DNA from: Chiloscyllium plagiosum | Lineage: Eukaryota | Reading direction: 5' to 3' | Assembly (NCBI RefSeq): GCF_004010195.1 | Contig: NC_057753.1 | Coordinates: forward strand, 12,659,631-12,723,630 | Length of the DNA: 64,000 nucleotides | Shown here: positions 1-64,000 of the stretch, in pieces | Position numbering within the stretch: position 1 is the first letter of the stretch | How the letters are laid out: every line of letters begins with the position of its first letter | Translations under genes and position numbers: made by a program | Notes under the pieces: model-generated | Seen by the model: only the letters and a program-made list of their open reading frames with translations | Databases searched by the model: none | Told to the model about the DNA's origin: nothing

Positions 1-99
1 AAGTCAATGGAGCAGGAGACGCGAGAAAGTGAGGACATTTGAAATGCTAAAATTGGGGTTATGATATCCGTGATATTTCAAATCTTTGGAAAAGAGTTT

Positions 100-1470
100 A
101 AAGTGTAAAATTCGGAAAGGCAAACTGCAATATGAAAGCAAGCTTGCGGAAAACATAAAAACTGATTGCAAAAGCTTCTGTAGATATGTGAAGACAAACG
201 GACTTGTCAGTACAAATGTATGTCTCTCGTTGTTAATATCAGGTGGTTTCATAATGAACAACAGGAGATCTCAGAGCAGTTGCACAAATACTTCGAGTCT
301 GTCTTCAAGAAGGAGGACGCAAATAACCTTTGAAATTCTCTAGGGCAGAGGGTCAAAAGTAAAGGAAGAAATGAAAGGAATCCGCATTTATCAAGAAATG
401 GGTTGGGGAAAACTGTTGGGATTAAAACACAAAACGTCTCCGGTCGTCTGGTGCTCTGCATCCCAGTGGACTGAGAAAAGTAGCCGCAGACGTAATTTCC
501 AGCATTACGTAGAATCTGAAGAATTCCAAGAGAATTTGGGTAACGAATGTAACCCCTCTATTTTTAGAAATGAAGGAGAGAGAAAATGGGGCATTGGAGG
601 AAAGTTGCTCTTACATCGGAGGAGAGGAAAATGTTGATGTCAATTATAAAGGATGCAATAAATGAGCATTTGTAAAGTGGTGAAAGAATCCGTGCATGTC
701 AGCATGAGAAATCACGCCTGACAAATCTTCTGGAATCTTTCAAGGATATCGGCAATAGAGTGGACAAGGGTGGATCAGTAGATATTGCGTAGCTCGAGTT
801 CAAACGGTTTTTGGCAAAGTTGCACACAGAAGGTTAGTAAGGAAAATTAAAGCTCATGCATTGGAGGGAATACACTGACATGCATAGAGAAATGGTTGGC
901 AGGTAGGAAGCAGATATTTGAAATAAACAGGCACTTTTCACAATGGCCATCAGTGACAAAGTGGGGTGTCAGAGTGTTCAATGCTGTGACCCTAGTTTTT
1001 CACAGTATCCATTCACGATTTGGATGCAAGAGTTTTTTTTCTTTAAATGTGCATATGACATGAAGCTGGGTGACAGTGCCTGTTGTGTCGACGATGTCAA
1101 AGATGCTGCAGAGTGACTTAGACAGACTGGAGGAGTGGGAAAACAATTTGGCAAATGTATAATCATGTGGATAAATGAAAGGTTATCCATTCTAGTCGCA
1201 AGAACAGGAAGGCAGATTATTATCTGCATGGTGGAGGTACAGGAAGAGATAAGGTGTAACAAGACCTTGCAGTCACGGTAGAACCGTCACCGAAGGTTGG
1301 CATGCAGGTGCAGCAGGCCCCGGTAAAAGCAAATGGCATACTGGCCTTCGTTTTGAGACGATTTATGTATCGGAGTAAGAATGTCTTTCTGCAGATATGC
1401 CAGGCCTCGGTGAGGCTCCACCTCGTGTATTGATAAAGTTTTATTCTCCTAGTCTGAAGCAGGACATTTT
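100..1470 (+). mobile_element. Degraded CR1-clade LINE ORF2 (RT region) fragment
   Basis: Frameshifted CR1-like peptides (KLQYESKLAENIKTDCKSFCRYVK; later YDMKLG at the RT catalytic-motif position); many stops; boundaries approximate. Confidence 0.75.
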
Positions 1471-2633
1471 AGACTCGAAACATTAGATTTTTCTCTCTTC
1501 ATGGATGCTGCCTGACACACTGGGATTTCCAGCATGTTTTTTTGCTGTTTTCAATAGATTTCAGTTTCGGCAGTAATTTGCTCCTGCTCTCAATTACATA
1601 AATTATGTCACATCCAACGGCACGTTTTCTCTCACTTTCATTCTCACACGACCAACATCTTCACGAAAAATCTCTCACAGATGAATGTTAATGCGTTAGA
1701 CATTCAAAAATAATAAATCCAACATTGTAAAATGAAGAAATACCATTGTTTTGGAACAGCTGGTGCTTGCGGATTGCAAAGGGTGACAGGTTCTTTCATT
1801 CATACGCAAACCAGTTCACACTTACTCCAACAGAAGTAACATATTAATGATGAGTAACAGTCATGCGTGGCAATTAATTCTGGCTTCATTTACAAAAAAC
1901 AAATGTATTCTTCATTACGTTTTGCTAAATAATCGTAGATGCCATTCTCGTATCATGAATGACGTTGGGACTGTTTCAAAAAAAAAGTATCATTTAATTT
2001 AAGCTAATTCCAGATCAGATCACGGGAGTCACTCCGACCAATACACAGGCGATTGGATTATCGGAATTTCAGACATGATATGTGGTCCAAACAATGAACC
2101 CAATGTAAAACTCTGAGTTTCAGCATTGCACGACCACAAGTTAATCTCGAATTATACACAATCCTGACTTGAAACATTGCGAATGCTCATCAGTTTCACT
2201 GGCATGATAAAAATCTCCCACGTTGCACCCACCATCCCAAACAATAACATTTTGCCCCAACAGCGTATGCCTTTTATGGCTTCAGGAAGGCACACGATCA
2301 CCATCAGCACGACGTGGAAATTAGTGATGAGAAATAAATGATGAGCAAACCAACGATATTCATGTTTTGAAATAAAAGATGAGAAAATCTGGAATGGGTT
2401 TTAAACCACCTTCACATCTGTGAAACAAAAAACCCCTTCCAAAGTGACGGCTGCAGGTCGCCCATTTTGGAACTCTTTCATTGAATAGGAACTAGTACTC
2501 CCTACTCTCGATACTATTACATTCTGAAGACACATGACAGTGAGATAATACATTACAGAAGACTATTGAGGAGAGAGATTAGAACCAATGTCATTAAAAT
2601 TCAAAAATCTCCCAGCAAAGAGCAGATAGGATA

Positions 2634-3311
2634 GTGCAGCTTCTTGGAGTCGGGATTGTGTGGGGAGCATTTCTGACAGAAAATTATGACTGAAGGTATT
2701 ACATTGTTTTTTTTTAATTTCCGATACTGGTTCGAATCTGAATTTGAAATCCACCTGTTCTGATTTTTTTTTCCTTGTAGAAAACGTTTTTCAGATCTGT
2801 GTCATTGAGAATGTATGACTCAGCTGCTGTTCTCAGGTGGTTAGACCTTCTGACAGAAAATTGTGACTGAAGGTATTACATTGTTTTTTTTTTATTTTCC
2901 GATACTGGTTCGAATCTGAATTTGAAATCCACCTGTTCTGATTTTTTTTTTCCTTGTAGAAAACGTTTTTCAGATCTGTGTCATTGAGAATGTATGACTC
3001 AGCTGCTGTTCTCAGGTGGTTAGACCTAACTGACAGAAAATTGTGACTGAAGGTATTACATTGTTTTTTTTTTTATTTTCCGATACTGGTTCGAATCTGA
3101 ATTTGAAATATCCACCTGCTCTGATTTTTTTTCCTTGTAGAAAACGTTTTTCAGATCTGTGTCATTGAGAATGTATGACTCAGCTGCTGTTCTCAGGTGG
3201 TTAGACCTAATGAGAAATTGGGATTTCAACTTGTTCGTATAAACCCACCAGCAATGAATATTATTTATTCTGCTACGCGCAATACTTCGACTCACAACCT
3301 TAGCTCATTGT
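2634..3311 (+). pseudogene. TCR alpha/delta-type V pseudogene (V-a), runs into gap
   Basis: 46-nt leader-like exon 2634-2679 (GTG CAG CTT CTT GGA...GCA TTT CTG ACA G; start codon and GT donor lost), homologous to the leader at 43001-42956. V part reads TQLLFSGG*T**EIGISTCSYKPTSNEYYLFCYAQYFDSQP*LI, with first Cys and a YLF(W)YxQ motif. Confidence 0.7.
2671..3210 (+). repeat. Three tandem ~177-182 bp near-identical units (leader end + intron + FR1 start of V-a)
   Basis: Unit ctgacagaaaatt...ggtggttagacct repeats at about 2671, 2848 and 3028. Confidence 0.95.
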
Positions 3312-3811
3312 NNNNNNNNNNNNNNNNNNNNNNNNNNNNNNNNNNNNNNNNNNNNNNNNNNNNNNNNNNNNNNNNNNNNNNNNNNNNNNNNNNNNNNNNN
3401 NNNNNNNNNNNNNNNNNNNNNNNNNNNNNNNNNNNNNNNNNNNNNNNNNNNNNNNNNNNNNNNNNNNNNNNNNNNNNNNNNNNNNNNNNNNNNNNNNNNN
3501 NNNNNNNNNNNNNNNNNNNNNNNNNNNNNNNNNNNNNNNNNNNNNNNNNNNNNNNNNNNNNNNNNNNNNNNNNNNNNNNNNNNNNNNNNNNNNNNNNNNN
3601 NNNNNNNNNNNNNNNNNNNNNNNNNNNNNNNNNNNNNNNNNNNNNNNNNNNNNNNNNNNNNNNNNNNNNNNNNNNNNNNNNNNNNNNNNNNNNNNNNNNN
3701 NNNNNNNNNNNNNNNNNNNNNNNNNNNNNNNNNNNNNNNNNNNNNNNNNNNNNNNNNNNNNNNNNNNNNNNNNNNNNNNNNNNNNNNNNNNNNNNNNNNN
3801 NNNNNNNNNNN
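3312..3811. other. Assembly gap (500 N)
   Basis: Run of N. Other gaps lie at 5084-5271, 19710-19846, 28794-29293 and 47754-47942. Confidence 1.
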
Positions 3812-4449
3812 CTGTATTCTTCTATGTTCTATGTTCTATGAGCTGCCTATTATCACAAAGTGGGTCCTTTTTTAAAGGAGTTGTGTGTTTTCTCAAGGAT
3901 ACTGTGTCCTTGAGTTTTTTTCAGGGGAGTTGTGAAAAACATCCCAGGCTCCGAAACTGCTGAAGTGGTACAGTGATGAAAAGGTTATTCGGAAGACTTT
4001 TTGTTTGCACTTAAGCAAATGATCCTTTAGGCCGACGGTTTTATGGTTTAGAAGTAACCTGTAATACGAAGGGGTATTGATCAGCCCTGGAAGCTGGATA
4101 TTTTATTGTAGTCAGTTCAGCAGTGCTGTGTGTGAACAAAGGAGTCCTGAGGTCCGTCACAGTTGTGTCTGAAACCACTATCTCTGCTTCGCCGTTCTAA
4201 TTTCGATCTGTAAGCCTCTTTCCTTTTTTATTACTCTGTGTTTAAGGAGTTTGTTCATTGAGACTGTTGCACGTACTTTCGGAACAGCATAATTAAGTCT
4301 AGTTTGGACAAACTGAGTTTTGTGGACAGTCTATATTCTATTCATTGTGTTTCATTCCGTAATGTTGTGATTTGTTTTGTATAGTTTAAAGCCTGGTAGT
4401 CAACCTATCTACTTCCACCGGGTATTTCTCATTGTGGAGAAATACCCAA

Positions 4450-4815
4450 CATGGAGTTTGTGGATGAATGCCATGCCTCTAGGAATTCCCTGGCTGTTCT
4501 CTGCCTGGCTTGCCCAATGATAGTAGTGTTGACAACACTACTATTCATCCACAAACTCCATCAACAAACATATCGACCTGAACCCAATATACCAACCACT
4601 ACAGCGGACAGCTGAAACTGACAACCGGAAGCGGCAGGGACAGACCAATATAAACACCGGAGGAAATATCAAAGAAGCGCTTCGCATGAGGCTCCCAAGC
4701 ACTGATGATGTCGCCTAGCCAGGGGACGAAACGTTTGCAACAAAAACTTCCAGCTCGGCGAACAGAACCGCAACAACGAGCACCCGAACAACAAATCTTC
4801 GCACGAACTTTGAAT
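4450..4815 (+). mobile_element. 5'-truncated Penelope-like element 3' end with inverted 5' piece
   Basis: Near-identical to 46939-47234 and homologous to the GIY-YIG-coding tail at 30673-31222. 4450-4535 is an inverted segment (atggagtttgtggatgaat / attcatccacaaactccat). Confidence 0.85.
4699..4738 (+). ncRNA. Minimal type I hammerhead ribozyme motif (Penelope-associated)
   Basis: GCA-CUGAUGA-U-GUCGCCUAGCCAGGGGAC-GAAA-C-GUU-UGC: stem I GCA/UGC, intact core, stem II GUC..CCU/AGG..GAC, palindromic ACGU minimal stem III, NUH = GUU. Confidence 0.75.
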
Positions 4816-4879
4816 AAAGCTCACTTCTTCTGTTTTCCCAAAAATCCACTATGTAGTCAGGTCTGGATAGTGGGGTGGT

Positions 4880-5790
4880 CATTTATTGTGGAAGTGGAAG
4901 CATTGGAAAGATTTAGAGGAGATTTGTCAGGATCTTGCATGGTGTGGTGGGGACGTCTTATGAGGAATTGCTGAGACTCTTGAAGCTGTTTTCGTTCGAG
5001 AGATGAGCATTAGGAGGTGAGGTATTAGAGGCATACAAGATGATCAGAGGATTTGATAGGATGGACAGTGAGAGCCGTTTTCCNNNNNNNNNNNNNNNNN
5101 NNNNNNNNNNNNNNNNNNNNNNNNNNNNNNNNNNNNNNNNNNNNNNNNNNNNNNNNNNNNNNNNNNNNNNNNNNNNNNNNNNNNNNNNNNNNNNNNNNNN
5201 NNNNNNNNNNNNNNNNNNNNNNNNNNNNNNNNNNNNNNNNNNNNNNNNNNNNNNNNNNNNNNNNNNNNNNNTCAACGCGCTCTGGATATGATAATAATGT
5301 ATTGGAGAGGTGTGGATAAATTCACAAGTATAATAGCTTGGTTGGAGGACTTTAGTTATGGGTGAGGTGTCGGATAAGTTCAGGCTGTTTTCTTTGAAGC
5401 AGAGAAGTTTGGTGGTTGACTTATTAGAAGTGTATGGGATTATGAGGGGTATGAGTAGGGAGGATTGAAAAAAGCTGTTCACCCTCATTGCAAAAACCAT
5501 GAACATAGGAACATTATGTTAAGGTGAAAGGCAGTAGGTTCAGAGGGAACTTGAGGTAAATATTTTTCGTCCAAAGCGTGAAAGAGGTATGGAATACAAA
5601 TCCACGGATGACAGTTGAAGCGGGTAACCTCACAATTTTAAAACGAAAATGTTTGAATGTCGACTTGTACAACATACAAAATATGAAGCTTGTGCCATTA
5701 AGTGAGATTTGTGCATATTTAGCACATTCCTCGGCCGTAGGGATTAGATTGGCTGAAGTGCCTGTTCGAAACTTTGTGACGTTATGAAGC
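4880..5790 (+). mobile_element. CR1-clade LINE 3' fragments (two, split by gap)
   Basis: CR1 C-terminal signatures such as LFSLKQRSLVVDLLEVYGIMRG and MIRGFDRMDSESRF. Confidence 0.7.
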
Positions 5791-6054
5791 ATGATGTTAA
5801 GAAACAATTGAAGATACGAGATTTTGCAAGTCTTTTGGTTCCTGGAATTTTCTGAAGGGAGCAACGATCACTTTGACCTATCAGCTTCATGAGGTACGCT
5901 GTTCCATCGCAGCCACAACACTTGCATCAACATATCAGACAATGTGGTAAAATGTTCTGTCTAATCGTGTACACACACATAATAACTCTATGTAACAAAT
6001 TAACACGACATCTGTCCACATGCCACCAATGAATTGATCCAAAGGTATGGATTA

Positions 6055-6238
6055 GCTGAAAGAGCAGGTTAGCTGGATTGGCCATATTAAATTGTCCATA
6101 GTGTTAGGTGCATCAGTCAGGGATAAATGTGGGGATCGGGGAATAGGTCTGGGTACATTACTCTTCAAAGGGTCCGTATGTACTTGTTGGGACGAAGGGT
6201 CTGTTTCCATACTGTCGGGAATATAATCTAATCTAATA
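6055..6238 (+). mobile_element. 3' half of HE1-type SINE
   Basis: Similar to the SINE at 46353-46630 (ggattggccat..aaattg, gaagggtctgtttccatactgt) and ends in an (AATCT)n tail. Confidence 0.7.
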
Positions 6239-6439
6239 GAGTAGGTTGTTGACAATGTTGTAAAGTATTACCTGCAAGGGAATGCCCTTTTCGAAGATGT
6301 ACTGATTGATTCCACTGGCCCATAACTCCTAACTTCACAATGGCTGACTTCCAAGCCCACACCAAGGAGCTAAAACGGAGTTGTGGTGAGATAGGCTGCT
6401 TAGCCATCAAAGCAGATTTCAACTGAGGTTTGCATAAAG

Positions 6440-7060
6440 ATCCTGAACAAATTAGGTGTCATTAGATTTCAAGGCAGATTCTCTGATCGTTTGAGACAGA
6501 ATTGGCACAAATGTGCATGCTTGTAACTCTTGTACCTTAGGCATCACAGGAACTAGCTGAAGTTGATTCTTAATGTACTGGCTCATGTTCAATTATCTTT
6601 AGCTTCTTCATCATTGACAGTCTAGACCTCACATTATTTGATGTCGAGTGTTCGCTGATGATTGCACAATGTTCAACACCATTCATGATTACTCATCTGC
6701 GGAAAGAATTAGAGTCCAAATTTAGAAGGACGTGGACAATATTCAAAAATGGCCAGGGAAGTGCTCACTGATATTTATGTTGCAGAACTGCAGAAAATGA
6801 TCATTTCCGAAAAGAAAGAATCAAAAGGTAACCTTTGACAATGAAGGTTTTACCACCTCCAAAACCCCCATATCAAATTCTGAAAAATAGTATTGACTGG
6901 ACACAAATAGTCATGAATAATATGGCCAAGGAGTGTGCCTGAAGCTAGAATTTCATTGGCTGGTAGTTAATAAAGTATATCAAATGTATCCGCCCAAAAG
7001 CTAAAAGGCTTCAGTCAGACGTGTGATGGAACAGGATCAATTTGTCTGCACATATTTAGC
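6440..7060 (+). mobile_element. Old LINE RT remnant
   Basis: ttc gct gat gat tgc aca = FADDCT, the RT catalytic motif, near 6652; otherwise decayed. Confidence 0.55.
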
Positions 7061-9272
7061 TTCTAACGGGACTGAGAAGTTCTCTGAGCTCAGGGATTTT
7101 TCCATTTGGTTTAATTTTAGCTGGCAACATAGAGAAGCAGGTATAATGGAAAGAGGATCCATGCTTCAGTCAATGATCTATGACTGATCCCCTCTGCAAG
7201 CTCTCTCTTGTACGAACCTGTGTTTGAATTTACCTTTTTTTCCAAGTGGTGTGTTTGTGGGGTTATTCCAGAAATTGGAACAGCGTCATTAAATTCCAAC
7301 AGAGTCGGTTGGTTTCTCAGATAATTTAAGTCATTGTATACTCTATTCTATTCTGTTCTTGTTTCAAACTGTAGTCTCTCCATAAATTCTGTTTTGTTAA
7401 AAACTGAATGGTTTGACCAGATATGTCGGTCATGGAATGTTCACGTTTATTTGTTAAAACAATGAGAACAATTAGAGTCTGGTCTCCCTTGTTGAAATGT
7501 TTAAAGGGGTCTGGCTTGATCCAGAATACATATTACCTCAAAAAAGCATGAAGAAGATAAGCAGAAATAAAAGAAGCAACAGAAAGAAAAGGGAACGATC
7601 AGGTCACCTCGTCCCTTCCTCCATGAGACGCACAGCCTGGAATTCAAAAACAAAGATTCATCCATTCATCAGCGAACACAGACGAGTGAATCATCGCCGC
7701 ACGATGCAGCAAGAATTTCGCCATCACCACCGTCAAGTACCCTGGCCCAGGCTAAGCTTCGAGACATGCCACTTCAGCTGCCATTGAAACTGCGTCCCTG
7801 TTGTGTCGCATTTTTTTGTCTGCATTATTCTTCTGCTACGTTTCCCCAAGTTCTTTCAAAGTCAGTTGTGTCTCAGTAAGATATCTTTTTGTCCATTCAT
7901 GACAGAAAAGTGCACAGCATTCTGTTGCTAATTATGATGGATCGATTTCTGAGTTAAAGGGTTTGAAGGGAGCAACACATAACTTTGATAAAGTAAGTGT
8001 GTTTCACAGGGTTTTCTCTGTTTTGGACCCTTGGTGATATTTTCTTCAGATATTGAAGGATACACTCCCAATTTTCTGTATTTGGTATCGTGCTTTAGTA
8101 CTTTCAAGTCATGCAGATAGTCAATTATTGTGATTTTAGAGGAACTGTATATGAAACATATGTGGCAGTATTCCACACAACGACTTGAAGTCTTTATTAG
8201 AACCCTCATCATGTGTTCAAAGCTGATGCTTTCGCAAAATCCCGTGACGACCTGGCTTCTTAGCGAGGTTCTTATTCATAAAAGCTGGTTTCATTTCCGT
8301 CTGAATACTCCAAATTAAAATTGCAAACAAACATGCTAATTATCTGCATCTCAACTTTAATGCACATTGTAATGAATATCACCGAATTAATAGTTGCTTG
8401 TTAATAGAGTATACTTTCTTTTATTAACTCCTGTAAACTGTTAAACTGTCGTGCAATTCCCTCGTGGGTCGTTTTCATCCAAATGGCGGTCCATCATAAA
8501 AAAAAACAAAAGCCAGTTTCGATTGGAGCCTTCTGGAGGGAACTTGCGTCAGATCACATGGGCACTTGATCTGATTTTTGGCAGACAAACTACACTGACC
8601 TGAATTTGCATATGGATATTGTGCCAGTTTTTGTGCAACTTATCAAGGCGCTAAACCAGATTTATGCACAAGTACGAATGTCCTGAATCAGGTATATTTG
8701 TACTAAGTGTAACAGTCTAAACCTGAGGGTTTTGTTATAATACCAGAAACGTCGTGACGTATCAGTGAAGACGTGAGTTCATGCATCTCGAATGTAACTA
8801 CTTTGAGGGATTTATCGATAATTTTGTTGCAACCAATTGCGTTACAGGCTTTCAAAATCATTTTGACCTTGGCGAATGATCAAACAAAAAAAAATAATTA
8901 TCCTGAGTGAGAAGATGGTTATGTCCTCCAAGACAATTTATTTTTGTCAGACTGTTCAGTAATTCAGATGTTCACTTTGACCCAAAATCCTAGTAACTGT
9001 CTTTCTTTTATGTGATGGAACGCAATTTGGACACTTCTACAAACTCCGACAATTTCCTTTTGGAGCAAAAACTTAGCCCATGGTAAACAATCGATTCCGT
9101 TGTATCAGAAGCTTCAGTCAAACAGCAGCTGCACTAACCTGTTTTTGCTTCAGTAATTGGTAATTAATGTAAATGATGTAATATCTGATTTTCTCCCTGG
9201 GGACTTACCACCCTCTACAACAATGATCCTTTTTGCTGTGAAGTGCATAATGCACTGGCGCTTTCGTTAGAA

Positions 9273-9342
9273 ATGCACGGAATACCAGAAGGTCAGGTGT
9301 TTGCCATCTACTACCCCATCATTGCAATAATTGGAGTGCCAG
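9273..9342 (+). CDS. GPR139-like orphan GPCR copy A, coding exon 1
   Basis: ATG..MHGIPEGQVFAIYYPIIAIIGVP + G, then a GT donor (ccag|gtgacg). 70 nt, phase 1; joins exon 2 to give the TM1 motif GVPAN. Confidence 0.85.
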
Positions 9343-10758
9343 GTGACGTATAGAACTTCAGCTGTAACTTCATGTGTCATAACTTAACTGCATTAGTTCT
9401 TCATTTTGCCGCTAACAAGTCCCCATGATAGATATTGATACTGCGTTTAACTGGTGACGTTTATCACTTCAATGGTACAAATTATTCTGCGTATTCGATA
9501 AAATTTCTGTATTTTAATGCCATCATTCTCTCCATTCACCTCTTTGCCTGGTCACTTGACGTTATAATTTGTGTCATTGGCTGAGGTTTTTTCCCTCCAT
9601 CTGAATATTTTATTCTCTCTCATTCAAAGTTGTACTCTAGGACTTTATCCACATAGTTTCTTTGAAGGACCAGCTTAATTTATCTCTTCAATGTTTGTGT
9701 GCCTTTATGCGCCAAGTTACACTTCACCACTTGAATACTTTCCCGATTTATCATTATCATCTCAAGATGCAAACATCGTTCTATTTTTTTCATTCACTGT
9801 CTCTATGAGGGATGAATACTATCAGTATCTCGGTTGAATGCAGTTATGCTGTATTATTGGCAACGCTTTTAACCTACAATTACGACAACGTTACTGCAAT
9901 GTAAACGTGTTGGATTTTAGCTTAAAATATGCTTGTTAATGGCGCAGAAATATAAGATATTCTGTTGCATTTATAGCAGAAGTAATGGTTTAGTTGGTTC
10001 TAATTATCCAGGATTTATTCTTTTTTTCCAGGTTTCAGTATCGTCATAAATTGCGAAATTAAGGCCCTTATTCAGGAAGTGGAGGGTTGGGTATTGGATG
10101 TTTCAGAAAATAGGAAACTACCCGCTAGTTAGTTTAACATCTCTCAAACTGTTTACTTTCAAATTCATTGTAAAATTCATTGCAACAGGACTATTGAGAT
10201 AAAAGTAGCCAGGCATTATAAATGTACTTTGTCAAAACAAATCCTCATTAAACTTTATTGGACTTTATAAAAAAATCGTAACATAACGTGTGGAATATTT
10301 GAAAAACGCAGATTTCCAAAATGTATTTGGCAAGGTATCATATCAATGGTTAATGTGAAGATTAATTGACATGGTATAAGAATTGTTGCATTTGCGTAGA
10401 TAGATAAACTTGCTAACAGGAAACCAAGAGTTGGCAAAATGGTTTTTTATTGGTACAATGCAAACTTTGGCATAGCCCATATTTTAGTGCTGATTCTTTG
10501 AACTTTTAGAATGTTTATGAATACCATGGATAACGGTAAGAAGGTATCATTATAAAATATCATACGTCTCAGAAATAGATTTGAACATATGTTTCAAGAG
10601 TATGTAAGCTGGTTCTTAAAAAAAAAGTCAAGTGAGCAGAGAAAACTGATAATCAGACTGTAATGTGAGATAAATGTGAAATTGAGTACTTTGGACGAAA
10701 CAGTGAAAACCAAGCAAAATGTCCAAATGATTAGCATTTGCAGAAGTTATTTTACATG

Positions 10759-13245
10759 TAGAGTCACAGAGTCATAGAGACAAACAGCACGGAGACAGAC
10801 CCTTGATTCCAACTCGTCATGCCCACCATATATCCCAACCGAATCTAGTCCCACCTGCCAACACCTGCCTATATCACTCTAAACATTTCCTATTCATATA
10901 CACATCTAGATGACTTTTAAACATAGCAATTGCACAGGCCTTTACCACTTCCTCTGGCAGCTCAATCCATATCTCTACCACACTCTGCGTGAAAAGGTTG
11001 CCCCTTAGGTCTCTTCTTTATCTTTCCCCTCTCACCCTAAACCTTTGCCGTCTTGTTTGGACTCCCCCACCCCAGAGAACAGTCTTTGTCTATTTATCCT
11101 ATCCATGCTCCTCATGATTTTATAAACCTGTATAAGGTTGCCCCTCAGCCTCCGATAATCCAGGGAAAACAATCCTAGCCTACTCAACTTCTCCCTATGG
11201 CTCAAATCCTCCAACCCTGGCAACATCCTTGTAAATCTTTCTGAACTCTTTCAAGTTTCACAACATCTTTCCGATAAGAAGAACAAAATTGCACGCAATA
11301 TCCCATCAGCAGCCTAACCAATGTAGCGTATAGTCGCAAAAAGACTTCCCAACTCCTACACTCCTGACCAATAAAAGAAAGCATACTAAACGCCTTCTTC
11401 ACTATCCTATCTACCTGCGACTCACTTTCAAGGAGCTATAAACTTGCACTCCAAGGTATATTTTTTCCGCAAACTTCCTAGAACCTTACTATTAAATGTT
11501 GAAGTCCTGATAAGATTTGCTGTCTCAAAAAGGAGACTTCACCTTTACCTAAATATATCTCCATCTGCCACTTCTCAGCCCATTGGCCCATCTGAACAAG
11601 ATACTATTGTAATTTGAAGTAACTGTTTTCGCTGTGCACTGGACCTTCAATTTTGGTGTGATCTGGAATCTTCCTAACTATACCTGTCATTTTCACATTC
11701 AAATCATTTCTCTTAATAATGAAAGGTAGTTGACCCATTACCGATCCTTGTGGAACTCCACTGTCATAGGCCTCCAGTGTTAAAAACAACCCTCCACCAC
11801 CACCGTCTGTCTTCTACCTTTGAGCCAGTACTGTATCCAAATCGGTAGTTCTACGTTGTATTCGATGAGATCTAATCTTGCTAACCAGTCTCCCATGGGG
11901 AACCTTGACAAACGCTTTACCGAAGTCCATATAGGTCACAACTACCGCTCTGTCCTCATCAACCCTCTTGGTTCTTTCTTCAAAAAAAGCTCAATCAAGT
12001 TTATTTGAAATGAGTTTCCACGCACAACGCAATGTTAACCATCGCAGATCAGTCCTTGCCTTTACAAATACATGTCCATTATGGGCATCAGGATTCCCTC
12101 CAGTAACTTGCCCAGCACCGATGTCAAGCTCACTGGTCCATTGTTCCTTGGTTTGTCCTTACCACCTTTACTCAACAGTGGTACCACGTTAGCCAACCTC
12201 CAATCTTCTGGCACCTCATCTGTCACTATTAATGATACAAATATCTCAGTAAGAGGCCGATCAATCACCTCCCTAACTTCCCACCGAGTTCGAGGGTACA
12301 CCTGATAAGGTCCTAGGAAATTTATCCACGTTTATGCGTTAAAGACAGCCAGCATTTCCTTCTTTGCAATATGGTCATTCTTCAAGCCGTCACCATCTAT
12401 TTCACTACATTCTATATCTTCCATGTCTTTTCCTACGGTAAATACCGGTGCAAAAGAGTCGTTTAGTGTCTCCCCATCTCCTGCGGCTCCACACAATTAC
12501 CACCCTCCTGATCTTTGAGGGACACTATTCTCTCCCTCGTTACTCTTTTGTCATTAATGTATCTGTAAAACCCTTTGGATTCTCCGTAACTGTATTTGCA
12601 AAAGTTATCTCAGTCCCCTTTTTGCTCTCCTGATTTCTGTCTTAAGTATACTCCTGCTGCCTTGATCATCTAAGGATTCGCTCGATCTGTCGTGCCTGTC
12701 CATGTCATACGCTTCCTTCTTTTTCTTAACCAACCCTCTACTTATTTAGTCACCCAGCATTCCCTGTATCTCACAGCCCTTCCTTTCACCTTCAGAGCAA
12801 TAGACCTCTTCTGGACTCTCGTTGTCTCATTTTTGAAGGTTTTCCATTTTTCAGCCGTCCCTTTATCAGTGATCATCTGCCCCGAGCTAGCTTTTGAATG
12901 TTCTTGCCTCATACCGTCAAAATTGGCCTTTCTCCAATGTTGAAACACAACTTTTAGATCCGGTCTGTCTTTTTACATCACTAATTTAAAACTAATAGAA
13001 TTATAGTCGCTCGCCCTCAGTCCTCCCCCACTGACACCTCAGTCACCTGCCCTGCCTTATTTCCCAAGAGTAAGTCAAGCTTTGTACCTTCTCTAGTAGG
13101 TATATTCATATACTGAATCAGAAAATTTTCTTGAACACAATTTACATATTCGTCTGAGTCTTAACACTTAACACTCTGGCAGCCCCACTCTTTGTTCAGA
13201 AAGTTACAAATCCCTTCCATAACCAGCCTATTATTCTCACAAATG
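10759..13245 (-). mobile_element. CR1/HER1-type LINE in GPCR intron (antisense), copy A
   Basis: RT peptides EDWRLANVVPLLSKGGKDKPRNNGPVSLTSVLGKLLE and SGVPQGSVMG; C-terminal LFSLDYRRLRGNLIQVYKIMR; 3' tail of ATGACTCT-like repeats. Confidence 0.9.
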
Positions 13246-14084
13246 GATCTCTGAATGCAAATGCGCAGACGCATTAAGTGACTGGGATTGTTAATTCAAA
13301 TCACTGTTAATTTCAAGAGAAATTAAATTCTAGTATCGTGTAGGTATTCTTGAGTTTCAGGGACATAATGAGACCACAACTGACGTACTGCCCACCGCAG
13401 TGAGCTTTTCAGTTGGAAAACATTTGGAAGCATTTCAGATAAGGAAACATTATCAGGTTGATTCCTGGCTTGGCAAGACTGCACACAAAAGGTCCTTGCG
13501 ATTATCAGCTGGAGAACTCAGTGTGACATTCCCAAAGTCAGAGAAATACAAATTGGCGCCTCACCTACATCTGTTTCAGCATATGTCTTTACAAAGCAAT
13601 TGCTGACATGGATAACAGTGAGTGTTTTCACCGAATCTCGTTCGCAGGAATCGGATTTGATCCTGAACTAAGCGTAACCTGCGTCTCAGCCAGCTTCCAC
13701 ACTCAGTAATAATCGTTTTACTATTTCCCCACTGTAACATTTTCTGCTATATTTTGCTGTTATCGTTCTCTAGTACACCTAAGTGATCAAATGAACGTCG
13801 ACTGGCTGATCAACTTAGTCAGGAAATGTAACTGTAGACATGATTCTCCGTTAAAAATCCAACAAAATATTTTGCAATCTTATATCATTAACAAAGATAT
13901 GTTTCAGCTGGATGTGTACTTTAAATACAGTTATTTTTGCATTTCCTGCAAGCTATAAAGGCCATAGAGTTATATCATTCAAGAGCATTCAATAAAGTGG
14001 ATAATTTTACTGGAAACTGAAAAATAAATTATCCATTCGTCCATTTTATGAAACACAAATGGTCTCTTTCTGTTTCTGTTGCAG

Positions 14085-14983
14085 CTAATTTGGCTGTGAT
14101 TGCGATCTTGCCTCGAAGGCAATGTGGTTTGTCTGGGTGCATGATACTTTACCTGGTGTCCATGGCGGTGGCAGACCTCCTGGTCCTGGTAACCTGTGTA
14201 ATATTAAACCGGATACCTGGGATTTACTTTCCATACAGTTTTCTGTCCATTACTCCAGTTTGCAGTTTTCGTGCTGTCTTAAATTCCACCACTGTAGACA
14301 GTTCTGCTTGGTTTACTGTCGCTTTCACCTTTGATCGATTTGTGGTGATTTCTTGCCAGAAGCTGAAAATAAAATATTGCACCAGAATGGTCGCAGCATG
14401 GGTCATAGGAATCGTATCTACGCTGTGTTGCATAAAAAATGCATTTTTGTATTTTATATATGAACCTGTGTACACAATTAACAATGTATCCTGGTTCTGC
14501 AACATAAAATTGATATTTTATGAGTCACCTGTTTGGACCGCATATGATTTACTTCGTAGCATTTTCAACCCTCTTCTCCCATTCGTTCTGATTTTACTGC
14601 TCAATGCTTTGACGATTAGATATATTCTTCTGGCCAATGGAGCCCGAAGGAGACTCAGGGAGGATAGTCACAGAGAGAATCAGAGTGACCCAGAGATGGA
14701 GAAGAGGAGAAAGTCCATCACTTTACTCTTTGCCATTTCAGGCAGTTTCCTTTTGTTGTATTTGTTATCTTTTACAACGATCCTCTATGTCCGAATTGTG
14801 AAAGTGACCTATTTTTCAGGTTCACTTTTCAGCAAATCGTCATTTATCCTTGAGGAGAATGCATTTATGCTTTTATTTTTGTGTTCCTGCATCAATCCGT
14901 TTATTTATGCTGGAACCCAAAATAAATTCAGAGACGAATTAAAGAATGGGTTGAAATACCTGCTGCGTCAATTTCGTAAATGA
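14085..14983 (+). CDS. GPR139-like orphan class A GPCR copy A, coding exon 2 (322 aa with exon 1)
   Basis: Acceptor tttctgttgcag|ct and an open frame to TGA. Seven hydrophobic segments with MAVADLL (TM2), AFTFDRF (TM3), an ECL2 Cys and NPFIY (TM7). Family assignment is by recall of the shark GPR139-like expansion, not by a search. Confidence 0.9.
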
Positions 14984-15205
14984 TTCGAAATTGGAAAATA
15001 TGAATATCAATCATGCACAATTTTCCAGAGGTACAACGTAACAACACCGTGATTGTAACGATGCAACGTAAATAGGCAGAACTTGTGGTATCATGGTTCC
15101 TGTATGTTTTATTCACTTGTTTATTTTTATTTCACCAGCAAAAAGAACATTAGTTGTCCTCTGTAATTGCAGGTTTATTCTAAACTATGGTGGCGACTGG
15201 TATGA

Positions 15206-15211
15206 AATAAA
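15206..15211 (+). promoter_or_regulatory. Candidate polyadenylation signal of GPCR copy A
   Basis: AATAAA about 220 nt after the stop, conserved at 42358-42363 in copy B. Confidence 0.55.
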
Positions 15212-15463
15212 TTGAAACACTTTTTCTTGTAAAATTGACTAAAGCAATGTTTAATTTACTTAAGTGATGTTGATGGTCTATCGTAAAAGTAATTGAGGTG
15301 TTGCCCATTGTGACATAGGTGGAGGCAGATGGCAATGCTTTGTGAGCAGAAATTCGAGAGAATGCAGTGACGAATCAGAGAGGACCTGATGTACGATAGT
15401 CAATTCTTATTTAACTTGTAGGAGAAACGCAGCACAATAGCATCTGAGACAGAAATGGTTTTG

Positions 15464-15600
15464 TCTGAGAGCTCAGTAACTCACAGTAGAGTGAGTCAGT
15501 TTCAGATCCGTGATAGTTTAACTGGTGAAGTTATTTACTGTCTGGAGCTCTAAACAGGTACCAACCAAAATCCACTTTATATAAGAGCCACTCGAATGTC
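15464..15600 (-). pseudogene. V pseudogene V-b, copy A (3' part only)
   Basis: Minus strand reads TITDLKLTHSTVSY*ALR, matching FR3 LTI..LKLTDSAVYYCALR. Leader and FR1-2, present in copy B, are deleted here (~345 bp). Confidence 0.65.
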
Positions 15601-16199
15601 TCCACAGAATGCAATGAAACTGATCGGAACTTTGTTAGCTTGAATTGATTGGAAGAATTTCGAAACGGTTGAAGACCAGCGATCACACAGGACGCTTTCC
15701 TACCATTTTTCGCACGTGCACTGCTTTGAATCACATGCCGGTAGTTAAAAATTATTATTTTATGCGACATGAATATCGCTGTTTTTTTAGCATTTATTGT
15801 TCATCCCTAATTTCTCTGGAATTCAGTGTGTCCAATTGCCTGAGCACTGGTAGTAGTGACTCCCGTGATCTGATCTCTAGATCAGTTTAATTCGAAGGAT
15901 TCCGTATTTTTTTCACAAAGGTCAATATGCCAGTCATAATATAAAGATGGAATGTGCTATTATTGAGCAAACAGATCTGAAGAACATATTAAATTCTTAC
16001 TCTTAAAACACATTCCAAAATCTGTCCTCGACTGTACTTTAAGTTTCATATACTGTTTGTGTTCTAACTCCAATTAGCTGCCCTTCTCCGTGCCTGTCAG
16101 TATAGATGTGATAATCTACAATCTTCAGATTCTGGATTTGCAGTGAGAGAATACAAAGAAAGCAGTATCATTCATATTATTTTTACATTTACCACTCAT

Positions 16200-16800
16200 T
16201 TATTCACAGTGCCAATCGACAGCCTGAGGACACCAACTTGCAACAATTCCACTTGTATGCAACTGGACCTTAAACCACTGTGACCTGGTATTTTACGTAT
16301 TCATCTAGATGGTTGTTAAATGTTGTGTGAGTTTCCAACTCCACAATCATCCGAGGCAGTACATTCCATATTTCGCCCACCTCCACATAATATCCTTTTT
16401 CTCAGGTTGCCTCTGCACTTCTTCGTCCTCATCTTAAACACATGCTTTCCGCTCTTCGACACGTGCCCCTTTGGAAAATAAAATCTCTCGAGATTTTCTA
16501 TCTCTTCCGATGATTGTTGGACACACCTCAATCAGATTCTCCCAAACCAAGTTGTGTTTGTTCAAAGAGAAACATATCCAACCCGAGGCTTTTCGTTGCA
16601 ATCAACATCCTGCTTTGTATTGTCTCCAGTGCAATGGGGGTTTTCCCATTGAGTGACGAACAGAATGACACGTGGTTTTGCATCTCTGGCATAAGCAATG
16701 TTTTATGAATTTGCAACAAAACTTCCTTGCTACTGCATTCAACGACCCAACTAATGAAGGCAAACAGACTATTCGCCTTGTTCATCACCCTCTCGACATT
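16200..16800 (-). mobile_element. Decayed CR1-clade LINE 3' fragment (also ~43700-44290)
   Basis: KANSLFAFISWVVECSSKEVLLQIHKTLLMPEMQNHVSFCS, a CR1 C-terminal signature. Confidence 0.7.
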
Positions 16801-17099
16801 TTTTTCTATTCTGTTATGAAGTTGTAGGCAAGTACTGTTCCTTTAAGAGAGGTTGAAAGCTGGCAAGGACTGAACAAACAGAATATGCTGGAAAGTTTAA
16901 AAATGTAACATCTGGAACTGAAACAAATACCAGGAGCAGAGTTGCTATGTTACACAACAAATTCGAATTTGACCAATCAGTATAAATTATGCTCCAAGAT
17001 ACCAATATCCAATCGAATTTGATTTTTAATGTTTTTACGACATCAAACCAATGAGTTGATCCGACGATTTGGGGTATAGAACTCGGATATATTGAACAG

Positions 17100-17330
17100 T
17101 TACAGAGCGGCAAAGAACATCATACTGTCTGCAGACTCTCTCTCTGAAAGTTAAATTGCCCGCAGTGAAGCTGTCTTGGAAGATATCGTTTCACATGAAA
17201 TCTGTGAAGAAGAAGACCGGAGAAAATAAGACAAGAAGATACCAAGGGAAAAGAGGCAGCTGGCTTGCTTCGAAATTTGATTTTTTTAAACATATTCGGG
17301 GGTGGGTGTTACCAGATCAGTCTATTGTTG
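17100..17330 (-). pseudogene. Possible highly decayed V relic (also ~44590-44820)
   Basis: Scattered motifs in V order: PWY, FQDSFTA, ADSM(M/V)FF.AL. No clear RSS. Confidence 0.3.
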
Positions 17331-17549
17331 CAGAGTGGGAGGTAGATAGCTCCTTTATGCAAAGGAGGCGTACAGTATAGATAGTGGTTCTTTAATCCTA
17401 CTGTTCTTCTAGAAGTAAACTTTTTTTTATTTAAATAATAAATTTTTGTCACTCATACTTTAACAGATTATGAGTTGAGATGAGCTTTTCTGGGTGTCTG
17501 GTTCAATTTAGCAGAAGGATTTATCCCGAGTGGTAACAATTCATTCAAG

Positions 17550-18900
17550 GGATGAGGACACCACTATCTTGGTTAGCATTTAAACAGTTAAGATTCAATC
17601 ACATTCCAGTTCATCTGTCGTCACATGTAGGCTAAACCAGGTGTGGATGACAGATTCATTCTCTGACGCTCATTGCTGAAACAGTTGAGCTTTTCCAACA
17701 ATCAGCTCAAGTCCCACCATCTTCCATGGCAGAATTCGAACACGTGTCCCCAGAACCTGACTTGGGCCTCTGGATTAACAGTCCAGCGAAAATAGTACTG
17801 GGTTATTTCCAACTCAAGGGCGACACTTGCTGACATCTTCAGGGATCTGTGGACTTGTAGGCCTCGTTGCTTTCTGGTAAACATTGTGTGCATCCTTCTT
17901 TTATTAGTTTTCTCTAAAAGCATAATATTTCACCAACCAGGAATAAACTCCACTCACCATTATTCTCCCCAATTTACTATCTGATCCATGTCAAACTCTG
18001 GCTGTACAAAATCGTCCATAACATCATCACTTTCCGTGAATTTTGCAAACGTACTAATTATATCTTCTGCATTCACATATAAATCGTTCATGCACATAGC
18101 AAAGAGCAAAGGTTGCAGCATCGACACTTGTGACTAGTGGCATACCAGTCACAGGCTTCCAATCACAAAAATAACGCTCCATCATGACATTTTTCCTCCT
18201 GTCTACAAAGTATTTTTAGGTCTCTGTCAAAAGATGCATTGAAATGTTTCTTTTGGGCAAGCTTTTCACTTTGGAACCTTGTCAAAGATCTCAATGAAGT
18301 ACATGTGAACAACTTTGATGTAGTTCCTCTACCAATACATTCATTAGCTTTTCAACACGAATCGCATTTAAATTAAACAGACTCCACTTGCAGAAAACTG
18401 TGCACCTGAACCAAAAGATGCTTTTGTTTCGCTACACTCCATCGGGCACTCACTCACCATGAATAGTTTACCCTGATTTGACTTTCCAAATTGCAGGACC
18501 TCACACTTATCTATAAAAACCTCCACTTCCAATTTCTCTAAACATTTGTCCAGCTGCTGAAGGTCGTGCTGCTGCAATTTCTGGTAACTTTGCTCACAAT
18601 CTGCGTTAGCTCCTCCGTTAGTGTCCTATGGAAACCGAGTAATCATCCATTCTGAGTTTTCATGCAACACATTGCTATAGATAACAAACAGCAATGGGTC
18701 CAGCACCTTCCGCTGAGGCACACTTGTCACAGGTCCCCAATCCTTCTAATATTACGCTCTGCTTCCTACCATGAAGCCAATTGTGTACTCAATTTGCAAC
18801 TCTCTCTCATTCATGCGATCGAACCTTCCAGAACAGCCTACCATGCGGAACATTATCAGAGGCATTACTCCCATATAAACACTCATGCTGACTCTTCCTA
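17550..18900 (-). mobile_element. Nested decayed SINE and CR1 LINE fragments (also ~45040-46150)
   Basis: B-box-like gtgttcgaattc on the minus strand near 17730-17745; CR1 peptide QHDLQQLDKCLEKLEVEVFIDKCEVLQFGKSNQGK. Confidence 0.65.
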
Positions 18901-19279
18901 GTCACAAGCTAGATGTTTGCACTTGGTCTTCTGTATCTCTGAATCAGTGTGAGGGGTTCAGAGCTCAAAATACATGGTGCTTTCGGTTGACCAGTCTCAA
19001 GATACCTAAAGTAAACAGTTTATTTTCTTTTTGCAAGTTAAAATCGATTCTGTCCTGCAATTCTGGAGACTTATAAACGTCCTCCATATATCGTCAGTAA
19101 ATATCACAGATTTATCCGGGGATATTGGATGTCCCAGTCTAGGTTTCTGCCAGCGTATGTTGTCAACTTTCGGCAGTGCAGTTTAATATGTTTGCCGTTC
19201 GGATTCAGGTGGATACTGGGGCGCTGAAGTATTTCCACTCGTTCTTGTGACACAAGTACAAAATGTTTCCGTGTTTAGG

Positions 19280-19460
19280 GAAACTGCTATCCTCACCTCG
19301 TCAGGATGAAAGGTGATTCCCGGCCCACAGGAATGTGTTTGATTCTTAAGTGCCATTCTGGCTTCAGGGACCGATAATAAATGTTGTTCAAATCCTTTTC
19401 ATTTAGTGACAACGTGATCGCAGACGCTGCAGTGTATTACTGTGCGACGCAGACAGAGTG
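19280..19460 (+). pseudogene. V pseudogene V-c, copy A
   Basis: FR1-like RETAILT, preceded by LVTQ from about 19245. Ends gac gct gca gtg tat tac tgt gcg acg = DAAVYYCAT, followed by decayed heptamer CAGAGTG (19454-19460). No recognisable nonamer. Confidence 0.7.
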
Positions 19461-20437
19461 AGAGAAACAGTGGATATGGCCATCAGTTTCTTGCATTGTG
19501 ATTTCTGTCTGATTTCTGTCAAACATTGCCCAAAACAAGAAATTTACAAACACTAGTGAATTCACAATTCATAAATTCATTCCTCATTAATTGACAAAAT
19601 CTTAGGACGATGATAAATTGTAGACAATTATGTTAAATCGGGCATTGTACACGTGCAATATTAAAAGCATATTCATGGACAGAAGCGGAGGACTACTTTT
19701 TTGGATCGANNNNNNNNNNNNNNNNNNNNNNNNNNNNNNNNNNNNNNNNNNNNNNNNNNNNNNNNNNNNNNNNNNNNNNNNNNNNNNNNNNNNNNNNNNN
19801 NNNNNNNNNNNNNNNNNNNNNNNNNNNNNNNNNNNNNNNNNNNNNNGCACAGAGGCACTTTATTTATGTAGTATTATATTTGAAGGCTGAATTTCTTAAG
19901 AATTCATCCTGTTTTGCAGCTAATTCTTTTCATCTGGAGACGGTTCCGTGATCACTTCATCATGGAATTGTTGGACAGACAATTGACTTTAAGATAAGGC
20001 TACTGCTAATTGACTTTGTATTCTGCTGCAGACAATGCCGTTATTATTAGCTTACCTCCACATTTATGGAAGGAAATCAATCAGTAATAGCATTACCCAT
20101 CTGAACATTCCTCCCAGTGATCGGAAAAATGAACTGCGGCAGAAGCTTGGGGCTCTGACTGTACCAGTACGCAGAAGCATTAGACCCAAATTTTCTAGCA
20201 GTTGTAGGTCAATGCGACATTCTCTATTTCCTCATTTTTTTAAATCGGAAAAGTGGTGTTCCACTGTATCATGGTTGTTCAATTTTAACACATGGAAAAC
20301 AGTTGAAAAAAATGAGAGCCAATATCTTTGCCACCATTTCTGTTATTCGACCAAGAATAACATTTGTATTGTAACAGTCAGTTTGTCTTTTTCTCAGAAG
20401 AAAATATTTATTGAGAATAGGTACATAGACGAGGGGC

Positions 20438-20860
20438 GGTTTGAGTATCTCCAAATATTGATTTCTCACTTTGGACTTCTGCAGTGCAGTATATTTTCTG
20501 TCAAACCATACATGCAGATCACTGCCCAACTGCGTTGCTGATCGAATCGATGACAAGAACGGCGCATGGCAGTAATTTCTCAAACAACACTGACAAACCG
20601 TGTATGCTAGAAATGAGAAACAAAAGCAGAAATTGCTGGAAAACTTCAGCTGGTCTGGCAGCACCTATGGAGCAAAATCAGAACTAAAGTTTCGTGTTAA
20701 ATGATGGATCACTGCCGAACTGCTAAGTCTGTTTTCTATCCATAGACGCTGGCAGACCTGCTAAGTTCCCAAGCAATTTTTGTTTTCTTCTCAGCTGCAG
20801 TCGGAACAGATAGAGTAAAATAGTAACAGTGCCGTCTCCGAACTGTGACCTGCTGTTTAA
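20438..20860 (-). pseudogene. Possible V relic interrupted by a fold-back element (also ~48528-48960)
   Basis: PFLSSI..GSDLHVWFD then tac tgc (YC), followed by CAAAGTG + 20/21 bp + ACTCAAACC. Very decayed. Confidence 0.3.
20617..20790. mobile_element. Short fold-back (inverted-repeat) element (also ~48708-48880)
   Basis: Arms aaattgctggaaaacttcagctggtctggcagcacctatgga / tccatagacgctggcagacctgctaagttcccaagcaattt. Confidence 0.6.
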
Positions 20861-21125
20861 ACATGGAAGACATTACTTGTCATGTTTCAATTCTCTGTAT
20901 CTTCATTAATAGCCCCAGCGTGGATTAACGTTATCCAGTTTCAAGTCTAAGTGGGGAAATATGATTTCCAAATATCAGGTCCACTTCAGCCATCCTGGTT
21001 TAGAGAATGGTTAATGGTACAGCCGGGACAGAGAAGCAGAATAAAGAAATATTCTGTCGATCTGCAGCTTCACACATGTGTATTATCATTATTTTCTCTT
21101 CTAATTCGAGGAAATCAGTCAAATG

Positions 21126-21340
21126 TGTGTTGCTGAGAAAGCACAGCCGATCAGGCAGCATCTGAGGAGCAGAGAATCGACGTTTTGGGCATAAGCCCAT
21201 CCTGGAAATGTATGTCCCTTCATCAAGTGTCATAATCCCTCAGATATGTGTGACAAATGTTGAAAGACTTATAGGGTTTATGCCCAAAACTTCGATTCGC
21301 CTCCTCCTCGGATATTGCCTGACCTGTGGTGCTCTTCAGT
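21126..21340. mobile_element. Fold-back element with degenerate hammerhead-like arms (also ~49228-49441)
   Basis: tcaggcagcatctgaggagcagagaatcgacgttttgggcataagccc followed ~60 bp later by its reverse complement gggtttatgcccaaaacttcgattcgcctcctcctcggatattgcctga. Confidence 0.65.
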
Positions 21341-22881
21341 CCTCACTTTCTCCTAATTCGAGGAACTGTAAAGACATTCCTATTATCAGTTGTCACAGTG
21401 CAAATAAATTAATGTGAACTTTCCAATCTGAAACCAACACGAAATGAGTTACTTTTTTCTTCACTCTGCGAGTGTTCCAGACGGTAATAATCCAAGGTCT
21501 AGAATTCAGTCTAATTCCTGCCCTGGTCTCCATACCATTCACTGCTGCCAGTCTGATGTGAGGAACCGATGAATAAATGAGCTGTGAGCTCTTGGATCGC
21601 ACCTGCCTAATCTGTCAGCAATGAGCCTGCAGAGAGACTGGATATTATTCAACGGAATTCTTGAATTCAACAATTTCATTGTTAGTTTATTTTGTATAAA
21701 TCCGTATTCACAGCGTAGAATCATGACTTTTGCTTTGAATGCATTATTTACAAAGGCACCTGTCATAATTGAAATGAATGTTAAAATGTACACAATGTTT
21801 CACATAAAGGCATTGCCAACGTTGTTTTAATCATGCATTCTCTCTCTTTCTACATTGTTGCGTTATCAGGTGGTTTTTGGTGCCATAGCTAGAAGATGAC
21901 ATTTCTAAATTTCTGCAAGTCGTGGCCTGCACATTCTGTTTCTCAAGAGTCGGGTTCAGCAATGACATTTGAAGACTTTGCAAAGACAGTTAGTTAAAGA
22001 CATTCGACCACTGCTGTTACTATTTAAACTTTGCAAAAATGTCATCAGATTTTATATAAAGCAGAGACATTGTTGATCTGCTCTGTTATCAGACCTAAGC
22101 GGGAAGGGGCGGGGGCGGTTCCGCTAAGATTGCCCATGAGTTAAATGGGGGATTTTCACTATCCGTTATCTGATGCTGTCTGACACCATGATACGTTAAT
22201 GAGAGACGCAGGGGCAGGAATCGAATAATCTGAAAAGCTAAACGACTGTGAAAAGAAATACGTTGATTACCAGCACTAAGAAAGTAATTGCAAGAGCACA
22301 ATGCCTCTACATCACTGCTCCTATCAACTCAGAATAAATAAGAGTGAGTTCAGATGCAAATTAGCTTCACAGTGAGGCATTGGCAGAGGAAATTGGGTGC
22401 AGTCACGAATTCTCCCTTAAAATGCACGTGACATGTCCGGTTTCTCCTGTTCATTCGTAACTATTCCCATGTGTATTTGTAAGCTGCCTAACATAAAGTG
22501 ACACCATAAAATCTTTGCCTGCTGCATCCCACAAAGAAATTTCCCAGTCACCACTTCACAAACTCAGTCTGACTTGTGAAAAATGAGCGACTCAGTCGAA
22601 TTTCAACAACTGCATTCTTGCACGGAAACTACTTATTTCTGATCATTAAATGGTAAGGCGACTGGTCTGCTCAGTTTGACTTGAAGCTGAATCTCAGACC
22701 CAGTTAAAAATCAAATTGGTTCAACATTTAGTGAGTTTGCAAATTGTCCCTTTTGTCAGTTAGTGGCAACCTGACTGTGTTTACGTATCATTTTCTAAAC
22801 ATCCGAGCGCACGGTTGATGTCTCTCTTCTTTCACATAAACGTTGACGTTGTCAGATCTCGTTCATCCTATCACATTGTAC

Positions 22882-22904
22882 ACAGGAAGTGACATCAAAT
22901 AAAA
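22882..22904 (+). promoter_or_regulatory. Candidate V promoter: Ets (GGAAG) + CRE-like (TGACATCA) + TATA-like (ATAAAA)
   Basis: ACAGGAAGTGACATCAAATAAAA about 100 nt upstream of the V-d leader ATG. CRE-like motifs are established features of TCR V promoters. Confidence 0.55.
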
Positions 22905-22992
22905 GGCGACCAGTGCTGTCAGCTTTGTGTTGTCTGATGTTGTTGTGGTTTCTGAGGCACAGAAACAGTTCTCACATTCCAGCGCAGCAGTA

Positions 22993-24044
22993 ATGTGGCT
23001 CTCCATTGTCTCTCTGATCTTGGTTTCTTCCATTATTGGCAATAACTAAATTTTTAAATCGCAGTTATTTTCTCGAGGAATAAATTTGACACATACAATA
23101 CTTGCTTTTGGCAAGTATCGTAGCTGGATTGGAACACTTTTTGTTTTTTACATACACGTTTGCGATGTATCTTGCATGAGGAACAAAAGTACACAAAACA
23201 CAACGTAGAAGCGAGTTTTGGGGATGATGCTGTATTGAGAGATTATAGCTGTCTCAAAACAGGTTCAGTTCCTTTGGCCTCTAATGAGAAGACCAACGGA
23301 CAACTGAACTGGCTTCGGACATGGAGAGGAATATACCACTTGAGAAGAATTACAGATCTGTAAGTTTAAATGAGAAAATGCTAGTGGCACAGACTCTTCA
23401 ATGAGGATTTGAAGAGAAACATGTTTAGCCCCAGACCAGGCAGAAAGATGTTTGTCATTACGACAAGAAGCATTTGGAGAAAACGAGAATGATTTATTTA
23501 AAAGGAAACCAGATGAACGGGTGCAGGTGAAACGGATGGAGTGTTTGCTGCAAGCACGAGAGGAAGAAATAGGTAAGATGCCAATATTTACACATGGGCA
23601 TGAGCCTGACGGTAAGAATGAACTCTCGGTAAGGAAGTGTTGCGAATTTGGTTGATTTAACTCCTATATTTTATCACCGATTTCGGCTTTCACTTACATT
23701 GTGTTTCAGATCTGAACGATGCAGATTCTGTCACTCAGCGGGAGACCTCGCTCACAGAGGGAGAAGACATCTCTTTAAACTGTACCTGCAGCGGAAATGA
23801 TCATTACTTATTCTGGTACTGTTTGTAGCTGGGCAGACAGTCCGAGTTCGCAATACAGAGGTAAAAGAGTGGAGTTTCTGAAAATAAGGCGGATTTCGCT
23901 CAGAACCGCTTTTATGATACCGTCCAGTAGACAGTGAAGTTTTACAGATTGACCATCTCAGAGCTGGTGCTATCAAACACCACCGTCTATTAATGTGCAA
24001 CGACTCAGAGTGATGGGAAAGAGAGAATGCCTTGTACAATATCG
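22993..24044 (+). pseudogene. V pseudogene V-d, copy A (leader, intron, V exon, 23-RSS)
   Basis: Leader 22993-23038 MWLSIVSLILVSSII (donor GC). V exon from 23710: DSVTQRETSLTEGEDISLNCTCSGNDHYLFWYCL*...RLTISELVLSNTTVY*CAT (4 stops). RSS CAGAGTG (24006-24012) + 23 + ACAATATCG. Confidence 0.9.
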
Positions 24045-24589
24045 GCTGCAGTATCTGTTTATCAGCGGCTGCCTGGAGCGCTGTTTATACCTGGTTGCAC
24101 ACTGACACTTAGGTACATTTCTGTGAGGAAATGCCCGAAGACTATCTGTCAGAAGAAATTCTAAAGACATTCACATGGAATAGTGATATTGATTATTGAA
24201 CTGATTACGAGACATATCTCATTGGCACCCTTGTATATGCTGATGTGTGGAAAGCCCCGCTCACTTTCATTGAGAATACAGATTGAGGAAACTGGCTTGT
24301 CATTACCTGTATCCACTGATTTCCTGATGGAAAGAGCCTGCACTCTCATCATTTTCGATGAGACATACTGAATGAACAGCAGTCGGTCATTGATGAAAAT
24401 CTGAATTATCACACTAACTTGATTGAGCATATCTCAATATTGAAGTACACATATTAAAGATTGAAAACCCACAATAATGCAAAATATCGAGGCAATATTT
24501 TCGGGATATGATGAGAAGTTAACTAGCTATGACATTATCAGAAAACGACTTACAAACATCTTAACAGGACTAAAGAATGTGAGGTACAA

Positions 24590-25095
24590 TGAGAAGGTGA
24601 GACACTTTTCCCCTGAGAGAAAGAAAAGGTAGGAGGTGGAAAGGCGAACTTATAGAGGTCATAAAATTATCAGGGGTGTGTATAAGGTGAATAGTAAAGG
24701 TCTCGTCGCCTGGGTATGCGAGTCCAAACCTGGAGTACATTTTTTTTAAGCTGAGAGGGGAGATTTGAGGAAATGTTGCGGGTAAATTTGTCATGTAGGA
24801 GTTGGTGTGGACTGCCAGAAACGTCGATTCTCCTGTTCCCTAGATGCTGCCTGACCTGCTGCGCTTTTCCAGCAACACATTTCCATCTTGTAATTAATGG
24901 CCCGAGAAAGGGGTAGATGCAGGAGCAATTATAACACCTCAGAGACATTTGGGCAGGCACGTGAATAGGAAGAATTTCGAATGAGATGGACCAAACTCCG
25001 ATGAACGTGAATACTTTAGTTTCAGAAGACTGTTCGGTCTAAACGAGTTGGACCGAATGAATTGTATCTTTGTTACATTACTCCATGACTCTAAT
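24590..25095 (+). mobile_element. CR1/HER1 LINE 3' fragment (also ~53040-53470), with a small copy-A-only insert at ~24818-24885
   Basis: FSL..RRWKGELIEVIKL-type sequence and tail actccatgactcta. Confidence 0.65.
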
Positions 25096-25608
25096 CTGTG
25101 AGAACAGGCGCTCTTTGTTCTTGCAACATTTGGTATCAAAACATCTGGTTGCAAAAAAAGTGTTCATGTTAGCGAATATTAATCGAGCTTTTAGGAACTT
25201 GAACTCATTGGTTCAGGCATTTTATGAGTAAAATGTATCTGTTTTATTATTTTCTTCCCCATACAATAGTGCGATGCTGCTGCTTTGAAATATTCATTGC
25301 TGATTGGAAAAGATGGTCAGGTTGGATATTTCGGGAAGATTTCTTGTTTGAATGTTTATAACAATAGAGAAGAAATTCCCTAATCACTTGCATTGATTAT
25401 TGTCAGAATGTATTCGATATAAGACACAGTGTAAACCGGCCCCAGTGATGCGCTGTTAACTTTTAGATTATTCAATATTTGGATACATTTCAATTTTGTG
25501 GTTTTGTGAAGGTTATATTTTGAAAGTATATGTTTCTCTGCAATGGTCCCCCGACGCCCTCCATTCTCCTCTCCACACCATTTAATGAGTTCTATTTCAT
25601 TGCGGCAG

Positions 25609-25847
25609 AGTTTTTGTACGAGGCTGGCTCTCGTTCCTGTCACTGTGTCTCTCAGTCCACAGTAATATACCGCGCTGTCAGACAGCTGCAGCTCACCAAT
25701 GGTGAAATTGCCTTCACTGTTCGACGTGTCCAGAGACGTCATAAATCTAGTCACCACTCCCTCAGCTCTGAAATGATTTCCGTAGCTCGGGATGTATATA
25801 AAGAACGTCAGAGATTTTCTGCGGTACTGACGGGACAACTGTAAAGA
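25609..25847 (-). pseudogene. V-e copy A: 5'-truncated V with intact 23-RSS
   Basis: LQLSRQYRRKSLTFFIYIPSYG...ELQLSDSAVYYCGLR, then CACAGTG (25647-25641) + 23 + ACAAAAACT (25617-25609). Homology to V-e copy B stops at 25847, next to a LINE 3' end; leader and FR1 are absent. Confidence 0.9.
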
Positions 25848-25879
25848 TTTGTCACTTATCACCTTCCATTTCAGACCCC

Positions 25880-28790
25880 AAGATATTGGAGCAAAAATTA
25901 GCCATTCATACCATCGAGTCTATTCTGACATTGAATGTTGGCTGTTAAGTTTCTCAAAACCATTCTGCCATTTTCTCGCCATAAGCCGTTGATCTGTTTG
26001 ATACCCAAAAACCTCTCTATCTCTGTCTGAAGTATGGTCAATGATCTCTCCTCTACAGCCTTCTGTGGCAAAGAATTCCATAAATTCACCACTCTCTGAC
26101 AGAAGATATTTCTCCTTATTTCCGATCGAAAAAGTGTCCCCTTCCCTCGAAGGCTATGGCCTCGAGTTCTAGTCTCTTGTCGAAACGGAATCATCTTCAC
26201 ATTTACCCTGTCCAGGACATTCAGTGTTCGAAAATTTTCAACTAGATGCCCTCTCGTCTTTATGAAGTCCATAGACTATAAACCCAGAGGGCTCAAATAT
26301 TCCTCATATGTTAAGCATTTCATTCCTGGGACCATTCCTCTGAATCTCCTCTGAACATGCTCCAGGGACAATACATCCTTCCTGAGATATGGGGCACAAA
26401 ACTACGCACACTACTTCAATTGTGGTCTGACCAGTGCCTTATACAGTTTCAGAAGCACATCATTGCAATTACCTTCAAATCCTCTTGAAGTAAATGTCAT
26501 CATTTCATTAACCTTCCTAACTACTGACTAAACCTGCAAGGTTACATCGAACGAATCCTGGACTAGAACTCCCAAGAACCTTTGCACCTCAGACTTTGAG
26601 TTTTCTTCCCATTTAGGAAATAATCCTTGCCTATATTCTTCAGACCCAAATGCATGATCTCACACTTTCCCACTTCGTCCTCCATCTGCTACTTCGTTGA
26701 TCACATTCTTCATGTGCCTCGCTGCCTCCTTAATGCTGTCTACCCTTCTACCTATTTTCGTATCTTCAGCAAACGTATGCAGGATGTTTTCAATTCCTTC
26801 ATCAAGATCATTAGCATATACTGTGAAAAGTTGTGATACCAACGCTGAGCCCTGTGGAAGGCTGCCATCTTGAGAAGGACACTTGTATCCCCCACCCTCT
26901 GTTTTCTGCCATAAAACCAATCTTCGATTCATGCTGGTACCTTGCCTCTGAAACCATGGGCTGTTATCTTACTTAATTGCCCCCTGTACATCAACGTGCC
27001 AATCACCTTCTTGAAGTCCAGTTTTTATACATCCATTGGCTCTCCCTGGCCAACTGGCTAGTTACTTTCTCAAAAAGGTCGAGCAGTTTAGTCAGGCATG
27101 GTCTCCCCTTAATGACACCAGGCGGAGTTTCCCCTATTTTACCTCACATGTCTCAGTATTTAGAAAGCTCATCCTTCACAATAGATTGCAGGATCGTGGT
27201 TCAATCAATCAGTGTGTAACTTTCCGTCTTTTGCCTTAATTCCTATATAAACATGGGTATCATGTGAAATAATTTCCAGTCCTTTGGGACCGTCCCTGTT
27301 TCAAGCGATTCCGGAAAGACCATCACGACTATCTCTTCACGTATCTCCCTTAGAACTCTGTGGTGCAATCCATTTCGTTCAGGTAATTAACCCAACTTTC
27401 TTGCACCTTCTTCTTTATGATGGTCACCATACTCAGCCCTGCCCCCTCGCGCTCTGAAAGGTTTGGGGATTCTACTTGGCTCTTCAACCATGAAGACTGA
27501 CACAAAGTAATTATTAAGTGCCTCGGTCATTTCTTTGTTCCTCACTACTCTCTGTGCAACGTCATTTTACAGCGGCCTCTGTTGCCCTCCTTAGATATAA
27601 AGAAACCCTTACAGTCTTCCTTCATATCAATGACGAGGTTACTGTCACATTAACTCTTCTCCCTTCTTACTTCTTCCTTTGTTGCTCTCTGTCGCTCTTT
27701 GTAAGTTTCCCAATTCTGTAGTTTCCTACTACCTTTCGCCACATTATATGTTTTCTCTTTTGTTTTATGATAACCCTGACTTTACCAATCAGTCTTGGTT
27801 GTCTCTTCCTCCCCGTACCATGCTTCTTTTCCTTCAGATAAATCTCTGCTGTGACTCCTGACTTACTTCAACAGACCCCTGACATTGCTGTTCCACTGCC
27901 TTTCCTGCTCGCCTTCTCTCCCAGTTAATTCTAAACTGCTCCTCCCCATGACTCTGTAGTTGTGTTTGTCCAACTGCAATAGCGCTACCTTTGATTCTAT
28001 CCTCTGCCTCACTAATTTTAGAATAAATCCAATCATACAAAGATCACGGCCCCTAAGTTTTCCTTTCCCTTCAGATTCCTTATCAATTCTGCCTCATTGT
28101 ACGAAAAGAAATCCAGTTTTGCCTGTTCGCCAGAATGTTCCACGACAAGCTGCTCCAAAACGCCGTCTTGTCAACATTGCACGACTTATTTTTCTTGCAA
28201 TCCACTACGAACCTTATTTTCCTTGTCTATCTGCAAATTGAATCCCCATAATCTCTGCATTCTTTTATTTCCAACGCATCTTTTCAATCTCCTTGTGTAT
28301 TTTGCATCCATCTCCTGACGGGTAATTGGAGGCCTATATTTTTATTTGCTTCTGTAGTTCCTCAATACTACGTTATCCTTCATTTCATGCTATTCATTTA
28401 GTTATGTTTATTACTAATTAGGCGATCCCACCCCTCTGCCCACTTGTCTATATTTTGAAAAGACGTATATTCTTGAAAAATATTCAGCTGTCAATCCTGA
28501 TCACCTTGCAGCCACATCTCCGTTATGCCCACCACATTTGTCGTGCCAATTTTGATTCACGACCCAAGCTCACTTGCCTTATTCGTTACACTGCATACGT
28601 TCAGATGAACACCTTCAGTCTTGTAATAACCGTCCCTCTTCTTATTATCATTCGTTTGTACGGCGTGTTTGACGTTTGATTACTCACACCTTCCATGCAG
28701 TCTGTCCGATGTGAGTCTGTGCTGGTGATTTTAATAACCCCTCCTAAGTTTCACCATGTATCTTAGCAAGTCTGTTGTTGATGTTCGAAA
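25880..28790 (-). mobile_element. CR1-clade LINE (~2.9 kb, degraded)
   Basis: PQGSALVSQLFTVYANDLDEGIENILHTFAEDTKIG (RT) and ETRTRGHSLRGKGTLFRSEIRRNIFCQRVVNLWNSLP (CR1 C-terminus). Confidence 0.9.
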
Positions 28791-30424
28791 CTGNNNNNNN
28801 NNNNNNNNNNNNNNNNNNNNNNNNNNNNNNNNNNNNNNNNNNNNNNNNNNNNNNNNNNNNNNNNNNNNNNNNNNNNNNNNNNNNNNNNNNNNNNNNNNNN
28901 NNNNNNNNNNNNNNNNNNNNNNNNNNNNNNNNNNNNNNNNNNNNNNNNNNNNNNNNNNNNNNNNNNNNNNNNNNNNNNNNNNNNNNNNNNNNNNNNNNNN
29001 NNNNNNNNNNNNNNNNNNNNNNNNNNNNNNNNNNNNNNNNNNNNNNNNNNNNNNNNNNNNNNNNNNNNNNNNNNNNNNNNNNNNNNNNNNNNNNNNNNNN
29101 NNNNNNNNNNNNNNNNNNNNNNNNNNNNNNNNNNNNNNNNNNNNNNNNNNNNNNNNNNNNNNNNNNNNNNNNNNNNNNNNNNNNNNNNNNNNNNNNNNNN
29201 NNNNNNNNNNNNNNNNNNNNNNNNNNNNNNNNNNNNNNNNNNNNNNNNNNNNNNNNNNNNNNNNNNNNNNNNNNNNNNNNNNNNNNNNNNNNNGTGTTTC
29301 GGGATGTGTGGTTTTGCTCAAACATTCAATCGCCTTCTCAGAATACAGCATGCATCATTAGGACCAATATTAGTCGAGGTTTCTTCACTCAAAGGATGGA
29401 GAACCTCTCAGTGTAGCTTGTGGGACATTTTCAAATGCTTGGATGAAATAAATATAAACTACATAAACTGCATTATCCGCATCTACATACCTTATCATAT
29501 TTTCAAAACATTTATTTGTTTGTTATGAACAGCCTCAGTAAAAACCATGCTAATTATCCATGATAAAATCTTACCTCTCTTCGAGGACAACAATTCTGTC
29601 CTTCACTTTATTATTCGATCATTTTCCTCCACTGATGTGGCACCCAGTGATCTGCAATTTCCAGCTAAATACTGAACATTTTTCCTGAAAATTTGAACCA
29701 CATTAACTATTTCCGGCCCTCTGGCACCTTTCTGCAGCCAGTGTAAATGTTAATGTTGGGTGAGGTACGCCTTTCATTTACTCCTTATCTCCCAAAGCAG
29801 ACTAGGATACAACGAATTTGGAAATTGGATTTTCTCTATGACTTCCAAACTGAAGTTACATATGCCACAGAAATAAACCGAGAGTGAACATTAATTGAGG
29901 CAGTCTGTAACTGGAGGCATTTGGAGTCACTAACGTAATGAGACTGTCACAACGTTTCCAAGTCCATCCACAATATCATATTTCCAAAAAAAGTCACCTC
30001 AATCAGTCACGAAAGAGTAAAATCCACTAATATTTTAATCTGCCAGCCATATGTTATAAAACACTCAGCTGTGCCTCTGACTGTTCAAAGGATTTTGATC
30101 TTTTGACTTTACTCCATATTTCTCAGGTTATCTTTGTTTAAATTGCAATTTATGAGACTCTGGGATCTTAGCAAGATAGCCGAGGAAAAGGGAACGCAGA
30201 TGATCACTTCATAGAAATGGATAAAATGGTCACAAGAAGATAATAGTAAAAGGCAATATGTCAGAAATTGTACCGAGGATACCAAATTTAATGAATAAAT
30301 TCGACAATCAAGACAGCAAACAATACATTTTATTTGCTTTTGTGGTATTCATTCATGTCTGATACACTGTGGAATCCCAATAATTTTACATGGTGTTTCA
30401 AATTAAAAATTAATACTTCATATA

Positions 30425-31222
30425 TTGTTGTGGTTCTGTTCGCCGAGCTGGGAATTTGTGTTGCAGACGTTTTGTCCCCTGTCTAGGTGACATCCTCAGT
30501 GCTTGGGAGCCTCCTGTGAAGTGCTTCTGTGATGTTTCCTCCGTCATTTATAGTGGTCTGTCTCTGCCGCTTCTGATTATCATTTCCAGCTGTCCGCTGC
30601 AGTGGCTGGTTTCTTGGTTCCAGGTCGATGTATTTGTTGATCGAATCTGTGGATGGCAACCCAATGGACTAGAAGGACTGCACAAAACACTACATAGGAC
30701 AAACAGGAAGACAGCTAACGATCCGTATCCATGAACACCAACTAGCCACGGAACGACACGACGAGCTATCCTTAGTAGCCGCAAGCACAGATGACGAGCA
30801 ATATGAGTTCGACTGGGACAACACGACTATTATAGGACAAGCCAAACAGAGAACAGCCAGGGAATTCCTAGAGGCATGGCACTCATCCACAGATTCTATC
30901 AACAAACACATCGGGCTGGACCCAATTTACCAATCAATGCCGCAGACAGCTAGAACTGACAACCGGAAGTGGCAGAAACAAACCACTATAAATCCCGGAG
31001 GAAACATCACAGAAGCACTTCACAGGAGGCTCCCAAGCACTGAGGATGTCACCTAGACAGGGGACAAAACGTCTGCAACACAGAAGCGCTTTACAGGAGG
31101 CTCCCAAGCACTGAGGTTTTCACCAAGACAGGGGAAGAAACGTCTGCAACACAAATTCCCAGCTCGGCGAACAGAACCACAACAACAAGCACCCGACCTA
31201 AAAATCTTCTCACAAACTTTGA
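30425..31222 (+). mobile_element. Penelope-like element: inverted partial terminal repeat + GIY-YIG C-terminal coding tail + tandem terminal repeat
   Basis: 30673-31056 is open: KDCTKHYIGQTGRQLTIRIHEHQLAT...FDWDNTTIIGQAKQRTAREFLEAWHS (YIG motif with conserved R and E). 30425-~30650 is the reverse complement of the 3' end. Flanks acttcatatattgttg / acttcatgtattattg resemble a target-site duplication. Confidence 0.9.
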
Positions 31223-34200
31223 ACTTCATGTATTATTGAAATGTGGAGAAAAGAAATAAAAAGTGGTGACTGTATCTCCAGGTTCCAGCTCTTAGAATTT
31301 GATAACGATTTATGTTGTGGACTCCAAATCGCGTTGATCATTCGCAACAATTGCACACAGACTCCAGAACAAGAAAAAAAACATCGTGCAATCTCAGCAA
31401 GTTCACATTTCCAGATCATAACGCCAATAAAACGCCAATTGAAACGATATTAGATGATGTGTGGCAAAACTATTTGTTTCATTACAGTAGAATAATAAAT
31501 TTTTCATTTGCTTGTTTGAAAATCTGAAAGAAGAGCTTTTGTATTGCATGATGTATTTGACCATCACTCTGTGTGTTGCAGTAGGAATGTGGTTATCAGT
31601 AATAAGTGAAACTGTCTTCAATTCTCATATATTGAATCTCCTTTGAAAATGTCTGTGCCCCTTTAGTTATCCGTTTCAACAAATCTGCCTCTGCTGTAGA
31701 TCCACTCCTTGTCTTTCCCGGTCTGGCTTTGCCTGAGGAAGCATATTATAAATAATTATCCAAGTTGTGAATATAATAAACAGAGCGGATGGCGAGAGAC
31801 TATTCTGATTTCTCGTCACCATGGACGGGATCTGTGTCACAAACTGACTGAAAGCGACTGGAAATTACACAAAGGTAACATAACTGGTAATCGGAGCAAA
31901 ATAAAACAACAAATGGTGCTAACCTCGCAGCAATGCTAGCAAACGACGTGGTTGTGGGCATCATTATTTTGAATCAAAATAAGATCTGTTTATTTCATCA
32001 GTACTCTTGTATCCAGGTAAACGGAGTGAAAATAACAAAGATGTTTCTGCCACCACCAGATGATGGTTTGCATTACGTGCAGTTGACGCCTGCAGCCAAG
32101 AAATATTCAGGGAGACTCGACTTCGGGGTTGGACTGGAATACTGGAAAGAATCGAACAGATCTGCTCGTGGAATCTCCTGAGATTACTGATGGGCGGGAC
32201 GGTTACCTGAAATCACTTAGTGAGCTATTTGAACACGCAAGTTTTCAAGAGGGATCACGTGGTGTTCTGTGAAACCGATGCGAATGCTGTGCCCAAATTG
32301 GGATGGTATCAATGGCATTTGGGATGAGCTTGTGAGTTGGTGAAGTCGTTTAACTTCCATCACATGAATGAGGAAGGAAATCAATTCTTACACTTTCATT
32401 GGGTGCGTCATATTCCAAAGAACAGCAACTCGACTCAATGATTAGTCAACTTAGAGGCAAATGGAAACAAAATGCATTAAGAATAAATGTTCTCTGTCAT
32501 TTTAGCCAATGTTTCTTTCCTCCTTCTCCATCAAAGGTTGCATTTAACAATGACTTAAAGCAGCATCCGAAAAAGCAATGGATATTTGGTTAACTTTTGA
32601 AAAAAATATTTATTGTTTGTTTTTGAATTGGGTTTGCCTAGGTTACTCTGGCAATGGAACTGATACTGTTATCTTGATGTCTCCATATCAAAGCAGATTT
32701 GTTGCTGTATCACAAATAATGATTTTCCATGAACATACAACAAATTTTCCAATACTGTCGACCTGTCAAAACAACACTGCATTATGCTCCATCTTTGTTT
32801 ACATCAAACGAGATGTAAGATTTTGTAATCGACCATATATGAGTGAATACCTTACTGTAGCACAAACTCTGTTGTTTTTCTGATTAGAAAAGGCTCTGCC
32901 TCAGGTATTTTTGCATTGGACCGTGCCGTGTTTTATGTGTTATTGATCATGTCTCTCTGCACTTTGTGTTAAGATTTCTAATCCATGTTTTATAAATTAA
33001 TCTCTATTCCTCCATTTTAATTCCCACCTTCCCCTCCCCCCTTCCCAAAAAATCTCTAGGTCATTCTCAAGTGTTTTGGCATAACATCTGAACATGTGGG
33101 ACAGGCTGAAGGTCTGAACACTCTACTCCTGGTCCTAAGGGGCATGAATGCATGCTCACATTTATTTCAAGTGCCTGCTACAATGTAAAGTTGTTGTTCA
33201 TTTATCCCATGAGTTCAGCACAGTTGACGGGCAGATTTAAAGTTATAAATTAACTTAAAACAAGAACTGTGGTCGCAATTCATTCTAGCGCACAAATCTA
33301 TCGCAGTATTGTTCGATTGCTGTCAGTCGCAATGGTCTTGCAGCACCCATTACCTGCATCCAGTGCTTCATGTAATGTGAAGTAAATGGAATTGGCTGAG
33401 GCCCGGCTTTTGTGATGATCAGTACAACACCAACAAACAGCACCCATCAGCTGATCTGTTCTTCCTGCTATTAAGGGTGATAATAACACCGCACATACTG
33501 TGGAGTTCGGTATTAGTTGGTTTGATGGTGTAAGTTGGTATTGTTGTGGTGACTACAGATATGTCTGTTCTGGCATTCAATAAAATCATGTCTGATTTGC
33601 ATCAAGTGGAATCGCCAAACCACATCGTGCATCCTGCCAAATCACATACGCAGACGTTCTGGCGAAATGACCAAGATTGAACTCAAGGTTTCTGAGTAAG
33701 AAACATTTGATGCTTGAGTATTCATTGTACAGTTGAGAAGTGCCTCAGCCAAGGGATAACCTCATGCGCTGAGTTCAATGCGTGCAGTAATGTATCCTTT
33801 GCGACAGCAGTTGAACATTAACGGGACTGAGAATTCTCTGTGCTCAGGGATTTTTCCATTTGGTTTAATTTTAGCTGGCAACATAGAGAAGCAGCTATAA
33901 TGGAAAGAGGGTCCATGCTTCAGTCAATGATCTCTGACTGATCCTCTCTGCAAGCTCTCTCTTGTACGAATCTGTGTTTGAATTTACATTTTTTTTCCAA
34001 CTGGTGTGTTTATGGGGTTATTCCAGAAATTGGAACAGCGTCATTAAATTCCCACAGAGTCGGCAGGTTTCTCAGATAATTTATGTCATTGTATATTCCA
34101 TTCTATTCTGTTCTTGTTTCAAACTGTAGTCTCTCCATAAATTCTGTTTTGTTTAAAACTGAGTGGTTTGACCAGATGTGTCGGTCATGGAATGTCCACG

Positions 34201-34274
34201 CTTATTTGTTAAAACAACAAGAAAAAATAGCGTCTGGACTCCTTTGTTGAAATGTTAAAAGGGGTCTGGCTTGG

Positions 34275-34564
34275 TCCAGAACACATATTACCTCAAAAAA
34301 GCATGAAGAAGATAAGCAGAAATAAAAGAAGCAACAGAAAGAAAAGGGAACGATCGGGTCACCTCGCCCCTTCCTCCATGAGACGCACAGCCTGGAATTC
34401 AAAAACACAGATTCATCCATCCAGAACACATATTACCTCAAAAAAGCATGAAGAAGATAAGCAGAAATAAAAGAAGCAACAGAAAGAAAAGGGAACGATC
34501 GGGTCACCTCGCCCCTTCCTCCATGAGACGCACAGCCTGGAATTCAAAAACACAGATTCATCCA
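34275..34564 (+). repeat. Two tandem 145-bp units (single copy at ~7520-7664 in copy A)
   Basis: tccagaacacatattacc...cagattcatcca occurs at 34275 and 34420, apparently identical. Confidence 0.95.
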
Positions 34565-36155
34565 TTCATCAGCAAACACACACGAGTGAATCATCGCCGC
34601 ACGATGCAGCAAGAATTTCGCCATCACCACCGTCAATTACCCAGGCCCAGGCTTGGCTTAGAGCCATGCCACTTCAGCTACCATTGGAACTGTGTCCTGT
34701 TGTTTCGCATATGTTTATCTGCATTATTCTCCTGACTGTTCTTTCACAGTCAGTTGTGTCTCAGTAAGATTTTTTTTGTCCATTCATGACAGAAAAGTGC
34801 ACTGCATTCTGTTGCGAATTATGATGGATAGATTTCTGAGTTAAAGGGTTTGAAGGGCGCAGCACATAACTTTGATAAATTAAGTGTGTTTCACAGTGTT
34901 TTCTTGGTTTTTGACCCTTGGTGATATTTTCTTCAGATATTGCAGGATACATTCCCAATTTTCTGTATTTGATATCGTGCTTTACTACTTCCAAGTCATG
35001 TTGATACTCAATTATTGTGATTTTAGAGGAACTGTATATGAAACATATGCGGCAGTATTCCTCACAACGACTTGAAGTCTTTATTAACAACCTTCATCAT
35101 GTGTTCAAAGAAAATGCTTTCTCAAAATCCCGTGACGACCTGCCTTCTTAGTAAGGTTATTATTCATAGAAGCTGGTTTCACTTCCGTCTGAATATTCCA
35201 AATTTAAATTGCAAAAAAACATGCTAATTATATGCACCTCAGCTTTAATGCACATTCTAATGAATATTACCGAATTAACAGCTGCGTGTTAATAGAGTAT
35301 ACTTTTTTTATTAGCTCCTGTGAAGTGTTAACTTGTCGTGTAATTCCCTCGTGGGTCATTTTTATCCAAATTGTGGTCCATCATAAAAAAAAACAAAAGC
35401 CAGTTTCGATTGGAGCCAACTGGAGGGAACTTGCGTCAGATCACATGGACACTTGATCTGATTTTTGGCAGACAAACTACACTGACCTGAAATTGCACAT
35501 AGATATTGTGCCAGTTTTTGTGCAACTTATCAAGGCACTAACCAGATTTATGCACAAGTACGACTGTTCTGAATCAGACATATTTGTACTGAGTGTAACA
35601 GTCTAGATCTGAGGGTTTGGTTATAATAGCACAGACGTGGTGATGTATCAGTGAAGATTTGAGTTCATGCATCTCGAATGTGACTACTTTGAGGGATTTA
35701 TCGATAATTTTGTTGCAACCAATTGTGTTACAGGTTTTCAAAATCATTTTGACCTTGGCGAATGATCAAACAGAAAAAAAAATATCCTGAGTGAGAAGAT
35801 GGTTATGTCCTTCAAGACAATTTATTTTTGTCAGACCGTTCAGTAATGCAGATGTCCACTTTGACCCAAAATCCAAGTAACTCTCTTTCTTTCATGTGAT
35901 GGAATGCAAGTTGGAGACTTCTACAAACTCCGACAATTTCCTATAGGAGTAGTGACTTAGCCCATGGAAAACAATCGATTCCATTTTAACAGAAGCTTCT
36001 GTCAAACAGCAGCTGCACTGACCTGTTTTGTTTCAGTAATTGGTAATTAACATGAATGATGTAATATCTGATTTTCTCCCTGCGGACTTACCACCCTCTA
36101 CAACAATGATACCTTTTGTGGTGAAGTGCATAATGCACTGGAGTTTTCATTAGAA

Positions 36156-36225
36156 ATGCACGGAATACCAGAAGGTGTGGTGTTTGCCATCTACTATCCC
36201 ATCATTGCAATCATTGGAGTGCCAG
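36156..36225 (+). CDS. GPR139-like orphan GPCR copy B, coding exon 1
   Basis: MHGIPEGVVFAIYYPIIAIIGVP + G, donor ccag|gtgacg, 70 nt. Confidence 0.85.
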
Positions 36226-37635
36226 GTGACGTATAGAACTTCAGCTGTAACTTCATGTATCATAATTCAACTGCGTCAGTTCTTCATTTCGCCGCTAACA
36301 AATCCCCATATTGATATTGCGTTTAACTAGTGACGTTTATCACTTCAATGGTACAAATTATTCTGCTTATTTGATAAAATTTCTGTATTTTAATGCCATC
36401 ATTTTCTCCATTAACCTCTTTGCCTGGTCACTTAACGTTATAATTTGTGTCATTGGCTGAGGTTTTTTCCCTCCATCTGAATATTTTATTCTCTCTCTTT
36501 CAAAGTTGTACTCTGGGACTTTATCCACATAGTTTCTTTGAAAGACCTGCTTAATTTATCTCTTCAATGTTTGTGTGCCTTTATGCGCCAAGTTCCACTT
36601 CACCACTTTAATACTTACCCGATTTATCATTATCATCTCAAGATGCAAACATCATTCAATTTTTTCATTCACTGTCTCTGCGAGGGATAAATACTGTCAT
36701 TATATCTGTTGAATGCAGTTATGCGTATTATTAGCAACGCTTTGAACCTCCAATTGCCACAAAATTACTGCAATGTAAACGTGTTGGATTTTAGCTTAAA
36801 ATATGCTCGTTAATGGCGCAGAAATATAAGATATTCTGCTGCATTTTTAGCAGAGATAATGGCTCAGTTGTTTCTAATTATCCAGGATTTATTCTTTTTT
36901 TCCAGATTTCAGTATCGTCATAAATTACGAAATTAAGGCCCTTATTCAGGAAGTGGAGGGTTGGGTATTGGATGTTTCATAAAACAGGAAACTCACCGCC
37001 AGTTAGTTTAACATCTCTCAAACCATTTAAGTTCAAATTCATTGTAAAATTCATTGCAACAGGACTATTGAGATAAAAGTAACCAGGCATTGTAAATGTA
37101 CTTTGTCAAAACAAATCCTCATTAAACTTTATTGGACTTTTTCAAAAAATTATAACATAACGTGTGGAACATTTGAAAAACGCAGATTTCCAAAATGTAT
37201 TTGGCAAGATATCATATTAATGTGAAGAATAATTGACACAGTGTAAGAATTGTTGCACTTGCGTAGATAGATAAACTTGCTAACAGGAAACCAAGAGTTG
37301 GCCAAATGGTATTTTATTGGCACAATGCAAACTTTGGCGTAGCCCAAGTTTTAGTGCTGATTCTTTGAACTTTTAGAATGTTTCCGAATACCATGGATAA
37401 CGGTAAGAAGTATCATTATCATACATGATACGCCTCAGAAATAGATTTGAGCGTATGTTTCAAGAGTACATAAGCTGGTTCAAAAACACAGTCAAGTGAG
37501 CAGAGAAAACTGAAAACCAGAGTGTAACGTAAGATAAATGTGAAATTGCGCATTTTAGGTGAAACAGTAAAAAAAAAGAAAAATATCCAAATGATAAGCA
37601 TTTGCAGAGTTCTAGGCTGAGAAGTTTTGTACTTG

Positions 37636-40095
37636 TAGAGTCACAGAGTCATAGAGACATACAGCACGGAAACAGACCCTTTAGTCCAACTCGTCCATGA
37701 CCACCATATATCCTAATCGAATCTAGTCCCACCTGCCAGCACATGCCTATATCGCTCTAAACCTTTCCTATTCATATACCCATCCAGATGTCTTTTAAAC
37801 ATTGCAACTGTACTGGCCTTTACCACTTCCTCTGGCAGCTCAATCCATACCTGTCCCACACTCTGCATGAAAACGTTGCCCCTTCGGTCTATTCTTTATC
37901 TTTCCCTTCTCACCCTAAATGGTCGCCGTGTTGTTCGTACTCCCCGACCCCAGGGAAAAGTATTTGTCGATTTATCCTATACATGCCCCTCATGATTTTA
38001 TAAACCTGCATAAGGTTACCTCTCAGACCCCGATGATCCAGGGAAAACAGTCCTCGCCTATACAACCTCTCCCGATGGCTCAAATCCTCCAACCCTAGCA
38101 ACATCCTTCTAAGTCTTTCTGAGCCCTTTCCAGTTTCACAACATCTTTCTCATTAGATGGAGACCAGAATTGCAGGCAATATCCCATCTGTAGCCTAACC
38201 AATGTTCCGTACGGCCGCAATTAGACTTCCCAATTCCTACACTCAATACCATGACCAATAAAAGAAAGCCCACTGAACGCCTTCTTCACTATCCTATCTA
38301 CCTGCGTCTCACTTTCAAGGAGCTTTGAATCTGCACTCCAAGGTTTATGTTTTCAGCAACACTCCCTAGAACCTCACCATCAAGTGTTGAAGTCCGGTTT
38401 ATATTTGCTTTCCCAAAAAGCAGCACCTCACATTTACCTAAATAAAACTCCATCTGCCACTTCTCAGCCCATTGGCGCATCTGAACAAGATCCCATTGTA
38501 ATCTGAAGTAATCGTTTTCGCTGTCCACTGCTCCTCCAATTTTGGTGTGATCTGCAATCTTCCGAACTATACCTGTCATGTTCACAGTCCAATCATTTAC
38601 ATAAATACCGATCCTTGTGGCACTCCACTGGTCATAGGCCTCCAGTGTGAAAAACAATCCTCCACCACCACCGTCTGTCTTCAACCTTTGAGCCAGTACT
38701 GCATCCAAATGGGTAGTTCTACGTTGTATTCGATTAAATCTAACCTTGCTAGCAAGTCTCCCATGGGGAACCTTGACGAGCGCCTTACCAAAGTCCATAT
38801 AGAACACAGCTACCGCTCTGTCCTCATCAATCCTCTTTGTTTTTTCTTCAAAAAAAAACTCAATCAAGTGTTTGAGATATGATTTCCCACGCACAAAGCA
38901 ATGTTGACTATCCCAAATCAGTCCTTGCCTTTACAAATACATGTACATCCTGGGCATCAGGATTTCCTCCAGTAACTTGCCCAGCACTGATGTCAAGCTC
39001 ACTGGTCCATTGTTCCTTGGTTCGTCCTTACCACCTTTAGGCACCACGTTAGGCAACCTCCAATCTGCTGGCACCTCACCCGTGACTATCAATGATACAA
39101 ATATCTCAGTAAGAAATCTATCAATCACTTCCCTAACTTCCCACCAAGTTCGAGTTTACACCTGATAAAGTCTTGGAGATTTATCCACTTTCATCCATTT
39201 CAAGACAGTCAACATTTCCTTCTTTGGAATATGGACATTTTCCAAGATGTCACCATCTATTTCACTACATTCTATATCTTCCATGTAATCTCCCACAGTA
39301 AATACCGGTGCAAAACACTCGTTTAGTGTCTCCCCCAACTCCTGCGGTTCCACACAATTGCCACATTCCTGATCTTTGAGGGACACTATTCTCTCCCTTG
39401 TTACTCTTTTGTCCTTAATGTATCTGTAAAAACCCTTTGGATTCTCCTTAACTGCATTCGCAAAAGCTGTCTCATGTCCCCTTTTTGCTCTCCTGATTTC
39501 TGTCTTAAGTATACTCCTACTGCCTTTATACTCTAAGGATTCACTCGATCTATCGTGCCTGTACATGACATGTGCCTCCTTCTTTTTCTCAACCAACCCT
39601 TTACTTCTTTAGTCACCCAGCATTCCTATACGTAACAGCCTTTCCTTTCACCTTAACAGGAATATACCTTTTCTGGACTCTCATTATCTCATTTCTGATG
39701 GCTTTCCATTTTTCAGCTGTCCCTTTAACAGTGAACAATTGCTTTTGAAAGTTCTTGGTTCAAACCGTCAAAAAATGCCTTTCTCCGATGTAGGAATTCA
39801 ACTTTCAGATCCGGTCTATCCTTTTCCATCATTAATTTAAAACTAATAGAATTATAGTCTCGAGCCCTCAAGTGCTCCTCCACTGACACTTCAGTCACCT
39901 GCCCTGCCTTATTTCCCAAGAGTAGGTCAAGTTTTGCACCTTCTCTAGTAGGTATATTCACATAATGAATCAGAAAATTTTCTTGTACACAATTAACACA
40001 TTCATCTCAGTCTAAACCCTTAACACGATGTCAGTCCCACTCTATGTTTAGAAAGTTACAATCCCCGACCATAAGCAGCCTATTATTCTTACATA
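37636..40095 (-). mobile_element. CR1/HER1-type LINE in GPCR intron, copy B
   Basis: Endonuclease motif PTREGAKLDLLLGNKAGQV; RT motifs YMDFGKALVKVPHGRL and ADHTKIGG. Same position as the copy A element, so it predates the duplication. Confidence 0.9.
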
Positions 40096-40423
40096 TGGAT
40101 CACTGAATGTAAACGTGCAGACTCATCAATCTATTGGGATCGTACATTCAAAACACTGTTAATTTCCAGATAAATTGAATTCTAGTATATTGTAGGTATT
40201 CATGAGTTGCAGGGACATACTGAGACCACACCTGGCGTGCTGCCCACCACAGTGTTTTTTTTTTTATTTAACAAAAGTGGGAAAAGATTTGGAAGCATTT
40301 CAGATAAGGAAACATTTACCAGGTTGATTCCTGGCTTGCCAAGACGGCACACAAAAGGTCCTTGTGATTATCAGCTGAAGAACTCAGTATTACATTCCCA
40401 ACGTCAGCGAAATACGAATTGGC

Positions 40424-40650
40424 CAGAAGAGAAAATGCTGGAAAATCTCAGCAGATCTGGCAGCATCTGTAAAGAGAGAAAAGAGCTGACTCTTCGAGTC
40501 TAACTGACCCTTTGTTAAAGTTTTGACAAAGGGTCAGCTAGACTCCAAACGTCCGCTCTTTTCTCTCCTAACAGAGGCTGCCAGACCTGCTGAGATTTTT
40601 CAGCATTTTCTCTTTTAATTTCAGGTTCCAGCATCCACAGTAATTTGCTT
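40424..40650. mobile_element. Copy-B-specific palindromic mini-element with ~14 bp target-site duplication
   Basis: ~90-bp arms folding about 40520. Flanked by aaatacgaattggc (40410-40423) and aaatacaaattggc (40651-40664); empty site at ~13544-13557. Confidence 0.85.
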
Positions 40651-41216
40651 AAATACAAATTGGCGCCTCACCTACATCTGTTTCAGTGTATATCTTAACA
40701 AAACAAATGCTGACATGTATAACAGTGAGTGTTTTCACCGAATCTCGTTCGAAGGAATTGTATTTGATCCTGAACGAAGCGTAAACTGCGTCCCTCCAGC
40801 TTCCACACTCGGTAATAATCGTTTTAATATTTCCCCACTGTAACATTTTCGGTTATATATTGCCGTCATTATTCGCTCGTACATCTAAGGATCAAGTGAA
40901 AGTTGACTGAATGATCAGCTTAATCACTTGATGTCACTGTAGACATGATTTATCTGTGTTCTTGCTCTCTGTTAAAAATCCAATCGAGTATTTTGTTATC
41001 CTAAGTCTCTAATAAAGGCATGTTTCAGCTGGATGTTTATTTTAAATACAGTTGCTATTGCATCTGCTGCAAGCTATAGCTACCATAGAGTTATATGTTT
41101 CAAGAGTATTCAATAACGCAGTTTATTTTTACTGGAAGCTGAAAAGTAAATTATCAATTCGTCCATTTTATGAAACACAAATACACTTTTTCTCTCTCTC
41201 TCTTTTTGTGTTGCAG

Positions 41217-42115
41217 CTAATTTGGCTGTGATTGCGATCCTGCCTCGAAGGCAATGTGGTTTGTCTGGGTGTATGATACTTTACCTTGTGTCCATGGCGG
41301 TGACAGATCTCCTGGTCCTTGCAACCTGCGTAATATTAAACCGTATACCTGGGATTTACTTTCCATACAGTTTTCTGTCCATTACTCCAGTTTGCAGTCT
41401 TCGTGTTGTCTTAAATTCTATCACTGTAGACAGCTCTGCTTGGTTAACTGTCGCTTTCACCTTTGATCGATTTGTGGTGATTTCGTGTCAGAAGTTGAAA
41501 ATCAAATATTGCACCAGAATGGTCGCAGCATGGGTCATAGGAATCGTGTCTACATTGTGTTGCATAAAAAATGTCTTTTTGTATTTTATATATGAACCTG
41601 CATACACAATTAACAATGTACCTTGGTTCTGCAACCTCAAATTAATATTTTATGAGTCATCTGCTTGGGCCGCATATGACTTACTTCGTAGCATTTTCAA
41701 CCCTCTTCTCCCATTCGTTCTGATTTTACTGCTCAATGCTTTGACGATTAGATATATTCTTCTGGCCAATGGAGCCAGAAGGAGACTCAGGGCGGATAGT
41801 CACAGAGAGAATCAGAGTGACCCAGAGATGGAGAAGCGGAGAAAGTCCATCGTTTTACTTTTTGCCATTTCAGGCAACTTCCTTTTGTTGTATTTGTTAT
41901 TTTTTACTACGATCCTTTATGTTCGAATTGCGAAAGTGACCTATTTTTCAGGTTCAGTTTTCAGTAAATTGACATTTATCCTTGAGGAGAGTGGATTTAT
42001 GCTTTTATTTTTGTGTTCCTGCATCAATCCGTTTATTTATGCTGGAACCCAAAATAAATTCAGAGTCGAATTAAAAAATGTGCTGAAACATCCATTGCGT
42101 CTATTTCTTAAATGA
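41217..42115 (+). CDS. GPR139-like orphan class A GPCR copy B, coding exon 2 (322 aa with exon 1)
   Basis: Acceptor ttgtgttgcag|ct. 899 nt, the same length as copy A, with no stops or frameshifts; MAVTDLL, AFTFDRF and NPFIY are retained. Confidence 0.9.
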
Positions 42116-42625
42116 TTAGAAATTGGAAAATGAGAATATTCACTATCAACCATGTACAATTTTCCAGAAGTAATAACGTAACAACACTGAGACTGGAAAT
42201 GTGCAATTTAAAAAGGCATAACTTTTCATAGCAATCTGTAGTATCATGGTTCCTGTAGGGTTTCTTCGCTTTTTGTTTTCACTTTACCAGCATAAAGAAC
42301 ATAAGTTGTCTGCTTTAATTGCAGGCATTTTGTAAACTATGGTGGCGATTGGCATGGAATAAATCGAAACACTTTCTTTGGTAAAATTGACTGAAGCAAT
42401 GTTTAATTTAATTAAGTGATTTTAACTGTCTATCATACAAGAAACTGAGTTATTTCCCAGAGTGACGTAGGTTGAGGCAGACGGTAATGTTTTATAAGCA
42501 GAAATACGAACGAATGCAGTGATAAATCAGAGAGGATCCGATGTATGATATGCAGACATGGTCAATTTTGATTTAAATTAAAGAAGAAACGCAGCACAAT
42601 AGAAAGTGAGACATGAATGGTTTTG

Positions 42626-43001
42626 TCTAAGACCTCAGTAGCTCAGTGTAGAGTGAGTTATCTTCAGACCCACGACAGTTTAACTAGTGAATTCTGGAGT
42701 TCAACATACTTTTCAACCAAAATTGGTTTATATTAGAAGCACTCGAATGTCGCCTCAGATTATATTCGGGCTTTGAATCTCGGTGTTGTTGGTACAAGAA
42801 TAAGTAACAGTCAGTCCAGGTGCGGTCATCGGAACAGCTTCAAATCATCCCTTCTCCGTCTGTCAAAAAATCTGATGACATCAGCTGAGTGAGAATCCGT
42901 TTCAAATTATACCCAGAAATGAGACAGAAAATAGAATGTGATTAGACAAACTTACCTGTCAGAAATGCTCGCTGTGTAACGCGAAACCCAAACAGCTGCA
43001 T
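42626..43001 (-). pseudogene. V pseudogene V-b, copy B
   Basis: Leader 43001-42956 MQLFGFRVTQRAFLT with GTAAGT donor; acceptor mutated. V reads TQLMSSDFLTDGEGMI*SCS...YLFLYQQHRDSKPEY...TVVGLKITHSTLSY*GLR. Confidence 0.75.
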
Positions 43002-46000
43002 TGTCCTGAACGCTCTACATAAGGAGTGTTTAACATTTGAAGTCACTGGTTGTAATCTATACCCTGGATAGTCTTCATTCATTTACCATCTCAATGGCTT
43101 CTGCTCCCGGAATGCAATGAGACTGATTGGAACTGTTTAGCTTGATTTGATTGGAAGCACTTCAAAATGTGTTAAGACCAGCGATCAGACAGGAGGATTT
43201 TCTTCCACTTTACAGACGTGCGGCTAATTGAAACAGACACCTGTTGTTTAAATTTATTATTTTATGCGACATGAATATCGTTGCTTTGGTTACTATTTAT
43301 TGCTTATCCCTAATTTCTCTGAAGGTCTGCGTGTCTAACTGCCTGAGCACTATTAGTATTGACTCCCATGATCTGACCTCTAGACCATTTTAATTCGAAA
43401 GATTTCGTTTTTGTCTTCATAAAGATCAACACACCCGTCATAATATAAGGATGGAATGTGCTTTATTTAGCAAGCAGTTTCGAAGAACGTACTAAATTCT
43501 TACACTTAAAACCTGTTTTAAACGCCGTCCTCGACTGTAGCTTAAGTTTAATATGCTGTTTGTGTTCTAACTTCAAGGAGCTGCCCTTCTTCGTGCCTGT
43601 TAGCATTGATGCGATAATCTATAATCTTCAGATTCTGTATTTGCAGTGAGAAAATACAAAGAAAACACCTTTATTATTATCTGTACATTTACCGCTCATT
43701 TATTCAGTGTCAATCGACAGCTTGAGGACACCAACCTGCAACAATTCCACTTGTCTACAACTGGATGGTAAACCACTATGCCCTGGTATTTTATGTATTC
43801 ATCCAGATGATTATTCAATGTTGTGTGAGTTTCCAACTCCACAATCATCCCAGGCAGCACATTCCATATTTCGTCCACCTCCAAATGATTTTATCTTTCT
43901 CAGGAGGCCTCTGCACTTCTTCGTCCTCATCTTAAACATATGCTTTCTGGTATTCGACATGCGTGCCTGTGGAAAATCAACTCTCTCGTGCTTCTCTATC
44001 TCTTCCTCTGATTATTAAACACACTTCAATGAGTTGTGTTTGTTCAAAGAGAAACACATCCAACCCGAGTCTACTCATTACAGGCAATATCCTGCTGAAT
44101 CTCCTTTTTATTTTCTCCAGTGCAAACAAACATTTCCCGTTGAGTGAAGAACAGAAATATACGTGGTATTGCATCCCTGGCTTAAGCAATGTTTTATGAA
44201 TTTGCAACACAATTTCTTGCTACTGCATTCAACGACCCAACTACTGATGGCAAGCAGACCAATTGCCTTCTCCACCACCCTCTCGACATTTTTTCTATTC
44301 TGTTATGAAGTTGTCTGCGTGCACTGTTCCTTCAAGAGAGTGTGACAGCTGGCAAGGACTTAACAAACAGAATGTGCAGGAAATTTTAAAAAATGTAACG
44401 TTTGGTTGTGAAACAAATAGCTGGAGCAGAGTTGCTATGTTACTCAACAAATTCGAATTTGACAAATCAATTAAAATTACGCCCCAAGATACCCAAATCT
44501 AATCGAATTTAAATTTTAATATTTTCACGACATCAAACCAATAAGTTGATCCAATGTTCTGGGGTATAAAACTCGGACATTTTGAACAGTTACGAGAGCG
44601 GCAAAGAACACCATACTGTCTGCAGACTGTCTCTCTGAAAGTTAAATTGCCCGCAGTGAAACTGTCTTGAAAGATATCGTTTCACATGAAATCTGTGAAG
44701 AAGAAGACTGAAGAATAGAAGACAAGAAGATACCAAGGGAAAAGCAGCAGCTGGATTGTTTCGAAATTTGATTATTTTTTACATATTCGGCGGTCGATGT
44801 TACCAGATCAGTATATTGTTGCAGAGTGGGAGGTAGATAACCCCACCAGACAAAGGAAGCGTACAGTGTAGATAATGGTTCTTAATCATATTGTTTTCGA
44901 GAAGTGAAACTATTTTTTATTTAAATAGTAACTCTTTGTCACTCATGCTTTAACAGATTACGAGTTGAGATGAGCTTTTCTGGGTGTCTGGTTTAATTTA
45001 TCATAAGGATTTATCCCGAGTGATAACAATTCCTTCAGGGGATGACGACATGACTGCCTGGGCCAGCATGTAAGCAGTTAAGACTCAACCACATTGCTGT
45101 GCATTTGAAGTCACATTTAAATCAGGTGTGCATGACAGTTTCATTCTCTGATGCACATTACTGAAACAGTTGAGCTTTTCTAACAATCAGCTCAAATTCC
45201 ACCATCTGCCATGGCAGGATTCGAACACTGGTCCCCAGAACCGGACATGGGCCTCTGGATTAACAGTCGAGCGAAAATGGTACCAGGTTATCTTCTGCGT
45301 TCACACATAAGTCGTTCATGCATATTGCGGGTTGCAGCATGGACACTTGTGGCATGCCACTGGTCACAGGCTTTCAATCACAAAAATAACGTTTCTTCAT
45401 GACCTTTTCCCTCCTTTCTACAAAGTATTTTTAGGTCTTTGTCAAAAGCTGCATTGAGGTTTTTCTTTTGGGCAAGCTTTTCACGCAGGAACCTTGTCAT
45501 AGATCTCAATGAAGTACTTGTGAACAACTTTGATGTAGTCCCTCTACCAATACATTCATTTGCTTTTCAACAAGAAACACATTTAAATTAAACAGACTCC
45601 ACTTGCAGAAAACTGTGCACCTGAATCAAAAGATGTTTTTGTTTCGCTACACTCGTTCAGGCCCTCATTCACCATTAATAGTTTACCCTGTTTTGACTTT
45701 CCAAATTGCAGGACCTCAAACTTATCTATAATAAACTCCACTTCTCATTTCTCTAAACACTTGTCCAGGTGGTGAATATCGTGCTGCAGTTTATGATAAC
45801 TTTGCTCACTATCTGCGTTAGCTCCTTCTTTAGTGTCCTGTGAAAACCTAGTAATCATCCCTTCTGCATTTTCATGCAAAACATTGCTATAAATAACAAA
45901 CAGCAATGGGTCCAGCGGCCTCCCCTGAAGGCGGACATTTGCCACAGGTCCCCAGTCCTTCCAATATTATGCTCTGCTTCCTACCATGAAGGCAATTTTG

Positions 46001-46352
46001 GACTCAATTTTGCAACTCCCTCCCATTTCATGCGATGGAACCTTCCAGAACAGCCTACCATATGGAACATTATCAGAGACCTTACACCCACAACAAAAGT
46101 CTCGCTGACTATTCCTAGTCAGTCCCTGCCATTCTAAATGCATTTTATCACTTAGGATCTTGCAAAGCAATGAAATTAAATTTGTCAGCTTACAAATGTT
46201 TGCACCATAATCTGCTTAATGCAATATTGTTATGACATTTGTCTCCACATGATGATGTGGCAAACGAGGCTATCTTCCATTCCACATTTGCACAACTACT
46301 CTGCGCTATGAATATGGAGTTGTTGCTTCAGGTCATCGGTGTGAGAACGCCA

Positions 46353-46630
46353 TTAGATTAGATTACTTTACAGTGTGGAAACAGGCCCTTCGGCCCAACA
46401 CGTCCACACCGACCGGCCGAAGCGCACCCACCCATACTCCTACATTTACCCCTTACCGAATTTAGCATGGCAAATTCACCTGACCTGCACATCTTTTGAC
46501 TGTGGGAGGAAACCGGAGCACCCAGAGGAAACCCACGCAGACAATGTGCAAACTCCACACAGTCAGTCGCCTGAGGCGGGAATTGAACCCGGGTCTCTGG
46601 CGCTATGAGGCAGCAGTGCTAATCACTGTG
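46353..46630 (-). mobile_element. HE1-type tRNA-derived SINE (V-SINE-like), near full length
   Basis: Minus strand: gtgattagcactgctgcctc (A-box region), GGTTCAATTCC (B box), central GGGTTTCCTCTGGGTGCTCCGGTTTCCTCCCACA domain, (AATCT)n tail. Confidence 0.9.
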
Positions 46631-46938
46631 CAGCTGGTGTACACCTCCGTGATTAACAAGTTAGATGTTTGCACTTGGTCTGCGGTATCTCTGCATCAGT
46701 GTGAAGGCTTCAGAGTTCATAATACATGGTGCTTTCCGTTGACCAGCCTCAAGATACCTAACATAAACAGTTTATTTCATTTCTGAAAGTTAAAATAGAT
46801 TCTGTCCTGCAATTTTGGAAACTTGCAAACGTCCTCCATGTATCGTCAGTAAATATCTCAGAATTATCCGGGGATATTGGATGTCCAAGTCTAGGTTTCC
46901 GCCAGTGTATGTTGTCAAGTTACGGCAGTGCAGTTAAT

Positions 46939-47234
46939 TCCTAGAGGAATTCCTGGAGGCATGGCATTCATCCACAAACTTCATCAACAAACACATCGAC
47001 CTGGACCCAATATACCAACCACTGCAGCGGACAGCTGAAACTGACATCCGGAAGCGGCAGGGACAGACCAGTATAAACACCGGAGGAAACATCAAAGAAG
47101 CGCTTCGCAGGAGGCTCCCAAGCACTGATGATGTCGCCTAGCCAGGGGACGAAACGTTTGCAACAAAAACTTCCAGCTCGGCGAACAGAACCACAACAAC
47201 GAGCACCCGAGCTACAAATCTTCGCACAAACTTT
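46939..47234 (+). mobile_element. 5'-truncated Penelope-like element, copy-B-specific
   Basis: 11-bp duplication GTGCAGTTAAT at 46928-46938 and 47235-47245; empty site at ~19176-19188 in copy A. Confidence 0.9.
47122..47161 (+). ncRNA. Minimal type I hammerhead ribozyme motif (Penelope-associated)
   Basis: Same 40-nt motif as 4699-4738, with intact CUGAUGA and GAAA cores. Confidence 0.75.
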
Positions 47235-47299
47235 GTGCAGTTAATATGCTTACCGTTCGGATTCAGGTGGATATGGTGGCGCTGAAGTATTTTCACTCG

Positions 47300-47519
47300 T
47301 TCTTGTGCTACAAATCCAAAATGTTTCCGTGTTTAGGGAAACTGCTATTCCTCTCCTCGTCAGGATGAAATGTGATTCCAGGCCCACAGCTTTGTTTTTG
47401 ATTCTTAAGTGCCATTCTGGCTTCAGGGACTGGTAATAACTGTTGTTCAAACCTGTTTCTTTTAGTGACAACGTGGTCGCAGACGCTGCAGTGTATTACT
47501 GTGCGACGCAGACATAGTG
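47300..47519 (+). pseudogene. V pseudogene V-c, copy B
   Basis: DAAVYYCAT followed by CATAGTG (47513-47519). Copies A and B carry different changes at heptamer position 3, consistent with an ancestral CACAGTG. Confidence 0.7.
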
Positions 47520-50500
47520 AGAGGAACAGTGGATATGGCCACCAGTTTCTTGCATTGTGATTCCTGTCTGATTTCTGTTAAACATTCCCCAAAACAAGAA
47601 ATTTACAAAAACTAGTGATTTCACAATTCATAAATTCATTTCTCATTAATTGACAAAATCTTAAGACGATGATAAATTGTAGACAATTATGTTAAATCGG
47701 GCATTGTACACGTGCAATATTAAAAGCATATTCATGGACAGAAGCAGAGGACTNNNNNNNNNNNNNNNNNNNNNNNNNNNNNNNNNNNNNNNNNNNNNNN
47801 NNNNNNNNNNNNNNNNNNNNNNNNNNNNNNNNNNNNNNNNNNNNNNNNNNNNNNNNNNNNNNNNNNNNNNNNNNNNNNNNNNNNNNNNNNNNNNNNNNNN
47901 NNNNNNNNNNNNNNNNNNNNNNNNNNNNNNNNNNNNNNNNNNGCACAGAAGCACTTTATTTATGTATTATTATAATTGTATGTTGAATTTGTTAAGATTT
48001 CATCCTGTTTTGCAGCTAATTCTTTTCATCTGGAGACGTTTCCGAGATCACTTCATCATGGAATTGTTGGACAGACAATTGACTTTAAGACATGTCCACT
48101 GCTACTTGACTTTGTATTCTGCTGCAGACAATCCCGTTATTATTAGCTTACCTCCACATTTATGTAAGGAAATCAATCAGTAATAGCATTGCCCATCTGA
48201 ACATCCCAGTGATCGGAAAAATGAACTGCAGCAGCAGCTTGGGGCCCTGACTGTATCAGTACGCAGAAGCATTAGACACACTTTTCTTGCAGTTGTAGGT
48301 CAATGCGACATTCTCTATTTCCTCATTTTTTTAAATCGGAAAAGAGGTGTTCCACTGTATCATGCTGGTTCAATTTTAATACATGGAAAACAGATGAAAA
48401 AATGACAACCAATATCTTTGCCACCACTTCTCTTATTCGACCAAGAATAATATTTGTATTGTAACAGTCAATTTGTCTTTTTCTCAGAAGAAAATATTTA
48501 CTGAGAATAGGTACAAAGACGAGGGGCGGTTTGAGTCATCTCCAAATATTGATTTCTCACTTTGGACTTCTGCAGTGCAGTATATTTTCTGTCAAACCAT
48601 ACATGCAGATCACTGCCCAACTGCGTTGCTGATCGAATCGATGACAAGAACGGCGTATGGCAGTAATTTCTCAAACAACACTGACAAATTGTTTATGCTA
48701 GAAATGAGAAACAAAAGCAGAAATTGCTGGAAAACTTCAGCTGGTCTGGCAGCACCTATGGAGCAAAATCAGAACTAATGTTTCGTGTTAAATGATGGAT
48801 CACTGCCGAACTGCTAAGTCTGTTTTCTATCCATAGACGCTGGCTGACCTGCTACGTTCCCAAGCAATATTTGTTTGCTTCTCCAAGGACACTCTCAGCT
48901 GCAGTCGGAACAGATAGAGTAAAATAGTAACAGTGTCGTCTCCGAACTGTGACCTGCTGTTTAAATATGGAAGACATTACTTGTCATGTTTCAATTCTCT
49001 ATATCTTCATTAATAGCCCCAGCGTGGATTAACGTTATCCAGTTTCAAGTCTAAGTGGGGAAATAAGGTTTCCAAATATCAGGTCCACTTCCGCCATCCT
49101 GGTTTAGAGAATGGTTAATGGTACAGCCGGGACAGAGAAGCAGAATAAAGAAATATTCTGTCGATCTGCAGCTTCACACATGCATTGTCAGTATTTACTA
49201 TTCTAATTCGAGGAAATCAGTCAAATGTGTGTTGCTGAGAAAGCACAGCCGATCAGGCAGCATCTGAGGAGCAGAGAATCGACGTTTAGGGCATAAGCCC
49301 ATACTGGAAATGTATGTCCCTTCATCAGGTGTCATAATCCCTCAGATATGTGTGACAAATGTTGAAAGACTTATAGGGCTTATGCCCAAAACTTCGATTC
49401 GCCTCCTCCTCGGATATTGCCTGACCTGTGGTGCTCTTCAGTCCTTACTTTCTCCTAATTCGAGGAACTGTGAAGACATTCCTATTATTTAAATATGCAC
49501 CTGACAATATGTGTTTGATGACTATTATATCGAAAATGAAAAACATACTGAAGGAATACATATTCTCCTGATGATTAGTGATCAAAGAAGCATTTTAATT
49601 TTAACGATCAGAATTTTAAACTTGCCTTTGTCCGACAGGTTGTATTTTAAATTAAATTCACTATCACTCTTTGTTGGAACTATGATCACACATATATCTG
49701 TGGAAAATGTTGAAAGACTGACAACTTTCTGAAAAAAGAAATTCTTCCTCATCTCTCTCTTAAGTGAAGCTGTGGGGAGCTCAGTTGGCACAGTGCAAAT
49801 AAATTAATGTGAACTTTCCAATCTGAAACCAACACGAAATGAGTTACTTTTTTCTTCACGCTGCGGGTGTTCCAGACGGTAATAATCCAAGGTCCAGAAT
49901 TCAGTCTAATTCCTGCCCTGGTCTCCATAGCATTCACTGCTGCCAGTCTGATTTGAGGAACCGATGAATAAATGAGCTGTGAGCTCTTGGATCGCACCTG
50001 CTTAATCTGTCAGCAATGAGCCAGCAGAGAGACTGGATATTATTCAACATTAACGGAATTCTTGAATTCAACAATTTCATTGTCAGTCTATTTTGTATAA
50101 ATCCGTATTCACAGCGTAGAATCAAGACTTTTGCTTTCAATGCATTATTTACAAAGGCATCTGTCACAATTGAAACTAATGTTAAAATGTACACAATGTT
50201 TCACATAAAGGCATTGTCAACGTTGTTGTAATTATGCATTCTCTCTCTTTCTGCACTGTTGCGTTATCAGTTGGTATTTGGTGCCATAGCTAGATGATGA
50301 CATTTCAAAATTTCTGCAAGTCGTGGCCTGCACATTCTGTCTCTCAAGAGTCGGGTTCAGCAATGACATTTGAAGACTTTGCAAAGACCGTTAGTTAAAA
50401 ACATTCGACCACTGCTGTTACTATTTAAACTTTGCAAAAATGTGATCAGATTTGATATAAAACATAGACATTGTTGATCTGCTCTGTTATCAGACCTAAG

Positions 50501-51385
50501 CGGGCAGGAGCGGTGGTGGTTCCACTAAGATTGCCCATTTGTTAAATGGGGGATTTTCACTATTTGTTATCTGTTGCTGTCTGACACCATGATATGTTAA
50601 TGAGAGACGCAGGGGCAGGAATCGAATAATCTGAAAGGCTAAACGACTGTGAAAAGAAATACGTTGATTACTAGCACTAAGAAAGTAATTGGAAGAGCAC
50701 AATGCCTCTACATGACTGCTCCTATCGACTCAGAATAAATAAGAGTGATTTCAGATGCAAATTAACTTCACAGTGAGGCATTGGCAGAGGAAATTGGGTG
50801 CAGTCACTAATTCTCCCTTAAAATGCACGTGAAATGTCCGGTTTCATTCGTAACTATTCCCATGTGTATTTGTAAGCTGCCTTACATAAAGTGACACCAT
50901 AAAATCTTTGCCTGCTGCATCCCACATAGAAATTTCCCAGTCACCACTTCACAAACTCAGTCTGACTTGTGAAAAATGAGCGTCTCAATCTAATTTCAAC
51001 AACTGCATTCTTGCACGGAAACTACTTATTTCCGATCATTAAACGGTAAGGCGACTGGTCCGCTCAGTTTTACTTGAAGCTGAATCTCAGACCCAGTTAA
51101 AAATCAAATTGGTTCAACATTTAGTGAGTTTGCAAATTGTCCCTTTTGTCAGTTAGTGGCAACCTGACTGTGTTTACGCATCATTTTCTAAACATCCGAG
51201 CGCACCATTAATGTCTCTCTTCTTTCACACAAACTTTGACGTTGTCAGAACTCGTTCATCCTATCACATTGTACACAGGACGTGACATCAAATAAAAGGC
51301 AGCCAGTGCTGTCACCTTTGTGTTGTCTGATGTTGTTGTGGTTTCTGAGGCACAGAAATATTTCTCACATTCCGGTGCAGCAGTA

Positions 51386-52484
51386 ATGTGTCTCTCCATT
51401 GTGTCTCTGGTCTTGGTTACTTCCATTATTGGGAATAACTAAATTTTTAAATCGCAGTTATTTTCTCGAGGAATAAATTTGACAAATACAATACTTGCTT
51501 TTGGCAAGTATCAGAGCTGGATTGGAACACTTTTTGTTTTTTACATACACTTTTGCGATCTATCTTGCATGAGGAACAAAAGTACACAAAACACAACGTA
51601 GAAGCGAGTTTTGGGGATGATGCTGTATTGAGAGACTATAGCTGTCTCAAAACAGCGTATAAGGTGTTCCTTTGGCCTCTAATGAGAAGACTAACGGACA
51701 ACTGGACTGAAGTATTTAGAATGAAGCAAATATATTTGGCTTCGGACATGGAGAGGAATATACCTCTTGAGAAGAATTACAGATTTGTAAATTTAAATGA
51801 GAAAATGCTAGTGGCACAGACTGGTTCAATGTGGATTTGAAGAGAAATATGTTTAGCCCCAGACCAGGCAGAAAATGCGCTTGTCATTACGACAAGAAAC
51901 ATTTGGAGAAAACAAGAACGATCTATTTAAAAGGAAACCAGATGAACGGGTGCAGATGAAATGGATAAAGTGTTTGTTGTTAGCATGAGTGGAAGAAATA
52001 GGCAAGACGACAGTGTTTACACATGGGCATGAGCCTGGCGGTAAGAATGAACTTTTTTTCTGCTCTCGGTAAGGAAGTGTTGCGAATTTGGTTGAGTTCA
52101 CTCATACATTTTGTCACCGATTGCGGCTTTATCTTACATTGTGTTTGAGATCTGAACGAGGCAGATTCTGTCACTCAGCGGGAGACCTCGCTCACTGAGG
52201 GAGAAGACATCACTTTAAACTGCACCTACAGCGGAAATGATCATTACTGATTCTGGTACTGTCTGTACCCAGACATACAGTCCGAGTTTGCAATCCAGAG
52301 GTAAAAGAGTGGTGTTTCTGAAAAGAAGGCGGATTTCGCTCAGAACCTCTTTTCTGATACCGTCCAGCAGACAGTGAAGTTTGACCGATTGACCATCTCA
52401 GAGCTGGTGCTATCTAACACCGCCGTCTATTAATGTGCAACGACTCAGAGTGATGGAAAAGAGTGAAAGCCTTGTACAATATCT
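51386..52484 (+). pseudogene. V pseudogene V-d, copy B
   Basis: Leader 51386-51431 (donor mutated to GG). V exon from 52150: DSVTQRETSLTEGEDITLNCTYSGNDHY*FWY...NTAVY*CAT. RSS CAGAGTG (52446-52452) + 23 + ACAATATCT. Confidence 0.9.
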
Positions 52485-53990
52485 GCTGCAGTATCTGTTT
52501 AACAGCTGCTGCCTGTTGAAGGCTGTTTATGACGAGTTACACACTGACACTTAGGTACATTCCTGTGAGGAAATGCCTGATGACTATCTGTCAGAAAAAA
52601 TTCTAAAGTCGTTCACATGGAATAGTGATATTGATTATCGAACTAATTATGAGACTTACCTCATTATACTCCCTTGTATTTGGTGATGTGTGGAAAGCCC
52701 GGCTCACTTGCATTGACAATACAGATTTTCAAACTGGCTTGTCATTAACTGTATCCACTGATCTCCTGATGGAGAAAACCTAGAAACTAATCTGTCAAAT
52801 CGTCTTGGATAAGACATACTGAATGAAGAGCAGTCGGTCATTGATGAAAATCTGAATCATCACACTAACCTGATTGAGCATATCTCAATATTGAAGTACA
52901 CATATTACAGATTGAAAATCCACAATAATGTAAGTTATCGAGGAAATATTTTCGGGATATGATGTGAAGTTAACCTTGTATGACGTTATCAGAAAACGAC
53001 TTACAAAGATCTTAAAAGGACTAAAGAATGTGAGGTACAATGAGAAGCTGAGACACTTTTCCCCTGAGAGAAAGACAGGGTAGGAGGTGGAAAGGCGAAC
53101 ATCTAAAGGTCATAAAATCATCATTGGTGCGTAAAAGCTGAATAGCAAATGTCTCAGCCTGGGTAGGCGAGTTCAAACCTGGAGTACAAATTATTAAACT
53201 GAGAGCGGAGAGATTTGAGGTGATTTCGTGGGTAAATTTGTCATGTAGAGTTTGATGCGCACGTGCAATTAATAGCCCGAGAAAGGGGTAGATGCAGGGG
53301 CAATTATAACATCTCAGAGACATTTGCGCAGGCACGTGAATAGGAAGAATTTCGAATGAGATGGACCAAACTCCGCTGAACGTGAATACTTTAGTTTCAG
53401 AAGCCTGTTCGGTCTAAACGCGTTGGACCGAATGAATTGTATCTTTGCTACATTATTCCATGACTCTAATCTGTGAGAACAGGCGCTCTTTGTTCTTGCA
53501 ACATTTGGTATCAAAACATCTGATTTCAAAAAAAAGTGTTTATGTTAGCGAATATTAATCGAGCTTTTAGGAACTTGAACTCATTGGTTCAGGCATTTTA
53601 TGAGTAAAATGTATCTGTTTTATTATTTTCTTGCCTATCCTACAGTGCGATCCTGCTGCTTTGAAATATTCATTGCTGATTGGAAAAGATGGTCAGGTCA
53701 GATATTTTGGGAAGATTTCTTGTTTGAATGTTTATAACAATAGGGAAGAAATTCCTGAATCACTTGCATTGATTATTGTCAGAATGTATTCGATATAAGA
53801 CACAGAGTAAACCGGCCCCAATGATGCGCTGTTAACTTTTAGATTATTCAATATTTGGATACATTTCAATTTTGTGGTTTTGTGAAGGTTATATTTTGAA
53901 AGTATATGTTTCTCTGCAATGGTCCCCCGACGCCCTCCATTCTCCTATCCACACATGCACAATTTAATGAGTGCTGTTTCATTGCGGCAG

Positions 53991-54029
53991 AGTTTTTGTA
54001 CGAGGCTGGCTCTCGTTCCTGTCACTGTG
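53991..54029 (-). promoter_or_regulatory. 23-spacer recombination signal sequence of V-e copy B
   Basis: CACAGTG (54029-54023) + 23 nt + ACAAAAACT (53999-53991). Confidence 0.95.
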
Positions 54030-54336
54030 TCTCTCAGTCCACAGTAATATACTGCACTGTCAGACAGCTGCAGCTCACCAATGGTGAAATTGCCTTCACT
54101 GTTCGACGTGTCCAGAGACGACAAAAATCGAGTCGTCACCCCCTCAGCTCTGACAGGATCTCCGTAGTTAGGAATGTTTATCAAGAACGTCAGAGATTTT
54201 CCGCGGTACTGACGGTACAACTGTAAAGAATATGAAGTATGTTGGATCGAGTAGCTGAATTTAATGGTCACTGAATCTCCTTCGAACAATTTGATTGCAG
54301 TCGGCTCTTGTGAAATCGAGTCTGCACAATTAGCAC
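54030..54336 (-). CDS. TCR alpha/delta-type V exon, V-e copy B (open frame; first Cys>Phe, FR2 Trp>Leu)
   Basis: Acceptor tttctttag|gt. Reads ANCADSISQEPTAIKLFEGDSVTIKFSYSIQHTSYSLQLYRQYRGKSLTFLI...ELQLSDSAVYYCGLR with no stops. Confidence 0.9.
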
Positions 54337-54505
54337 CTAAAGAAATTTGGAAATAACCGACAGTTACTTGTCATATTCTCGTTTTAATCAAATAATGTCA
54401 AGAATGTGAGAAACTACGTCACAAATAGCGAGGAAAAATTAGTTACAGGGAAGGTCACCATACCTATGTCAATTATCAACAACATTCGCCACCTATTGAA
54501 CTTAC

Positions 54506-54557
54506 CAGTTAAGAATTCTGCAGTAGTCATCAATGTGTAAAATGTAAAAAGCAACAT
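54506..54557 (-). CDS. Leader exon of V-e copy B
   Basis: MLLFTFYTLMTTAEFLT + G, GTAAGT donor, 52 nt phase 1, in frame with the V exon across a 169-bp intron. TATAAAA lies about 105 nt upstream. Confidence 0.85.
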
Positions 54558-55237
54558 GCTTGGCAAGCAGAGGGTGAGTTTAAGAAAGAAGAAAAGAAAC
54601 TAGGTTGTCGTTATTCAGAGATGGTGGTGGGATTGAACACTGCAAACTGAAGCTGAAGGGTTTTTATAGATGTTGTTCTGTCATATCCGGTCTTACTGCC
54701 GACTGGTTCTTTCGTGTAAGCATCGCCAGGCAGCATCCAGTCAGCTCAAGACCTATTGTTCTCTAGTCATGATATCAGAGAGCTGCTCAGCAAACCTTCG
54801 AATCTGCTCCACTGCTCAATTTGACTATGGTTAGCCCAGTAAACATTCACTGTGGAGCACAACTCCAAAGTATCTTATTTCCTTGAAGATCCACTAATCT
54901 TATCAAAATCATTGAGAAATAAATTCAAAGATAGGACAATGGCTCCTCTTCTGACGTACTGACTTTAAGTGAAATAGGTATTTACTCTAATTCTGGGCAT
55001 TTTTACACAGACAATCTTTAAACTGAGTCGTTGATGCTTGAAAGCTCATGTCGTTATAGTTACAGTTCCCTAATTCGTGATTAGGTGTGTTTTAATACCA
55101 AAGTAAGGGCGAATTTAGTGTAGAATACAAGCATGAAGTACAGAAGGAAATAATTCAGGACAGATGAGCTGGTTTACAATACTGCTCAAAGATATGTGTG
55201 TGTGTGTTTGGGCGGGGTAGAAGAATCGTGTTTTGTC

Positions 55238-55561
55238 AGGTTTTGTCCGGAGTGCCAGTGGCCGTCTGTCAGTGTGGGGGTCAGCACATATAAACATACC
55301 TCAGCGTAAGAGATATGAGTAAAAGTGATCTTGAAATAAACTGTTATGGTTTCTTTCGCCAGACTGGTAGAAAACCTGTCTGAAGAATCTGGAGACTTTC
55401 ACCCTGTTCCTTATCGAATCTTCTCAGTAAACACCTCGGAGCTTTCCCAGGAAACTGACTGCACAAGAAGACTGATGATGTACTGTATTTCACTGGGTAA
55501 AGAGATTTCAGAATCCATTCTTTAAAGTAGATTCCACAAAATTGTATCTAGGTAACTCCTT
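55238..55561 (-). pseudogene. V pseudogene V-f
   Basis: VFLCSQFPGKAPRCLLRRF..(frameshift)..SPDSSDRFSTSLAKETITVYFKIT..ISYAEVCLYVLT. RSS CACACTG (55276-55270) + 23 + ACAAAACCT (55246-55238). Acceptor ttttaccag near 55562. Confidence 0.8.
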
Positions 55562-56825
55562 CTGGTAAAACAAAATATAAGATGTCAAAAATCAGTCGTG
55601 AATCAGATGAATTGCACTTCGACTTAATTAACTCAGAGCAACTGGTATTTGCATAACCATTAACATCAGCAAGACATGAAGGAGGCATGAAGGTTGACAG
55701 CAAACCAACCACTTCTTAATTTATTTTGACATGACTTAACCCACATCAAAAATAGGCCTCAATTCCTCGGTTCATGAGCGTCTTTTTTCTTGTTCCGATT
55801 GGTAGATTTCACTGACATCAACGATATATCAGTCAGAGTTAGTTCATAGCTGATTGCAGCTGAATCTCTCGAATCATTTACCTGATAACGCTATGTATTT
55901 TCCACCTCCTTGGTCTGTCTCACAATTTCAGACGTTATGTCTCTATCTTGGTTTACCTCAATTTCATCAAGCTTAATGGCTATGTACTCAAGGAAGTAAA
56001 TAGCTCTCTGTGGTTAAATTGAAAGGGGAAGTAATGTAAAATTGATTAAATACTCAGGTCGTAAGCAATGTCTGCAGCAAAGGTGCACAATTAATCATTA
56101 CTGTGAGAAGTTCAGGAAAGAAATGCAAAGTCGTCACCCACCTCCAAACTCTGGATTCTTGCCATTGGAGCCACTTTGCTGTGGAAAGTTCATAACTTCA
56201 ACCAGTCTTTACTGTGACCCCAGACGTTTGAAACCCAATGTCCCTAATTATGTTTTTTTTTTAAAATTATATCACTTTTGAAAGATTTCAATTTTTGGAT
56301 GGAACCGGATTCAGAAGTTACAGAAATAAAAAAAAAATACAGTTACTCACACTGTGGGTCTGCAAAAGATTAATAGGAGCAGCAGTACGTCATTTAGTCC
56401 TTTGACCCTGCTCCTCAGTTTCAGAATATCACGGCTGCTCTGATTGTGTCCTCTGGTCTGTTTTCGTGTCTGGCCCCAGAATACAGTTCTCCACCATAAA
56501 TTAAAATTCAGTGCGTTTCCACCTTGAACATATTCAAAGGCCCAACCCTCACTTTTATGACAGATACGAATTTCACAGACAAACGACACCCTGAGAGGGA
56601 AGTAATAACGTCCTCATCTCCATTTACGTGGGAGGGCCGCAATTTTAACATGTTTGACCTATATTTCCAGAGTCACCAAGAAGGAATATCATCTCCTCAG
56701 CATCCAAAGGTTTTTTGCTGTTTGGGATATTTCATGTTCTGCATGAAACATCGCCAATTATTCTCAATCTTTTGCCAATGTTTTGAATTTGTCTCCCCTG
56801 GTGCCCTTGATTGTCAAGCTGATAA

Positions 56826-56863
56826 CGTTTTTGTGCATGGGATGAGGAACTCCCACCACTGTG
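56826..56863 (-). promoter_or_regulatory. Recombination signal sequence of V-g (22-nt spacer)
   Basis: CACAGTG (56863-56857) + 22 nt + ACAAAAACG (56834-56826). Confidence 0.92.
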
Positions 56864-57173
56864 AGTCTCAGTGCACAGTAATACAAGGCGCTATCTTTCA
56901 GCTTCAAACCTTTCATTGATAAGTGGAAAACTCGTTTTTCCCGATTGAGATTCCCACTTAAGTGTTCAAAACCGGGAGTTGCATCATTATATCCATAACT
57001 GTCCGCTCTGATCAGGTATTGAGGTGCTTGCTGTGCATACTGGCAGTACCAGAACAGGCCATAGTTTGCAATTGCAGCAGATACCGAGTAGTTGCAAGTT
57101 ATAGCTGAATCTTCACCCGTGAATGCTTTGACGCCTTGTTCTGACTGGGACACCAAGTCTCCATTACTCATCT
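56864..57173 (-). CDS. TCR alpha/delta-type V exon, V-g (apparently functional)
   Basis: Acceptor aatttcag|ag. Reads MSNGDLVSQSEQGVKAFTGEDSAITCNYS...LFWYCQYAQQAPQYLI...LKLKDSALYYCALR, with both canonical Cys and the Trp present. Confidence 0.92.
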
Positions 57174-57299
57174 CTGAAATTAAACCGTGGACACACAATG
57201 GGTTAGAGAGAGGATGACAAAGAGATAATCGCCTGCAGATTCAATTTGAAAATAAAATGAAGACTTGGGTCTGTAGTCTGGAGATTCAACAGAACAGAC

Positions 57300-57345
57300 C
57301 TGTGAATAAGAGAATAAACAGAGGCAGGCAGAGTTTTATTCTCAT
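57300..57345 (-). CDS. Leader exon of V-g
   Basis: MRIKLCLPLFILLFT + G, 46 nt phase 1, GT donor (acag|gtctgt, weak consensus), 126-bp intron, in frame with the V exon. Confidence 0.8.
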
Positions 57346-57529
57346 TATTGCCAAATCTCCAGAATCAGAGAGAATAATCACACTCTGCACCAGATCTGGA
57401 ATTGGAGAAATTGAAACAATTGGGGGATGTTATGCATGTGGCTGTGCTTTCATTTCCCCGCCCAGTTTTATTTCTTTGAACAAACTCTTCTATGAAACGG
57501 GAAATAATGATCTTCAGCAGGTAATCAGG

Positions 57530-57548
57530 CAGTGCCCTCCTGTGGCCA
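57530..57548 (-). promoter_or_regulatory. Candidate CTCF site upstream of V-g
   Basis: TGGCCACAGGAGGGCACTG closely matches the CTCF core consensus (TGGCCACCAGGGGGCGCT-like) and lies ~185 nt upstream of the leader ATG. Confidence 0.6.
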
Positions 57549-57739
57549 GCAGAATAACCTTTAGTAAACAATTAGACACAGCCATGACACAGTGACAGAC
57601 ACTTGCAGACACATTCATGCACGCATGCATGCACCCACAAATGTAAAGCAGGAGATGAAAACCAAACGTGCCATGGAAGTTTTTAAGATGATAAATGAAA
57701 CATTAATCTGAGCAATACATCAGTACGAGTCAGTACCTC

Positions 57740-57900
57740 ATGTTAAAAGTATGCCTCCTTGGGAAAACTCTGGATCTATTTCTGATTGAAATCTCCAGGG
57801 ATTTTCAGGCAATCCACACTCTTTCACGCTTGCGAGTGTCCCTTTATACCATACTCCATCAAATGCCTTCGTGATGTGCAGGAAATAATTTTTCACATCA
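57740..57900 (-). mobile_element. Small LINE RT remnant
   Basis: FLHITKAFDGVWYKG and SQGGILL resemble the RT motifs LDxxKAFD and PQGSIL. Confidence 0.55.
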
Positions 57901-58863
57901 TGTCTGTGTTTTTTTTTGTGTGTTTGGACTAAGGATACAGTCCGTTCAGGAGCCGATTTGGACCTGGCAGAAGCTTCACCTTCGTGGTCAGCAGAGCCCG
58001 CAAGAGATTCAGATGTAAAGAGAATCGACAAGACACGGAGGTGGCCAACGGCAGGGCATCTATTATCTTGCTCTTCGTCACCTCGTGTAGACTTCCATGG
58101 GTTGACCTACATCAGACGTTTCCTCCACGTGCGGGTTTCAGATGTCATGAAACGTTTGAGCTCACATCCTGACAGGCGTAAGGATGTCAGGATTATACAA
58201 AGCAGAAGTGGAAACGGTTATTGATAAACACGAGGTCAAAGTTCTCCGAGCATAAATGGGAATGCTATGCCTGCTTGCAATCAGATCAGCCATAATTTTA
58301 TTTAAAGATGAAGTATAATCCAGATGTCATATGGTCCACTCCTCGTTCTTGTTCCAAATTTCCCTCGTTCCTATTGCAAAGAGTAATGCAACATGGTGTC
58401 AGACAGCCGAGGCACCGAGTTGGCGGATCAGTACAATGGATGACATTAACAATTTGACATTGGTCTGATCCACTGTGCAGTGTTCTTGGAATCTAAACTA
58501 CAGCATAGAAAATGATCTCCCCAATTGCAGGATTACAAGTAAAAGGGACGTCATGAGGACCGTCCTCACAAGTTGGGAAAAATCTGTTGCTTTTCATTGA
58601 ACAATTAAGTCGCCTGAAATAAAAGTAAACCCTGATTGTTGTAAATCTTCACTGCGATTTGAGATGTAATTAATATTCATAATGATGACGTCGGTTGGTT
58701 AACTTAGAAGAATCTACATCAGGTGTTAAGGCAGAAGAAGAGGTTACAAATTAAATGCAAAATAACTATTTTAACACAAACCAAACTTAAGGTACGCCAT
58801 TAACAGTCGATTCTAATTGCTAGGTGTGCGATCTTGCTGTACTGAGTAATGACTGGAGACATT

Positions 58864-59200
58864 GTTTTTTGTGTGTGGAGAATATCTGCTACATCTATGA
58901 AGCACTGTGCGATCCATCGTGCAGGACTACACTGCAGAAGTAAGTGCATTGTCGATTGACAGTTTGGTGATGTTGCCAATGCTCTCAAACGTTGAAGAGA
59001 AACATTCAGTGACTTTTGGATTCCTTTCGTATTCCTTCCTGGAAAACGAAAACATTCTGTTGAGCCTGTCCAAAATGATGATTTTTACAGGATAGGTACA
59101 TTCGATTGCAGCGTATTTTTAAGCTGCAGGTTACTGTGACATTTCTTCCCCCTTGAACCATCGTTTCAGAGGGCAGGTTCTCCACTGTTTCTTGACGATT
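58864..59200 (-). pseudogene. V pseudogene V-h
   Basis: Acceptor ttttgcatag. Reads ETVENLPSETMVQGGRNVTVTCSL...FGQAQQ..(frameshift)..CFSSTFES..TKLSIDNALTSAV*SC. CACAGTG (58909-58903) with a 30-nt spacer to ACAAAAAAC. Decayed leader near 59312-59360. Confidence 0.7.
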
Positions 59201-59454
59201 CTATGCAAAAAGAAAACCTGGTCCAGTAATCATCATGGCATCACTATTGCCTTACGTTAGTATCCAACCTGTAACAATATTTTCGTCTCAACAGTCGAAG
59301 AGAAGAGATACTTGGTGGAAAGGAGATAATGCCTGAGAAATAATATAACGATCATGAGCATTGCAGGAAACTTCTGCATAGGGCAACTTGATTCCGAATC
59401 AATGAAATTCAAACTGTCACAGGAATAATACATTCACTGACCCAATTCATGGCT

Positions 59455-59535
59455 AATCCTGAAGAAAGGCTTATGACCAAAACGTCGATTCTTGGATGCT
59501 CCTGACCTGCTGCGCTTTTCCAGCAACACATTTCC
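59455..59535 (+). mobile_element. Short retroelement terminus with degenerate hammerhead motif
   Basis: AAUC-CUGAAGA-AAGGCUUAUGACC-AAAA-C-GUC-GAUU followed by gatgctcctgacctgctgcgcttttccagc; same family as 21126-21340 and 24818-24885. Confidence 0.6.
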
Positions 59536-59774
59536 AGCTCTAATCCAACTAATGACAAACCTAGTGGGCAACGTGGCCAGAACAAGAACAACAAAAGGAA
59601 GCTGAGGACGAGGCTGCCAATATTTTGCTGCTCTAATATATACCTTAAAGAATGTGCGATGCACGTGACTTTGGCATCCTCTGACATTGGCTCTGAGGAA
59701 ATTATACCGCAGGACAATATGTGAAGTTATGCAGATGATTGTTAACTACAGGGTAATTGATAAAAGATATTTGG

Positions 59775-60110
59775 TGTTTTTGTAGTTTATGGAAGCAACT
59801 GTGTTTCATGCTCACTATTTCAATGATCTTATGTCTATTTGACCAGTCGCCTCGTTTTCTGTTACTATGCATTTCCTCCTAATCGCTCTGTGTTGATTGT
59901 TTACCTTCAAAACCGTAAGTCTGTATCTTCTCAGTCTATTCATTTTGGATTCAATCCAAATCACTATCTTCTGCTTTCCTTTTCATTGTGTCCACCTTTC
60001 AGCTCATGTGTCCTGGCCCCTTCAAACCCCTGTGAAGTTTTACAGAGATAGTTGAAACGTTCCAAACCTTACCTGGGAGAGTTCGGTGACAGTATCCATC
60101 ACTTGGCCAT
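59775..60110 (-). pseudogene. Possible V relic with leader-intron structure and a short-spacer RSS-like signal
   Basis: Donor ccag|gtaagg (60073/60072) and acceptor cttcacag (60030), a decayed exon, then CACAGTT + 13 + ACAAAAACA. Confidence 0.35.
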
Positions 60111-61479
60111 CTCTCAATTGATACCGTTTCTTCTTATACACATATGCATGTTGCAATACAAATAATAGTATAGCTCATGACTCTGAATTAAATGTATGTA
60201 ATGAACAATAAAAAGGCGATGCCACTTTAATGGTGATGGTCATGTTCCCCACAAGACTTACGTTTCAACAATCCTGTACAATGATATTCAGATTAGAATT
60301 TGCCACCATCTTAATTTAATTCTGTGAAAACACTAATCCACTGTCCTTTCTTTTCAGCCATGTTGAAAGACGTCGGTTAGGCACTTTACAGCTTTCCGAT
60401 CTTAACATTTTAAAGGTGATCAGCTCATTAAAGACTCTTTTTTCATTTTGTGTTTTATTTGTTGTTTTATTGTTTTCTGGACGCAATTGTTCGTGATATT
60501 CTACTCTTATGTTTGCGTATTACTTGCATCCTGTCTCTTGTAAGTTTGATTATCTGTTTGGCTTGTAAACTTATTCCTTTCCTGTTTATTTCTGGATTGG
60601 AAAGATATTAACAATCCGTCAATATCACTTCGTTCAGATTATCACTGCATGCTGAGAAAAAATATTGGCATCACAACTTCAAAAATGACATCATGACTGA
60701 GCAATGATTTCTGGTTTTGCTTTGGAGACGCTGATTCTGGGTTTTAGTATTGATGACTTGTGATTAATGTATGTATCGGAAGTGATTGCTGTTTATATTC
60801 TTCGATATAGGGTTGAAGAACCTGGACTTACGATATGAATATTTTGAGGCCATTTATGAAGGTGGCGTTCTCTGTTGTCCAGACAATAACAGCACTGAAA
60901 CAGTGGCAATAATGTTCCCAGCATTGGAACCTGGTCAGAATGACAGCAGAAACCGGATGTTGTGGCCGGTAATACAGTAGACAGGAAGCTTAATGAATTG
61001 TGTACTGGCTTTCCGATGTGCTTGGAGTGCATAGACCACAAGGAACGACGTTTGAACTTTGAGGTCTGTGAATTAACTGCACGTGCTTACTGTTCAACTG
61101 AGTGAAAAGATGCTTGGAGGAATCAGAATACCAAAACTTTAAGCCTGGAGCGAGGCACGTCGAACTCTTCTAAATCAATATTTTAGAAAGAGTTGATGTA
61201 TTCTTTTGTCCCCAACTGCAGCCTCACGCCAGGCAATTCACTGCCGGAGATTCACTGTGCCATGTTTCTGATAATACTAGTGGCTGTGTTGGAGCGAAAG
61301 AACATATAATAGCAATGTGGTTATGTGCATTTATGCTTCAGTAATGCGAGGACAGAATCAAAGATGATTATAAAGCTTTTTAATTGGTATTTGATGAAGT
61401 TTGACATCAGTATTTGCATCTGTCTACGTTTGCATTTTAATCAGCAGGCTTGGTGTGATCACAAGTCAGTGTAGAACAA

Positions 61480-61794
61480 CGATTATGAGAATCGATCAGT
61501 CTCGTTGTTCTCACTTCATGGTTCATCGCCTGCACTGAAATAAGTGAGAGTATCTTTAAGTGTTCGTAATGTCCGAAGCGCTGTCCTCTGCTGCATGACT
61601 GAACCGTTACTCAGTCTTGTTGGCTGGTTCCATTCTCTCGATGACATACAGTCTGTCAGGGCATTTTATTTGTCACTGTAGGATTTCTCGTGCTGCTACA
61701 GTGGAACTGATCAATGATGCAGATGCTCCCTCGGTGACAATCACAGACTTCAAAGACTTTGATACAGCCTCAGCTTTCGTTGTAGCTTAAACTT
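61480..61794 (-). pseudogene. V pseudogene V-i
   Basis: AVSKSLKSVIVTEGASASLISS...ILQ*...RFS...KDTLTYFSA. Decayed RSS TGAAGTG (61518-61512) + 23 + TCATAATCG. Acceptor tctacag at ~61795. Confidence 0.6.
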
Positions 61795-62015
61795 CTGTAG
61801 ATACAAAGGGATGTCATAAACTTAACGTACGTTGAGGCAAGAATTAAGGCATTAAAATCTAATATCACATCAATAACTCGTTGGACATAACAAAACATTC
61901 ACACTCATACAAATAATGTGTAGATACAATGTCTATCAGAACAAATGATCACACTAACACGTCGGGAAGAGTTAAAAAATAATTCCTGGTGGCATTCACT
62001 GAAGAGATTGCATAC

Positions 62016-62028
62016 TGTCACTTCCTGT
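62016..62028 (-). promoter_or_regulatory. Candidate V promoter motif ACAGGAAGTGACA
   Basis: Identical 13-mer to 22882-22894 and similarly placed upstream of a V segment (V-i). Confidence 0.45.
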
Positions 62029-62400
62029 AAAATAATTGAACGAAGAATGAGACTAGTAAAGTTCATGAAAAAGGCAACGCTTATGAATGTCTAACTGAGC
62101 CATACACTAATAGCATTCCATGTGTCGGACCAATGTCTGAGGATTTCATGATCACAAAGCTGGAGGAAGAGATCCCCAGTAATGTCCATGTGTGCGCATC
62201 ATCAGACGACTAATTGTTTTGTAATGCATCACAAACTATTTTGCAAAATAATTTCATTGTAAGTTAAGATTAAAAGTCATAATATCTCAACTGTTCCTCG
62301 ACTATTCTTGTTCAATTTTGGGATTTGTTTTGGCATTGTTCTGGTAACACTGTGATGCTTACTCTGAAGACTGAACTGTTGTCTCAGATTCTCCATGTGA

Positions 62401-62416
62401 TGCCGCCATCTAGTGA
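62401..62416 (-). promoter_or_regulatory. Candidate CTCF site
   Basis: TCACTAGATGGCGGCA is one mismatch from the core CCASYAGRKGGCR; same orientation as the 57530 site. Confidence 0.55.
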
Positions 62417-64000
62417 ACACTAACTGGAATTCTCAGCATACCTTTTGATGATGGCTCCACTTTTATTCTGTAACAGTGTGGACTTCATGGCACAGGGGTT
62501 CCAGGCGCTGTCTGAGAGAATAGCCTAGAGGGTAAATAAACCGATTTGATTTATTTGTTCAAAACAACAGAGAATCAGCCTTGAAAATCTTCAGAAGCAT
62601 CACCTCAATAAAAATGTCAGAGATTTTCTAGGACCTAGGATGTCCCAGCAGAGTGTTGGAGCGCCAGCTTTGAGTTCTGTCTTTTCAGAAACATTAATTC
62701 TTATCGATCCTGAAATACCTCATCTCTGCCTTAGCACCCTTTAACAAAGCACCAAGTTGATCCAATAACTTGCATGAATATAATTTCTGACGAAGCAATA
62801 ACTAATTTAAGCAGACCACCAGGCATTAGATTGACATTAGAAACAAGGAAATTGGGGAAAATGGTGTCAGGTGTTCATGGTCGCAGAAATGACAGAATGG
62901 TTTAAATAAGTTGACTGATGTAAAACACCAAACTCAGGTGACCGCTTTGACTTGATTAACGCAAAAAAAAAGGGACGTGCCCAAGGAACCATATTGTTTG
63001 AGCTCTCCGATCTGACAGAGTTAGGCACCAATCATTGTTTGCTACAGGTCATGTGACGTTTGATACTTTATCTGACTTTTGTTCTGTCCCTCCTTGTCAG
63101 TAAGAAGTGTGCCTTCTGCTCTATCTTATTGCAGCCTTTTTCGGCGTCTCATTTCTTCTGGTTTTATGCGTTGATCAATCTGTCATAACATCTGTCTTCC
63201 TTCTACCATCTTACAGAAAAATCTAGATGGGAGAATGATCCATGTCTCCCTGTTCAGCATTTTATCTGGCCACCAAAACGTAGTGCAGCATGAGTGGGTA
63301 TATTTAGCATGAAATAAAGATAATTTGAGTTAAGAACAATCACTTGGGTTATTTAAGAAACTGTGACAACGTTGACAAAACTAACACTTAATTTTCGGTG
63401 ACAGTGAACTTTCAACATAAATCTCTCACAAATTTATATGGGGACATGAACGCAGATCAATAGGCTAAGTCTCGAGTTTATTCGCTAACAAGACTCCGTG
63501 AAGTAGATGCGAAAAAAGACCATTCCTTCCACCAAGGCTTCATCATCATTGAATTGGATTATGATATGAAAATCTTTAACACATTTTCGTAGCTTTCAGC
63601 CTTCATCACGGATTCATTTACTCGGTAGAAATCTAGCAAATGTTACCTTGTCACATGTAGTCCAGTAGAATGATGTTTAATTTTTTAGCGTGGCAGCTTC
63701 CGAGATTTAATTAATCCCACCCCCCTGTTCTCCCTCCCGTGTCCTGTAAATGGTCACATGTCAAAACTGCCCAAGTTTCTTCTCCAAAAGTGATTGAAAC
63801 TGCTCCAACGCTCTCTCAAGCATGTCATTACAATTTTCAATGAATTTACTCAAAAAAACCTGTCCTTATGACCCCTCCCCGCCACGGAAGCTCATGAAAA
63901 ACTCTGTCTTGTTATGTAAAGTGGGAACATGATTATTTTTCTTCCCGAGGTTGGAAACTGCACCTGGAAATTTTCCTGTCGAAGTCTGCGATTATATCAG

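What the first reader, a model, noticed from the sequence alone, without database searches (positions are those of the whole stretch)
7064..54229. A 19-20 kb GPCR+V cassette duplicated: receptor kept twice, V cargo already dead
Seen: both copies keep an intact GPCR with identical exon lengths (70 + 899 nt) and splice sites. The V segments share disabling lesions between copies: V-d has AGG TAA and TAT TAA TGT in both, V-b has Cys>TGA in both, and V-e has Trp>Leu in both. So they were damaged before the duplication. Inference: retention of the duplicate may have been driven by the GPCR rather than by V repertoire, with V pseudogenes hitch-hiking. That reverses the usual birth-and-death reading of V clusters.
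Basis: partly seen in the sequence, partly recalled or inferred. Interest (0 to 1): 0.7.

Follow-up and report, generated by a model that had tools for sequence, protein, structure and literature searches.

The report
Ordinary duplication in shark TCR array
A stretch of a shark's T-cell-receptor gene array was copied in tandem with two receptor genes and several mostly dead gene segments, which is likely ordinary gene birth and death; the one segment called dead for lacking a key tryptophan is intact in one copy and resembles a family that nurse sharks express without that tryptophan or the usual cysteine.

Summary
The duplication is real and lies in a shark TCR alpha/delta-type V array. The GPCR pair (exons 70 + 899 nt) is intact and under purifying selection (dN/dS 0.26). 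V-a, V-b, V-c and V-d share stops, so they likely died before copying.

(1) V-e's Trp>Leu is no lesion: 11 of 11 open-frame relatives have it, and so do expressed nurse shark alphaV10 cDNAs. Copy-2 V-e has leader, splice sites, open frame and RSS; copy-1 V-e was cut by the breakpoint. (2) The unit is larger (about 32 kb; about 45 kb in the other copy by my reconstruction) and also carried exon 2 of a second GPCR, broken in both copies by private lesions. (3) In older duplicated blocks nearby, 0 of 5 GPCR pairs kept both copies, against 7 of 13 surviving V pairs (P = 0.10).

Best reading: birth-and-death acting on both families. The scan has noted GPR139-like genes among shark and skate V segments in other genomes. 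The side result, a V lineage lacking both Cys23 and Trp41, is the more interesting part.

The parts
7064..25847 (+). Copy 1, the part alignable within the window (the unit extends upstream through window 3812-7063 and into C44:12,627,893-12,637,457)
33819..54229 (+). Copy 2, the part alignable within the window (29294-33810 belongs to the unit but is absent from copy 1)
9273..9342 (+). GPCR copy 1 exon 1 (70 nt)
14085..14983 (+). GPCR copy 1 exon 2 (899 nt), open; branch dN/dS about 0.51
36156..36225 (+). GPCR copy 2 exon 1 (70 nt)
41217..42115 (+). GPCR copy 2 exon 2 (899 nt), open; branch dN/dS about 0.16
15464..15610 (-). V-a remnant, copy 1: Cys104>TGA shared with copy 2, plus a private 352-nt deletion
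42600..42890 (-). V-a remnant, copy 2
18918..19255 (-). V-b remnant, copy 1: Cys104>TGA shared; decayed RSS at 18951
46682..47310 (-). V-b remnant, copy 2, interrupted by a 306-nt repeat insertion
19415..20230 (.). Three further short V fragments in copy 1 (19415-19470 +, 19906-20034 +, 20068-20230 -); partners at 47477-48321
21896..22187 (+). V-c remnant, copy 1 (alphaV10-like by motif, shared TAA stops); partner 50294-50589
23718..24005 (+). V-d pseudogene, copy 1: two shared stops, shared broken heptamer, two private stops
52158..52445 (+). V-d pseudogene, copy 2
25609..25847 (-). V-e copy 1: 3' two thirds with intact RSS (25647-25609), cut at the duplication junction
25848..28793 (+). Start of the next unit: decayed retroelement-like DNA, 89.9% to the intron of the upstream GPCR at C44:12,627,893-12,630,856
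   Evidence: weak RVT_1 hit E 0.018, below cut-off; junction bridged by contigs of runs X4 and X5
53991..54557 (-). V-e copy 2, structurally intact: leader exon 54557-54506, GT-AG intron, V exon 54336-54030, RSS CACAGTG-23-ACAAAAACT; Phe at Cys23, Leu at Trp41
28794..29293 (.). 500-N gap; contig C65937 and the contig C44:12,637,958-12,662,941 (reversed) fit here by end-to-end similarity (inferred)

Best explanation
This is a real tandem duplication inside a shark TCR alpha/delta-type V array that copied GPCR genes and V segments alike, and the copies are likely being sorted by ordinary birth and death, with no gene family shown to have driven the event. Shown: a junction joins the 3' part of V-e to the intron of an upstream GPCR (GPCR-0); the unit holds GPCR-0 exon 2, the GPCR pair of the finding, seven dead V remnants and one V that is intact in copy 2. 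Inferred: the break cut one V and one GPCR; later unequal exchange or gene conversion left a patchwork of 4-15% divergence. Purifying selection has so far kept both copies of the second GPCR, copy 1 probably less strictly. The long-run fate, judged from older blocks, would be loss of one copy.
For: Junction and unit extent; junction bridged in runs X4 and X5; X4 also bridges 54229 into the intact V-e. GPCR-0 exon 2 broken by different lesions in the two copies. V-e copy 2 intact, dN/dS 0.29 against its paralog at C44:13,119,987 and 0.21-0.35 against 9 family members. Census in 864 kb: 16 of 31 GPCR exon-2 loci open, 17 of 65 V loci with open frame and RSS. In the about 75%-identical blocks, 0 of 5 GPCR pairs kept both copies against 7 of 13 V pairs with a survivor. 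GPCR branch dN/dS 0.51 (copy 1) against 0.16 (copy 2), difference P = 0.055. The family is large: 131 matches scored in this genome, a lower bound.
Against: Both young duplications (window; C44:12.90-12.97 Mb) keep two intact GPCRs and none of their 10 V pairs is doubly intact. GPCR loci are open more often than V loci (odds ratio 3.0, P = 0.02) despite the larger target. The GPCR exon 2 pair sits in the most diverged segment (13-14.5%), as if it escaped homogenisation. The old-block contrast is not significant (P = 0.10) and blocks overlap, so pairs are not independent. V 'intact' there means frame plus RSS only; at least one such V (C44:13,196,609) seems to have a damaged splice acceptor. 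V-d shows dN/dS 0.38 between copies (P = 0.035 against a neutral simulation), which a gene dead before copying should not show; I read this as chance among several tests.
Confidence: 0.72

Rival explanations
1. GPCR-driven retention: the duplicate was fixed because a second, diverging GPCR copy was useful, and V debris hitch-hiked.
For: dN/dS 0.26 with both copies open. Neutral survival 0.002-0.05 per copy. Both young duplications show this pattern. GPCR loci are more often intact than V loci. 30 of 322 residues differ.
Against: An intact V was in the unit. A second GPCR exon died in both copies. Older pairs lose one GPCR in 5 of 5 cases. Copy 1 is not significantly below neutrality on its own branch (P = 0.08). 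No expression was shown.
Confidence: 0.15
2. Two old divergent haplotypes or paralogous blocks were brought into tandem, or three units exist. The GPCR pair is then older than the junction and the 'cassette' never duplicated as one piece.
For: The unit's ends differ by 4-6% while the GPCR segment differs by 13-14.5%. A third partial copy with GPCR exon 1 (C44:12,641,568) is closer to copy 2 on its left and to copy 1 on its right (informative sites switch near 10,065). Contig depth in X4 is 13-19 over copy-1 21.7-24.3 kb against 3-9 over the matching part of copy 2 (the tool warns this is no copy number).
Against: It is compatible with the best explanation and differs only in history. No third exon 2 or third V-c/V-d copy above 76% was found in the assembly.
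Confidence: 0.1
3. Assembly artefact: the two copies are haplotypes scaffolded in a row.
For: Copy 1 lies on a 25-kb contig between two 500-N gaps. The neighbouring contig appears reversed and misplaced.
Against: Copies differ by 4-15%. Runs X4 and X5 (2 samples, 2 studies) each hold contigs of both copies at 97% or better. The novel junction at 25847 is bridged in both runs.
Confidence: 0.03

Closest known systems
Birth-and-death evolution of antigen-receptor V arrays by block duplication (Nei, Gu and Sitnikova 1997; seen only as a reference line in PMC2275272; content recalled)
   Same: Tandem blocks of mixed age, many pseudogenes, survivors under purifying selection.
   Different: The blocks also carry a second multigene family of GPCRs that goes through the same cycle.
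Olfactory receptor genes interspersed with TRAV1 at the 5' end of mammalian TRA/TRD (PMC2275272, passages)
   Same: Class A GPCR genes lie among TRA V segments.
   Different: The mammalian case has one or two TRAV among OR genes. Here 31 GPCR loci interleave with 65 V loci over 864 kb, have two exons and best match shark 'probable GPR139' models.
Elasmobranch antigen-receptor complex (PMC12227049; abstract, section 6 and passages)
   Same: TCR alpha/delta V segments share a chromosome with Ig-type C1 exons (C44:0.58-1.36 Mb).
   Different: Its main text has 0 occurrences of 'GPCR' or 'G protein'.
Nurse shark TCR alphaV10 family (PMC5931798; passages and supplementary file 3)
   Same: Same YSLQLYRQ motif with Leu at 41, an aromatic residue in place of Cys23, similar CDR2 and framework 3.
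   Different: Phe here against Tyr at position 23. Identity is about 61% (58 of 95 residues, my count by eye), below the paper's 75% family cut-off. The paper's main text does not comment on the missing residues ('tryptophan' 0, 'disulfide' 0).
Salmonid TRAV1 subgroup lacking Cys23 (PMC8559430; section 16 and passages)
   Same: A TRAV lineage with an aromatic residue at 23, found in productive rearrangements.
   Different: The paper reports no other structural particularity in TRAV1, whereas the shark lineage also replaces Trp41 with Leu. Common ancestry was not tested.

Membership tests
TCR alpha/delta V array | V-set exons with leader, intron and 3' RSS with 23-nt spacer | tested here: met
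TCR alpha/delta V array | Closest relatives are TRA/TRD V sequences | tested here: met
   Named hits are TCR alpha V; match to nurse shark alphaV10 cDNAs
TCR alpha/delta V array | Translocon with J segments and C alpha/C delta on the same chromosome | tested here: inconclusive
   V hits run over C44:12.2-14.5 Mb. The C1-set search scored only 150 of 625 candidates and listed none near the array. J segments were not sought.
True segmental duplication (not haplotigs) | Both copies and the novel junction present in single individuals | tested here: met
   Runs X4 and X5; contigs only, no phased long read
Shark-expanded 'probable GPR139' class A GPCR family | 7tm_1 domain, high identity to the shark models, conserved short first exon | tested here: met
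   1439 hits, best 83% to a whale shark model; pair groups with whale and zebra shark proteins, support 100/100
GPR139/GPR142 orthologs | Orthology to mammalian GPR139/142 and Trp/Phe sensing | not tested
   The name is an automatic label; other members are labelled GPR15-like or capa-receptor-like
Functional V gene by IMGT criteria (V-e copy 2) | Open frame, splice sites, RSS | tested here: met
Functional V gene by IMGT criteria (V-e copy 2) | Cys23, Trp41, Cys104 | tested here: not met
   Phe23, Leu41, Cys104 (criteria as quoted in PMC8559430). It works like a V by family evidence but fails the formal rule.
Functional V gene by IMGT criteria (V-e copy 2) | Found rearranged and transcribed in this species | tested here: inconclusive
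   No RNA depth over V-e or either GPCR exon 2 in the 2-6% read from two single-cell runs of one sample; V-f, a conventional V, was also blank
Nurse shark alphaV10 family | At least 75% amino acid identity (paper's rule) | tested here: not met
   About 61% by eye; hence 'alphaV10-like'
Nurse shark alphaV10 family | Leu41 and aromatic residue at 23 | tested here: met

The most novel reading that the evidence does not exclude
Sharks use a whole TCR alpha V lineage with neither the canonical disulfide (Cys23 replaced by Phe/Tyr) nor the core Trp41 (Leu). It is multiplied to at least 11 open copies here, under purifying selection, and makes up 45 of 539 nurse shark TCR alpha clones, so an Ig V fold would work in a selected T-cell repertoire without two of its three hallmark residues. 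Rule-based annotation would score these genes as non-functional.
Probability: 0.6. Interest if true: 0.5.

Novelty: new member of a known kind. Interest (0 to 1): 0.3.

Why it matters
As a duplication it is ordinary. It shows that the large shark GPCR family and the V segments share one birth-and-death process, and it warns that family-wide substitutions can be misread as lesions. The V lineage lacking Cys23 and Trp41 matters for repertoire annotation and gives a natural test of how an Ig V domain folds without its disulfide and core tryptophan.

Tried and rejected
AlphaFold2 model of V-e copy 2 with the 11-sequence alignment: mean pLDDT 51.7, pTM 0.40; too weak to use, so no fold search was run. 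Search for longer proteins with V-e: 2 distant fish hits among 80 candidates. Sequencing runs: no RNA holder listed. Laying single-cell RNA runs X21 and X22 gave reads only on repeats (X21) or none (X22; no test), so expression is open. C1-set search did not reach a TCR constant exon. Pfam on retroelement-like frames gave only a sub-threshold RVT_1 hit. No third close copy of GPCR exon 2 or of V-c/V-d in the assembly. The GPCR at C44:7,888,895 shares exons and a little flank but not the V cassette. PMC3222143 (Criscitiello 2010) and PMC7909615 (Ott 2021) are not held; they may describe the alphaV10 substitutions. Rejected: conversion as the source of V-d's shared stops, since two stops and a broken heptamer are separated by private differences. 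Earlier-finding look-ups by place and by V-e sequence were empty.
Full report
Setting. The window is G000:C44:12,659,631-12,723,630. V-set exons with 23-nt RSS run over C44:12.2-14.5 Mb. The receptor's best relatives are shark models labelled 'probable G-protein coupled receptor 139' (1439 hits, best 83%). This genome gave 131 scored matches, 120 without a stop; these are the best-scoring and a lower bound. So this is a shark TCR alpha/delta-type V array interleaved with a large GPCR family. The constant exons were not located.

Observation. Window 7064-25847 aligns to 33819-54229, 9.6% raw divergence over 18,139 columns. The two GPCRs have exons of 70 and 899 nt, matching splice sites and 322-aa open frames. 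Eight V remnants pair up across the copies. V-a and V-b share Cys104>TGA, V-c shares TAA stops, and V-d shares AGG TAA, TAT TAA TGT and a broken heptamer.

The GPCR pair is under selection. dS 0.176, dN 0.045, ratio 0.26 (bootstrap 0.16-0.40), and dS matches the flanking non-coding divergence of 0.16. None of 400 neutral simulations reached so low a ratio. A copy free of selection would stay open with probability about 0.002, or 0.046 if free for half the time. Split by branch with two outgroups, copy 2 has 16 silent and 8 replacement changes (ratio 0.16) and copy 1 has 10 and 16 (0.51; not significantly below neutrality, P = 0.08); 15 changes were unassigned. The difference between branches is borderline (P = 0.055).

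V-e was misread. All 11 open-frame members of its family that I aligned have Leu at the Trp41 site, and 10 have Phe at Cys23; alignment to solved V domains confirms the positions. Six of the 11 showed leader, acceptor and RSS in my scan. Copy-2 V-e is one of them: leader 54557-54506, in-frame V exon, RSS CACAGTG-23-ACAAAAACT. Its dN/dS against 9 relatives is 0.21-0.35. Two proteins from another carpet shark show the same pattern. In the nurse shark cDNA table, the motif encoding Leu-Gln-Leu-Tyr occurs 43 times against 45 alphaV10 rows. All 21 rows shown carry it and have Tyr at position 23. AlphaV10 is 45 of 539 clones, and 13 of them are in the set analysed for mutation, which the paper describes as in frame. 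Copy-1 V-e ends at 25847, the junction, and has more replacement changes against the outgroup (14 against 9).

The unit is bigger than stated. Window 25848-28793 matches the intron of an upstream GPCR (GPCR-0, C44:12,627,893-12,630,856) at 89.9%. Unplaced contig C65937 continues the match from 12,630,857 to 12,633,146 at 94.3%. The gap-bounded contig 12,637,958-12,662,941, read in reverse, continues from 12,633,219. I infer that both belong in the gap at 28794-29293. Unit 1 is then about 32 kb and unit 2 about 45 kb if that contig's overlap with copy 2 is counted once. The overlap is only 87-96% identical, so a third partial copy is possible. GPCR-0 exon 2 is broken in both copies by different stops and frameshifts. 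The break thus cut one V and one GPCR. Divergence is a patchwork (4.1-14.5%, chi-square 291), which points to later exchange between copies (inferred).

Not an assembly artefact. Runs X4 and X5, two samples from two studies, each hold contigs of both copies at the 97% threshold. Both bridge the junction (X4 25712-26080, X5 25695-25960), and X4 also bridges 54229 into the intact V-e. These are contigs, not phased reads.

One search listed 18 duplicated blocks; I scored 16, leaving out the two that involve the third partial copy, and added two borderline V loci to the intact set. In the 14 old blocks (73-77%) 0 of 5 GPCR pairs kept both copies, while of 19 V pairs 7 kept both, 6 kept one and 6 kept none (7 of 13 against 0 of 5, P = 0.10). 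Blocks overlap and V status ignores splice sites, so this is suggestive only. It still fits young duplicates that have not yet lost a copy better than GPCR-led retention.

Mechanism. Shown: junction, contents, selection on the GPCR pair and on the V-e family. Inferred: a break without clear microhomology produced a tandem duplication; drift or weak selection fixed it; exchange between copies followed; one GPCR copy is relaxing. One result against this reading: V-d has dN/dS 0.38 between copies (P = 0.035).

Literature. PMC5931798: passages and supplementary file 3. PMC12227049: abstract, section 6, passages. PMC8559430: section 16, passages. PMC2275272, PMC7677710 and bioRxiv 10.1101/2025.06.08.657570: passages only; PMC7677710 has no mention of GPCRs or TCR, and the preprint's only GPCR mention concerns SUCNR1 (its supplements could not be seen and may list this family). 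Searches gave no title on this GPCR family in shark TCR loci. Searches gave none on a shark V family lacking Cys23 and Trp41. I saw listings only, and two key papers are not held, so novelty of that point is unproven. A Cys23-less TRAV lineage is already known in salmonids. Earlier notes of this scan report the GPCR-V neighbourhood in other sharks and a skate; these are unchecked leads.

Verdict. Observation partly confirmed, interpretation partly supported, and the claimed reversal of birth-and-death not supported. Interest 0.3.

Noticed in passing
window 53991-54557 (-) and C44:12,298,693; 12,767,995; 12,828,788; 13,119,987; 13,196,609; 13,392,259; 13,419,976; 13,436,227; 13,467,433; 13,504,128: AlphaV10-like V lineage with Leu at Trp41 (11 of 11 open members) and Phe at Cys23 (10 of 11); the member at 12,767,995 keeps Cys23, which suggests Trp41 was lost first.
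   Followed up: yes
C44:12,899,189-12,967,168: A second young tandem duplication (86.9%) with two intact GPCRs (12,906,202 and 12,941,956) and dead V pairs.
   Followed up: partly
C44:12,637,958-12,662,941 (includes window 1-3311) and contig C65937: A gap-bounded contig that seems reversed and misplaced in the scaffold; it holds a third intact GPCR exon 1 (12,641,568) whose exon 2 is not in the assembly.
   Followed up: partly
window 46,000-62,600 against C44:13,109,791-13,128,379: An older paralogous block (75%) without the GPCR; both V-e and V-f are intact in both copies.
   Followed up: partly
window 56866-57165 (-): V-f, an open-frame conventional V (Cys23, Trp41, Cys104) with a 22-nt-spacer RSS at 56863, just outside the duplicate.
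   Followed up: partly
window 2673-3210: Three 181-nt tandem copies, 96% alike, overlapping the start of a dead V remnant at 3146-3300.
   Followed up: no
window 34275-34565: Exact 145-nt tandem duplication present only in copy 2; could be recent or an assembly slip.
   Followed up: no
window 31534-31913 (-): Decayed V-like segment related to the atypical open V at C44:13,006,464, which lacks the usual WY motif and had no RSS in my scan.
   Followed up: no
C44:12,631,659; 12,745,894; window 14085 and 41217: Four related GPCR exon 2 copies are each followed by a dead V-a-type remnant, so a GPCR plus V pair was copied repeatedly in older events.
   Followed up: partly
window 55237-55486, 58899-59206, 62457-62749 (-): Three more V pseudogenes right of the duplicate.
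   Followed up: no
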